Source: Mobula hypostoma
Taxonomy: Eukaryota
Length of the DNA stretch: 64,000 nucleotides
Assembly (NCBI RefSeq): GCF_963921235.1
Contig: NC_086109.1
Span: 2,728,001 to 2,792,000, forward strand
Direction of reading: 5' to 3'
Shown here: one piece after another, positions 1-64,000 of the stretch
Layout: each line of letters starts with the position of its first letter
Numbering within the stretch: position 1 is the stretch's first letter
Translations under genes and position numbers: made by a program
The notes under the pieces: model-generated
The model's database searches: none
Told to the model about the DNA's origin: nothing
What the model saw: the letters and a program-made list of their open reading frames with translations, nothing else

Positions 1-62
1 AACCCATAGTTCTGACACATACACCTTACTCAAGTTTCCCATTGTGTGGTACATGTTCTTTC

Positions 63-64
<2 letters not shown>

Positions 65-105
<41 letters not shown>
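65..105 (+). repeat. (AC)20 microsatellite
   Basis: Pure AC run. Degenerate counterparts at ~18690-18850 and ~63480-63580; the N gap at 47730-47865 covers the homologous position. Confidence 0.95.
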
Positions 106-108
<3 letters not shown>

Positions 109-289
109 GCAAACACTCACACTCTCTGCTCTGTTGTTCCATTTTGTGATCCGGGTTCACAAACACTTTGCTGAGCTCGTGTCAACATGACGAGCAGGAG
201 CAGGAAGCAGACGTGCTACCATTGAACCACACAATATATTCAACTGATCCTGACTAAAACACTTTCTTGTCATTTTCCTTGATCTCCTT

Positions 290-610
290 AATATCTAGAA
301 ATCGATCAATGAAAGAAGAATTTCCGGATCAACGGAGAATCCCAGTGATTTACCACAGTTAGCTGGCTGGCTTCGTAATGGCCTGGTATGGGAACACCAC
401 GTATTTGAGTGGAAAATCCTACAAATTGTACTGAATTCGGTCCAGTACATCATGGATAAAACCTTGCCAGCCACTGAAAGCATCTACATGAAACATTGCC
501 ATAATCAAAGATCCTCACCACCCAGGCCATGCTCTTTTCTCACTGCTGTCATCAGGTAGAAGGTACAAGAGCCTCAGGACCTACACCACCAGGTTCAAGA
601 ACAGGTTATT
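290..610 (+). mobile_element. Old L2/Rex-type LINE 3' fragment within the spacer unit
   Basis: Decayed LINE C-terminal pattern (gatcctcaccacccaggccatgctcttttctca...ggtacaagagcctcaggacctacaccaccaggttcaag), similar to 2480-2760. Confidence 0.5.
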
Positions 611-3600
611 TATTGATATTTATTTATATTTGCATTTGTGCTATTTGTTGTCTATTGATCCTGTTTACAGTTACTGTTCTATAGATTTGCTAAGTATGCC
701 CGCAGAGAAAGAATCTCAGGGTTGTATGTGGTGACATATACGTACTCTGATAATAAAACTTATTTTGAACTTTTTGAATAGAGACCTAGTCTATTACCCA
801 CACTAGTGACATGTCAGACCCACCACATCAGAAACCAGTCTGGTGAACTTTGTGATAATTCCCCTTCAGCATTCATTTCTCACCCATTATCACAGATTCC
901 AACATTGTCCCCGCTCCCAGTGTCAGCTGGGGAGATGTGGGGTTCCCAGTTTTCTCTCTCTCCCTCCTTTTTGAAACAGTCTGTAGAAACCATTCCTTAA
1001 ACTGTAGAGTTTGCCAGGTGATAACCAGGAAGTTGAGTAACTCTACTGACACCTTGCCACAGACTCCGGGATGGAGATCATCAGGCCTGTGTCAATTATC
1101 CATTTTCATGATGTTATTTCGTCATTGATGCTGATGGATTTTGTTTCTACACTTGCATTCAACACTTGTGTATCCTGTATTTCTGGCAGGTTTTTGTGTG
1201 TTCCACAAAGACACATAAAAAGCCATGGTTATTTCCTCTACTGTTCCTTCATTCCCCATTACAAATACCCACATCTGTCTGTAAGGGAACTACAGTTGTA
1301 CCTGCTGCTGTGTTTGTTTCATGTCCTGATTCCGGCTCTCACAGTCTGTTCTTAATACCCTTCAACTTTCCTATTTCGCTTTCTTCAACGATATATCTGT
1401 GACCCTTTGCTGTGTTCATAATCAATCTCAATCCTCAGGCTTACGACTCATTCTGCAGGTTAACAACCATTTCTGGCAATGATATCAGGATTTTATTTAT
1501 CATTGTCTCTCACTGCTTCCATGTCCAATTTTGTAATTTGGGCTATTGACAGATCGACAGTCTGTCTGCCAAGAGAGAGAGAAACCCAGCACTTGCACCA
1601 AAAAGGGAGATGACTGTTAACAATTTCCACTCTCTTTCTGCATTCCAGTGCCCCCCACACCCGCCACTTCCTGCCCCCATCATCCACCATTCCAACAGCA
1701 ATTCCCCATCAAGATCTTTACCCATGAAATATCTCCAGACCAGATCCCAGTTCCTGGGTTCGGAGGGGTCCTGAGTCACATGTACTGAATTCCACATCCC
1801 TGCCAATCCTTCCCAATCCTGTGAACAACTGATACCTGTTTCTCAAGCTCTGTTTCCAGAATTAGAAGCAGGATGGTTCTATGGCTGCAGAAAAAGTCAA
1901 TCCTCTGTCCCAAAACCCACCAGTAACCAAACTTTTCTTGCTCTCCATGTCAAACTCGTGTTTTATGAGAGTGTGACAGGAGAGACAGCTTCACTGTGTC
2001 CAACCTACACTCTCCGTGCCCTGGTAGTGAAGGACCCAGAAATGCCCAAGTCCACAAAGTAACAGAGAACCTGGAGAGAAGGATTTTAAAGACAAAGACT
2101 TGCTCTGAATCAAACTTACAGAGTGAGGCGCAGAGAGTTAGCCAACAGGAGATCAGCAGATGCCTGGTGTTCATTGTTCTCACAGAACAGTGTAGACGTT
2201 GGTGGGCTGCACAAAGCTTCATCCCCTAGTCAGTATGTTGTGAACAGCAGTTGACAAGAAAGTAGGTGTTGTGCAGAAGGTGAAATACAGAGGTGTGATC
2301 ACAAGCAGAAAGCCACAGCGCTCGATGTCACGAGTGGACTGACTGATGTCAGTATTTCACCTCACACCAAATAAGAACAATAAAACCAGGAGGATTTTTG
2401 GCCCCTTGTTCCTGCTCCACAATCAATGAGACTCTGACTGATCTTTTATCTCATCACCACAGTCCTGACCAAAAGAACAGAAAAGCCAACATAAAGTGGT
2501 GGATATGGCCCAGTCCATCACAAGAAAAACCCTCCCCACCACTGAGCAGATCTACAAGGAGCACTGCGACAAGAAAGCAACGTGCATTATCAAGGACCCC
2601 GACCATCCAGTCCATAATCTCCTTTCATTGCTGCTGTCAGAAAGGAGATACAGACCTCAGGTTCCACACCACCAGGTTCAGGAACAGTTACACATCAGAC
2701 TCCTGAACCAGTGTGGATAACTTCACACACCACAACTCTGAATTGATTCCACAACCTATGGACTCACTTCCAATGATTTCATGTTGTAGAGCATATGAGG
2801 AGCATTTGATGGCTCTGGGCCTGTACTCACTGAAATTTGGAAGAATGAGTGGAAATTTCATTGAAACCTATCGAATGTTGAAAGACCGCGACAGAGGACA
2901 TAAGAAAATGCTTCTTATGGTGAAGGAGTGTAGGACCAGAGGACACAGCCTCTGAATAGAGGAACGTCCATTTACCCTGATCCAACACAAACTGCATTTT
3001 ATTTTCCATTTGACTCTTTCTCTGCCCACCTGACCAAACAATCTCATCTCCCTGAAGTCTGAAGCTTTCATACAACAACCCAAGGGATTAAATCCTCACC
3101 CTGTGGATTGTCAGTCATGAAGGTATTAAAAAACTGTAGAACACTGAATGACCCAGGGACAGGGGAAATAGTAAAAACAAATATATTCTTTGTAGTGGAA
3201 GGAATGAAGGCTGCCATTTTATGTGTGTTCTCTGCGGCCACCATTTTGTGAGCTGGCTACCCCCAGGGATGGTTTCATCAGAGCAGCAAAAATTAGATGC
3301 ACTGGGGTCAACAATCTGATAAATAAGAGATCATTTCCAAATAAAAAGCTCATTTTGATTTTGTCAGACTGTCAGGCTTATCAAAGAAACAGCCTGTGTG
3401 ACCTGAGGAAGACTGAGCTGCATATTTGGATGAACTGGGTTGAACAAAGGAAGTGACATGGGGTAAGAGCAATAAATTAATACTGTTTGTGGCCTTGTGC
3501 CGGATCCAGTGAGAGGCTGGCACAGGTCAGTCAGATGAAACAGAGCCACTGAAATCAAAAAACAACAGTTTAATCGACAAGGCAGAGAATACGAATGAAG

Positions 3601-3742
3601 GGTTTCAGTGACACAAGAAGTGTGCGACCTTGGTGAAAGCCTTGCAAAGTTGTAACATGGTGGCAGGAAGTGGTTGAGGCTGTGAAACAGAAAATGGTGC
3701 TGGAGTCCAGCTGTCTCTGGAATGAGAGAGAAAACACATATA

Positions 3743-6700
3743 TGTAAGGGGGTTTCGTCTTTTTTGTTACTGTAGGGGCTTATTAAAATGGCTTCTTTGT
3801 TATGTTATACTTGGGAATGATTCTTTGTTATGTTATACTTGGGAATGCTTCTTTGTTATGTTAAACACTGAGAAAGTTCTTGCGCTTGCAGTTTGTTTTG
3901 GATAATCTACTGATAGGAGGACAAATGAACCAATTGGGTTAATTGTTATGCCTGTGGGGTGTCTGTAAGAGATTGTATGCACGGGGTTTTGGGGGGAGAA
4001 GGCGGGAGAGAGAGAGAGACAGAGGATGGACCAGGTGCTGTGAGTCCGCTAACGGGGTCATACCCCGAGGAGGGCGTTCCGCGAGGAAAGGAGATGGAGA
4101 TGGACTCATGTGGAGCGTCTGTTCGACCACCGTTGTTGGTCCCAGGCGGCCGGTCGAGGTGGTCCGACGGGTTGCAGGGTGAAGGAGAAGGGTCCTGAGC
4201 TCCAACTGTTTGTTCACGAAGAGATTGAACTTTGATAAGTGTGGCACCTTTTATTTTCCTTTTATATTTTATTCTCTATTAATTATATAGTTCCAGTAAT
4301 ATCTATAAACTGTAAATCATTTAATCATATCTGGTGTATTGTCTGTTATTTGGGCGGGGTGGGGTACATCACACAGCATCCACACAAACGAATTATCCAG
4401 TTTGTGGGGCCGAGGGCTGTTTCCCTAGGCAATGGCAAGCTGAGCGACCCTGAGGGTGGCCGGGGAGGCTACATAGTAGGGGTTCGTCTGGGATTGGATC
4501 TACTGGTATGCTGTGTGGTTGCCCTCTTTAAATCAGTAATGTGTGTCTCTGTGGGTTATTTGCTGGTTATTGCTGTATGCATGGTGAGTGAGGTCTTTGT
4601 TCGAGTTCAGACTAGCATTGACGAGTTGGATGTGGAACTCGGGGCTGTCCATGCTGTTGGGAGAGAGAGGAAAGGGTGGTCTGATTTGGAGGTAGGGTCT
4701 GCAAATAAATGATCTAGCTCTGGCAGGCTTTGCCTGGCGTTTGGGATAGTGTCCACCCCAAGAGGGGCGGAGGCGTGCGAGACATGGGCGGAGCGGATCT
4801 CTCAGTTGTTAGATGAGTGGCAGTGCTCGGTTGAGGGAGAGCGACAGGGATTGGTTGAAAGTTTGAGTAGGCGGGCTGGTGACGGTGTTAGAGCTGTCAG
4901 GTTCACTTACACCGTAGTGACAGCTGTCAGTTATTTGAAAGAGGGGGGAACGTTTTCAGTGTGTCTTCTCTGGCTAGGAGGGCGGCTAAATTGCTTGCAG
5001 GGCCAGGGGGATCATTTCAGGGGATCAGCCCCTCCTTCAGTTGTTCAGCTGATCAGAGAGGTGTCGGGAAACTTAGTGGAGGCCCAGTGGGGAACGGCTT
5101 GGGGTCTCAGGGGAAGCACGTTCCCCGCAATGTACCGATGAACTTCCGAAAGGAAAAGACCGTATTCCTGAAGGCTTAGAGGGGCCACGCCCCAGGGTGT
5201 CGCTATGGATAGAGGGAAGCGATGCTAACGCTATCCTCGACCCCGGGGCACAGGTCAAGTTGTTGTACAGTTCGTTTTACAACCGGTGTCTGAAGCATTT
5301 ATCCTTGACAACCGCAAGGGCACCGGAGATTTTGGATACTAGTGTCAGTAGTTATCCAGAAGACGATGATTGGTTAATGACCCTGGAGCTCATGGAGGCA
5401 TTGTCTGGGCACCCAGTATGTCGAGTTGCTTCTGAGGACGTGTGTAGCAGCCTTGAGCCGGTACCGAATTTAAACGAGACCCAGCTGTGGTACGGTTTGG
5501 GGAAAGTAGCTGAGGGTGAGACCCTCTTAGTAGATGCTCCGAACTACCACGAGGGACGGGAGTTGACCGCTGAAGACACATCAGTGAGAGAGTGGTTGCA
5601 GCAACTCGACCCTGGCGGCGTGGAAGATGGAGGCAGCGTGTGTGCGGATTATGCGATGCGGTTTAATGTGCTGGATCTGAGGAGTGGATGTTGCCAGATC
5701 CCGAGGAGTGGGGCTGTCGAGCCGATGATGGCCATTGTTAGTTCCTTAGGATTACTCTGATACGAAAAGATGCCCAAGGGCATATCCGGAGCCCCTGCAT
5801 CCTTACCATGGGGCATGAGGAAGAGCATGTGGGAAGTGAAGGTGTGTGGAGTTTTGGTGTATGTGGATGACCGCCTAGAGTTTGGATTCGCCTGGGGGTA
5901 CTATGAGGCGAGGCGAGTGGCTGAGCCCGGGCGACCGAAGCGAAGTGTCAAATGTGGAGGAGTTTTTGGCCAGAGGAGTTTGGTGCAATGTGAGAAAATT
6001 GACCCGACATACCAGTTGAACTTCCTGGTGTTGGAGCAGACAGTGGAGGACCTGGGGATGGAAACCCAGGTCGTCAATCTGAATGAGACACAGGCGAGAG
6101 AGGGGATTTGCACCGCTGAACTGAGTGCTCAGAAATGCCGGCTGGAGACTGAGTGCCACATTTGTGGGGCAACCATTGCAGACTTGGAATTCACGCCCGT
6201 CAACGTGGAGAAGGAGCAACGGAATTCCGAGCCGACACTGCGGTCATGTACTGATGAATTAATCCAGCGAGAAGAAACAATAACCCACCTTCGAAGGGAT
6301 TAGCGGAAATTCAAGACGTCGATTCAGAAAAGATTGGAAGACTTACAAGTTGGGGAAGATCAGGGAAGTGTTCTGACTAAGGCCAACAGAAAATTGAGAG
6401 CCCAGGGAGGGGAGTTTGACTACACTCCCGAGGAGGTGAAGAAATGGAGGACAGATCTCAGAAAAGGGAGGCGGACGCTTGAAAGGAACCTGAAGATGAC
6501 TATCGAGAGTTTAAATAAAGTGGAAAAACTGAAAGTTGACCTGGAAGACATCCTCAGGAAGAAACAACCGGAGGCTGAACGTCCTTTAACTGCTGCTTTT
6601 CAGGTCAGGGAGGAAGAAGCTGGTGGGGTAACTGCGTCCCAGATTGAGATGGCCAGGAACCCTGAGTCAGAACTACTGAGGCTGTGGCGAGAGTTGAAGG

Positions 6701-7973
6701 AGTCCCCGAAGAAGCTGCCGTCTCGACTGCAGGAGGCTGAAGGGGTAGCCCCAGCTAAATGTTTCAGTTTGGAGAAACTCAAATAGCAGCTACCGATCGA
6801 GGGAATGAGGAAGGATACGGATTCGAAGGATGATGTGCCGGACATGTGGTACATGCTGCCTTTCGCTAACTTCCCCGTGATTGAGGAAGAGACCTTTGGC
6901 CCTTCTCCCACTGAGTCAGCTGTAGTGGGGAGGGCTAGCTGTGGGCAGTCTCAGTTACGGCAGGACCAGGAAAGAGGAGAGGCGGGGCCCCGGACACGGG
7001 AGTGGGGGCTCCGAGCTGTAGTGGTGGCCTGAGAGAGAGAGGAGTTGGCAAGCAGCCCGAGGTATCCCTAGTAGTGTCTGAGCCTTTTGGGTTTAGGTGA
7101 GGGGGTACGGAGGTCTCGGAGGGTTAAGAAGCTCCCAGGTAGGTTGGCCTATGTAGCGCCCGTGGGGCAGGCGTAAGGTCCACTGTTTGGGGAACTCTGT
7201 CACTGTGTGTATCTGTGTACGTGTGTGTTGGGTGTCTGCAGGACTGGTTGGCGAGTTATTTAGAAGTCATGAGGACATGACTTTATTTGGTGGGTGGAGA
7301 GTGTAAGGGGGTTTCGTCTTTTTTGTTACTGTGTAGGTTAATTAAAATGGCTTCTTTGTTATGTTAAACGCTGAGAATGTTTTTGCGTTGGCGGTTTGTT
7401 TTGGATTATCTACTGATAGGAAGACAAATGAACCGATTGGGTTAATTGTTATGGCTGTGGGGTGTCTGTAAGATATTGTATGCACGGGGTTTTGGGGGGA
7501 AAAGGCGGGAGAGACAGTCAGAGGATGGACCAGGTGCTGTGAGTTCGCTAACTGGATCGGACCCCGAGCGGGGTGTTCGGCGAGAAGGGGAGACGGAGAC
7601 GGACTCGTGTGGAGCGTCTGTTCGACCACCGTTGTTGGTCCCAGGTGGCCGGTTGAGGTGGTGCGAGGGGTTGCAGGGTGAAGAAGAAGAGTCTTGAGCT
7701 CCAACTGTTTTGTGCACGAAAAGATTGAACTTTGATAAGTGTGGCGCCTTTTATTTTCCTTTTATATTTTATTCTCTATTAATTATATAGTTCCAGTAAT
7801 ATCTATAAACTGTAAATCATTTAATCGTATCTGGTGTATTGTCTGTTATTTGGGCGGGATGGGTACATCACACAGCATCCACACAAACTAATTACCCAGT
7901 TTGGCGGGGCCGAGGGCTGTTTCCCTAGACGACAGCGAGCCGAGCGACCCTGAGGGTGACCAGGGGGGATACA
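3743..7973 (+). mobile_element. Degraded, internally deleted Gypsy LTR retrotransposon with PNMA-like gag, protease and RT remnants
   Basis: LTRs 3743-4473 and 7302-7973 with TG...CA ends. 4-bp TSD TATA/TACA against the empty site acacatacagatggg (e.g. ~51455). Gag remnant [15 protein letters not shown]...LVESL (4749-5141), protease ILDPGAQV (5197-5760), RT MPKGISGAPA...VYVDD (5770-6303). Purine tract before the 3' LTR. Confidence 0.9.
4477..4495 (+). promoter_or_regulatory. Degenerate tRNA-Pro primer-binding site
   Basis: TAGGGGTTCGTCTGGGATT versus the tRNA-Pro PBS TGGGGGCTCGTCCGGGATT (3 mismatches), 3 nt after the 5' LTR. Confidence 0.75.
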
Positions 7974-8039
7974 TACAGATGGGCAGCAGAAAGTTCTGCT
8001 GTCTCACAACTCCAGAAAACCCAGTTTAAAACTGGTTTT

Positions 8040-8295
8040 AGATTCCATCTGTGTGGAGTTTGCATGTTCTCCCAGTGAAGGCACGGGTTACCCCGGGTGC
8101 TCCCATTTCCTCCCAGATTCCAAAGAGACAAGGGTGGAGGGTTAATTGGCCACTATAAATTGCCCCCACTGAGAGGATGAGGGGTAGAATGTGGGGGAGG
8201 TGATGGGATTAATGAAATGGTATTGCTGTAAAGTGGTGTTTGATGATCGGTGTTCACTCATGGATCAAAGGGCCGGTTTCGGTGCTGTTTGACCC
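8040..8295 (+). mobile_element. HE1-like V-SINE (other copies ~51525-51700, ~53657-53832, and inverted ~55796-55975)
   Basis: V-domain-like core tgtgtggagtttgcatgttctccc...ccgggtgctcccatttcctcccag...aattggccactataaattgccc followed by a CR1-like tail. Confidence 0.7.
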
Positions 8296-8313
8296 CATGG
8301 ACAGCAGAGGAAG

Positions 8314-8372
8314 TCAGAGAACACTGCGATTCTTCTGAAGATCTGTGTAAATGATGCCTGTCTCCAGTGGGT
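8314..8372 (-). CDS. Gene A cytoplasmic exon (D)PLETGIIYTDLQKNRSVL*, with ITIM-like IIYTDL
   Basis: Acceptor tttctgtcccacAG at 8374-8373; phase 1; TGA at 8316-8314; homologous to the exon starting at 39429. Confidence 0.7.
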
Positions 8373-8534
8373 CTGTGGGACAGAAAGCAGAGGTGACAGG
8401 GTCTGTACTGAAACTATTCCCACTTTACCCCATCTAACCCCTCTCTCCCATCCCAGTTGTCCCCTCTCTACCCACCCCCTCACTCTGCCTCCCCCAAATA
8501 CTAGACTCAATGACAGAGTGTCAGATACACTTGC

Positions 8535-8684
8535 CTTCAGTCCCTGAAGTTACTTCCCTTCCCTCAGGTCTTCTCCTCCATGTGACCGTGAGGACCACAG
8601 TGAGGGCAAAGATCAGGAGGGTCCACATCACTAACAATCTGATCACCCAGGTCACTGCATCTCCCGCTGCTGTTGCTTTAGGGG
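8535..8684 (-). CDS. Gene A transmembrane exon PKATAAGDAVTWVIRLLVMWTLLIFALTVVLTVTWRRRPEGREVTSGTE
   Basis: Acceptor tttgttacAG; 150 nt; phase 1-1; hydrophobic stretch followed by an RRR stop-transfer; donor AG|GCAAGT. Confidence 0.85.
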
Positions 8685-8819
8685 CTGTAACAAAGAGGAG
8701 AAAAGATTTCCTGATGAATCCAGTCCTCACGTTCCCAGTGACACAGGATTGATGAATTCACTCCATCCCTCCTCAGTCGAAGAAAACTCCCTGTCACCTC
8801 AACACGGTCCCTCAGTACT

Positions 8820-9300
8820 CTACAATCACCATCACGTAACTACCCTCCAAACCCCACCTCTCCACCCCGCTCCCCTCCCTTCCAACATCCTTCAGACCCT
8901 CCACCCCATTCCCTCCAATCTCCATCATATCATGGTCCTGCACTACTCCCCTCCGATACCCATCAGTCCCCTCAGTCCCCATTCTCTCCAATCACTATCA
9001 AATCACTCCCCTCCCTTCTCCTCCATTCCAATATGCCTCAGTCCCTCCATCTACATTCCCTCCAATCAACATCACATCACTGTCCTGCACCTCTCCTCTC
9101 CTCTCCAATACCCCTCAATCGCCTTGCTCCCCATTTCCTCTAATCACCATTACATCACTGTCCTGCACCTCTCACCTCCCCTCCAATACCCCTCAGTCCT
9201 CTCTCCATCCCCATTCCTCCAATCACCATTACATCACTCCCCTCCCTTCTCCTCCTCTCCAATACCCCTCAGTCCCCTCATCCCCTAGTCAATATCACAT
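8820..9300 (+). repeat. Pyrimidine-rich degenerate tandem repeat in the C2-TM intron (shorter counterpart ~39880-40140)
   Basis: Recurrent units such as tccaatcaccattacatcactgtcctgcacctctc and ccaatacccctcagtcc. Confidence 0.75.
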
Positions 9301-9702
9301 CACAGCCCTCCACCACCCTTCTACACTGTGGTGCTCCCACAGGTACACAGAAGAAGAATACAGTTGACAGACATATTTGGAAATGTTTGTGACAGGAATT
9401 AAGGAAATGGTAGAGGAACCAAAACTGAAGTTCCCATCTTCTCAAACAAAGGTACAAAAAATCTCCCAGAAATACAGAGACCCTGTGGCCTTAAACAGCG
9501 AGGAAAGAAAAGATGTTCTCTAAAACTCATCCAATCCCTCAGTCACCCCTCACACATCCTCAGTTCCCTGTAACACAGACTCTCTCCACTGCTGTTAATC
9601 ATTTCCCTCATCCATTCCCTCGATAACCCCTCTTTCTCAGTGCCTGTACCATCGACTGCAAATCCACTCATGTTCATCCAGTTCTTTCTCACTGACTTCA
9701 GG

Positions 9703-9983
9703 ATTGAAGGACGTTCTTTTAGAACTGAGTTGCGGAGAAATTTAGTCAGAGGGTGGTAAATCTGTGGAATGTGTTGCCACGAGCGGCTGTGAAGGCCAAG
9801 GGTGTATTTAAGGCAGAGATAGGGAGGTTCTTGATTAGCCAGGGCACCAAAGGGTGTGCGGTGAAAGCAGGGGAGTGGGGATGACTGGAAGAATTGGATC
9901 AGCCCATGATTGAATGGTGGAGCAGGATGGATGGGCTGAATGGCCTACTTCTGCTCCTATATCTTATGGTCTTATGGTCTTAT
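9703..9983 (+). mobile_element. CR1 3' fragment (duplicate ~40532-40812)
   Basis: gagggtggtaaatctgtggaat...ggcctacttctgctcctatatc with a (CTTATGGT)n tail. Confidence 0.8.
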
Positions 9984-10013
9984 GATTGTTTTGTGTCTGA
10001 TATTACCCTCGCT

Positions 10014-10433
10014 TGTCACAACCACAGATTCGGCAGCACAGTAGATACGGCAATCGCACTTGTGAATTTGCACGTGTTGGGTAATTATTATTTAATCGTG
10101 ATAGTATTTAACTACATTCTTGTCGTCGTAGTGCTTGTCGAGACTTGGACAGAGCATAGCAAAGCTTCACTGCCATTTTGCATTCGGCCGTCCCTGAGCC
10201 ATTGGACTTTCAAAACCAACTGACTCTGAAGACTAACGGTATTCGTTTAATGTTTAGATATTCTTTTCGGCCGCAGTGTAGGCTTCATTTCCCTTTTGAG
10301 AGTTTTAGTTAACGACCCTGCTTGGCCTAGCATTTATTGTTTTATTTTCCCTTTTTTGAATTAAAGTCTGAACTATCGACCTGTTTCAGTGTCTCTCACT
10401 CCGCACTTGGGCCATATCGGAACCGTGGTGACA
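10014..10433. mobile_element. Solo LTR-like element, 420 bp
   Basis: TGTCAC...GTGACA inverted termini. No convincing TSD. Shared with gene B at 40843-41262. Confidence 0.65.
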
Positions 10434-10948
10434 CTGCTTCCTGACACTGTCACCAGGAACCCCTCTTCCCCATCACCGTGTATCACTGAATGTATCCACT
10501 GATACTGACTGAGTTCCTCACGTTTTCCCTTCATCCCTCCTCTCCACAAACTCCCGGAGTCACTAAATGTATGTCCAGTGATGTCATTCAATCTCCCTTA
10601 CCTAGTTCCTCAGAAACCCCTCTTCCTCAGTCTCCAGTGCCACAGACTGTTTCTCCACTGATGTTAATCCTGTTCCCTCACACTATCCCTCTGCAGCCCC
10701 TCTCCCCTCGTGTCTTTGTCCCTGTCTGTATCTCTGATGATGTTGATCCAGCTCCCTGACACTGTCCATTACTGCTCAGTGAGATTTGCCCCGTTCCCCG
10801 CAGAACTGAGGCTGAGTCAATGTCCTGATCCGGCTGCTCCGGGCTTCGTGTCTGCAAACGTCGCAACAATTTTCCCCATTGTGTGATGATCGGAGACTGA
10901 GTCAGTGTCCTGTTCCGGCTGCTCCAGGCTTCGTGTCTATGGACTCAC

Positions 10949-11973
10949 TGTTACACTGGAGGGTGCATTGGCAGCAAGGGTGGACTCAAATGCAAGACAC
11001 ATCCTGTGAGGTTACTTAGATTTAGTTTATTGTTCGATACCAGGAGAGCAAGGCACGAGCAGGAAATAGCGAACTGGTCAAGGACTGAGGACTACGACTA
11101 GGCTGGGACCAAGGGTCTGGTCTAGAACTCGGAAGCGGCTCCCAGAACTAGAGGAGACATGAAGAGGCTAGGGTATGGACTCCAAGCCCAAGACTGGGCA
11201 AGGACCCAGTACCTGGGTCTTGCCTCGGGCTCGGACCCCAGAACCAGGCATGGACATGACATGGGCTAGGGAGAGGAGGAACATGGGAAAACAGAGCCTC
11301 GGTCTCGGGAGAGCAGGTACATGGAACCATAGACACATACACAGAACACAGAGTCGGGACCCCTCCTTGGGCACAGGACATAGGGCCGGGACTCATGACC
11401 CTCCGCGGGGCAACGTAGAGACGGCCTGACTTATCCCACGGAGGCGAGGACACGACAAGACAGAACATGATCCCGCTACGGGGCAACGGCAAGACGGCCT
11501 GATCTACCCCACGGAGGCGAGGACAAGACGTGACAAGACATGACCCCCCGTGGGGCAATGGCAAGACAGCCTGACTTACCCCCACGGAGGCGAGGACAAG
11601 ACAAGACAAGACCAACACGAATGAACACCAGACAGTATCTATCTAGCTCTGGTGATGGAACTAGACTGAAGTACAGGCGGGGGCTGCAGACGAGGGCTAG
11701 AGGCGAGAGGGACAAAGAAGGGATTCAGACAAGGGGGTAGGACAGGAATCACAGACCGCCAGGCCCAGGACTTGACTTGGAGCCTCCGGGTAGTGGCGAG
11801 CTCTCGACTCGGCCCGGGAACAGTAAACAACGGTTCTTGATTCCCTCCGGCGGGTTAACTGACGGACCCACCTTGGTGAGGAAACTTTGCAGGCTCGCTT
11901 TGGCGAGGTAACTGGACAGGGTTGCTCCGGTGAGGAAGGGCGAATTAAAGGGACCCCGATCTGGACCATGACA
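10949..11973. mobile_element. Solo LTR-like insertion, 1025 bp, specific to gene A
   Basis: TGTTACA...TGACA ends; 5-bp TSD CTCAC at 10944-10948 and 11974-11978; empty site ggactcactggttaat at ~41685; internal ~60-bp repeats at ~11415-11610. Confidence 0.85.
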
Positions 11974-12539
11974 CTCACAGGTTAATCCAACTCTCACATT
12001 CCCCCTCTAAAATCACTCACAGCAAGGGTCCTGTATCATAGACCAGATCTCCACAAATATTAGTCCAATTCTGTCAAAAAGAAAACTCTCAGTAAACCCC
12101 CTTCCCCAGCATATGTGCCATGGATTGTATTTCCACTGATTTTAATCCAGCTCCCTCACACTGGCCCTCAGTAACCCCTCTCCTCAAGCTCAGCCTCCAC
12201 CTCCCTGAACACTCAGTGCCTCAGCTATCCAAAATAATCCTTCCCTCCAATCTAATCACTCCCTCCCTCCAGCAACAGAGCACAGTTGATTCAGTGTGGA
12301 CCTTCTGCAAAATGTACTGCAGTTCCTCACCCAGGCTGTGCTGGCAAATATGAGCAGAGGCCTGAGTATAAAATACAAAAAATGAAGGTTGCCGATAAAG
12401 TAAATGGTTCTCTACAGTATCCTCTCAAACACTGTCAGAGTGCAGAATAGATACAAACTGAAGCTGCTCTGTGCTGTCCCATCTCACACTCCTGGGACGG
12501 GGAGATAACTAAATCCCAGCTTCTTCCTCTGACACTCAC

Positions 12540-12824
12540 GACGTGTGTCCAGATTACAGACGTCCCCCAGCCGGACCTGTGCGGTGTCCTCACTGATGGA
12601 GTTGCTGGCCTCACACCTGTACACATCATCCTCGATCTCTGCTGTGCAATCAACCTGTATCGTCTTTCCATCTTTCCAGAAGTGATGGCTGCTGTTGTCT
12701 CCTGTGACTTCTCCTCTCCACCAACTGAAGCCGGCAGGGTTGCCAGAGGTCACGGAACAGGTCAGGGTGAGGTTACAAGTCCCAGTGATGTTCTGAACTG
12801 TGATGTTTACTCCTGACATGGGCT
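12540..12824 (-). CDS. Gene A Ig C2-set exon, CD2/SLAM type (EPMSGVNITVQNITGTCNLTLTC...YRCEASNSIS...VCNLDTR)
   Basis: AG acceptor at 12826-12825 and GTGAGT donor at 12539; 285 nt; phase 1-1; CxxxxxC, W, YxC-x-A-x-N and a C-terminal C as in SLAM-family C2 domains. Confidence 0.9.
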
Positions 12825-14240
12825 CTGAGGGTGTGAGGGAGAGATGAAAGATGAATAAAGGAGAACCTTGTGGACACCTCGATCCCCAACTCCCCATCCC
12901 ATCCCCAACACTCCAGAGTGAATTTCAAGCCAATCCCACCTCATTTTCACCCAACGGTTTAACCCTTCCCTCACCAGTCACTTGCTGCTGGAGGATGTTC
13001 CCACGTGCACTACCCACATTAATCTACAAACTCTCCTCTATGTCCTCTTTATAGCGCTCTATTCCAGGAATTCTCTCCATTTCCATGTTGTTAGTTCTTC
13101 CTCTGTGCGGTCCCAGCACACAGGGAGAGAGGGTTTCTCAGACAAACATTGCTGAGTGAGATTATTGTGAATGTGATATTACTGTTTGAGTGAGTCAGGA
13201 ACCATATTGCTGTGTGTGAGTGTACTGTTGTGTCCGTGTCCTGTGTCACTCACTGGGACACTATATTCAGTGTAATGAATACACAGGGTCTCACTCAGCA
13301 CAGCACAGCATGAAGGCTGAGGAATAAACACCTTGCTGAGCTCAGACCTCAGTCTGGGCAATTAACCAACAGTGATACCCTCACTGTGTGTGTGCAGGGG
13401 TCAGGAGGTCAACTGAACGGACTCACAGTGACGACCACTCAGCCGGAATTGTCACTGGATCTGGGTCCCCCAAGCTCTCCTAAAGAGCTGGTTCAGCGCA
13501 ACTTGAGCCATCTCTGGGAAATGTCCCACAGGCTGCACCTCCCGTCCCCAGGGGGGTTCCTTCCACCGGCTGCTCCTGTACACTCTGCACTGTCCGACCC
13601 TCACCTGTTGCCTGGATCTCCAATGTCAGGTGGTGAGGGTGGAATCCCAGTTAGAGTCTGTCTGTGAGGACTCTGCCACTCCTCATAAGACCTTGGAGCA
13701 AAGAGGGTGAACAGTCCAATGCTACAGTTTCTGTTGTCTGAGAGGGTCAGAATTCCCTGTTTAGATGGATAGAGGTGTCTAGTGAGCTGCTGTCAGCAGC
13801 CTGTGCCCCACCAGGGGTGATTGGCTTCAGAAGGGTGTAAGAGAATCTAGCTGGATGTGGTAGTGGAGATGGTGTCTAGCCCGACCTACCGGACCAGGCT
13901 TCCTGTTCAATAGTTCACGTCTATACATTGTCGTCAATATCCTTTTGTCTATGTTCTCCCTGTTCCAACTGCTCCAAATCAGCCATTGACCAGATAATCT
14001 TGTAGCCAGCTTATCCCCACGGCACCCTGTCAGAGACACCTCCACATCCGCTTTCCCTATAGTTTTTACTTCTCCACAGTTCTAATGAAGAGTCTTTGAC
14101 CTGAAAAGTTGGCTGTTTTCTCATTCCACAAATGTGTCCTGAACTGCTGACTGCTTCCCTCTCCTGTATCATACGATGGAGACGGAGAGATTTAAAAAAA
14201 TGGATCAGAGTGTGTTTGGGGCTGCTTCTCTGGTTCTCAC

Positions 14241-14290
14241 CCATTTCCCAGCCACGTGCGGCTGTACAGTGAAGAAAGTGCTAAATACTC
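14241..14290 (-). other. Candidate start-codon exon ending ATG G|gtgaga; 5' boundary unknown
   Basis: ATG at 14244-14242 followed by a phase-1 consensus donor. Joined to the acceptor at 46164 of gene B it gives MGLIPLPITDLTYGLSCLVSSAG, a plausible signal peptide. No transcript evidence. Confidence 0.3.
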
Positions 14291-14679
14291 CTGCTCGTGG
14301 GACCACACGGATCTTTAGTACTCGGCCAGGTACGCCGTCTGGACCAGACACGTTAATGTAGGATGAGTGTAAACAGGTGGTCGATGGTTAGCATAGACTC
14401 GGTGGGTTGAAGGTACGAGTTCCCTGCAGTATCTCTCTCTGTCTCACTGCGGATGGCTTCTCCACACTGAGATGCTGGTCACTGAATCCACTGCAGGGCT
14501 GTGCCTGGATCACACTCAATAGTCACTTTATTCAATACAACCCGACGCCTGCCCGTTAACAAATACCAAATCAGCCATCATGTGGCAGCAACTCAGTGCT
14601 GATCTGCTGGGATTTTCACACACATCAAACTCTAGATACGACAGATAATGGTGATTGAAACTAAAAAAATCCATTGAGC

Positions 14680-14906
14680 TGCATTTCTTTGTGCAGACGT
14701 GCCTTGTTTATAAGAGAGGCTGGAGGGGAATAGCCAGAGTGGTTCAAGCTGACAGGAAGGTGACAGAAACTCAAATAACCACACGTTACAACAGTGCTGT
14801 GGAGAAGAAAATCTCTGATGCACAACACCTTGAACCTTGAAGTGGATGGGCGACAGCAGCAGAAGACCATGAACATACCCTTAGTGGCCACTTTATAAGA
14901 TACAGG
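14680..14906. mobile_element. Tc1/mariner-like remnant (duplicate ~46550-46780)
   Basis: Terminal-like motif catacccttagtggccactttataagatacagg preceded by gatgggcgacagcagcagaagacc. Confidence 0.55.
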
Positions 14907-15480
14907 ATGCTATCAATAAATGGCCGCAGAGTGTAAAATCTCCCCAGACACTAAGCAACCGGGGTTACATTCGCAAACATGATCACAAACGTCTTAATCT
15001 TTGTATTATTACCCAACCCACAAACACATCCTAACGCGGTTAATAGGATCAGGGAGGAATGACTCGGAGCCTGGTGTGGCTTTCAGTTCCTGTGACACTG
15101 ACATTAGTACTGGAGAAGGAGAGCACAGTTCCACTGGGACAGACTGTGATCAGAATTCCACTGAATCCAATCACGAGGGAGGTAGACTGAGTTTAAATTC
15201 CATAAAGCTGTGTTGGGAGGAGGACCCCAATGCTGGGAAATCTGGAAGGTTGAAGAGGAGCAACAAGGAAGGGGACAGGGGTCTCGATAACCAGGAGGAG
15301 TACAAACTGAATTTGTCTAAATCTAAACAAACTACTGAAGATCATATGTGTGAGTTCACTCTGCAGGAAAGTGATCATGATGCTTTTGTCATGGTGTCAG
15401 AACAACATAGACCTCAACATAATCAAGACAGAAGATCTAGTTGTTGACCCAAGGAGGAGTGTGTGTGTATACAACCCTGT

Positions 15481-18296
15481 CCTGAGAGCTTGGATACATA
15501 CATGGAATTATGATGTAGTGGCCATTACAGAGACTTGGCTGGCACCAGGGCAGGAATGGATTCTCAATATTCTTGGATTTCAGTGCTTTAAAAGGGATAG
15601 AGGGCGGAACAAGGGGAGGAGGGGTGGCATTACTGGTCAGGGATACTATTACAGCTACAGAAAGGGTGGGTAATGTAGCAGGATCCTCTTTTGAATCAAT
15701 ATGGGTGGAAGTCAGGAACAGGAAGGGAGCAGTTACTTTATTGGGGGTATTCTATAGGCCCCCTGGTAGCAGCAGAGATACAGAGGAGCAGATTGGGAGG
15801 CAGATTTTGGAAAGGTGCAAAAATAACAGGGTTGTTATCAAGGGTGACTTTAACTTCCCTAATATTGATTGGCACCTGATTAGTTCCAAGGGTTTAGATG
15901 GGGCAGAGTTTGATACGTGTGTCCAGGACGGATTCCTGTCACAGTATGCGGACAGGCCGACCAGGGGGAATGCCATACTAGATCTAGTACTAGGTAATGA
16001 ACCGGGTCAGGTCACAGATCTCTCAGTGGGTGAGCATCTGGGGGACAGTGACCACCGCTTCCTGGCCTTTAGCATTATCATGGAAAAGGATAGAATCAGA
16101 GAGGACAGGAAAATTTTTAATTAGGGAAGGGCAAATTATGAGGCTATGAGGCTATAAGGCTAGAACTTGCAGGTGTGAATTGAGATGATGTTTTTGCAGG
16201 GAATTTTACTATGGACATGTGGTCGATGTTTAGAGATCTCTTGCGGGATGTTAGGGATAAATTTGTCCCGGTGAGGAAGATAAAGAATGGTAGGGTGAAG
16301 GAACCATGGGTGACAAGTGAGGTGGAAAATCTAGTCAGGTGGAAGAAGGCAGCATACATGAGGTTTAGGAAGCAAGGATCAGATGGGTCTATTGAGGAAT
16401 ATAGGGAAGCAAGAAAGGAGCTTAAGAAGGGGCTGAGAAGAGCAAGAAGGGGGCATGAGAAGGCCTTGGCGAGTAGGGTAAAGGAAAACCCCAAGGCATT
16501 CTTCAATTATGTGAAGAAAAAAAGGATGACAGGAGTGAAGGTAGGACCGATTAGAGATAAAGGTGGGAAGATGTGCCTGGATGCTGTGGAAGTGAGCGAG
16601 GTCCTCAATGAATACTTCTCTTCGGTATTCACCAATGAGAGGGAACTTGATGATGGTGAGGACAATATGAGTGAGGTTGATGTTCTGGAGCATGTTGATA
16701 TTAAGGGAGAGGAGGTGTTGGAGTTGTTAAAATACATTAGGACAGATAAGTCCCCGGGGCCTGACAGGATATTCCCCAGGCTGCTCTATGAGGCGAGAGA
16801 AGAGATTGCTGAGCCTCTGGCTAGGATCTTTATGTCCTCGTTGTCCACGGGAAAGGTACCGGAGGATTGGAGGGAGGCGAATGTTGTCCGCTTATTCAAA
16901 AAAGGTAGTAGGGATAGTCCGGGTAAAAGTAGACCAGTGAGCCTTACGTCAGTGGTGGGAAAGCTGTTTGAAAAGATTCTTAGAGATAGGATCCATAGAC
17001 ATTTAGAGAATCATGGTCTGATCAGGGACAGTCAGCATGGCTTTGTGAAGGGCAGATCATGTCTAACAAGCCTGATAGAGTTCTTTGAGGAGGTGACCAG
17101 GCATATAGATGTGGGTAGTGCAGTGGATGTGATCTATATGGATTTTAGTAAGGCATTTGACAAGGTTCCACACGGTAGGCTTATTCAGAAAGTTAGAAGG
17201 CATGGGATCCAGGGAAGTTTGGTCAGGTGGATTCAGAATTGGCTTGTCTGCAGAAGGCAGAAGGTGGTGGTGGTGGGAGTATATTCGGATTGGAGGATTG
17301 TGACTCATGATGTCCCACAAGGATCTGTTCTGGGACTTCTACTTTTCGTGATTTTTATTAACGACTTGGATGTGGGGGTAGAAGGGTTGGTTGGCAAGTT
17401 TGCAGACGACACAAAGGTTGGTGGTGTTGTAGATAGTGTAGAGGATGGTCAAAGATTACAGAGAGATATTGACAGGATGCAGAAGTGGGCTGAGAAGTGG
17501 CAGATGGAGTTCAACCCGGAGAAGTGTGAGGTGGTACACTTTGGAATGACAAACTCCAAGGCAGAGTACAAAGTAAATGGCAGGATACTTGGTAGTGTGG
17601 AGGAGCAGAGGGATCTGGTGGTACATGTCCACAGATACCTGAAAGTTGCCTCACAGGTGGATAGTGTGGTTAAGAAAGCTTATGGGGTGTTAGCTTTCAT
17701 AAGCCGAGGGATAGAGTTTAAGAATTGCAATGTAATGATGCAGCTCTATAAAACTCTGGTAAGGCCACACTTGGAGTATTGTGTCCAGTTCTGGTCACCT
17801 CACTATAGGAAGGATATGGAAGAATTGGAAAGGGTACAGAGGAGATTTACCAGGATGCTGCCTGGTTTAGAAAGTATGCATTATGATCAGAGATTAAGGG
17901 AGCTAGGGCTTTACTCTTTGGAGAGAAGGAGGATGAGAGGAGATGTGATAGAGGTGTAAAAGATAATAAGAGGAATAGATAGAGTGGATAGCCAGCGCCT
18001 CTTCCCCAGGGCACCACTGCTCAATACAAGAGGACATGGCTTTAAGGTAAGGGGTGGGAAGTTCAAGGGGGATATTAGAGGAAGGTTTTTCACTCAGAGA
18101 GTGGTTGGTGCTTGGAATGCACTGCCTGAGTCAGTGGTGGAGGCAGATACACTAGTGAAGTTTAAGAGACTACTAGACAGGTATTTGGAGGAATTTAGGG
18201 TGGGGGCTTATATGGGTGGCAGGTTTTGAGGGTCAGCACAACATTGTGGGCCGAAGGGCCTGTACTATGCTGTACTATTCTATGTTCTATGTTCTA
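15481..18296 (+). mobile_element. 5'-truncated CR1 LINE with ORF2 endonuclease and RT
   Basis: EN motifs GDFNFP and LDLVL...DH (15573-16124); RT QHGF, DFSKAFDKVPH, PQGSVLG, FADDTK (16211-17959); (CTATGTT)n tail. Empty site cctgatcaaaacagc at ~47359; no TSD. Confidence 0.95.
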
Positions 18297-19324
18297 AAAC
18301 AGCTACTGTGGAGATGGTTGATAGATTTGAAGCAGACATCTTTATCAACAGCATAGTCTCCTGGTCTCCCCAATTCACACAGTGACCAAGAAAGGACGTC
18401 TACCCAAATTGAATAAAAGTGATCAATACAAAGAGAGATTAACAATCCCCGTGATCCCAAATGAGACACCTGCAACACAAAGTGAAAACCCACTTTGTTC
18501 AAAGACAAACAATTAGACACGAAAAGTTCACAATCGAAGGAACACTACATACCCATGAGGTGACACTGAGAAAATACAATCCACATACAAACTGATAAAA
18601 TCCCTTTCTTCTTTAAAAACAACCCATAGTTCTGACACATACGTCTTACTCAAGTTTCCCATTGTGTGATATGTGTTCTTTCTCTCACTCTCTCACACAC
18701 AGTCAGACACAGAAACACACACAAACAGACAATTGCGCATGCTTACACACATGTGCACACTCACACACGCACAGACGCACACACAAATGTGCACACGTGC
18801 ACACACACAGACACAGATGCTCAGACACACTCACATGCAAACACTCACACTCTCTGCTCTGTTGTTACATTGTGTGATCCGGGTTCACAAACACTTTGCT
18901 GAGCTCGTGTCAACATGACGAGCAGGAGCAGGAAGCGGACGTGCTACCATTGAACCAGACAACATGTTCAAATGATCTGGCTGAAACATTTTCTTGTCAT
19001 TTTCCTTGATCTCCTTAATATCCAGAAATATATCAATGAAAGAAGAATTTCTGGATCACCGGAGAATCCCAATGATTTACCACAGTCTGCCAGCTGGCTT
19101 CGTAATGGCCTGGTATGGGAACACCATGTACTTGAACAGAAAATCCTACAAAATGTAATGAATTCAGTCCAGTACATCATGGATAAAACCTTCCCAGCCA
19201 CTGAAAGCATCTACATGAAACATTGCCATAATCAAAGATCCTCATCACCCAGGCCATGCTCTTTTCTCACTGCTGTCATCAGGTAGAAGGTACAAGAGCC
19301 TCAGGACCTACACCACCAGGTTCA

Positions 19325-20233
19325 TAGTCATAGTCACACTTTATTGATCCCAGTGGAAATTGGATTTTTGTTACAGTTGCTCCATAAATAATAAATAGCA
19401 ATAAAATCATAAATAGTTTTTTAAAAAACCATAAATAGTTCAATATTAATATGTAAATTATGCCAGGAAATAAGTCCAGGACCAGCCTATTGGCTCAGGG
19501 TGTCTGACCCTCCAAGGGAGGAGTTGTAAAGTTTGATGGCCACAGGCAGGAATGACTTCCTATGACGCTCTGTGTTGCATCTCGGTGGAATGAGTCTCTG
19601 GCTGAATGTAATCCTGTGCCCACCCAGTACATTATGTAGTGGATGGGAGACATTGTCCAAGATGGCATGCAACTTGGTCTGCATCCTCTTTTCAGACACC
19701 ACCGTCAGAGAGTCCAGTTCCATCCCCACAACATCACTGGCCTTACGAATGAGTTTGTTGATTCTGTTGGTGTCTGCTACCCTCAGCCTGCTGCCCCAGC
19801 ACACAACAGCAAACATGATCACACTGGCACCACAGACTCGTAGAACATCCTCAGCATCGTCCGGCAGATGTTAAAGGACCTCAGTCTCCTCAGGAAATAG
19901 AGACGGCTCTCACCCTTCTTGCAGACAGCCTCAGTGTTCTTTGACCAGTCCAGTTTATTGTCAATTCGTATCCCCAGGTATTTGTAATCCTCCACCATGT
20001 CCACACTGACCCCCTGGATGGAAACAGGGGTCACCGGTACCTTAGCTCTCCTCAGGTCCACCACCAGCTCCTTAGTCTTTTTCACATTAAGCTGCAGATG
20101 ATTCTGCTCAGACCATGTGACAAAGTTTCCTACTGTAGCCCTGTACTCAGCCTCATCTCCCTTGCTGATGCATCCAACAATGGCAAAGTCATCAGAAAAC
20201 TTCTGAAGATGACAAGACTCTGTGCAGTAGTTG
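19325..20233 (-). mobile_element. 5'-truncated Rex1/Babar-type LINE
   Basis: KTKELVVDLRR...YKYLG...SRLYFLRRLRSFN (19819-20085) and (CTATGA)n tail; empty site aggttcaagaacagg at ~48321. Confidence 0.85.
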
Positions 20234-22093
20234 AACAGGTTATTTATTGATATTTATTTATATTTGCATTTTCACAATTTGTTGTCTATTGATCCTGTTT
20301 ACAGTTACTGTTCTATAGATTTGCTCAGTATGCCCGCAGAGAAAGAATCTCAGGGTTGTATGTGATGACATATATGTACTCTGATAATAAAACTTATTTT
20401 CAACTTCTTGAATAGAGACCTAGTCTATTACCCACACTAGCGACATGTCAGACCCACCACATCAGAAACCAGTCTGGTGAATCTTTGTGACAATTCCCCT
20501 TAAACAGCATTCATTTCTCACCCATTATCACAGATTCCAACATTGTCCCCGCTCCCAGTGTCAGCTGGGGAGATGTGTGGTTCCCAGTTTTCTCTCTCTC
20601 CCTCCTTCTTGAAACAGTCTGTCGGAACCATTCCTGAAACTGTAGAGTTTGCCAGGTGATAACCAGAAAGTTGAGTAACTCTACTGACACCTTGCCACAG
20701 ACTCCGGGATGGAGATCATCAGGCCTGTGTCAATTATCCATTTTCATGATGTTATTTCATCATGGATGCTGATTGATTTTATTTCTACACTTGCATTCAA
20801 CACCTGTCTATCCTGTATTTCTGGCAGGTTTTTGTGTGTTCCACAAAGACACACAAAAAGCCATGGTTACTTCCTCTACTGTTCCTTCATTCCCCATTAC
20901 AAAGACCCATGTCTGTCTGTAAGGGAACTACAGTTGTACCTGCTGCTGTGTTTGTTTCATGTCCTGATTCCGGCTCTCACAATCTGTTCTTAATATCCTT
21001 CAACTTCCATTTTCACTTTCTTCAACGATATATCTGTGACCCTTTGCTGTGTTCGTAATCAATCTCAATCCTCAGGTTTATGACTAATTCTGCAGGTTAA
21101 CACCCATTTCAGGCAATGATATCAGGATTTTATTTATTATTCTCTCTCACAGTTTGTATGCCCATTATTGTGATTTGGGCTATTGACAGATCGACAGTCT
21201 GTCTGCCGAGAGAGAGTGAAAACCAGCACTTGGGACCAAAAACGAAGATGACTGTTAACAATTTCCACTCTCATTCTCCATTCCAGTGTCCCCCACACCC
21301 GCCACTTCTTGCCCCCACCATCCACCATTCCTACAGCGATTCCCCATCAGGATCTTTTCCCATGAAACATCTCCAGACCAGATCCCAGTTCCTGGGTTCT
21401 GAGGGGTCCTAGGTCACATCTACTGATTTCCACATCTCTGCCAATCCTTCCCAATCCTGTGAACAACTGATACCTGTTTCTCAAGCTCCGTTTCCAGAAT
21501 TAGAAACAGAATGGTTCCATGGCTACAGAAAAAACTAATCTTCGGACCCAATACCCACCAGTAACCGAATTTTTCTTGCTCTCCATGTCAAACTCGTATT
21601 TTATGAGAGTGTGACAGGAGAGGCAGCTTCACTGTGCCCATCCTACACTCTCGGTGCCCTGGTAGTGAGGGACCCAGAAATGCCCAAGTCCACATCAACA
21701 GAGAACCTGGAGAGAAGGATGTTAAAGACAAAGACTTGCTCTGAATCAAACTTACAGAGTGAGGCGCAGAGAGTTAGCCAGCAGGAGATCAGCAGATGCC
21801 TGGTGTTCATTGTTCTCACAGAACAGTGTAGACGTTGGTGGGCTGCACAAAGCTTCATCCCCTAGTCAGTACGTTGTGAACAGCAGTCGACAAGAAAGTA
21901 GGTGTTGTGCAAAAGGTGAAATACAGAGGTGTGATCACAAGCAGAAAGCCACAGCGCTCGACGTCATGAGCGGACTGACTGATGTCAGTATTTCACCTCA
22001 CACCAAATAAGAACAATAAAATCAGGAGGATTTTTGACCCCTTGTTCCTGCTCCACAATCAATGAGACTATGACTGATCTTTTATCACATCAC

Positions 22094-25000
22094 AGACAAG
22101 ATCACACAAGGCGGAGCAGAAATAGGCCATTCGGCCCATCGAGTCTGCTCCGCAGCTCCCCATGAGCTAAACTATTCACCCATCTAGTTCCAATTTCCGG
22201 CTTTTTCCCCATATCCCTTGATACCCTGACTAATTAGATACCTGTCAATCTCCTCCTTAAACAGCCTCAATGATCGGGCCTCCACAGCTGTATGTGGCAA
22301 CAAATTCCACAAATCCACGACCCTCTGGCTAAAAAAATTTCTCCTCAAATCTGTTTTATCTGGGTCTCTAATTCTAAGACTATGGCCTCTTGTCCTGGAC
22401 TCACCCACAAAGGGAAATAACCTTTCCACATCTACTCAGTCCAACCCTTTCAACATTCGAAATGTTTCTATGAGATCCCCTCTCATTCTTCTATACTCTA
22501 ATGAATACAATCCAAGAGCCAACAAACGCTCCTCATATGTTAGCTCCTGCATTCCAGGAATCATCCTCGTAAATCTTCTCTGAACTCTCTCCAACATCAG
22601 TATATCCTTTCTAAGATAGGGGGCCCAAAACTGCACACAGTATTCCAAATGAGGTCTCATTGATGCCCCATAGAGCCTCATCAACACCTCCTTACTCTTA
22701 TACACTATTCTTGAAATGAACGCCAACATAGCATTCGCTTTCCTTACCGCTGAACCAACTTGGTGGTTAACCTTTAGGGTATTCTGCATGAGGATCCCCA
22801 AGTCCCTTCCCACTTCTGATTTTTGAATTTTCTCCCCATCTAAATAATAATCTGCCCAATTATTTCTTCTTCTGGAATGTACAACTGTACATTTGTCAAC
22901 GTTGTATCTCATCTGCCATTTCTTTACCCACTCTCCTAAACTGACTAAGTCTCTCTGCAACCTTTCCGTATCTTCAACATTTCCTGCTCCTCCACCTATC
23001 TTGGTGTTGTCCGCAAATTTAGCCACAGAACCATTTAATCCATAATCCAAATCATCGATATACATCGTAAAAAGAAGCGGCCCCAACAACGACCCCTGCG
23101 GAACACCACTAGTAACCGGCAACCAATCAGAATAAGATCCCTTTATTCCCACCCTTTGCTTTCTGCCTATCAGCCAATGCTGCACCCATTTCAATATCTT
23201 TCCTATAATTCCGTGGGCTCTCATCTTATTAAGCAGCCTCATATGCGGCACCTTATCGAAGGCCTTTTGAAAATCCAAATACACAACATCCACAGCCTCT
23301 CCCTTGTCAATCTTATTCGAAATTACCTCAAAAAATTCCAATAGGTTGGTGAGACAGGATCTTCCCTTCATGAAACCATGCTGGCTTCGGCCTATCTTAT
23401 CATGCACCTCGAGGTATTTCATAAACTCGTCCTTGAGGATTGACTCCAATATCTTTCCAACTACCGATGTCAGACTAATAGGTCTGTAATTTTCTTTTTG
23501 CTGCCTCGTTCCTTTCTTAAATAATGGAACTACATTTGCAACCTTCCAGTCCTCCGGAACCATGCCAGAGTCTATTGATTCCTGGAAGATCATTTCCAAT
23601 GCTTCCACAATCTCCAAAGCCACCTCCTTCAGAACCCTTGGGTGCACCTCATCCGGGCCGGGAGACTTATCTATTCTTAGTCCACTTAGCTTCCCAAGCA
23701 CTTTCTCTCTAGTAATCTTGACTGTACCTAATTCTATTCCCTGATACCTCTGGCTATCAGGTATATTGCTCATGTCTTCCACTGTGAAGACTGATGCAAA
23801 ATACTCATTCAGTTCCTCCGCCATCTCTTTGTTATACATTATAATTTCTCCAGCATCATTTTCAGTCGGTCCCTTATCTACCCTTGTCACTCTTTTACTC
23901 TTCATATATTTAAAAAAACTCCTAGTATCCTTTTTTATGTTAATCGCCAACTTCCTTTCATCTTTTCTTTCCTAATGACTTTCTTAATTTCCTTCTGTAA
24001 GTTTTTAAAGGTCTTCCAGTCCTCATTTTCCCCACTAATTTTTGCTTCCTTGTACGCTGTTTCTTTTGCTTTTATTTTTGCCTTAACCTCTCTCGTTAGC
24101 CACATTTGTGCCATTTTTCCATTCATGATTTTCTTTTTTCTTGGAATATATTTTTCCTGCATTTTCCTTATTTCTTGTAGGAATTTCATCCAATTCTGCT
24201 CTACAGTCCCTCCATTTAGCATACTTTTCCAATCAACGTGGGCCAGTTCCTCTCTCATACCACTGTAATTTCCCCTGTTCCACTGAAATATCGACACACC
24301 TGATACCAGCTTCTCCTTTTCAAATTTGAAACTGAACTCAATCATATTATGATCACTACTTCCAAGGGGTTCCTTTACCTCCAGCTCCCTAATCGCCTTA
24401 GGTTCATTACACAGCACCCAATCCAAAACAGCCGGTCTCCTGGTGGGCTTCTGGACAAGTTGCTCCAAAAAGCCATCCTGTAGGCATTCTACAAACTCCC
24501 TCTCCTGAGATCCATTACCTTCCCAACTTTCCCAATCCACTTTCATATTAAAATCCCCCATAATTATCTTGACATTGTCCTTCTGACACACTTTTTCTAT
24601 TTCCATCTGCAACTTGTAGTCCACAACCCGGCTGCTGTTTGGAGGCCTGTATATAACTGCTATTAGTGTCTTTTTACCCTTGCCATTTCTTAATTCTACC
24701 CATAAGGATTCTACCTCTTCTGATCCTATGTCCCTTCTTTCTATTAATTTGATATCGTTACTTACCATCAGTCCACGCCACCCCCTTTACCTACCTTCCT
24801 ATCTTTCCTATACACTGTGTATCCTTGGATATTCAGCTCCCAATCACATCCATCATTTAGCCATGACTCGGTGATGGCCACAATGTCATATCTTTTAACC
24901 TGCAGCTGTGCAGCAAGGTCATCCACTTTATTTCTAATGCTGCGTGCATTTAAGTACAGTACATTTAGATTAGTATCTGTTGTCGATTTTGCTATATTTC

Positions 25001-25495
25001 TATTTTGCAGCAAATTATCCTGTATATTCACCGGCCTGTCCTTCTTGCGATCTTTGCTGCACAGTATTTTTGACTTATTTCTATTTTCCTCTTCCTCGAC
25101 CCTAACACCTTGGTTTCCTTCCCCTTGCCAACTTAGTTTAAACCCTCCCTAATAGCTATTTTAAAAAATCCCGCCAGGATATTAGTACCTTTTGGGTTCA
25201 GGTGTAATCCATCTTTTGTGTACAAGTCACACCTTCCCCAAAAAAGATCCCAATGATTCAAGAATTTGAAACCCTGCCCCCTGTGCCAGTCACCTAGCCA
25301 CACATTCATCTGCTTAATTCTGCTATTCTTACCATCATTAGCGCGCAGCTCAGGCTGCAATCCTGATATTATTACTCTGGAGGTCTGGCTTTTCAATTTT
25401 CTTCCTAGCTCCCAGTAATCTTTCTTTAGGACCTCCTCTCTTTTTCTGTCTATGTCATTGGTACCAATATGTACCAAGACTTCCGGCTGCTCGCC
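22094..25495 (-). mobile_element. CR1 LINE (second family), truncated in ORF1, with frameshifted ORF2
   Basis: ORF1 esterase VHIGTND...HLNPKG (25133-25500); EN LNARS, GDFN, SDH (23935-25031); RT 22436-23950; putative 8-bp TSD cacatcac/cacattac (22086-22093, 25496-25503). Confidence 0.9.
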
Positions 25496-27399
25496 CACAT
25501 TACCACAGTCCTGACCAAAAGAACAGAAAAGCCAACATAAAGTGGTGGATATGGCCCAGTCCATCACAAGAAAAACCCTCCCCACCACTGAGCAGATCTA
25601 CAAGGAGCACTGCGACAAGAAAGCAACGTGCATTATCAAGGACCCCGACCATCCAGTCCATAATCTCCTTTCATTGCTGCTGTCAGAAAGGAGGTACGGA
25701 CCTCAGGTTCCACACCACCAGGTTCAGGAACAGTTACACATCAGACTCCTGAACCAGTGTGGATAACTTCACAGACCGCAACTCTGAATTGATTCCACAA
25801 CCTATGGACTCACTTTCAATGATTTCATGTTGTAGAGCATATGAGGAGCATTTGATGGCTCTGGGCCTGTACTCACTGAAATTTGGAAGATTGAGTGGAA
25901 ATTTCATTGAAACCTATCGAATGTTGAAAGACCTCGTCAGAGGACATAAGAGGACACTTCTTATGGTGGAGGGGTGTAGGACCAGAGGACACAGCCTCCA
26001 AATAGAGGAACGTCCATTTACCCTGATCCAACACCATCTCCATTTTTTTCTCCATTTGCCTCTTCCTCTGCCCACCTGACCAAACAATCTCATCTCCCGG
26101 AAATCTGAAGCTTTCATACAACAAAGCAAGGGATTGAAAGCACATCCTGTGGATTGTCAGTCATGAAGGAATTTAAAAACTGTAGAACACTGAATGAGCC
26201 AGGGAAAGGGTGAACGGTAAAAACAAATATATACTTTGTAGTGGAAGGAATGGAGGCTGCCAGTTTATGTGTGTTCGCTGTGGCCACCATTTTGTGAGCT
26301 GGCTCCCCCCGGGACGGTTTGATCAGAGCAGCAAAAAGTAGATACAGTGGGGTCGACAATCTGATAAATAAGAAATCATTTTCAAATAAAAAGCTGTTTT
26401 TGATTTCGTCGGACTGACAGGCTTATCAAAGAAACAGCCTGTGTGACCTGAGGAAGACTGAGCTGCGTATTTGATTGAACTAGGTTGAACAAAGGAAGTG
26501 ACATGGGGCAAGAACAGTAAATTAATACAGTTTGTGGCCTTGTGCGCGGGTAGAATGTGGGGGAGGTGATGGGATTAATGAAATGGTATTGCTGTAAAGT
26601 GGTGTTTGATGATCGGTGTTCACTCATGAATCAAAGGGCCGGTTTCGGTGCTGTTTGACCCCATGGACGGCAGAGGAAGTCAGAGAACGGACAAGGCAGC
26701 TGAGAGAGCAGCAGAGACGCTGAAGGAGACAAGGAGCTTCATGGATGGGAATTCCCAGTGAGAGAGCTCCAGAATGTCTGCGGAGAAGAAAGAAACAGCG
26801 GGAGGGATGGAGTTGTCAGTGCTTTCTGATTCAGGGTGTGGACAAGCAGAGAACCCAGAAGTGACTACAATGATGAAGGGTCTGCACACCCACTCAACAA
26901 GTCTCAAACATATGTTCCAGCTCTCTACTCAGAGTCCCCCATTACAACTGGTCTTGCCCACCAAACAGACATGAGAGAGCGCAGAGGAGGGAGGGATCCC
27001 ACCACGTACAGACTCTACATCTGCTTCTGGAACAATGGCAGCGTGCTCAGACACAGCGGCCACTCCGGTGTATTTGTTCATCCTGTACGTCTATTTTACA
27101 TCCACAAGTCACTGCCAGAGACTCAGAACATCAGTTACTGCAGGACTACCCCATCAGCGACTTGCTTGATATTGATGGAGCTTGACTTGTCACGTACATT
27201 TGTGCCCAGACTGTGCGCGGTCCTAAAAAGGTACGGTCGATTGCCTTGGACATTTAGTATAGTGATCACAAGACCCTGTTGAACAACAATATACTGCAAG
27301 TTTAGTTTACTCATTCTTTGGAGAGACCAATGACGGGGGAATTGCATTGACTCAGTTGTTACGTGAACAAATTGTGCTGCTGGATCTCCAGATGACCAT

Positions 27400-29199
27400 T
27401 TGGCCCATCGAGTCTGCTCTGTCATTTCATCATGGCTGATCCATTTTTCCTCTCTGCCTCAATTACTTGCCTTCCCCTTTCATGCTCTGACCAATCAAGA
27501 ATCTGTCAACCTCTGCCTTAAACATAATGAATTGGCATCCACAGCTGCCTGTAGCAACAAAAACCACTGATTCACCACTCTCTAGCTAAACAAATTCCTC
27601 CTCAACTCCATTTGAAAAGGATGCCAATCTATTTTGAGTCTGTCCCCTCTGGTCTCCAAAACTCCAACCAAAGAAAACATCCTCTCCACAGCCACTCTAT
27701 AGATACCTTTCACCATTTGGTAGATTTCAGTTAGGTCATCCTTCATTGTTCTAAATTCCATTGACTATAGGACCAGAACAGTCAAGGGCACTTGATATGA
27801 CAAGCTGATTTATCCTGGAATAATTTTCATGAACCTCCTTTGTTCCCTCTCCAGTTTCAGCACATCCTTTTTCAGATAAAGGCCCCAAAACTGCTCACAA
27901 TACTCCAGGTGTGGTCTCACCAGGGCTTTATAAAGATTAAACATTTTATCCTTTCTTTTATGTTGTAGTCCTCGTAACATGAATGCGATCAGACTCAACT
28001 TGCAACTTAACCTTTAGGGAATCCTACACAAGGACTCCTAAATCTCTCTGCACCTCAGATTTTTGTATTTTCTCTCCATTTAGATAATTGTCAGTACTTC
28101 AATGTCTTCAACCAAATTTGCATGACCATATACTTCCCAACACTGTATTCTATCTACCACTTCTTTGCCCATTCTCCTAATCTGAGTTCTTCCGTAATCT
28201 CTAATCTTCCTCAGAACTAACTGCCCTCCACCTAACTTTATATTATCTGCAAGCTTTGCAACAAATCCATCAATTCCACCATCCAAATCCTTCACATATA
28301 ATGTAAAAAGAATTAATCCCAACAGAGACCCTAATGGAACATCAATACTGACCGGCAGCCAACCTGAAAAGACTCTCTTTACTCCCACTTTTTGCCACCT
28401 GCTTTCAGCTACTGCTTTAACCATGCATGAATCTTTCTTGTAATACCATGGGCTCATACCTTGTTAAGCAGCCAGACGTGTGGCACCTTGTCAAAGGCCT
28501 TCTGAAAATCCACGTGAAACACTTTGGTTCTGTCGGCTACGTAAGTCTAGGGAAGACAATCTCCAGCCCCGGCAAACGTGTGAGATTGAGGTGCACGCCG
28601 ACCCCAAAACCCCGTTTGAGTGGATGCTGCGTGAGCTGTTACCCTGTTGCAAATAAGTACCACGAAATAACAGACAGTACACTGCATACAATTAAATGAT
28701 TTAAATTTATAATTCTTAATTGACTAAAGGGTTCGTAAAGAAAAAGCAAAAAAAAAGAGACGACCCATTTTATTGAAACAGCCTAATGTGCACAAGTTGG
28801 AGCTCACGGTTTCCCCTTCGCTGATCTTCCTTCGATCTCCCTGGGTTTCATCGAATCATGGCCCTGCTCCGGGTCGAGTCCTACGACCTCTTCTCTCCGG
28901 TGTCTTCTCCCTTCATCTCCCACCAAACCAAAGACCCAGCTCACACCGGTGTCAGGCACACAACACGAAAACTCACTCCCTTCATTAGACGTCTCTCATT
29001 CCAAAACACCCGTTATCTCTGACCATCACCCAAACACTGCTTCTACAGAAAGACCATTACGTTAGCAGTGAACCCTTTCCCAGGGTGTTACACAAGTTTA
29101 CAGCATCAACCAATTCTTTGTCTATCCTGCTTGTTTTCTCTTCAAAAAATTCCAAGAGATAGGTCAGGCAAGATTTTCTTTTGAGAGTACTATGCTGAC
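27400..29199 (-). mobile_element. Older decayed CR1 RT/3' fragments, split by an LTR insertion
   Basis: ALVRPHLEYC, LGSLLGLILF, DFQKAFDKVPH and SCLTYLLEFFEE remnants. Confidence 0.8.
28515..29092. mobile_element. Solo LTR, 578 bp
   Basis: TG...TGTTACA ends; 4-bp TSD cacg/caag splitting the CR1 sequence DAVNL|DFQKAF. Confidence 0.75.
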
Positions 29200-29480
29200 T
29201 ATAGAACATAGAATAGTACAGCACAGTACAGGCCCTTGACATTTTGCTCTGCTGTGTGATGAACTGAGGCTGAGGCTGCGGCCTGCTCCGGATGCTCTCT
29301 GGGCTCACTTTCATTCTGAATGCTTTGGCTGCCTTTTATTGTTTGCAGGATTGGTGTGTTGTCTCTCTCTCTCTCTCTGCACATTGGGTGTTCGTTGTCG
29401 TTCTGTTTCATGGGTTCTTTTGAGATTCTTGTTTAGTGACTGTCCATAAGGAGATGAATCTCAAGCTTGTATAATATATG

Positions 29481-29944
29481 TGTTACACTCGCTTCACCTA
29501 GTGGCTTAATATAGGGGGCGATAACCCCCTGCCCTGCCAAACTTAAGAAATCTCGTTTGGGTGGATGCTGCGCGATATGTCCCCTGTTACAAATCAGTAC
29601 CCCGAAATAACAAAGAGTACACAATATGTGACTAAACAATTAAGCTTTATAACTCTTAATTTGACTATATGGTTAGTAGAGAAACAAAATATAGAAGAAA
29701 GCCGGCCCAAATTATATTAACCTTTCTGTGCACGCAAAGTTGGAGCTCACGGTGTCCCCTTCGCTGATCCTCCTTCGATCGTCCCTGCCCTTCGGTCCCT
29801 CGCTCCGAGTCCACCCCATCCGGCAGACTACCAAATCACTCCATGCGTGTTTTCTCTCTTCATCTCTCCCTCTCCCTCTAGCAAAAGCCAGTGAAAACAG
29901 CTGCTTCCAGAATCACCAGACACAGCCACAAAACTCGTATGTAT
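29481..29944. mobile_element. Related LTR-like fragment with a non-clean right junction
   Basis: Starts tgttacac and shares gggtggatgctgcg...gtacc..gaaataaca...caagttggagctcacgg with 28515-29092. Confidence 0.6.
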
Positions 29945-32900
29945 ATAGTTGTACTAAAATCCATATAGATCACATCCACTGCACAACCCTCATCCATATG
30001 CCTGGTCACCTCCTCAAAGAACTCTATGCGGCTTGTTAGACATGATCTGCCCTTCACAAAGCCATGCTGACTGTTCCTGATCAGACCATGATTCTCTAAA
30101 TGCCCAGAGATCCTACCTCTAAGAATCTTTTCCAACAGCTTTCCCAGCACTGACATAAGGCTCACTGTTCTATAATTATCCAGACTATCCCTACTACCTT
30201 TTTTGAACAAGGGGACAACATTCGCCTCTCTCCAATCCTCCGGTACCATTCCCGTGGACAACGAGGACATAAAGATCCTAGCCAGAGGCTCAGCAATCTC
30301 TTCTCTCGCCTCATAGAGCAGCCTGGGGAATATCCTGTCAGGCCCCGGGGACTTATCTGTCCTAATGTATTTTAACAACTCCAACACCTCCTCTCCCTTA
30401 ATATCAACATGCTCCAGAACATCAACCTCACTCATATTGTCCTCACCATCATCAAGTTCCCTCTCATTGGTGAATACCGAGGAGAAGTATTCATTGAGGA
30501 CCTCGCTCACTTCCACAGCATCCAGGCACATCTTCCCACCTTTATCTCTAATCAGTCCTACCTTCACTCCTGTCATCCTTTTTTTCTTCACATAATTGAA
30601 GAATGCCTTGGGGTTTTCCTTTACCCTACTCGCCAAGGCCTTCTCATGCCCTCTTCTTGCTCTTCTCAGCCCCTTCTTAAGCTCCTTTCTTGATTCCCTA
30701 TATTCATCAATAGACCCATCTGATCCTTGCTTCCTAAACCTCATGTATGCTGCCTTCTTCCACCTGACTAGATTTTCTACCTCACTTGTCACCCATGGTT
30801 CCTTCACCTTACCATTCTAAGTCTTCCTCACCCGGACAAATTTATCCCTAACATCCTGCAAGAGATCTCTAAACATCGACCACATGTCCATAGTACATTT
30901 CCCTGCAAAAACATCATCCCAATTCATACCCGCAAGTTCTCGTCTTATAGCCTCATAATTTGCCCTTCCCTAATTAAAAATTTTCCTGTCTTCTTTGATT
31001 CTATCCTTTTCCATGATAATGCTAAAGGCCAGGGAGCGGTGGTCACTGTCCCCCAGATGCTCACCCACTGAGAGATCTGTGACCTGATCCGGTTCATTAC
31101 CGAGTACTAGATCTAGTATGGCATTCCCCCTGGTCGGCCTGTCTACATACTGTGACAGGAATCCATCTTGGACACAATTAACAAACTCTGCCCCATCTAA
31201 ACCCTTGGAACTAATCAGGTGCCAATCAATATTAGGGAAGTTAAAGTCACCCATGATAACAACCCTGTTGTTTTTGCACCTTTCGAAAATTTGCCTCCCA
31301 ATCTGCTCCTCTGTATCTCTGCTGCTACCAGGGGGCCTATAGAATACCCCCAATAGAGTAACTGCTCCCTTCCTGTTCCTGACTTCCACCCATATTGACT
31401 CAAAAGAGTATCCTGCTACATTACCAACTCTTTGTGCAGCTGTAATAGTACCCCTGACCAGTAATGCCACCCCTCCTCCCCTTTCCCCCCACCTCTATCC
31501 CTTTAAAGCACTGAAATCCAGGAATATTGAGAATCCATTCCTGAACTGGTGCCAGCCAAGTCTCTGTCATGGCCACTACATCATAATTCCATGTATGTAT
31601 CCAAGCTCTCAGTTCATCACCTTCGTTCCTGATGCTTCTTGCATTGAGGTACACACATTTCAGCCCTTCTACCTTACTGTCCTTACACCGTTTATTCTGC
31701 TTCTCTTTCCTCAAAGCCTCTCTGTATGTTAGATCTGGCTTTACTCCATGCACTTCTTTCACTGCTCTATCGCTCTGGGTCCCATCCCCCTTGCAAATTA
31801 GTTTAAACCCTCCCGAACCATGCTAGCAAACCTACCTGCAAGGATATTGCTCCCCCTCGAGTTCAAGTGGAACCCATCCAATCTGTACAGGTCCCACCTT
31901 CCCCAGAAGAGATCCCAATGATCCAAAAATCTAAAACCCTGCTCCCTGCAACAACTCCTCAGCCATGCATTCAACTGCCATCTCCTCCAATTCTTACCAT
32001 CTCTGTCACGTAGCACTGGCAGCAATCCTGAGAACGTCACCCTTGAGGTCCTGTAATTCAGCCTTCTGCCTAGTTCCCGAAACTCATCCCTCTTCCTGCC
32101 TATGTCGTTCGTACCAACATGTATCGCGACTTCTGGTTGCTTTCCCTCTCGCACCAGGATGTCGTGCACTCGATCAGAGGCATCCCGGACACTGGCACCC
32201 AGGAGGCAACAAACCATGCGGGTGTCCTTCTCACAAAGTCTCCTGTCTGCTCCCCTGACTAAAGAGTCTCGAATGACTACAGCTCTCCTCTTCTCCATCC
32301 CATCCTTCTGCACCACTGGGTCAGACTCAATTCCGGAGGCCCTACCACCGTGGCTCACACCTGGTCGGTCGTCCCCGCCAACAGAATCCAGGACGGTAAA
32401 CTTATTATTCAGGGGAATGGCTACAGGGGTGCTCTGCACTACCTGTCTGCTCACCTTCGCCTTCCCCCCTCTGACTGTCACCCAACAACCTGCTTCTGAC
32501 AGCCTAGGTGTGACTACCTCCCTGTAGCTCTCATCTATGACTGCCTCATTCTCCCTTATGAGTCGAAGGTCATCCAGCTGCTGCTCCAGATTCCTTACAC
32601 GGTCTTCCAGATCGCCCAGCCGCATGCACTTCTGGCAGATGTGACTCTGCGGGAGAGGGGCGTTCCCCCAAGACTGCCACATCTCACATGAGAGGCACAT
32701 CACTGTCTCAGGGGGCATTGTGAAGACTAACTGCGAGCTAGCTTGTCCTCCGCCTCTTCTCGTTGAAGCCTCTCGAGTCAAAGCCTCAAAGCTCCACTCC
32801 TTCACTGGCCCACTCACTCACTGGCCGCTTTCCACAGGGCCGCTCCGCTTGAGCTACCCCTCTATTTATCTGTTTGAGCTTTCCAAAATGCTTGGTCACC

Positions 32901-33095
32901 TGACCTCGACTGCCCAATCAGCTGCTTTCTGCTGAGTCTGAGCTATTCAAATATTGATTGTCTAATCAGCGGCTTTCTGCTGATCTATTCAAATCCTGAT
33001 TGACTTGATTGCACAGACCAACTGCCAAAACTGCCAGACTCTCTCGAGTCAAAGCCTCAAAGCTCCACTCCTTCACTGGCCCACTCACGCACTGA
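29945..33095 (-). mobile_element. CR1 LINE with 5' UTR, intact ORF1 (339 aa; zinc finger, coiled coil, GDSL esterase) and 3'-truncated ORF2; same family as 15481-18296
   Basis: ORF1 31798-32817 (CLSCEMW...CQKC, VHVGTND, HLNSRG); EN 30970-31762; RT to DFS at ~29950. A short tail of the same family lies at ~29200-29237. Confidence 0.92.
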
Positions 33096-33886
33096 AAAAG
33101 ATGAGATTATGAACAGATGGACTGGGTATATTCAGGAATTGTTTGAAGATGATCGAGGCGAAAAACCAGAAATTAAGAAAAACACTGAAGGTCCTTTTAA
33201 AATCTAAAATTCGTAATGCAATAAATAAGATGAAGAAAGGAAAGGCAGCAGGTCCTGATGAATTAGTAATAGAACAAATTATTGCCCTTGAAGATTATAG
33301 AATTGAAAAACTTACTGATTTAATCAATGACATTTATGAGACTGGAATAATACCAGAAGAGATGGAAAAATCAGTATTTATCACTCTTCCTAAGAAACCT
33401 GGAGCAATAGAATGTGAACTACATAGGATTATAAGTTCAATGAGTCATATCACCAAGATACTTCTGAGAACTTTGATGACAGAGCTAAAAGTAAGATACA
33501 AGCTGAAGTAGGTAAAGAACAATGTGGTTTTGTGAAAGACGAAGTTACAAGAAACATAATATTGATGTTAAGGATACGTTCAGAACGAGCTATTCAAGTG
33601 CAAAAGGATTTGTTTGTTTTATTGACTACACAAAAGCATTTGATAAAGTGAAGCACAATAAGTTATTTGAAATATTACAGAAAGCCCTAGATTTAGATTC
33701 GAAAGACCTCCGCCTAATCATAAATCTGTACTGGGAACAAACTGCTGCTGTAAGAATAGATGGAGAAGTAAGTCAGTTTACGAAAATCAAGAGAGGCATT
33801 AGACAAGGGTGTGTTTTCTCACCTGACTTATTTAATGTGTACAGTGAAACAATATTACAAAAAATAAGGGACATCTTGGGAATCAA

Positions 33887-36491
33887 TCCACACACATCAA
33901 AGTTGCTGGTAAACGCAGCAGGCCAGGCAGCATCTCTAGGAAGCGGTACAGTGGACGTTTCGGGCTGAGACCCTTCGCCAGGACTAACTGAAGGAAGAGT
34001 TAGTAAGAGATTTGAAAGTGGGAGGGGGAGGGGGAGATCCAAAATGATACGAGAAGACAGGAGGGGGAAGGATGGAGCCAAGAGCTGGACAGTTGATTGG
34101 CAAAGGGGATATGAGAGGATCAGGGAACAGGAGGTCCCGGGAGAAAGACAGGGGGGAGGGGGAAAAAAACAAACAAACCCGGAGGATGGGCAAGGGGTAT
34201 AGTCAGAGGGACAGAGGGAGAAAAAGGAGAGAGAGAAAGAATGTGTGTATATAAATAAATAAACCCACTGATAAGGGGGGTGCTGTTGTAGTCTGGCGTA
34301 CTGACCTCTACCTTGCCGAGGCACAGTGACAACTCGCGGATACCTCCTCTTATTTACCCCTCGATTGTGACCCCACTAAGGAGCACCAGGTCATTGTCTC
34401 CCACACTATCAACGACTTTATCCGCTCAGGGGATCTCCCATCCACTGCTACCAACCTTATAGTTTCCACACCTCGCACTTCCCGTTTCTACCTCCTACCC
34501 AAGATCCACAAACCTGCCTGTCCTGGCAGACCTATTGTCTCAGCTTGCTCCTGCCCCACTGAACTCGTTTCTGCATACCTCGACACAGTTTTATCCCCCC
34601 TTGTTCAATCCCTTCCGACCTATGTTCGTGACACTTCTCACGCTCTTAAACTTTTCGATGATTTTAAGTTCCCTGGCCCCCACCACTTTATTTTCACCAT
34701 GGATATCCAGTCCCTATATACTTCCATCCCCCACCAGGAAGGTCTCAAAACTCTCTGCTACTTTTTGGATTCCAGACCTAATCAGTTCCCCTCTACCACC
34801 ACTCTGCTCTGTCTAGCGGAATTAGTCCTTACTCTTAATAATTTCTCCTTTGGCTCCTCCCACTTCCTCCAAACTAAAGGTGTAGCTATGGGCACCCGTA
34901 TGGGTCCTAGCTATGCCCGCCTTTTTGTTGGGTTTGTGGAACAATCTATGTTACAAACCTATTCTGGTATCTGTCCCCCACTTTTCCTTCGCTACATCGA
35001 CGACTACATTGGCGTTGCTTCCTGCACGCATGCTGAGCTCGTTGACTTCATTAACTTTGCCTCCAACTTTCACCCTGCCCTCAAGTTTACCTGGTCCATT
35101 TCCAACACCTCCCTCCCCTTTCTAGATCTTTCTGTCTCTATCTCTGGAGACAGCTCATCTACTGATGTCTACTATAAGCCTGCTGACTCTCACAGCTATC
35201 TGGACTATTCCTCTTCTCACCCTGTCTCTTGCAAAAATGCCATCCCCTTCTCGCAATTCCTCTGACTCCACCGCATCTGCTCTCAGGATGAGGCTTTTCA
35301 TTCCAGGACGAGGGAGATGTCTTCATTTTTTTAAAGAAAGGTGCTTCCCTTCCTCCACCATCAACTCTGCTCTCAAACGCATCTCCCCCATTTCAGGCTC
35401 ATCTGCTCTCACTCCATCCTCCCGTCACCCCACTAGGAATAGGGTTCCCCTGGTCCTCACCTACCACCCCACCAGCCTCTGAGTCCAACATATTATTCTC
35501 CGTAACTTCCGCCACCTCCAACGGGATCCCACCACTAAGCACATCTTTCCCTCCCCCCCCTCTGCATTCCGCAGGGATCGCTCCCTACGCGACTCCCTTG
35601 TCCATTCGTCCCCCCCATCCCTTCCCACCGATCTGCCTCCTGGCACTTATCCTTGTAAGCGGAACAAGTGCTACACATGCCCTTACACTTCCCCCCTTAC
35701 CACCATTCAGGGCCCCAGACAGTCCTTCCAGGTGAGGCGACACTTCACCTGTGAGTCAGCTGGGGTGATATACTGCGTCCGGTGCTCCCGATGTGGCTTT
35801 CTATATATTGGCGAGACCCGACGCAGACTGGGAGATCGTTTTGCTGAACACCTACGCTCTGTCTGCCAGAGAAAGCAGGATCTCCCAGTGGCCACACATT
35901 TTAATTCCACATCTCATTTTCATTCTGATACGTCTATCCACGGCCTCCTCTACTGTAAAGATGAAGCCACACTCAGGTTGGAGGAACAACACCTAGTATT
36001 CTGTCTGGGTAGCCTCCAACCTGATGGCATGAACATTGACTTCTCTAACTTCTGCTAATGCCCCACCTCCCACTCGTACCCCATCCGTTATTTATTTATA
36101 TACACACATTCTTTCTCTCTCTGTCCTTGTTCTCCCTCTGTCCCTCTGACTATACCCCTTGCCCATCCTCTGGATTTTTCCCCCCTCCCCCTTTTCCTTC
36201 TCCCTGGGCCTCCTGACCCATGATCCTCTCATATCCCTTTTGCCAATCACCTGTCCAGCTCTTGGCTCCATCCCTCCCCCTCCTGTCTTCTCCTATCATT
36301 TTGCATCTCCCTCTCCTCCTCCCACTTTCAAATCTCTTACTAGCTCTTCCTTCAGTTAGTCCTGACGAAGGGTCTCGGCCCGAAACGTCGACTGTACCTC
36401 TTCCTAGAGATGCTGCCTGGCCTGCTGCGTTCACCAGCAACTTTGATGTGTGTGACTTGAATTTCCAGCATCTGCAGAATTCCTCGTGTTA
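33887..36491 (+). mobile_element. Penelope-like element with RT, GIY-YIG endonuclease and inverted pseudo-LTRs
   Basis: MDIQSLYTSIP, GVAMGT, LRYIDD (34699-35265); GVIYCVRC...YIGET...RFAEH (35732-36058); pLTR 36057-36491 (+) and an inverted copy ~33887-34290; 16-bp TSD acatcttgggaatcaa/acgtcttgggaatcaa. Confidence 0.92.
36358..36393 (+). ncRNA. Minimal type I hammerhead ribozyme in the Penelope pLTR
   Basis: agtc-CTGACGA-a-ggg tctcgg ccc-GAAAC-GTC-gact: both conserved boxes, stem I agtc/gact, stem II ggg/ccc, palindromic ACGT stem III. Predicted cut after 36389. Confidence 0.75.
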
Positions 36492-37329
36492 ACGTCTTGG
36501 GAATCAAAATTGGCAGTAAAAACATCAGTAATTTCAGATATGCAGATGACACTGTGTTAATTGCAAGTACGAAGGAAGAACTACAAAACTTAATTGAAAT
36601 AATTGTTGAAGAAAGTGCAAAAATGGGTCTATCTTTCAATTGCAAAAGGACAGAATGTATGGTGATATCCAAAAAGAAGGAGAATCCTATCTGCAGACTG
36701 GGAATGAACGGGGAAGACATAAAACAAGTAAAGAACTTTTGCTACTTAGGAAACTGGGTGACATCAGATGGCAGGTGCGACATGGACATCAAAAGAAAAA
36801 TAGTGATGGCAAAAGATACCCTTACGAGAATGAAGAATATACTGACCAATACTTAACAAGGCATGACAACCCACCTCAGAGTACTGAAATGTTATGTTTA
36901 TCCAGTTATGTTATATGGCTCAGAATGTTGGACAATATCTAGTAACATGAGGAAACAAATTGTAGCAGCAGAGATGTTGTTCTTGAGGAGGATGCAAAGA
37001 ATATCATGGACGAAACGAATATCTAATGAGAATGTCATGAACAGAGCAAACACAAAAAGAGAAATAATGTATGAGATCATGAAAAGGCAACGTAACTTCA
37101 TTGGACGTGTGATTAGGAAAGAGGAGTTAGAATGCACGGTAATTATGGGAAAGATTGAAGGGAAGAAAGCAAGAGGAAGACAAAGACAAATGATGATGGA
37201 GACAGCAGCCAGAGAACTGGAAATGAATACCAATGAATTGATCCACTTGACCCGAAACAGGAGTGTGTGGGCCATGGCAGTCAAAGCTCAAACTGGGCAC
37301 AGCAACTGAAGATGATGATGATCATATGA

Positions 37330-37775
37330 GAAACATTTGATGGGTATGGGTTTGTACTCGCTGGAATTCAGAAGGATGAGGGGGGATCTCATATGAAACC
37401 TTTTGAACGTTGAAAGGCCTAGACAGAGTACATGTGGAAGGAAAGTTTCCCATGGTGGGAAAGTCTAGGACAAGAGGGCACAGCCTCAGCATAGAGGGGC
37501 GCTCTTACAAAACAGAGATTCGGTGAAATTTCTTTAGCCAAAGGGTGGTGAATTTGTGGAATTTGTTGCCACATGCAGCTGTGGAGGCCAGATCGTTGGA
37601 TATATTTAAGGCAGAGATTGATACGTTCTTGATTGGACATATCATCAAAGGTTACGGGGAGAAGTCTGGGAACTGGGGTTGAGAAGGAGAGAAAAAAAAT
37701 CCACCATGATTGAATAGTGGAGCAGGCTTGATGGGCCAGATGGCCTAATTCTGCTCCTATGTCTTATGGTCTTAC
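37330..37775 (+). mobile_element. CR1 3' fragment
   Basis: LGLYSLEFRRMRGDL-like remnant and ggcctaattctgctcctatgtcttatggtctt tail. Confidence 0.8.
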
Positions 37776-38244
37776 GGCCTTATTCATTTATTTATGAACT
37801 GCAGTAGAAGTTGGGGTAAATAGATCAATGATTTACAGGGGACATGTTCCCACAAAATCTGTTCTGCTGCAGAAGGCTAGTGACAGCTGTTAAACTAATA
37901 TTCAATACCTACAAAGCACAGCAGGAAAGAGGGGCCAAGCTTTTGTCCCGTAGACCTCACCCCAACGGTGGGACTCAGAGGACCCCAGTATCACCCACCC
38001 ACCAGTCCATATTCAATCCCCCCTGAGAGTCTGTGCCATTCAGCAAGAAGAAGGATCATCGTAGACTGTCCAGGGGCTCTGTCCTCAGCCCATCCACGAT
38101 GGCGTCTGGCACGGTACATTACTGCTTCACAGTCAGTGGGGTGAGTCTGCAAACTACAACAGAAACACAAGTTGTCAGTCCACAATGGGTGAGTTAAGGG
38201 AAACAGAGACAGGACACACTGTGTCAGGGAGTCAGAGATTGGGA

Positions 38245-38560
38245 CACCCAGAGACAGGACCCAGGAAAAGGGAGATACAAACCAGGACGCAGACAGGAAG
38301 ATACAGACCAGGACACAGGGACAGGGTAATACAGACCAGGACACAGACAGGGAGATACAGACCAGGACCCAGGGACAGGGTAACACAGACCAGGACACAG
38401 ACAGGGTAATACAGACCAGGATCCAGGGACAGGAAATACAGACCAGGACCCAGGGACAGGAAGTACAGACCAGGACACAGAGACAGGGAAATACAGACCA
38501 AAACATCAAGACAATGAGATACAGACCAGGGCCCAGTTAGGGAGCTACAGACCAGGACGA
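38245..38560 (+). repeat. ~20-bp minisatellite (atacagaccaggac.cagggacagg); a second short array at ~38865-39060
   Basis: Direct tandem units with variable length and no unique spacers. Confidence 0.85.
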
Positions 38561-39271
38561 AGTTAGGATATGGAAGCAGGGAGATACAGAGACAAGGACT
38601 CTGGAGAGGGGAGACATTGAGACTGGGCACATCGACACGTGACACATGGACACAAAAGACCTGGACATGCAAAGCGACACACAATGATGGAAACTCAGAT
38701 CACCCCATCAGCACCAATCAACTGACAAACAATGATACTAACCTAGCATCAGCATGGCCTCATTCTCAGTGCATTCTGAATGAATTCACACACTGTCCAT
38801 CGACACGAGTATTAAATCCATGACTGATCATCAGAAATGCACATACTACTGGGCATAACTGCATGTATAGGGACAGGGTAACCCAGTGACTGGGAGTGTG
38901 GGGACAGGGTACCCCAGTGACTGGGTGTGGGGGGGAGAATGTACCTCAATGACTCGGTGTGTTGGGGACCGTGTATCGCAGCGACAGTGTGTGGGGTTGG
39001 TGTCAGTGTAGCCCAGTGACTGGGAGTGTGGGGACAGTGCGCTCAGTAACTGTGTGTGTGTACGCGGAGTGGACAATTACTGTTAGATCTGCCAGACCAG
39101 GCCTGGAGATCACTGAGGCAAAGTTTCAATTGACTCCTCAGTGGTATGTGGGTTCTTGCTGTGCCCCCGTCTGTGCGCTGCTGAGTTCCACAGTGGTGGT
39201 TGGAACGATCTCCGGTGACGGGGACCTGTGGTTGATTCTGGGATTGTGCAGATTACATGTAGGCCTTATGT

Positions 39272-39429
39272 TCAGTCTGCCCTGAGGAGGGTGAGTGACC
39301 CAGAGTGGCCTCTTTCCAGGGGTAATGTGTCTGTCATTACCCTGTCATTCCCCTTGGGGGGCTGCCAGACACTACGATTCTTCTGCATCCTCTGAAGATT
39401 TGTGTAAATGATGTCCGTCTCCACTTGGT
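39272..39429 (-). CDS. Gene B cytoplasmic exon (D)QVETDIIYTNLQRMQKNRSVWQPPKGNDR..., with ITIM-like IIYTNL; 3' end uncertain
   Basis: Acceptor tttctgtcccacAG at 39431-39430, phase 1. It either reads to TGA at 39272 or uses the donor AGG|GTAATG at 39340. Confidence 0.7.
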
Positions 39430-39592
39430 CTGTGGGACAGAAAGGAGAGGTGACAGGGTCTGTACTAAAACTATTCCCCACTTTACCCCATCTAACCCCT
39501 CTCTCCCATCCCTATTGTCACCTCCCTGCCCACCCCCTCTCTCTCCCTCCCCCAAATACCAGACTCAACGACAGGGTGTCAGATCCACTCGC

Positions 39593-39742
39593 CTTCAGTC
39601 CCTGAAGTTACTTCCCTTCCCTCAGGTCTTCTCCTCCGTGTGACTGTGAGGACCACAGTGAGAGCAAAGATCAGGAGGGTCCCCACCACTGAGAGTACGA
39701 TCATCAGCATCACTGAGTCTAACGCTGCTGTTGTTTTAGGGA
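39593..39742 (-). CDS. Gene B transmembrane exon PKTTAALDSVMLMIVLSVVGTLLIFALTVVLTVTRRRRPEGREVTSGTE
   Basis: Acceptor ctgtgttacAG; 150 nt; phase 1-1; donor AG|GCGAGT. Confidence 0.88.
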
Positions 39743-40842
39743 CTGTAACACAGAGGAGAAAAGATTTCCTGATGAATCCAGTCCTCACGCTCCCAGTGAC
39801 ACAGGATTGACGAATTCACCCCATCCCTCCTCAGTTGGAGAAAACTCCCTGTCACCTCAACACGGTCCCTCAGTACCCTACAATCACTATCACATAACTC
39901 CCCTCCAAACCCCACCTCTCCACCCTGCTCCTCTCCCTTCCAACATCCCTCAGTCCCTCCACCCCATTCCCTCCAATCTCCATCATATCATGGTCCTGCA
40001 CTGCTCCCCTCCAATACCCCTCAGTCCTCTCTCCATCCCCATTCCCTCCAATCACTATCAAATCACTCCTCTCCCTTCTCCTCCCCTCCAATACCGCTCA
40101 GTCCCCTCATCCCCTAGTCACTATCACATCACTGCCCTCCACCACCCTTCTACACTGTGGTGCCCCCACTGGTACACAGAAGAAGAATACAGTTGACAGA
40201 CATATTTAGAAACATTTGTGACAGGAATTAAGGAAATGGTAGAGGAATCAAAACTGAAGTTCCCATCTTCTCAAACAAAGGTACAAAAAATCTCCCAGAA
40301 ATACAAAGACCCTGTGGCCTTAAACAGCGAGGAAAGAAAAGATGTTCTCTAAAACTCATCCAATCCCTCAGTCACCCCTCACACATCCTCAGTTCCCTGT
40401 AACACAGACTCTCTCCACTGCTGTTAATCATTTCCCTCATCCATTCCCTCGATAACCCCTCTTTCTCAGTGCCTGTACCATCGAATGCAAATCCACTCAT
40501 GTTCATCCAGTTCTTTCTCACTGACTTCAGGATTGAAGGACGTTCTTTTAGAACTGAGTTGCGGAGAAATTTAGTCAGAGGGTGGTAAATCTGTGGAATG
40601 TGTTGCCACGAGCGGCTGTGAAGGCCAAGGGTGTATTTAAGGCAGAGATAGGGAGGTTCTTGATTAGCCAGGGCACCAAAGGGTGTGCGGTGAAAGCAGG
40701 GGAGTGGGGATGACTGGAAGAATTGGATCAGCCCATGATTGAATGGTGGAGCAGGATGGATGGGCTGAATGGCCTACTTCTGCTCCTATATCTTATGGTC
40801 TTATGGTCTTATGATTGTTTTGTGTCTGATATTACCCTCGCT

Positions 40843-41262
40843 TGTCACAACCACAGATTCGGCAGCACAGTAGATATGGCAATCGCACTTGTGAATTTGC
40901 ACGTGTTGGGTAATTATTATTTAATCGTGATAGTATTTAACTACATTCTTGTCGTCGTAGTGCTTGTCGAGACTTGGACAGAGCATAGCAAAGCTTCACT
41001 GCCATTTTGCATTCGGCCGTCCCTGAGCCATTGGACTTTCAAAACCAACTGACTCTGAAGACTAACGGTATTCGTTTAATGTTTAGATATTCTTTTCGGC
41101 CGCAGTGTAGGCTTCATTTCCCTTTTGAGAGTTTTAGTTAACGACCCTGCTTGGCCTAGCATTTATTGTTTTATTTTCCCTTTTTTGAATTAAAGTCTGA
41201 ACTATCGACCTGTTTCAGTGTCTCTCACTCCGCACTTGGGCCATATCGGAACCGTGGTGACA
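40843..41262. mobile_element. Solo LTR-like element, duplicate of 10014-10433
   Basis: Same termini, offset 30829, nearly identical. Confidence 0.65.
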
Positions 41263-42253
41263 CTGCTTCCTGACACTGTCACCAGGAACCCCTCTTCCCC
41301 ATCACCGTGTATCACTGAATGTATCCACTGATACTGACTGAGTTCTTCACGTATTCCCTTCATCCCTCCTCTCCACAAACTTTCGGAGTCGTTAAATGTA
41401 TGTCCAGTGATGTCATTCAATCTCCCTTACCTAGTTCCTCAGAAACCCCTCTTCCTCAGTCTCCAGTGCCACAGACTGTTTCTCCACTGATGTTAATCCT
41501 GTTCCCTCACACTATCCCTCTGCAGCCCCTCTCCCCTCGTGTCTTTGTCCCTGTCTGTATCTCTGATGATGTTGATCCAGCTCCCTGACACTGTCCATTA
41601 CTGCTCAGTGAGATTTGCCCCGTTCCCCGCAGAACTGAGGCTGAGTCAGTGTCCATATCCGGCTGCTCCGGGCTTCGTGTCTTTGGACTCACTGGTTAAT
41701 CTAACTCTCACATTCTCCCTCTGAAATCACTCACAGCAAGGGACCTGCATCATAGACCAGATCTCCACAAATATTAGTCCAATTCTGTCAAAAAGAAAAC
41801 TCTGTGTAAACCCTCTTCCCCAGCACATGTGTCACGGATTGTATTTCCACTGATTTTAATCCAGCTCCCTCACACTGGCCCTCAGTAACCCCTCTCCTCA
41901 AACTCAGCCTCCACCTCCCTGACCACTCGATGCCTCAGCTATCCAAAATAATCCTTCCCTCCAATCGAATCACTCCCTCCCTCCAGCAACAGTGCACAGT
42001 TGATTCAGTGTGGACCTTCTGCAAAATGTACTGTAGTTCCTCACCCAGGCTGTGCTGACAAATATGAGCAGAGGCCTGAGTATAAAATACAAAAAATGAA
42101 GGTTGCCGATAAAGTAAATGGTTCTCTACGGTATCCTCTCAAACAGTGTCAGAGTGCAGAATAGATACAAACTGAAGCTCCTCTGTGCTGTCCCATCTCA
42201 CACTCCTGGGACGGGGAGATAACTAAATCCCAACTTCTTCCTCTGACACTCAC

Positions 42254-42538
42254 GACGTGTGTCCAGATTACAGACGTCGCCCAGTCGGACCTGTGCGGTG
42301 TCCTCACTGATGGGGTTGCTGGCTTCACACCTGTACACAACATCCTCCATCTCTGCTGTGCAATCAACCTGTATCGTCTTTCCGTCTTTCCAGAAGTGCT
42401 GGCTGCTGTTGTCTCCTGTAACTTCTCCTCTCCACCAACTGAATCTGGTATGGTTGCCAGAGGTCACGGAGCAGGTCAGGGTGAGGTTACAAGTCCCAGT
42501 GATGTTCTGAACCATGATGTTTGCTCCTGACACGGGCT
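42254..42538 (-). CDS. Gene B Ig C2-set exon, CD2/SLAM type
   Basis: AG and GTGAGT sites; 285 nt; phase 1-1; CNLTLTC...W...YRCEASNPIS...VC. Confidence 0.9.
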
Positions 42539-43116
42539 CTGAGGGTGTGAGGGAGAGATAGAAGATGAATAAAGGAGATCCTTGTGGACACCTCAATCCC
42601 CAACTCCCCCATCCCATCCCCAACACTCCAGAGTGAACTTCAAGCCAATCCCACCTCAATTTTACCCAACGGTTTAAACCTTCCCTCACCATTCACTTGC
42701 TGCCAGGGGATGTTCCCACGTGCACTACCCACACTCATCTACAAACTCTCCTCCATTTCCTGTTTATAGCTCTCTATTCCAGGAATTCTCTCCATTTCCA
42801 TGTCTTTAGTTCTTCCTCTGTGTGGTGCCAGCTTCCCTTTGAAATCTGACTGAGCCCCAGCCTTGACCTGCCCTGAACCTGGTCCAACCTAAGACACAGC
42901 CCAGTCTATTCTGTCAGTCTCTCCATCTCCACACTGCCTGCCCAGATTATGATGAAGGTTTGAGTCTATGTCATTTCTTTCATCTCTGTTCTCATACCCT
43001 CTCCAACCAAAAGTAACAGTAAGGTTCATCTGTCCGTCTCCTTCTACCCCACTCGTCTCCCTATTCAGTGCATCAACATCTATGCTTCCTGGTCCTTTCA
43101 ATGAGACTCCATTGAA

Positions 43117-44700
43117 TCATAGAGCATTGCAGTGCCAAAACAAACCCTTCAGTCCATCTAGTCCATTCCTAGTCCCATTGATACTCATCTGGACATCACC
43201 TTCCACATCCCTTTCAATATTTATCCCAATTTCTGTTAGACATTGAAATCGAACCTGGTTCCAACCCTTCCACCTGCACCTTGTTCCACCCTCTGAGTGA
43301 AGAAGTTTCCCCACCTTCCCCTATAACTCAGGTCCTTGAGTCCTGATACTCTGCACTCTTTCAACCTAATTGATACCTTTCCTGTACGTAGGTGACCAGA
43401 ATTGCACAAATACTGCAAATTAGGCCTCTCCAAGGTCTTATACAATTTCAACATAACATCCCAACTCCTGGACTCAATTCTTTGATTTATGAAGGCCAAT
43501 GTGCTAAAAGCTTTTTTTATGACCCTATCTACCTGTGATACCACTTTTAAGAAATTATGGATCTGTATTCCCAGATATCTCTATTCTACTACACTCCTGA
43601 GTGCCCAACCACTCATCATTTATGTCCCACCCTGGTTTACTTTCCAAGGGTCAAGGCTTCGTACTCGTCTGCATTAAATTCAACCTGCAAATTTTCGGCT
43701 CATTATTCCCGCTGGTCCCGATCCTGCTACAGGCTTTGATAGTCTTCTTCACTGTCCACTATACCCACAACTACTGTCATCCGCAAATTTGATGATCCAC
43801 TGACATTCCACTCCCTTCCCTCTTTCTTACATATTTTGACCAGTTTCTCCCTGAGTAACACCTCGCTCTGCTCTTCTGCCAAACCCACAACTCCCACCAC
43901 TCCACGACCCACTCCACTTTCTGGACATCCATGGGAGGGGGGCTTCATATGAACTTTCACATTTTCCCTTCCCTCCATGCAGGGAACCAAAAGCTGAAAC
44001 AGTGATTGACGAGCACTCCCAATGCAGTGAACTGCACTCAGTGTTCACACGGTGGCCTCCTCTCCACTGAGAAGCCAGGCACAGTGTCACTAACCACCTT
44101 GAGGGACATCTCAGTTCAGGCACAATTGTAACTCAGAAGTTCTAGTTGCTGTCACTTTGATTCTCCATCCTGCTCCCACTCTGACACACTGATTCTGACT
44201 TCTGACACTATTCCAGTGAGACCAATGTATAGACAAGAGCCCATCTCCAGCTGGATGAGATGCAGAACTTGTGGCTCTCCCTCCTTTATAGAGATGATAT
44301 TCAGAACAGGTTCATTGTCTGAAAGGTTTTGTTGACTACAGTCTGATTCAGAGAGTCATAGAGTCCCAGAATACTATAGAACAGGAACAGGCCCTTCAGC
44401 CCATCTAGTCCATGCCGATTTCTTAACTTGCCTTGTCACATCAACCTGCACCCAAAACGTAGCCCCCCATAACCATTCCATTCATGTATCTATCCAAATT
44501 TCTTTTAAATTTTGAAATCCAACTCACATCCATCACTTCTGCTGGCAGTTCATACAACATGCTCAGCACGTGTCATGAAGGATGTCCTCTTAAACATTTT
44601 GCCTTTCACCCCAAACCCATGACCTCTAATTCTACTCTGACCCAATCTCAGTGGAAAAATCCTGCTTGCATTTACATGATCTGTATCCCTCATAATTTTG
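43117..44700. mobile_element. Decayed CR1 and Penelope fragments in the V-C2 intron of gene B
   Basis: KKAFSTLAFINQRIESRSWDVMLKLYKTL (minus, 43236-43544), GIY-YIG-like remnant ~44020-44160, CR1 tail ~44370-44700. Confidence 0.65.
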
Positions 44701-45783
44701 TAAACCTCAGTCCCTTTCTTCCCATACACGATCCCAGAGGAGGTCTTTGTCTCCAACCCATGTTCATGATTTTTTATCTTCTGTTTTCTATTTCCCATGT
44801 TCTGACGTTCTCCTCCTTCAAATGGTGAACATTAACACTGGAATAGAGGATGTTGTAATGTGAAGTCACCGGAGAGACACCAAAGCTGCTGGATATAGAA
44901 ATGTCTGATTCACCAAAAACAGGCATCATATTGAGACAATCTTGGAAGAAACGGCCTCCTGATTCAATATTACATAATACTGTGACATGCTAAAGGTCAA
45001 AGGTAAATGCAGGATAATTGTACAGTTACAATGTACCAACAATGCTTCTTTGGCTTACATATATTTTTCACATATCTTGTCATTCACACCCACACTCCAG
45101 ACACACAAAATGAATGTTAATCAGAATTGTCTGGTTTGCAATCAACTCAGTCTGCAGCTACAGGAAAACTACTGTTCAGAGCTGCACTTTAAATTCAATC
45201 TACAATCCACCTTCATGTCTGAAGATGGGTTGTGGTGAGATTAATATTTGTTTATTACTTAACTGCACAATGTGCCCTAACAGAGGAGTAATTCAGTGTA
45301 ATGAACACACAGGGTCTCACTCAGCACAGCACAGCATGAAGGCTGAGGAATAAACACCTTGCTGAGCTCAGACCTCAGTCTGGACAATTAACAAGCAGTG
45401 TCCTGGGAAACAGACTGGATAACTGGGATCCCTGAGCATGACAGACTAGGCCTTTGACTGGAGATACAGTGTGTAACTGCGACCCACAGATACAGACTGT
45501 TCAGGCCATTCACACCAGGTCCATTCTCCCTGTGTGCTGAGCTCCCTCCGTCTCAGATACATGAGATTCCCCAATGTTAGTTCGATCCCTTCTGGCTCCT
45601 GTCTCAGTCTCGGTGGATGTGACGGGTGTGTCCTCCAAACTCACACTGTCTCAGCCTCACTACACTGGGACCGTGAGCCCAGCTCTGGACACAGGTAGTC
45701 AGTGAGGTTCAGTGAACAGGGAAACACACAGGATCTGCCCTTACCCATCCATTAGGGGTGTTTCAGGGACCGGTCTCACTCAC

Positions 45784-46104
45784 CGTACACCTGCAGTCGC
45801 ACTGTTGTTTTATATTCATTTCCTGAACTTGCAGCTGCAAACATCACCTCATAATCACCAGAGTCCTCTCTCCGTAGATTATGGATTTCCAGACTGGCAT
45901 TCCCAGGATGAAAGGTTATCCTGTTCTTGTACTGCTCATTACTGAAGTAGCTGATGTTCCCATTCAAGTACTTCACAATCATATTTCTGGGTGATACCCG
46001 AATCCAATAAACCTCATTGTCCGGACTGACTGGTCTCCCAAAAGGTAAGGAGACTGAGTGTCCCTGAGCTCCGGTCACCGTGGTAGGGGGAGCCCCAGTC
46101 CCAG
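45784..46104 (-). CDS. Gene B Ig V-set exon without the B-F disulfide (CD2/SLAM N-terminal domain); in-frame alternative acceptor at 46164
   Basis: GHSVSLP...VYWIR...YKNRITFHPGNASLEIHNLRREDSGDYEV...VRLQVY; no Cys; acceptor cttgtctcctcAG, donor G|GTGAG; 321 nt; phase 1-1; joins C2 as VY-EP. Confidence 0.92.
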
Positions 46105-47369
46105 CTGAGGAGACAAGACAAGACAGTCCGTAGGTGAGGTCAGTGATAGGAAGAGGAATCAGACCTGGGAAAATCAAAGACACAGGAGGAAGCCAAGCGG
46201 CCCATCATGTTGTTCCCAGCCCTGTGAGACAGACAGCACAAAGTTAGTGTTGTTTCATGCCGATACCCTTCATCGGGACTCCAGACTCTCTGTACCCGGC
46301 CCTCAGAAATGAAGTTGCAGCCTGCAGACGGATATCAATGGTCAGGAGGGGGGGGAGGGGGGTCACAGATATTTTCTAGGAAGTTTGGGGTGAGATACTG
46401 GGATACCCTCACTGTGAGTGTGCAGGGGTCAGGAGGTCGACTGATCGGACTCACAGTGACCACCACTCAGCCGGAATTGTCCCTGGATCTGGGTCCCCCA
46501 GGATCTGGCTCTCCTTCAGAGCTGGTTCAGCAAAACTAAAAAAATCCATTGAGCTGCATTTCTTTGTGCAGACGTGCCTTGTTTATAAGAGAGGCTGGAG
46601 GGGAATAGCCAGAGTGGTTCAAGCTGACAGCAGGGTGACAGTAACTCAAATAACCACACGTTACAACAGTGCTGTGGAGAAGAACATCTCTGATGCACAA
46701 CACCTTGAACCTTGAAGTGGATGGGCGACAGCAGCAGAAGACCATGAACATACCCTCAGTGGCCACTTTATTAGGTGCAGGATGATATCAATAAATGGCT
46801 GCAGAATGTAAAATCTCCCCAGACACTGAGCAACCGGGGTTACATTCGCAAACATGACCACAAACGTCTTGATCTTTGTATTATTACCCAACCCACAAAC
46901 AGATCCTAACGCGGTTAATAGGATCAAGGAGGAGTGACTCAGAGTCTGGTGTGGCTTTCAGTTCCTGTGACACTGGCATTAGTACTGGAGAAGGAGAGCA
47001 CTGTTCCACTGGGACAGACTGTGATCAGAATTCCACTGAATCCAATCACGAGGGAGGTAGACTGAGTTTAAGTTCAATAAAACTGTGTTGGGAGGAGGAC
47101 CCCAATGCTGGGAAATCTGGAAGGTTGAAGAGGAGCAACAAGGAAGGGGAGAGGGGTCTCGATAACCAGGAGGAGTACAAACTGAATTTGTCTAAATCTA
47201 AACAAACTACTGAAGATCATATGTGTGAGTTCACTCTGCAGGAAAGTGATCATGATGCTTTTGTCATGGTGTCAGAACAACATAGACCTCAACATAATCA
47301 AGACAGAAGAACTAGTTGTTGACCCAAGGAAGTGTGTGTGTGTACACACAACCCTGTCCTGATCAAAAC

Positions 47370-50300
47370 AGCTACTGTAGAGATGGTTGACAGATTCGAA
47401 TCAGACATCCTTATCAACAGCATAGCCTCCTGGTCTCTCCAACTCAGACAGTGACCAAGAAAGCACATCAACCCAAATTGAATAAAAGTGATCAATACAA
47501 GGAGAGATTAACAATCCCCTTGATCCCAAATGAGACACTGAACACAAAGTGAAAACCCACTTTGTTCAAAGACAAACCATTAGACACGAAAAGTTCACAA
47601 TCGAAGGAACACTACATTCCCATGAGGTGACACTGAGAAAATACAATCCACATACAAACTGATAAAATCCCTTTCTTCTTTAAAAACAACTCATAGTTCT
47701 GACACAGACACCTTACTCAAGTTTCCCATNNNNNNNNNNNNNNNNNNNNNNNNNNNNNNNNNNNNNNNNNNNNNNNNNNNNNNNNNNNNNNNNNNNNNNN
47801 NNNNNNNNNNNNNNNNNNNNNNNNNNNNNNNNNNNNNNNNNNNNNNNNNNNNNNNNNNNNNNNNNTGTTCCATTTTGTGATCCGGGTTCACAAACACTTT
47901 GCTGAGCTCGTGTCAACATGACGAGCAGGAGCGGGAAGCGGACGTGCTACCATTGAACCAGACAACATATTCAAATGATCTGGCTGAAACATTTTCTTGC
48001 CACTTTCCTTGATTTCCTTAATATATAGAAATCTATCAATGAAAGAAGAATTTCCGGATCATCGGAGAATCTCAGTGATTTACCACAGTATGTCGGCTGT
48101 CTTCGTTATGGCCTGGAATGGGAACACCACATATTTGAGTGGAAAATCCTACAAAATGTAGCGAATTCGGTCCAGTACATTGCGGATAAAACCTTCCCAG
48201 CCACTGAAAGCATCTACATGAAACATTGCCATAATCAAAGATCCTCACCTCCCAGGCCATGCTCTTTTCTCACTGCTGTCATCAGGTAGAAGGTACAAGA
48301 GCCTCAGGACTTACACCACCAGGTTCAAGAACAGGTTATTTATTGATATTTATTTATATTTGCATTTGCGCAGTTTGTTGTCTATTGACCCTGTTTACAG
48401 TTACTGTTCTATAGATTTGCTAAATGTGCCTGCGGAAATAGAATCTCAGGGTTGTATGAGGTGACATATCTCTACTCTGATAAAACTTATTTTGAACTTT
48501 TTGAATAGAGGCCTAGTCTATTACCCACACTAGTGACATGTCAGACCCACCACATCAGAAACCAGTCTGGTGAATCTTTGTGATAATTCACCTTCAGCAT
48601 TCATTTCTCACCCATTATCACAGATTCCAACATTGTCCCCGCTCCCAGTGTCAGCTGGGGAGATGTGTGGTTCCCAGTTTTCTCTCTCTCCCTCCTTTTT
48701 GAAACAGTCTGTAGGAACCATTCCTGAAACTGTAGAGTTTGCCAGATGATCACCAGAAAGTTGAGTAACTCTACTGACACCTTGCCACAGACTCCGGGAT
48801 GGAGATCATCAGGCCTGTGTCAATTATCCATTTTCATGATGTTATTTCATCATTGATGCTGATTGATTTTATTTCTACACTTGCATTCAACACTTGCCTA
48901 TCCTGTATTTCTGGCAGCTTTTTGTGTGTTCCACAAAGACACACAAAAAGCCATGGTTATTTCCTCTATTGTTCCTTCATTCCCCATTACAAAGACCCAC
49001 GTCTGTCTGTAAGGGAACTACAGTTGTACCTGCTGCTGTGTTTGTTTCATGTCCTGATTCCGGCTCTCACAGTCTGTTCTTAATATCCTTCAACTTTCCA
49101 TTTTCGCTTTATTCAACGATTTATCTGTGACCCTTTGCTGTATTCGTAATCAATCTCAATCCTCAGGTTTATGACTAATTCTGCAGGTTAACAACCATTT
49201 CGGGCAATGATGTCAGGATTTTCTTTATCATTCTGTCTCACTGCTTGTATGTCCATTATTGTGATTTGGGCTATTGACAGATCGACAGTCCGTCTGCCGA
49301 GAGAGAGGAAACCATGACTTGGAACCAAAAACAAAGATGACTTAACAATTTCCACTCTCTTTCTCCTTTCCAGTGCCCCTCCCCCACTTCCTGCCCACAC
49401 CATTCACCATTCCTACAGCGATTTCCCATCAGGATCTTTTCCCATGGAACACCTCCAGACCAGATCCCAATTCCTGGGTTCTGAGGGGTCCTGGGTCACA
49501 TGTACTGAATTCCACATCTCTGCCAAACCTTCCCAATCCTGTGAACAAATGATACCTGTTTCTCAAGCTCCGTTTCCAGAATTAGAAACAGGATGGTTCT
49601 ATGGCTACAGAAAAAGCCAATCCTCTGTCCCAATACCCACCATTAACCAAACTTTTCTTGCTCTCCATGTCAAACTCGTGTTTTATGAGAGTGTGACAGG
49701 AGAGACAGCTTCACTGTGCCCAACCTACACTCTCCGTGCCCTGGTAGTGAAGGACCCAGAAATGGCCGAGTCCAGAAAGTAACAGCGAACCTGGAGAGAA
49801 GGATGTTAAAGACAAAGACTTGCTCTGAATCAAACTTACAGAGTGAGGCACAGAGAGTTAGCCAGCAGGAGATCAGCAGATGCCTGGTGTTCATTGTTCT
49901 CACAGAACAGTGTAGACGTTGGTGGGCTGCACAAAGCTTCCTCTCCTAGTCAGTATGTTGTGAACAGCAGTTGACAAGAAAGTAGGTGTTGTGCAGAAGG
50001 TGAAATACAGAGGTGTGATCGCAAGCAGAAAGCCACAGCGCTCGATGTCACGAGCGGACTGACTGATGTCAGTATTTCACCTCACACCAAATAAGAACAA
50101 TAAAATCAGGAGGATTTTTGGCCCCTTGTTCCTGCTCCACAGTCAATGAAACCATGACTGATCTTTTATCTCATCACCACAGTCCTGACCAAAAGAATAG
50201 AAAAGCCAACATAAAGTGGTGGATATGGCCCAGTCCATCACAAGAAAATCCCTCACCACCACTGAGCAGATCTACAAGGAGCACTGCGACAAGAAAGCAA

Positions 50301-51700
50301 CGTGCATTATCAAGGACCCCGACCATCCAGTCCATAATCTCCTTTCATTGCTGCTGTCAGAAAGGAGGTACGGACCTCAGGTTCCACACCACCAGGTTCA
50401 GGAACAGTTACACATCAGACTCCTGAACCAGTGTGGATAACTTCACACACCACCACTCTGAATTGATTTCACAACCTATGGACTCACTTTCCAGGATTTC
50501 ATGTTGTAGAGCATATGAGGAGCATTTGATGGCTCTGGGCCTATACTCACTGAAATTTGGAAGATTGAGTGGAAATTTCATTGAAACCTATCGAATGTTG
50601 AAAGACCTCGGCAGAGGACAAAAGAGGACACTTCTTATGGTGGAGGGGTGTAGGACCAGAGGACACAGCCTCCAAACAGAGGAACGTCCATTTACCCTGA
50701 TCCAACACCATCTCCATTTTTTTCTCCATTTGCCTCTTCCTCTGCCCACCTGACCAAACAATTTCATCTCCCGGAAATCTGAAGCTTTCGTACAACAAAG
50801 CAAGGGATTGAAAGCACATCCTGTGGATTGTCAGTCATGAAGGAATTTAAAAACTGTAGAACACTGAATGAGCCAGGGAAATGGTGAACGGTAAAAACAA
50901 ATATATACTTTGTAGTGGAAGGAATGGAGGCTGCCAGTTTATGTGTGTTCTCTGTGGCCACCATTTTGTGAGCTGGCTACCCCCGGGGACGGTTTGATCA
51001 GAGCAGCAAACAGTAGATGCAGTGGGGTCAACAATCTGATAAATAAGAGATCATTTCCAAATAAAAAGCTCATTTTGATTTTGTCAGACTGTCAGGCTTA
51101 TCAAAGAAACAGCCTGTGTGACCTGATGAAGACTGAGCTGCATATTTGGATGAACTGGGTTGAACAAAGGAAGTGACATGGGGTAAGAGCAATAAATTAA
51201 TACTGTTTGTGGCCTTGTGCCGGATCCAGTGAGAGGCTGGCACAGGTCAGTCAGATGAAACAGAGCCACTGAAATCAAAAAACAACAGTTTAATCGACAA
51301 GGCAGAGAATACGAATGAAGGGTTTCACCGACACAAGAAGTGTGTGACCTTGGTGAAAGCCTTGCAAAGTTGTAACATGGTGGCAGGAAGTGGTTGAGGC
51401 TGTGAAACAGAAAATGGTGCTGGAGTCCAGCTGTCTCTGGAGTGAGAGAGAAAACACATACAGATGGGCAGCAGGAAGTTCTGCTGTCTCACAACTCCAG
51501 CAAACCCAGTTTAAACCTGGTTTTAGATTCCATCTGTGTGGAGTTTGCATGTTCTCCCAATGAAGGCTCAGTTTACCCCGGGTGCTCCCATTTCCTCCCA
51601 GATTCCAAAGAGACAAGGGTGGTGGGTTAATTGACCTCTATAAATTGCCCCCACTGAGAGGGTGAGGGATAGAATGTGGGGGAGGTGATGGGATGAATGA
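47370..51700 (+). repeat. Spacer unit U2, free of the large TE insertions; contains the assembly gap
   Basis: Colinear with U0 and U1; provides empty sites for the Gypsy, Rex1, CR1 and L1 insertions. Confidence 0.92.
47730..47865. other. Assembly gap, 136 N
   Basis: Run of N at the position of the CA microsatellite in sister units. Confidence 1.
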
Positions 51701-52172
51701 CCGCCTCTCTTTTTCTGTCTATGTCATTGGTACCAAAATGTACCAAGACTTCCGGCTGCTCGCCCACATCACCACAGTCCTGACCAAAAGAACAGAAAAG
51801 CCAACATAAAGTGGTGGATATGGCCCAGTCCATCACAAGAAAATCCCTCACCACCACTGAGCAGATCTACAAGGAGCACTGCGACAAGAAAGCAACATGC
51901 ATTATCAAGGACCCCGACCATCCAGTCCATAATCTCCTTTCATTGCTGCTGTCAGAAAGGAGGTACGGACCTCAGGTTCCACACCACCAGGTTCAGGAAC
52001 AGTTACACATCAGACTCCTGAACCAGTGTGGATAACTTCACACACCGCAACTCTGAATTGATTCCACAACCTATGGACTCACTTTCAAGGATTTCATGTT
52101 GTAGAGCATATGAGGAGCATTTGATGGCTCTGGGTCTGTACTCACTGAAATTTAGAAGAATGAGTGTAAATT

Positions 52173-52821
52173 TGTATTGAATCTGTCAGTCAGTCAGTGG
52201 GTGCGATACGAATCCGGGGTTGGTGGCTATGCACCTCCATCTTCTTCGATCTTGCGACAGCACCGAGTACAGCCTCTCCTCCAGTTTGTTCTCGCTGGCC
52301 GCCTTGACACTGCCCGCCACCGCCCCCGCCGAACTCGTGCCCGAGACCGTGTCGGCCTCCAGCTGCGGCCGCTTCTTCAAACTCGGCCCTTCCTTAGGTG
52401 GAGGCCTTGGGCAGGTCCAGGCACACGGTGCAGCGCCCAAGTTCATCATGTCTCTTCCAACTAGGTGCACAGCATACGATTCGTAGAAACGTGGTGAGGC
52501 TTTAATCTCTTCCACGGAAGATGGCCGTTGGCTCACAAGGAGCTCATCTGCCCTTTGTCAGGTCTTTTTTTTTTTTAGTCCTGCTGGGTGTCCTCACACC
52601 CTCCTCAACAGACGAAGTCTGGTGGGGCGGCCGGCCAAGTCCTCTACCCTGTTATCGTGACAAACAGGTCCCCAGCAGAGCTATACCTCGTTGTTATATA
52701 GTGATAGACCCGTGTCATGAGTACCAGTGTTGGGGCCCGCCCCCAGCCGAATCTCTCTGAGCATCCAGCGCCCGACCAAAAACCAATAGAGGAATAGTTC
52801 CTTCGAAGAAGAAGAATGTCA
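52173..52821 (-). mobile_element. Solo-LTR-like element, 649 bp, carrying a host gene fragment (copy 2: 54305-54952)
   Basis: Minus strand TGACA...AATACA; CCAAT 52783-52787, GC box ~52737-52744, TATATAA 52700-52694, ATTAAA 52506-52501. It replaces ~130 bp of host sequence, so there is no clean TSD. Confidence 0.55.
52257..52434 (-). pseudogene. ZFTRAF1: Circularly permuted 178-bp fragment of ZFTRAF1 (CYHR1) coding sequence
   Basis: 52434-52400 encodes [11 protein letters not shown]; 52399-52257 encodes PKEGPSLKKRPQ...[15 protein letters not shown]. The ZFTRAF1 motif as I recall it is [25 protein letters not shown]. Confidence 0.85.
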
Positions 52822-54388
52822 ATTTACCCTGATCTGACACAAACTCTATTTTATTGTCCATTTGCCTCTTCCTCTGCCCACCTGATCAAACAATCTCATC
52901 TCCCAGAAGTCTGAAGCTTTTGTACAACAAAGCAAGGAATTGAATGCAGACCGTGTGGATTGTCAGTCATGAAGGATTTAAAAAACTGTAGAACACTGAA
53001 TGAGCCAGGGACAGGGGAAGCAGTAAAAACAAATATATTCTTTGTAGTGGAAGGAATGGAGGCTGCCATTTTATGTGTGTTCTCTGTGGCCACCATTTTG
53101 TGAGCTGGCTACCCCCGGGGACGGTTTGATCAGAGCAGCAAACAGTAGATGCAGTGGGGTCAACAATCTGATAAATAAGAGATCATTTCCAAATAAAAAG
53201 CTCATTTTGATTTTGTCAGACTGTCAGGCTTATCAAAGAAACAGCCTGTGTGACCTGATGAAGACTGAGCTGCATATTTGGATGAACTGGGTTGAACAAA
53301 GGAAGTGACATGGGGTAAGAGCAATAAATTAATACTGTTTGTGGCCTTGTGCCGGATCCAGTGAGAGGCTGGCACAGGTCAGTCAGATGAAACAGAGCCA
53401 CTGAAATCAAAAAACAACAGTTTAATCGACAAGGCAGAGAATACGAATGAAGGGTTTCAGCGACACAAGAAGTGTGTGACCTTGGTGAAAGCCTTGCAAA
53501 GTTGTAACATGGTGGCAGGAAGTGGTTGAGGCTGTGAAACAGAAAATGGTGCTGGAGTCCAGCTGTCTCTGGAGTGAGAGAGAAAACACATACAGATGGG
53601 CAGCAGGAAGTTCTGCTGTCTCACAACTCCAGCAAACCCAGTTTAAACCTGGTTTTAGATTCCATCTGTGTGGAGTTTGCATGTTCTCCCAATGAAGGCT
53701 CAGTTTACCCCGGGTGCTCCCATTTCCTCCCAGATTCCAAAGAGACAAGGGTGGTGGGTTAATTGACCTCTATAAATTGCCCCCACTGAGAGGGTGAGGG
53801 ATAGAATGTGGGGGAGGTGATGGGATGAATGACCGCCTCTCTTTTTCTGTCTATGTCATTGGTACCAAAATGTACCAAGACTTCCGGCTGCTCGCCCACA
53901 TCACCACAGTCCTGACCAAAAGAACAGAAAAGCCAACATAAAGTGGTGGATATGGCCCAGTCCATCACAAGAAAATCCCTCACCACCACTGAGCAGATCT
54001 ACAAGGAGCACTGCGACAAGAAAGCAACGTGCATTATCAAGGACCCCGACCATCCAGTCCATAATCTCCTTTCATTGCTGCTGTCAGAAAGGAGGTACGG
54101 ACCTCAGGTTCCACACCACCAGGTTCAGGAACAGTTACACATCAGACTCCTGAACCAGTGTGGATAACTTCACACACCGCAACTCTGAATTGATTCCACA
54201 ACCTATGGACTCACTTTCAAGGATTTCATGTTGTAGAGCATATGAGGAGCATTTGATGGCTCTGGGTCTGTACTCACTGAAATTTAGAAGAATGAGTGTA
54301 AATTTGTATTGAATCTGTCAGTCAGTCAGTGGGTGCGATACGAATCCGGGGTTGGTGGCTATGCACCTCCATCTTCTTCGATCTTGCG

Positions 54389-54566
54389 ACAGCACCGAGT
54401 ACAGCCTCTCCTCCAGTTTGTTCTCGCTGGCCGCCTTGGCACTGCCCGCCACCGCCCCCGCCGAACTCGTGCCCGAGACCGTGTCGGCCTCCAGCTGCGG
54501 CCGCTTCTTCAAACTCAGCCCTTCCTTAGGTGGAGGCCTTGGGCAGGTCCAGGCACACGGTGCAGC
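54389..54566 (-). pseudogene. ZFTRAF1: Second copy of the permuted ZFTRAF1 fragment, produced by the tandem duplication
   Basis: Same structure at offset 2132. Confidence 0.85.
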
Positions 54567-57500
54567 GCCCGAGTTCATGTCTCTTCTAACTAGGTGCACA
54601 GCATACGATTCGTAGAAACGTGGTGAGGCTTTAATCTCTTCCACGGAAGATGGCCGTTGGCTCACAAGGAGCTCATCCGCCCTTTGTCAGGTCTTGTTTT
54701 TTTTTTAGTCCTGCTGGGTGTCCTCACACCCTCCTCAACAGACGAAGTCTGGTGGGGCGGCCGGCCAAGTCCTCTACCCTGTTATCGTGACAAACAGGTC
54801 CCCAGCAGAGCTATACCTCGTTGTTATATAGTGATAGACCCGTGTCATGAGTACCAGTGCCAGGCACCTGCCCCCAGCCTAATCTCTCTGAGCGTCCAGC
54901 GCCCGACCAAAAACCAATAGAGGAATAGTTCCTTCGAAGAAGAAGAATGTCAATTTACCCTGATCTGACACAAACTCTATTTTATTGTCCATTTGCCTCT
55001 TCCTCTGCCCACCTGATCAAACAATCTCATCTCCCAGAAGTCTGAAGCTTTTGTACAACAAAGCAAGGAATTGAATGCAGACCGTGTGGATTGTCAGTCA
55101 TGAAGGATTTAAAAAACTGTAGAACACTGAATGAGCCAGGGACAGGGGAAGCAGTAAAAACAAATATATTCTTTGTAGTGGAAGGAATGGAGGCTGCCAT
55201 TTTATGTGTGTTCTCTGTGGCCACCATTTTGTGAGCTGGCTACCCCCGGGGACGGTTTGATCAGAGCAGCAAACAGTAGATGCAGTGGGGTCAACAATCT
55301 GATAAATAAGAGATCATTTCCAAATAAAAAGCTCATTTTGATTTTGTCAGACTGACAGGCTTATCAAAGAAACAGCCTGTGTGATCTGACGAAGACTGAG
55401 CTGCGTATTTGGATGAACTGGGTTGAACAAAGGAAGTGACATGGGGCAAGAGCAATAAATTAATACTGTTTGTGGCCTTGTGCCGGATCCAGTGAGAGGC
55501 TGGCACAGGTCAGTCAGATGAAACAGAGCCACTGAGATCAAAAAACAACAGTTTAATTGACAAGGCAGAGAATACGAATGAAGGGTTTCAGTGACACAAG
55601 AAGTGTGTGACCTTGGTGAAAGCCTTGCAAAGTTGTAACATGGTGGCAGGAAGTGGTTGAGGCTGTGAAACAGAAAATGGTGCTGGAGTCCAGCTGTCTC
55701 TGGAGTGAGAGAGAAAACACGTACAGATGGGCAGCTGGAAGTTCTGCTGTCTCACAACTCCAGCAAACCCAGTTTAAACCTGGTTTTAGATTCCATTTCA
55801 TTCGTCCCATCACCTCCCCCATATTCTACCCCTCACCCTCTCAGTGGGGGAAATTTATAGAGGTCAATTAACCCACCACCCTTCTGTTTTTGGAATCTGG
55901 GAGGAAATGGGAGCACCCGGGGTAAACTGAGTCTTCACTGGGAGAACATGCAAACTCCACACAGGTGGAATCTAAAACCAGGTTTAAACTGGGTTTGCTG
56001 GAGTTGTGAGACAGCAGAACTTCCAGCTGCCCATCTGTACGTGTTTTCTCTCTCACTCCAGAGACAGCTGGACTCCAGCACCATTTTCTGTTTCACAGCC
56101 TCAACCACTTCCTGCCACCATGTTACAACTTTGCAAGACTTTCACCAAGGTCACACACTTCTTGTGTCACTGAAACCCTTCATTCGTATTCTCTGCCTTG
56201 TCGATTAAACTGTTGTTTTTTGATTTCAGTGGCTCTGTTTCATCTGACTGACCTGTGCCAACCTCTCACTGGATCTGGCACAGGGCCACAAACAGTATTA
56301 ATTTATTGCTCTTACCCCATGTCACTTCCTTTGTTCAACCCAGTTCATCCAAATACGCAGCTCAGTCTTCCTGAGGTCACACTGGCTGCTTCTTTGATAA
56401 GCCTGTCAGTCCGAAGAAATCAAAAACAGCTTTTTATTTGGAAATTATCCCTTCTTTATCAGATTGTTGACCCCACTACATCTACTGTTTGCTGCTTTGA
56501 TCAAACCATCCCCAGGGGTAGCCAGCTCACAAAATGGTGGCTGCAGAGACACACATAAAATGGCAGCCTCCATTCCTTCCACTACAAGAATATATTTGTT
56601 TTTACTATTTCCCCTGTCCCTGGCTCATTCAGTGTTCTACAGTTTTTTAATCCCTTCATGACTGACGATCAGGTCTGCATTCAATCTCTTGCTTTGTTGT
56701 ATGAAAGCTTCAGACATCAGGGAGATGAGATTGTTTGGTCAGGTGGGCAGAGGAAGAGGCAAATAGAGAATAAAATAGAGTTTGTGTTAGATCAGGGTAA
56801 ATGGACGTACCTGTATTCGGAGGCTGTGTCCTCTGGTCCAACACTCCTCCACCGTAAGAAGTACGGTCTTAAGAGGACTCTTATGCCCTGTGTTGAAGTC
56901 TTTCAACATTCGATAGGTTTCAATGAAATTCCCACTCACTCTTTCAAATTTCAGTGACTCCAGGCATCAAATGCTCCTCATATGCTCTACAACATGAAAT
57001 CCTTGAAAGTGAGTCCATAGGTTGTGGAATCAATTCAGAGTGGCGGTGTGTGAAGTTATCCACACTGGTTCAGGAGTCTGATGTGTAACTGTTCCTGCAC
57101 CTGGTGGTGTGGAACCTGAGGTCCGTATCTCCTTTCTGACAGCAGCAATGAAAGGAGATTATGGACTGGATGGTCGGGGTCCTTGATAATGCACGTTGCT
57201 TTCTTGTCGCAGTGCTCCTTGTAGATCTGTTCAGTGGTGGTGAGGGATTTTCTTGGGATGGACTGGGCCATATCCACCACTTTATGTTGGCTTTTCTATT
57301 CTTTTGGTCAGGACTCTGGTGATGAGATAAAAGATCAGTCATAGTCTCATTGATTGTGGAGCAGGAACGAGGGGCCAAAAATCCTCCTGGTTTTATTGTT
57401 CTTATTTGGTGTGAGGTGAAATACTGACATCAGTCAGTCCGCTCGTGACATCGAGCGCTGTGGCTTTCTGCTTGTGATCACACCTCTGTATTTCACCTTT

Positions 57501-58050
57501 TGCACAACACCTACTTTCTTGTCGACTGCTCTTCACAACGTACTGACTAGGGGATGAAGCTTTGTGCAGCCCACCAACGTCTACACTGTTCTGTGAGAAC
57601 AATGAACACCAGGCATCTGCTGATCTCCTGCTGGCTAACTCTCTGCAACTCACTCTGTAAGTTTGGTTCAGAGCAAGTTTTTGTCTTTAACATCCTTCTC
57701 TCCAGGTTCTCTGTTACTTTCTGGACTCGGGCATTTCTGGGTCCTTCACTACCAGGGCAAGGAGAGTGTAGGTTGGGCACAGTGAAGCTGTCTCTCCTGT
57801 CACACTCTCATAAAACATGAGTTTGACATAGAGAGCAAGAAAAGTTTGGTTACTGGTGGGTATTGGGACAGAGGATTGGCTTTTTCTGTAGCCATAGAAC
57901 CATCCTGCTTCTAATTCTGGAAACGGAGCTTAAGAAACAGGTATCAGTTGTTCACAGGATTGGGAAGGATTGGCAGAGATGTGGAATTAAGTACATGTGA
58001 CCCAGGACCCCTCAGATCCCTGGAAATGGGTCCTGGTCTGGAGATGTTTC

Positions 58051-61000
58051 TTTCTTTTTAAATCTTTTTATTAATTTTTCAAAATTATAAACTCAGTAAC
58101 AAAGTTGCTACAAAGAGATTGGAAAAATGTTCATCAGCATATATAAAATGAATTTTAAGTAACATAGATATAGAAGACTTCCAAACTCATAATGAGATTA
58201 AACATTAAAAAAAGAAATAAAAAGCAAGAAAATATACATATAAACAAAAAAAAACCCCAAAAGAAAAAGAAAAAAAAAACCCAAAAAAAGCAGAACAGGG
58301 CTAGACCAACATCTTGTATCAGACACGTTCAATAATGTTGTTAACTCTGCTCCACTGATTATATAATTTGAATTTAGAAAAAAGGTTCGGAAAGGTCAGA
58401 TTACATCATTATGAAAATCTTGCATAAAAGGTTTCCAAGTCTCTTCAAATTTAACCGAAGGGTCAAAAATATCACTTCTAATTTTCTCTAAATTTAAGCC
58501 TAATATGGTTTGAGAAAACCATTGGAATGTAGCTGGAGGATTGGTTTCCTTCCAGTTCAACAAAATAGATCTTCTCGCCATTAAAGTAACAGAAGCTATC
58601 ATTCGACAGGCTAAAGAAGACAAAGGTCTATGTTCTACCATTGGCAATCCAAAGATTGCCATAATAGGATGGGGTTTTAAATCGAAGCATAGAACTGTTG
58701 AAATGATATCAAAAATGTCTTTCCAATACTTTTCTAAAAGAGAACAGGACCAAAACATATGAGTTAAAGAAGCCACTTCAGAGTGACATCTGTCACAAGT
58801 AGGGTTTATATGGGAATAAAAATGAGCTAGTTTATCTTTGGACATATGAGCTCTGTGTACTACTTTAAATTGTAATAATGTACGTTTAACACATATAGAA
58901 GAAGTACTAATTGAAAATTTTTTTCCCATATCTCTATAGGTAGGGAAAGTTGAAGTTCCCTTTCCCATTCATTTTTGATTTTATCAGATATATCTGGCTG
59001 TAATTTCATAATTATATCATAAATTATTGCTATTAATCCCTTCTGCAAAGGATTACAACCTAAAATTTTATCAATAATGCCAGCATGATTTAAAGTCGGA
59101 AAGGTAGGCAATGTAGTATTTAAAAAATTTCTTATTTGTAGGTATCTAAAAAAATGGGACCTAGGCATATCAAATTTCTCAGATAACTGCTCAAAAAACA
59201 TAAAGCAGTTATCCAGAAATAGATCACGAAAACATATTATACCTTTCGTTTTCCATATCAAAAAGGCTTGGTCCATTACCCAGGGTTGGAAAAAGAAATT
59301 AGATGTAATAGGGCTTGATAACATAAACTTGTTCAGACCAAAAAATTTTATGAAATTGAAACCATATTCGCAATGTATGTTTAACTATAGGGTTGAAAAT
59401 TTGTTTATTCAATTTAGATAGTGCAAAAGTCAGTGAAGTTTCTAAAATGGAGGCTAAAGAAAACCCTAGTACAGAATGGCCTTCAAGGTTTACCCAATAT
59501 GGGCTTGGAGTTATATTCCAATCTTGTGTCCAAAATATTAAGTATCGGATATTAATTGCCCAGTAGTAAAATCTCAGGACAGGCAATGCCAAACCACCCT
59601 CTTTCTTAGATTTCTGTAAGTATTTTTTACTTAATCTGGGATTTCTATTTTGCCATATATAAGAGGAAATTTTAGAGTCAATAGTATCAAAAAAAGATTT
59701 AGGAATAAAAATCGGTATCGCTTGAAATAAATATAAAAATTTGGGTAAAATAATTATTTTAATAGCATTAATACGGCCAATCTGTGATAGAGCCAAAGGG
59801 GACCATTTAGTAATCAGTTGTTTAACCTGATTAATTAATGGTAAAAGGTTGAAATTGACAAGATCCTTACGTCTCTTAGTAATTTTAACTCCCAAATGAG
59901 TAAAATAATCAGTAATCACTCTAAATGGAGAGTTTCTATAAATGGGAACCTGCATATTTAATGGAAAGAGTTCACTCTTACCTAGGTTCAGTTTATAACC
60001 AGAAAAACTACTAAACTGAGCAAACAAAGTTAATACTGCCAGAATAGATTCTCCTGGGTTAGAAATATATAATAGTAGATCATCTGCATATAGTGATAAT
60101 TTATGAGTCTCATTTCCACAGGTAATTCCAAATATATTAGGGGAGTCACGAATAGCAATAGCTAGCGGTTCCAAGGCAATATCAAATAGTAATGGACTAA
60201 GAGGGCAACCCTGCCTAGTACCACAGAATAAATGAAAAAAAGGGGATCTTTGATTGTTAGTAAATACCGAGGCCAAAGGGGTAAAATATATCAGTTTGAT
60301 CCAGGAAATGAATATCGGACTAAAATTAAATTTCTCAAGGGTATTGAATAAATATATCCATCCAACTCTATCAAAAGCTTTCTCAGCATCCAATGAAATG
60401 ACACATTCTGGAATTTTGGGTGAAGGTGTATAAACAATATTCATTAATCTCCTAATATTAAAACAAGAGTAACGGTTTTTAATAAATCCAGTTTGATCAG
60501 CAGAAATAATTTGGGGTAATACATTCTCCAATTTCGTTGCCAATATTTTAGAAAAAATCTTAGAATTGACATTCAGCAGAGATAAAGGCCTATAAGATAT
60601 ACGTTCAGTAGGATCCTTACCTTTTTTAAGAATTAGGGAAATAGAAGCTCGATAAAAAGATTGTGGGAATTTACCTGTTGAGACTGCATCCCTAAAAACA
60701 CTACAAAGCCAAGGGGTTAGTGTAGTTGAAAAAAATTTTAAAAATTCTACTGTAAATCCATCTGGACCAGGTGCTTTACCTGAGTTCATTGAAAAAATAG
60801 CATTCTTTATTTCCTCTGCTGTAATAGGTACATCTAGTTTTGAACGTTCATTAGATGATAATTTTGGAATATTCAGTTTCTTAAAAAATTCACGCATTAT
60901 AGTGGAGTCATCAGGAAATTCTGATTGATAAAGGGAGGTATAAAATTCTTGAAAGGATTTATTAATCTTTTCATGGTCAACTGTCAAAGTGCCATCTTGT

Positions 61001-61523
61001 TTACGAATCTTAAGAATCTGTCGTTTAACTGAGGCCAATTTCAATTGATTAGCTAAAAGTTTCCCAGTTTTATCACCATGTATATAAAATGGACTCTTGG
61101 TTTTGATTAATTGACTTTCAATCAAAGATGATAATAAGAGATTATGTTCCATTTGAAGTTCAACTCTCTGTTTATAAAGTTCTTGATTAGGAGCTATAGA
61201 ATATTTCTTATCAACTTTAATCTTGTCGACCAGTTTAAGTATTTCCTTATTAGTTCGCTTTTTTAGTCCAGCAGTGTATGAAATAATTTGTCCACGAATA
61301 TATGCTTTAAAAGTATCCCAGAGTATCCCACTGGAAATATCATCCATGGAATTCGTTGTAAAGAAAAACTTAATCTGTTCATCAATAAATATAACAAAAT
61401 CTGAACCTTAAGGCAAAGTGGTATTAAATCGCCATTGTCTAGAATTAGTAGATGTATCCCTTAAGTTAATAAATAATTTCAACGGTGCATGGTCAGAAAC
61501 AGCATTAGAGTCATATTCGCAAA
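58051..61523 (-). mobile_element. 5'-truncated L1-clade LINE with frameshifted ORF2, 3' UTR and A-rich tail
   Basis: SDHAPL, KAPGPDG, SLDAEKAFDRV, GTRQGCPLSPLLF, LYADD (59299-61347); CDRC...HMFWSC knuckle (58396-58968); 11-bp TSD ggagatgtttc at 58040-58050 and 61524-61534. Confidence 0.95.
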
Positions 61524-62693
61524 GGAGATGTTTCATGGGAAAAGATCCTGATGGGGAATCGCTGTAGGAATGGTGGATGGTGGGGGCAGGAAGTGGTGGA
61601 GGGGCACTGGAATGGAGAAAGAGAGTGGAAATTGTTAACAGTCATCCTCGGTTTTGGTCCCAAGTGCTGGTTCTCACTCTCTCTCGGCAGACAGACTGTC
61701 GATCTGTCAATAGCCCAAATCACAATAATGGACATACAAGCAGTGAGAGAGAATGATAAATAAAATCCTGACATCATTGCCCAAAATGGTTGTTAACCTG
61801 CAGAATTAGTCATAAGCCTGAGGATTGAGACTGATTATGAACACAGCAAAGGGTAACAGATATATCGTTGAAGAAAGCGAAAATGGAAAGTTGAAGGATA
61901 TTAAGAACAGACTGTGAGAGCCAGAATCAGGACATGAAACAAACACAGCAGCAGGTACAACTGTAGTTCCCTTACAGACAGACGTGGGTATTTGTAATGG
62001 GGAATGAAGGAACAGTAGAGGAAATAACCATGGCTTTTTGTGTGTCTTTGTGGAACACACAAAAACCTGCCAGAAATACAGGATAGACAAGTGTTGAATA
62101 AAAGTGTAGAAACAAAATCAATCAGCATCAATGATGAAATAACATCATGAAAATGGATAATTGACACAGGCCTGATGATCTCCATCCCGGAGTCTGTGAC
62201 AAGGTGTCAGTAGAGTTACTGAACTTTCTGGTTATCACCTGGCAAACTCTAGTTTCAGGAATGGTTCCTACAGACTGTTTCAAAAAGGAGGGAGAGAGAG
62301 AAAACTGGGAACCACACATCTCCCCAGCTGACACTGGGAGCGGGGACAATGTTGGAATCTGTGATAATGGGTGAGAAATGGATGCTGAGGGGGAATTATC
62401 ACAAAGTTCACCAGACTGGTTTCTGATGTGGTGGGTCTGTCATGTCACTAGTGTGGGTAATAGACTAGGCCTCTATTCAAAAAGTTCAAAATAAGTTTTA
62501 TCAGAGTACAGATCTGTCATCACATACAACCCTGAGATTCTTTCTCTGCGGGCATACTTAGCAAATCTATAGAACATGAACTGTAAACAGGATCAATAGA
62601 CAACAAACTGTGAAAATGCAAATATAAATAAATATCAATAAATAACCTGTTCTTTAAGCTGGTGGTGTAAGTCCTGAGGCTCTTGTACCTTCT

Positions 62694-63054
62694 TTTTTTT
62701 TTACAGTTTATCAATAATAATAAAAAAACAAAATGTTAAACCTTTTTTTATGGAAAAATAAAGAAAAAAAGAACCCCTACTAACTAAAACAGAAAAAAAC
62801 CCCTAATAACAAAAAAAAGGGGGAAAAAAACCCATTTGGAGCACAAACCCAGAACTATATGCCATACAAGCTTCTATAAAAAAACAACATCAATCCGCCA
62901 ACCACATTTATAAATTATAAATTTATAAATAATAAATTTATAAATTTTTAAATTATAAATAAATTATAAATAAATGCGTTCACCAGCAACTTTGATGTGT
63001 GTTACATTTATAAATTTATTAATTTAGTTATTTATAAATTAATTTAATTTTTAT
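62694..63054 (-). mobile_element. Short chimeric poly(A) retro-insertion: L1-like 3' end, AT-only filler and a Penelope pLTR snippet
   Basis: 11-bp TSD ttgtaccttct (62683-62693, 63055-63065); T-run at 62694; absent at the homologous sites in U0, U1 and U2. Confidence 0.8.
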
Positions 63055-64000
63055 TTGTACCTTCTACCTGATGACAGCAGTGAGAAAAGAGCATGGCCTG
63101 GGTGGTGAGGATCTTTGATTATGGCAATGTTTCATGTAGATGCTCTCAGTGGTTGGGAAGGTTTTATCCATGATGTACTGGTCCGTATTCAGTACATTTT
63201 GTAGGATTTTCTGTTCAAATACATGGTGTTCCCATACCAGGCCAATACGAAGCCAGCCGGCATACTGTGGTAAATCACTGGGATTCTCCGGTGATCTGGA
63301 ATTTCTTCCTTCATTGATAGATTTCTAGATATTAAGGAGATCAAGGAAAATGACAAGAAAATGTTTCAGCCGGATCATTTGAACATGTTGTGTGGTTCAA
63401 TGGTAGCACGTCCGCTTCCCACTCCTGCTCGTCATGTTGACATGAGCTCAGCAAAGTGTTTGTGAACCCGGATCACAAAATGGAACAACAGAGCAGAGAG
63501 TGTGAGTGTTTGCATGAGAGTGTAAGTGCATCTGTGTCTGTGTGTGTGAGAGTGTGTGTGTGCGAGAGAGAGAAAGAACACGTATCACACAATGGGAAAC
63601 TTGAGTAAGGTGTATGTGTCAGAACTATGGGTTGTTTTTAAAGAAGAAAGGGATTTTATCAGTTTATATGTGGATTGTATTTTCTCAGTGTCACCTCATG
63701 GGTACGTAGTGTTCCTTCGACTGTGAACTTTCCATGTCTAATTGTTTCTCTTTGAACAAAGTGGGTTTTCACTTTGTGTTGCAGGTGTCTCATTTGGGAT
63801 CACGGGGATTGTTAAGCTCTGTTTGTGTTGCTCACTTTTATTCAATTTGGGTTGATGTGCTTTCTTGGTCACTGTCTGAGTTGGAGAGATGAGGAGACTA
63901 TGCTGTTGATAAGGATGTCTGCTTCAAATTTGTCAACCATCTCAACAGTAGCTGTTTTGATCAGGACAGGGTTGTGTATACACACACACACTTCCTTGGG

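Follow-up and report, generated by a model that had tools for sequence, protein, structure and literature searches.

A probable relic with an arginine-bearing membrane anchor beside an intact gene in a SLAM/CD2-like receptor cluster of Mobula hypostoma

Paired activating and inhibitory receptors are thought to arise repeatedly under pathogen pressure. The question at this locus of the ray Mobula hypostoma is whether two neighbouring genes form such a pair: gene A, which has an arginine in its transmembrane (TM) segment, and gene B, the TM segment of which is neutral. A preliminary description had proposed that they may. We analysed the whole 64,000-nucleotide stretch (contig NC_086109.1, positions 2,728,001 to 2,792,000; hereafter the window), which is best explained as part of a SLAM/CD2-like receptor gene cluster that expanded by segmental duplication amid LINE debris. 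The overall reading that we favour, with a probability of roughly 0.72, is that gene A is a dead copy with an Arg-type anchor and gene B an intact gene in this duplicating cluster.

Family assignment and structure of gene B

The exon coordinates of gene B (Table 1), once translated, give exactly XP_062922452.1, the annotated M. hypostoma ‘SLAM family member 8-like’ protein. Its V exon matches the Pfam V-set (E = 6 × 10−13) and encodes no cysteine, and its C2 exon matches Ig_3/ig and encodes four. Gene B thus shows the CD2/SLAM hallmark, in which an N-terminal V-set domain that lacks the canonical disulphide precedes a cysteine-bearing C2-set domain; in gene A, the C2 exon alone is present. A sequence search of the PDB returned a CD48/CD2 chimera (3 × 10−9), SLAMF6 across both domains (5 × 10−8) and CD48, with CEACAMs scoring nearly as well. 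The CD2/SLAM assignment made in the preliminary description therefore stands, as does its placement of the TM strings and IIYTDL/IIYTNL motifs of both genes. RefSeq names the ray relatives SLAMF8/9/5-like and CD48-like, the SLAMF8/9-like names being given because the tails are short.

The annotated gene B product ends four codons past the TM exon (EGEWI, then stop), with a default tail of 19 residues that does not include IIYTNL. This motif, which matches the ITIM pattern I/V/L/S-x-Y-x-x-L/V/I, lies in an exon that can be joined to the TM exon only by way of a GC splice donor; the exon is spliced in the M. birostris orthologue models and absent from the M. hypostoma gene B model. A small exon of the M. 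birostris models (FVGPEV) has no match in the window to a degenerate pattern with two mismatches. No ITSM had been noticed previously, and neither gene has an intact one (TxYxxV/I) within the window, but the last exon of gene B carries a decayed version, in which the ITSM tyrosine is replaced when the Hypanus reading frame is followed (PTDCEAV). Gene B itself is an intact member of the cluster, with the distal ITSM of the family decayed.

The mammalian proteins SLAMF8 and SLAMF9, as well as SLAMF1, 3, 4, 5, 6 and 7, resemble the ray genes in having a V plus a C2 domain and a Cys-free V, and the ITSM-bearing members share TxYxxV (TEYAAV) with the tails of full-length ray paralogues. Unlike in mammalian SLAMF8 and SLAMF9, the short tails of the ray come from splice-donor read-through, and the membrane-proximal motif is ITIM-like (IIYTxL) and not an ITSM. 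We know of no charged TM segment described for mammalian SLAMs. Our literature search found no paper on shark or ray SLAM genes.

Table 1 Features of genes A and B and of a neighbouring gene in the window
Feature	Position	Strand	Remarks
Gene A leader exon, MNTRHLLISCWLTLCASL	21756–21810	−	Ends in phase 1, T before GTAAGT
Gene A deletion junction	13370–13378	−	About 1 kb of gene B (45400–46402, V exon) without counterpart
Gene A C2 exon	12540–12824	−	Open frame, splice sites intact, begins AG
Gene A TM exon	8535–8684	−	Followed by GC donor AAG/GCAAGT
Gene A hyperdivergent 60-nt tract	8625–8684	−	About 70% identity inside about 95% identical flanks
Gene A TM string	8590–8652	−	
Gene A Arg codon, AGA	8638–8640	−	
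Gene A read-through end, TGA	8521–8523	−	EGKCI, then stop
Gene A first cytoplasmic exon, DPLETGIIYTDLQKNRSVL, then stop	8314–8372	−	Severed at about 8318–8322
Gene A IIYTDL	8338–8355	−	
Gene B leader exon	49840–49894	−	Basis: exon translation matching XP_062922452.1
Gene B V exon	45784–46104	−	Cys-free, V-set; sole V exon within the window
Gene B C2 exon	42254–42538	−	
Gene B TM exon and annotated read-through to TGA	39579–39742	−	TM exon proper 39593–39742
Gene B TM string	39648–39713	−	
Gene B Val codon, GTA	39696–39698	−	Where gene A has Arg; TM uncharged
Gene B GC donor, AAG/GCGAGT	Directly after 39593	−	
Gene B optional cytoplasmic exon	39341–39429	−	ITIM-like IIYTNL
Gene B IIYTNL	39395–39412	−	
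Gene B last exon	38060–38153	−	Decayed ITSM; frameshifted (CRLTPLTVKQ, then stop)
P0002 leader	57602–57656	+	

Probable decay of gene A

Gene A is most likely a partial duplicate and, as far as its sequence can tell, a non-functional relic, because its V exon is deleted, its leader and C2 exons join in a TAG, its tail exon is severed and its TM segment turned up in no public protein in three database searches. The suspicion that it may be a pseudogene, voiced when the locus was described, is thereby borne out. Searches of the window by tblastn with nine family proteins recovered no second V exon, and Pfam applied to all open reading frames gave no Ig signal in the gene A-specific insert. The T that ends the leader and the AG that begins the C2 exon form the TAG, and the joined exons read CASL and then stop. 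In the first tail exon, the stop codon comes from the junction with the next leader module, at which the exon is fused to a copy of 26548–26688 with TCTG microhomology. Gene A does have a short tail, as had been pointed out, but the cause is this rearrangement junction rather than a point change. The read-through tail is tyrosine-free, and a spliced product would retain IIYTDL, which had rightly been listed as a caveat.

The C2 exon of gene A is 89% identical to that of gene B (dN/dS 0.42 against gene B) and has four unique replacements, one of which changes Val to Asp within the EDVVYRC motif. The derived states of the gene B C2 are common to its neighbours, and unique replacements are confined to gene A. 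As the C2 and TM frames of gene A are open, the splice sites are good and dN/dS is 0.42, any inactivation must be recent. In the sequence of events that we propose, a deletion of about 1 kb would have removed the V exon, the joining of leader to C2 would make a stop codon, and fusion to the adjoining duplication unit at a stretch of microhomology would have cut the tail after KNRSV.

The divergent tract and its arginine

Once the splice sites are set, both TM exons are 150 nt long. They differ at 21 nucleotides, 18 of which fall within the first 60 nt, and at 12 residues (the one of the split first codon and 11 encoded by complete codons), in agreement with the earlier estimate of about 21 nucleotides and about 12 residues, nearly all in the N-terminal half. 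The flanking intron has about 2 mismatches per 40 nt, and at a background of 5.7% the probability of at least 18 mismatches in 60 nt is 3.7 × 10−9; the cluster of mismatches is therefore not due to chance. Positive selection on the TM segment was not detected, as the ratio of nonsynonymous to synonymous changes in the divergent half (14:3) shows no departure from the neutral expectation (P = 0.54). The best explanation is that the 60-nt tract with the Arg differs in ancestry from its flanks, which points either to gene conversion over a short patch or to the survival of an older type of TM segment. Hypanus has Gly at the position of the gene A Arg.

This Arg stands seventh in an apolar stretch of 27 residues bounded by an Asp and RRR, in the outer (N-terminal) third; six apolar residues precede it and 19–20 follow up to the RRR stop-transfer, compared with about 16–17 in mammalian FcR-gamma-coupled receptors. 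In a hydrophobicity scan (scale values after Hessa et al. 2005), the lowest-energy core of gene A, of 18–19 residues, begins right after the Arg, and the best TM segment of a neutral paralogue begins 5 residues upstream of the Arg position. The caveat that the Arg may simply mark the membrane boundary is thus supported by its position at the outer edge of the best core, but not by the six apolar residues before it. The likening of this Arg to the NLIR/NLLR type does not hold, as position −3 is not an Asn: the NxxR motif, as defined in PMC4536121, is absent from gene A (T-W-V-I-R, with Trp at −3) and from the paralogues P0002, P0049 and P0012 (L-V-I-R, with Leu at −3).

The receptors that PMC4536121 lists with NxxR include activating LILR, NCR1/NKp46, GPVI, Fc-alphaRI and OSCAR, all mammalian and FcR-gamma-coupled. 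They resemble the intact ray paralogues in combining an N-terminal TM Arg with a short tail, and differ in belonging to another Ig family (LRC, C2-type domains) and in having NxxR. The same source cites CD2/SLAM-family receptors with NxxR TM segments in Xenopus (Guselnikov et al. 2011, Immunogenetics 63:679), the only published SLAM-family paired versions of which we know. Going by that citation, Xenopus and ray both have an expanded non-mammalian family in which some members carry an outer-TM basic residue and others tyrosine motifs. By contrast, the ray genes come from a cartilaginous fish and have a residue other than Asn at −3 (gene A reads TWVIR and P0002 LVIR), and gene A is a V-less relic. 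No FcR-gamma was reported in sharks by Akula et al. 2014 (PMC4016189), and our literature search on FcR-gamma in cartilaginous fish returned nothing recent.

Intact paralogues and the paired-receptor question

The Arg is found at the same TM position in an intact neighbour, P0002 (XP_062922453.1), 87% identical to gene B overall and 99% in C2. Three intact proteins from two Mobula species (P0002, P0049 and P0012, two of them from M. birostris) combine this Arg with short, tyrosine-free tails ending in EG[KE]xI. Full tails with IIYT[DN]L and TEYAAV (an ITSM) occur in P0046, P0010/48, P0011 and P0014; P0046 (XP_062922454.1, M. hypostoma) also has a Lys one position before the Arg site. Both P0002 and P0046 belong to the subfamily of the window genes and, unlike gene A, are intact and annotated; their stalks differ from those of the window genes, with an insert (REKPLLLSVTAVP) in P0002. 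In rays there is also a second lineage, of greater age (P0033, P0037, P0040 and P0134), that has a TM Arg with tyrosine-free tails as far as Hemitrygon. A search with the TM and tail part of P0002 alone added no family members. That Arg and short tails go together across paralogues, as had been predicted, is seen when each of the 189 retrieved proteins is counted (P = 0.014 for Arg against tail motifs), but not when lineages are counted (P = 0.34), and the Lys-TM paralogue keeps its motifs.

Genes A and B, from what their sequences encode, are not a working activating/inhibitory pair, and the message for this proposal is mostly negative. That the TM Arg lets A activate by way of an ITAM adaptor while B inhibits through its ITIM seems to us highly improbable. 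The charged and neutral TM segments fit such a division of labour, as do the ITIM-like exon downstream of B, spliced in the M. birostris orthologue models, and the Arg-TM short-tail paralogues; yet gene A, without a V exon, cannot share the ligand-binding domain of gene B, its leader-to-C2 splice makes a stop, it retains IIYTDL, protein databases do not contain it, and the annotated gene B product lacks the ITIM. Closely similar ligand-binding ectodomains, a criterion for paired receptors, are found between gene B and P0002 and not between A and B. Still harder to credit is that gene A is expressed from another start as a V-less C2 plus Arg-TM product that serves as an accessory chain or decoy. 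Its C2 and TM exons would permit this, and a public Hypanus model (P0007) consists of C2 plus TM only, but the canonical leader yields TAG at the junction, no public protein matches, and the interval from 12.8 to 21.8 kb offers no alternative signal-peptide exon and contains a LINE reverse-transcriptase ORF.

Two further readings, each of which we consider unlikely, concern the intact genes. In one, the ray cluster would hold a true paired system: Arg-TM members without tail motifs couple to FcR-gamma, near-identical neighbours are ITIM/ITSM-tailed, the weak GC donor after the TM exon switches between products with and without the tail motifs, and gene A was recently killed. Adjacent M. birostris genes carry opposite charges at one TM position (Arg in P0012 and Glu in P0009), and on this reading paralogues might even pair with each other. 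In the other, the Arg has no signalling role in gene A or its intact paralogues and is a boundary residue snorkelling to lipid head groups, the short tails being due to an independent, neutral loss of a weak splice donor in a gene family with fast turnover. A core that begins after the Arg, with 20 apolar residues and then RRR, agrees with this, as do the missing NxxR, the short read-through tails of the neutral-TM paralogues P0001 and P0004, the ITIM and ITSM retained by Lys-TM members and the lineage-level test. It is harder to reconcile with the six apolar residues before the Arg, the upstream start of the neutral paralogue’s TM segment, the recurrence of Arg at that position in three intact proteins from two species, the protein-level association and the conservation of TM Arg with tyrosine-free tails in the older lineage.

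Under the reading that we favour, gene A should be left out of any tally of working activating receptors, and its intact neighbours are the experimentally interesting genes. The raw material from which paired receptors arise can be seen in this ray window: segments have been duplicated, sequence has been exchanged tract by tract, the charge of the TM segment varies, tail motifs have decayed, and one copy has failed.

As a pure inference within this reading, the Arg of the intact genes may attract an ITAM adaptor with an acidic TM segment, such as FcR-gamma; these genes would then be ‘on’ partners of their ITIM/ITSM-tailed relatives, with gene A a dead copy that carries the Arg type of anchor. 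The missing Asn at −3, the location of the Arg on the margin of the lowest-energy core, the Lys-TM paralogues with both tyrosine motifs and the lineage-level P value speak against such coupling.

Duplicated SLAM-like genes and gene B

Comparison of the 64-kb window (45% GC, with a single run of 136 Ns) against itself reveals a minus-strand segmental duplication that carries two SLAM/CD2-like receptor genes, gene A and gene B, in blocks that are 88–97% identical and interrupted by large insertions and deletions. Exons within these blocks code for a cysteine-free V-set domain, a C2-type immunoglobulin (Ig) domain, a transmembrane (TM) segment and a short tail. The C2 exon of gene B is 100% identical to RefSeq XP_062922452.1 ('SLAM family member 8-like', Mobula hypostoma), and its four placed exons, when joined, translate exactly to this 274-residue protein. 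Among proteins of solved structure, those nearest in sequence are a CD48/CD2 chimera, SLAMF6 and CD48, followed closely by CEACAMs.

One leader exon (MNTRHLLISCWLTLC..) is present in four copies across the window. Each copy lies within a module, about 3.6 kb long, that recurs with 93–98% identity, and each leader seems to serve a separate SLAM-like gene of its own. Gene B is arranged head to head with the gene for P0002 (XP_062922453.1). Intergenic space and introns are filled with the remains of LINEs, namely pieces of reverse transcriptase, endonuclease and GDSL-type ORF1; several copies are 93–98% identical and thus young.

Coordinates of features in the window
Feature	Positions	Strand	Remark
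Duplication block A	8331-15485	-
Duplication block B	39388-47362	-
Leader exon copy	2120-2174	-	points off window start
Leader exon, gene A	21756-21810	-	perfect donor
Leader exon, gene B	49840-49894	-
Leader exon, XP_062922453.1	57602-57656	+	start of gene
V exon, gene B	45784-46104	-
C2 exon, gene B	42254-42538	-
TM exon plus read-through, gene B	39579-39742	-
Donor after TM exon, gene A	8529-8535	-	AAG/GCAAGT
Donor after TM exon, gene B	39587-39593	-	AAG/GCGAGT
Exon matching M. birostris spliced tail	39341-39429	-	DQAETGIIYTNLQRMQKNRSVWQPPKGNDR
Last exon, gene B	38153 downward	-	frameshifted
Open C2 intron, gene A	12427-12540	-
Open C2 intron, gene B	42141-42254	-
Insertion, gene A	10853-11973		short tandem repeats at 11394-11612
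Insertion, gene A	13503-14658
~70-nt-period repeat, gene A	8860-9320
~70-nt-period repeat, gene B	39916-40150
LINE fragment	16211-17959	+	one of a set of four with, among them, reverse transcriptase, endonuclease and GDSL-esterase ORF1
LINE fragment	22436-24768	-	same set
LINE fragment	29878-32817	-	same set
LINE fragment	59299-61347	-	same set

Gene A as a truncated copy

Gene A is a relic, a truncated copy without a V exon. In tblastn with nine family proteins as queries, the window yields a single V exon, which belongs to gene B. About 1 kb of B that includes the V exon (45400-46402) is unmatched in A, where both flanks join at 13374, and no Ig signal was found in the A-specific insert beside this junction. 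The leader exon of gene A ends in a single T and its C2 exon starts with AG, so that a direct splice would read ..CASL-stop. The match to B breaks off at the 3′ end, within the first cytoplasmic exon after ..AATCGCAGTG, at a junction with four bases of microhomology; the sequence beyond it copies 26548-26688, where the next duplication unit with a leader begins, at 98.6% identity. The tail is short, as the preliminary description had it, but the stop codon is supplied by the foreign side of this junction. The caveat that gene A may be a pseudogene was therefore well placed.

Database searches that recovered its neighbours found no public protein with the gene A TM segment. Its C2 domain has four replacements unique to A, one of them within the conserved EDVVYRC motif, and derived C2 residues of gene B are common to its two annotated neighbours, a pattern as would be expected if these three had been homogenised and gene A left out. 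The C2 and TM exons of gene A have open frames and good splice sites, and C2 dN/dS between A and B is 0.42, which argues that the decay is recent. Two intronic insertions of about 1.1 kb are unique to gene A, and a Pfam domain was found in neither.

The proposal that A and B form an activating/inhibitory pair thus falls with gene A, which is truncated and V-less. The signature itself, a TM arginine in one gene and a neutral TM segment in the other, is real. The activating/inhibitory idea survives, as a putative scheme, for the intact neighbours only; a precedent for such a scheme is published for Xenopus. Sharks were earlier claimed to lack FcR-gamma (PMC4016189).

The transmembrane arginine

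Both TM exons are 150 nt long and differ at 21 nucleotides, 18 of them inside the first 60 nt, altering 11 whole codons and the split first codon; the earlier count (about 21 nt and about 12 residues, nearly all in the N-terminal half) is base-exact. Mismatches per 40-nt window number about 2 in the surrounding intron and rise to 6 and then 12 in the divergent tract (60-nt excess against local background, P = 3.7e-9). Replacement and silent changes in this tract stand at 14:3, with no departure from neutrality (p = 0.54), so we prefer different ancestry to proven selection, and read the tract as a probable short conversion patch or retained older TM type. Immediately before the TM exon, the intron holds a tandem repeat with a period of about 70 nt; the array in gene A exceeds that in gene B by about 230 nt.

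The gene A arginine is the seventh of 27 apolar residues between an Asp and the RRR stop-transfer. Sliding-window sums of Hessa biological-scale values place the lowest-energy core in the 18–19 residues just after the arginine; windows of at least 21 residues take it in. In neutral gene B the best segment begins five residues upstream of this position. The arginine therefore lies on the outer margin of the core, a position that neither establishes burial nor rules it out. It had been likened to the NLIR/NLLR type, but position -3 is Trp, so it departs from NxxR, the mark of FcR-gamma-coupled receptors that include Xenopus CD2/SLAM members (PMC4536121).

Elsewhere in the family, an arginine at this position occurs in P0002 of M. 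hypostoma and in P0049 (plus a Lys) and P0012 (plus a second Arg) of M. birostris, all with read-through tails (..EG[KE]xI). P0046, P0010 and P0048 have a Lys one position earlier and keep both tyrosine motifs; neutral TM segments come with short (P0001, P0004) or long (P0008, P0011, P0014) tails. Searching 1.8 billion representatives with HMMER, profile-free, brought in deeper relatives, one group of which is a second ray lineage (P0033, P0037, P0040, P0134) with a conserved TM arginine and tails without tyrosine. A Yxx[LVI] motif is missing from 9 of 10 Arg-in-TM proteins versus 29 of 64 (p = 0.014), and, by lineage, from 3 of 4 (p = 0.34). The anticipated co-occurrence of arginine with short tails thus shows no more than a tendency in the predicted direction.

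P0012 (XP_072133766.1) and the short-tailed P0009 (XP_072133767.1) are products of adjacent M. birostris genes outside the window. The second Arg of P0012 (VVRTLL) is matched by a Glu in P0009 (VVETLL), so that the two could be charge partners. Most paralogues have Gly at this site, and gene A has Trp (8623-8625).

Tails and splice donors

The annotated gene B protein ends in ..SGTEGEWI because translation in its model runs on past the TM exon. The donor there has GC in place of GT in both genes, with the rest of the consensus perfect. Short-tailed Mobula and Hypanus models all end in the translated donor region (EG[KE]x[IM], then a stop), which suggests that both tail-less and tailed products may be made through a weak donor that has been conserved. 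The M. birostris gene B orthologue models (P0047, P0008) splice at this donor (..SGTE-DQAETGIIYTNLQRMQKNRSVWQPPKGNDR) and then either read through or continue with FVGPEVV-CRLTPLTARQ; the small FVGPEV exon was not found in the window.

Full-length relatives go on with ..AETNPTEYAAV.., a canonical ITSM (TxYxxV/I), which is borne by XP_062922454.1 (M. hypostoma), three M. birostris proteins and one Hypanus protein. The statement that no ITSM is visible therefore applies to the window, where none is intact, but not to the family. The last exon of gene B carries a frameshift, as does that of its M. birostris orthologue; when this exon is read in the alternative frame, the ITSM tyrosine is replaced. 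The sole poly(A) signal downstream, at 37792, lies past this exon.

The intron after the C2 exon is open in frame in both genes (RECQRKKLGFSYLPVPGV, then a stop). One Hemitrygon model ends in exactly this read-through, and a 13-residue insert related to it, REKPLLLSVTAVP, is found in the stalk of Arg-type paralogues. Use of the C2 donor thus also seems to vary within this family.

Follow-up and report, generated by a model that had tools for sequence, protein, structure and literature searches.

KIR, LILR, Ly49, NITR and similar expanded immune-receptor clusters contain partial-duplicate pseudogenes that arose by tandem duplication with a breakpoint within a gene; with time, small deletions remove exons from these cluster pseudogenes and transposons fill them, and some of their exons are still open. 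Among the SLAM/CD2 receptors (SLAMF1-9, CD48 and CD2), the ITSM is present in SLAMF1 and SLAMF3-7, and SLAMF2/CD48, SLAMF8, SLAMF9 and CD2 have none. Our literature search gave nothing specific on elasmobranch SLAM genes. Here, we analysed a window of 64,000 nt from Mobula hypostoma (contig NC_086109.1, positions 2,728,001 to 2,792,000) in which two copies of a SLAM/CD2-type gene, gene A and gene B, lie on the minus strand. A preliminary description of this DNA proposed that reciprocal deletions of ~1 kb left each copy without what the other retains, so that neither would be complete alone. Our analysis of the sequence suggests that, very probably, the two copies arose by tandem duplication, that B is intact, that A is a dead duplicate without the V exon, and that the second gap, of 1160 bp, is unrelated.

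A scan for an ATG followed by a phase-1 donor over 46106-47729 and 13375-15600 returned no credible leader beside the V exon. Therefore, the N termini of homologues were used in tblastn, and this search located the leader of gene B 3.7 kb upstream of the V exon. An ATGATG at 46209, considered as a leader contiguous with the V exon, was rejected because it is out of frame and the V frame contains a TGA. Exon 1 (49840-49894, minus strand), defined by the tblastn search, the splice model and identity to the RefSeq protein P0153, holds the start codon and a signal-peptide leader (MNTRHLLISCWLTLCASL plus 1 nt) and ends in phase 1 at the donor CTCT/GTAAGT. In tblastn, 17 of 18 residues of the leader match annotated homologue N termini; the leader is conserved in proteins of Mobula birostris, Hypanus and Hemitrygon, and every homologue begins with an MNTR... 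leader.

Exon 2 (45784-46104, minus strand; phase 1-1), between the acceptor ...ctcctcag/CT and the donor TACG/GTGAGT, encodes a cysteine-free V-set domain (Pfam V-set, E 5e-13). No second V exon is present in the window; exon 2 lies within the segment present only in B, and homologues assign the mature N terminus GTGAPPTTV to it. Exon 3 (42254-42538; Pfam and splice model) encodes a C2-type Ig domain, exon 4 (39593-39742; splice model) the stalk, the transmembrane (TM) helix and RRRRPEG, with a GC donor (GAAG/GCGAGT), and exon 5 (39272-39429; splice model) a cytoplasmic region with the ITIM-like motif IIYTNL, all on the minus strand. Exon 5 has two endings, i.e. a stop at 39272 or a splice after GNDR to a last exon at ~38050-38153, in which the second tyrosine motif reads PTDCEAV and the tyrosine is lost.

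The spliced frame of B is intact from the leader through V, C2 and TM to the tail (322 codons, 969-nt CDS) and is interrupted by three GT-AG introns and one GC-AG intron. Residues 1-270 are those of P0153, which is named "SLAM family member 8-like [Mobula hypostoma]" in RefSeq; the gene span of P0153 (10,316 bp) corresponds, exact to the base, to 49894-39579 of the window, and the RefSeq model runs through the exon 4 donor to a stop at 39579. Because B has an intact frame, its own leader and a match to an annotated RefSeq gene, it is complete alone, and the part of the preliminary description according to which neither copy is complete applies to A, which has no V exon, but not to B. In total, we conclude that gene B is, as judged from its sequence, a complete and already annotated gene.

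Among the joints listed for reads and contigs over 45200-49950, neither the leader-to-V joint nor a skip of 45401-46401 was found. In the putative RNA contig sets, no contig was found on the B leader, and the V exon was met only by ~91%-identical contigs, which come from paralogues. Two high-copy repeats, at 46472-46789 and 48221-48538, dominate the reads on 45200-49950, which therefore speak neither for nor against expression.

Gene B resembles the SLAM/CD2 receptors in having a leader, a cysteine-free V domain, a multi-cysteine C2 domain, a single TM helix and a tyrosine motif in the tail, in devoting a separate phase-1 exon to each domain, and in belonging to a large paralogue cluster on a single chromosome. 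Specifically, the V-set translation lacks the cysteines of an intradomain disulfide, and the C2 exon (Ig_3 and ig matches) encodes five cysteines, after which come the hydrophobic helix and RRRR. B differs from its relatives in the tail, which has the ITIM-like IIYTNL rather than an ITSM (TxYxx[V/I]): IIYTNL has Ile at -2 and PTDCEAV has no Tyr, whereas relatives retain TVYANI (P0010) and TEYAAV. The missing ITSM is compatible with the ITSM-less subset of the family, and membership thus stands open to B. In Pfam, B matches the SLAM family with E 0.031 and Receptor_2B4 with E 0.065, neither of which passes the cutoff; its ray and shark relatives carry automatic NCBI names of the type SLAMF5/8/9-, Ly-9- or CD48-like, and several of them match PF06214/PF11465. 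Altogether, these comparisons, which were made with ray and shark relatives, are in line with a SLAM/CD2-type receptor encoded by B, SLAMF8-like by its RefSeq name.

Alignment of A (8000-18000) with B (39000-47729) by BLASTN gave collinear blocks, including A13265-13374 = B45291-45400 (96.4%), A13374-13497 = B46402-46531 (90%) and A14658-15485 = B46533-47362 (96.3%), and in both copies the collinear blocks extend from the V region to the leader and beyond. This pairwise alignment, which the preliminary description had asked for, confirmed that both ~1 kb gaps are real and correctly placed. B has 1001 bp (45401-46401; previously given as 1002 bp, with an edge that is uncertain by 1 nt) without a counterpart in A, and A has 1160 bp (13498-14657) without a counterpart in B. 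The junction strings reported for A (13374/13375) and B (~46531) also agree with the sequence, and the junction in B has one additional 'a' at 46531-46533. The B-only segment comprises the V exon and reaches into intron 1 (297 bp) and intron 2 (383 bp); the corresponding junction in gene A, J1 (13374-13375), is the scar of the V-exon deletion and has 1 nt of microhomology. The junction in gene B, J2 (46531-46533), falls within intron 1, with 427 bp between it and the V acceptor downstream. At least five further large indels, which the preliminary description did not include, separate the copies, i.e. the A-only indels 10854-11972, 15486-18295, 19325-20232 and 22094-25497 and an indel with B 42833-45290 against A 13118-13264. 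Because of these other indels, the apparent reciprocity of the two gaps is incidental. In total, the window contains one V exon, two C2 exons and four leader exons; an N gap (47730-47865) lies in the repeat-rich cluster. Of the two flanking paralogues, one is located to the left of the window start and the other, P0154, starts at 57602 and extends beyond the window end; in both, the equivalent of the intron-1 region falls just outside the window.

Could the V gap in A have been produced by the assembly, e.g. by a collapse of similar copies? The cluster is rich in repeats and includes the N gap, and the comparison with reads covered B only. However, at several positions the flanks of J1 do not match B, both flanks run collinear with sequence specific to A, and a clean excision of 1001 bp is not usual for a collapse; we consider an artefact highly unlikely. 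On the B side, a single M. hypostoma DNA contig (187 nt; 46298-46485) crosses the right edge of the B-only segment with 0 mismatches; of the four edges of the two gaps, this is the one that the reads showed.

Gene A retains four exons, all on the minus strand. The leader exon (21756-21810; tblastn and splice model) differs from that of B at 1 of 55 nt, the change being synonymous, and has the same GTAAGT donor; the C2 exon (12540-12824) is open and has 93.7% nucleotide identity to B; the TM exon (8535-8684) has 86% nucleotide identity and a cluster of changes by which the helix gains an Arg (VIRLLV); and the tail exon (8314-8372) is truncated, reading DPLETGIIYTDLQKNRSVL followed by a stop, the last three exons being defined by the splice model. 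A/B homology stops at ~8315, which is the duplication breakpoint, and a counterpart of the last exon of B was not found for gene A. As the preliminary description had claimed, A is without the V exon, i.e. the ligand-binding exon, which was removed by a clean ~1 kb deletion. The A leader joined to the C2 exon reads T/AG, which is a stop, and this V-skipping T/AG is common to every paralogue in the window for which leader and C2 sequence was read. Thus, the earlier statement that all coding exons are compatible in phase holds in that leader, V, C2 and TM join in phase 1, but leader-to-C2 joining gives a stop.

The introns of A are kept, indicating an unprocessed duplicate, and none of the 206 family proteins that were fetched exactly matches A, the best reaching ~85%. 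The A/B pN/pS is 0.63, which alone is no proof that A decays, and that of the C2 exon is 0.44. Taking a pseudogene as a copy of a functional paralogue with a loss that blocks the normal product, A has a deleted V exon, a TAG junction and a truncated tail. We infer that gene A is an ordinary unprocessed pseudogene and a non-coding remnant, so that 21810-8314 is apparently an unannotated V-less duplicate. In these respects, gene A is like the partial-duplicate pseudogenes of the KIR, LILR, Ly49 and NITR clusters, and we see no notable difference from them.

The leader, C2, TM and tail exons of A are all open with intact splice sites, the V exon of B would join the C2 exon of A in frame (G/AG, giving Glu), the annotated neighbours P0154 and P0160 have an Arg patch similar to the one in the TM exon of A, and the C2 exon has a pN/pS of 0.44. 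These observations would fit a gene A that is alive and gives a V-less or chimeric product, via read-through from B to A or via an unrecognised upstream exon. By contrast, the leader-C2 joint is a stop, the V donor is 3 kb from the C2 acceptor of B and 33 kb from that of A, a protein model for A was not found among the fetched family proteins, and the open exons are short and the duplication is young (3-6% divergence). Altogether, a living gene A is very unlikely. Its more specific form, in which A is a spare exon cassette and B read-through occasionally splices V of B to C2, TM and tail of A, is extremely unlikely; if true, a second form of the receptor would result, with an Arg in its membrane helix and a shortened tail that has the ITIM only, and the two loci would together encode a paired receptor variant.

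The 1160-bp A-only segment (13498-14657) lies in intron 1; part of it is unique, and part is the 5' end of a putative Tc1-like element in decay. In this segment, tblastn of family proteins gave no match to a family exon. Tc1-like debris common to A (14658-14935, plus strand) and B (46533-46810) follows directly; it includes an HTH fragment of a transposase together with a small TIR-TIR element. The HTH fragment matches Pfam PF01498 with E 0.05 (0.051), under threshold, and is without a DDE domain; its reading frame carries on from the A-only segment into the shared part. Moreover, a TIR-like sequence at 14512-14532 within the A-only segment has a score of 15 compared to a maximum of 12 in 300 shuffles and matches the reverse complement of a genome-wide family end recovered from the reads, in which this family has a very high copy number. 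The element left of 14657/14658 is presumably Tc1, a name that we assign partly from its resemblance to Tc1 transposase N termini. Protein searches for Tc1 in the A-only end gave no matches, a 41-aa piece inside the segment gave nothing in Pfam, and a scan of the window for other Tc1 copies gave none usable for comparison. The putative element is like Tc1/mariner in its 5' TIR-like sequence, PF01498 HTH fragment and high copy number, and unlike it in its advanced decay and internal deletions.

As to polarity, the assignment of the 1160-bp indel is based on the one weak TIR match, PF01498 at E 0.05 and the resemblance to Tc1 transposase N termini. If the segment were an insertion in A, only one of the two events would be a deletion; the segment has no second copy in the window, as would fit an insertion, and A gained several other insertions in the same intron. 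However, the segment is without target-site duplication, terminal repeats of its own or poly-A, the Tc1-like 5' TIR is correctly oriented and ordered relative to the transposase in the shared flank with a frame across the boundary, and an insertion would need chance restoration of the reading register. Therefore, we consider an insertion in A unlikely, though it keeps an appreciable share of the probability. Most likely, the difference is a deletion in B, an unrelated event in intron 1 that touched no exon.

The preliminary description placed in the A-only segment a start or leader needed by B, lost with the 1160 bp as A lost its V exon, such that cross-paralog splicing or unequal crossover would be needed. 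Both indels are present, and the consensus donors at ~13604 and 14240, including ATGG/GTGAGA, exist; however, because G/GTRAG motifs occur at ~0.6 per kb per strand in the window, two in 1160 bp are close to chance. The AG at 46164 also exists, in the frame proposed for joining to ATGG/GTGAGA, but the resulting mini-exon is a start codon plus one base, and the joined peptide has Asp and three Pro in the supposed hydrophobic core. Moreover, because 14240 is ~32 kb downstream of the V exon of B on the transcribed (minus) strand, this joining would need trans- or back-splicing. The AG at 46164 is usable as an alternative acceptor, since its equivalent is used in the Mobula birostris gene model P0159; P0159 joins it to the same canonical leader, with which every homologue starts. 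Finally, a B leader exon elsewhere, which the preliminary description had itself named as speaking against complementarity, is what was found in silico at 49894-49840: B keeps its own conserved leader, which ends in a perfect phase-1 donor, and its annotated CDS is intact. We conclude that the two copies are almost certainly not complementary halves.

In the history that we propose, a unit of at least 12 kb on the minus strand with a whole SLAM/CD2-type gene, i.e. promoter region, leader exon, V, C2, TM and first tail exon, would have been duplicated in tandem. Copy B (49894 to ~38050) would have stayed intact, and copy A (21810-8314) would have been born with a truncated tail because the breakpoint was inside the first cytoplasmic exon. 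Later, A would have lost 1001 bp comprising exactly the V exon plus some flanking intron, at a junction (J1) resembling end-joining with 1 nt microhomology. With V gone, the A leader could splice only to C2, the split codon would read T/AG, and A would have become a non-coding remnant. B, in turn, most likely lost 1160 bp of intron 1, part of it unique and part the 5' end of an old insertion of putative Tc1 type. The two gaps would thus belong to a series of large indels, at least seven in number, that arose independently in the copies.

Outside annotation, the impact of these observations is small. Gene A is very probably a pseudogene of the ordinary kind within an immune-receptor cluster that has expanded. 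For genes of the Ig superfamily, the locus cautions that leader exons may sit several kb upstream of the V exon, and that a match in phase does not ensure a readable exon-skipped product, as illustrated here by T/AG. For the SLAM/CD2 family, 21810-8314 is best left out of the count of receptor genes from which the size of the expansion in this ray is judged.

Self-comparison of the window and BLASTN of both copies showed that genes A (21810-8314) and B (49894-~38050), tandem minus-strand copies of a SLAM/CD2-type receptor gene, lie in a minus-strand collinear duplication pairing 8324-26549 in A with 39383-51223 in B. The two indels that the preliminary description had claimed between them are present, by BLASTN and in the sequence, at the junction strings it quoted. 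BLASTN blocks pair A 13265-13374 with B 45291-45400, A 13374-13497 with B 46402-46531, and A 14658-15485 with B 46533-47362; 1001 bp in B (45401-46401) are absent from A, and 1160 bp in A (13498-14657) are absent from B. Microhomology at the junction in A (13374/13375) amounts to 1 nt, while the junction in B (46531-46533) has no target-site duplication and a single extra 'a' in B. Large differences between the copies go beyond these two indels: segments private to A lie at 10854-11972, 15486-18295 (a LINE), 19325-20232 and 22094-25497, and 2458 bp of B including a LINE reverse-transcriptase fragment (42833-45290) have 147 unrelated bp as their counterpart in A. LINE copies at 15350-17150 (+) and 29952-31612 (-) carry ORFs for endonuclease and reverse transcriptase; one of them lies inside intron 1 of gene A.

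The window contains two C2 exons, two TM exons and a single V (ligand-binding) exon, which lies in the B-only segment; the reported loss of this exon from A is real. The V domain has no cysteines and the C2 domain has five, which together with the tail motif (IIYTNL in B) gives the SLAM/CD2 pattern. With the V exon as query, a full HMMER search returned 377 relatives; in single-V relatives, the alignment to the first V-exon residues starts at about residue 20, and the mature end GTGAPPTTV comes after a leader of 18-21 residues.

When N-termini of these relatives were searched against the window by tblastn, the leader MNTRHLLISCWLTLCASL was found four times: upstream of B (49894-49841, minus), upstream of A (21810-21757, minus), at 2174-2121 (minus) and in the neighbouring gene P0154 (57602-57655, plus). 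The B leader ends in a perfect phase-1 donor, CTCT/GTAAGT, and pairs with the acceptor ...ctcctcag/CT at 46105/46104. The collinear blocks extend from the V region through and past both leader exons and, therefore, the entire gene including its leader was duplicated. The copy at 2120-2174 (-) carries an identical GTAAGT donor; it is presumably part of another paralogue, with V and C2 exons situated beyond the left end of the window. Gene B and P0154 ('SLAM family member 9-like', start codon at 57602) are head-to-head 7.7 kb apart (49840-49894 (-) versus 57602-57656 (+)), and the segments that carry their leaders repeat each other in inverted orientation.

The spliced frame of B (49894-49840, 46104-45784, 42538-42254, 39742-39593 and 39429-39272) is open over 969 nt, with GT-AG boundaries at three introns and GC-AG at the remaining one. 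Residues 1-270 are 100% identical to P0153, the RefSeq protein of B ('SLAM family member 8-like [Mobula hypostoma]'); the sole difference is that P0153 reads through the GC donor and ends GEWI. The P0153 gene span in GCA_963921235.1, 10,316 bp, is exactly that from 49894 to the stop at 39579. Moreover, the B-type leader also opens relatives from M. birostris, Hypanus sabinus and Hemitrygon akajei. In total, we conclude from its sequence that gene B is complete. The proposed complementarity of A and B, which by its own terms would fall if B had a leader exon elsewhere, is refuted, as B has its own at 49894-49840. The acceptor proposed at 46164 lies 60 nt (20 codons) upstream of 46105/46104; its equivalent is used in P0159, an M. 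birostris model, where it adds CLIPLPITDLTYGLSCLVSS, yet the canonical leader is retained there and P0153 uses 46104. In the two putative RNA sets among the Logan contigs, no contig carried the B leader, and the V exon matched only ~91%-identical contigs from paralogues, one of which ends exactly at the V exon 3' boundary (45784).

The A-only segment had been thought to hold the start or leader that B needs; it corresponds to a position in intron 1 of B, 427 bp upstream of the V acceptor, and no family protein aligned to 13498-14657. Donor-like sites occur there at about chance density, and the proposed ATG-G 'exon', coding for a start codon plus one base, lies ~32 kb beyond B's V exon in the direction of transcription. 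The shared flank right of the junction in B is debris of a Tc1-like element, very abundant in reads, with a weak transposase HTH match. Loose read ends gave the family end, whose reverse complement matches A at 14512-14532, within the A-only segment (score 15; the highest of 300 shuffles was 12), and a transposase-like frame continues over 14657/14658. Because of this TIR-side match and this frame, the 1160-bp difference is probably due to a deletion from B, which took away the 5' end of a Tc1-like element. Two very high-copy repeats, 46472-46789 (the Tc1-like debris, with a small TIR-TIR element at 46750-46810) and 48221-48538, reach summed depths of hundreds of thousands in DNA contigs of this species and one related species.

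The A leader differs from that of B by one synonymous change in 55 nt, and nucleotide identity is 93.7% in C2 and 86% in TM. In the V-less A, the final T of the leader and the initial AG of C2 form TAG; B shares this leader end and C2 start, so V skipping in B would also be nonsense. The A tail exon reaches a stop after 19 codons, where A/B homology also stops (~8315, the duplication breakpoint); no counterpart of B's last exon was found in A, and no fetched family protein matched A exactly. We interpret A as an unprocessed pseudogene. In its TM exon, dense substitutions relative to B at 8600-8660 (-) introduce an Arg into the membrane helix (VIRLLV); a helix of this kind (VIRLFV) also occurs in the annotated paralogues P0154 and P0160, which suggests gene conversion from this paralogue type or closer kinship to it.

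The candidate last exon of B (~38050-38160 (-)) has PTDCEAV at the position of the relatives' TEYAAV, the ITSM tyrosine being replaced by Cys. Across paralogue gene models this exon is used in three frames, with tails ...PTEYAAVM..., ...VVCRLTPLTARQ and ...DGLRTEPLDSIL. A GC-AG intron follows the TM exon in both copies (minus strand; AAG/GCGAGT in B, 39593; AAG/GCAAGT in A, 8535), and several paralogues' RefSeq models read through at this donor to end GEWI, GKWI or SKWM; because of this read-through, these models may lack tyrosine-motif exons. Altogether, the locus is best read as an ordinary pseudogene beside an annotated gene, both within a large SLAM/CD2-like cluster rich in transposons.
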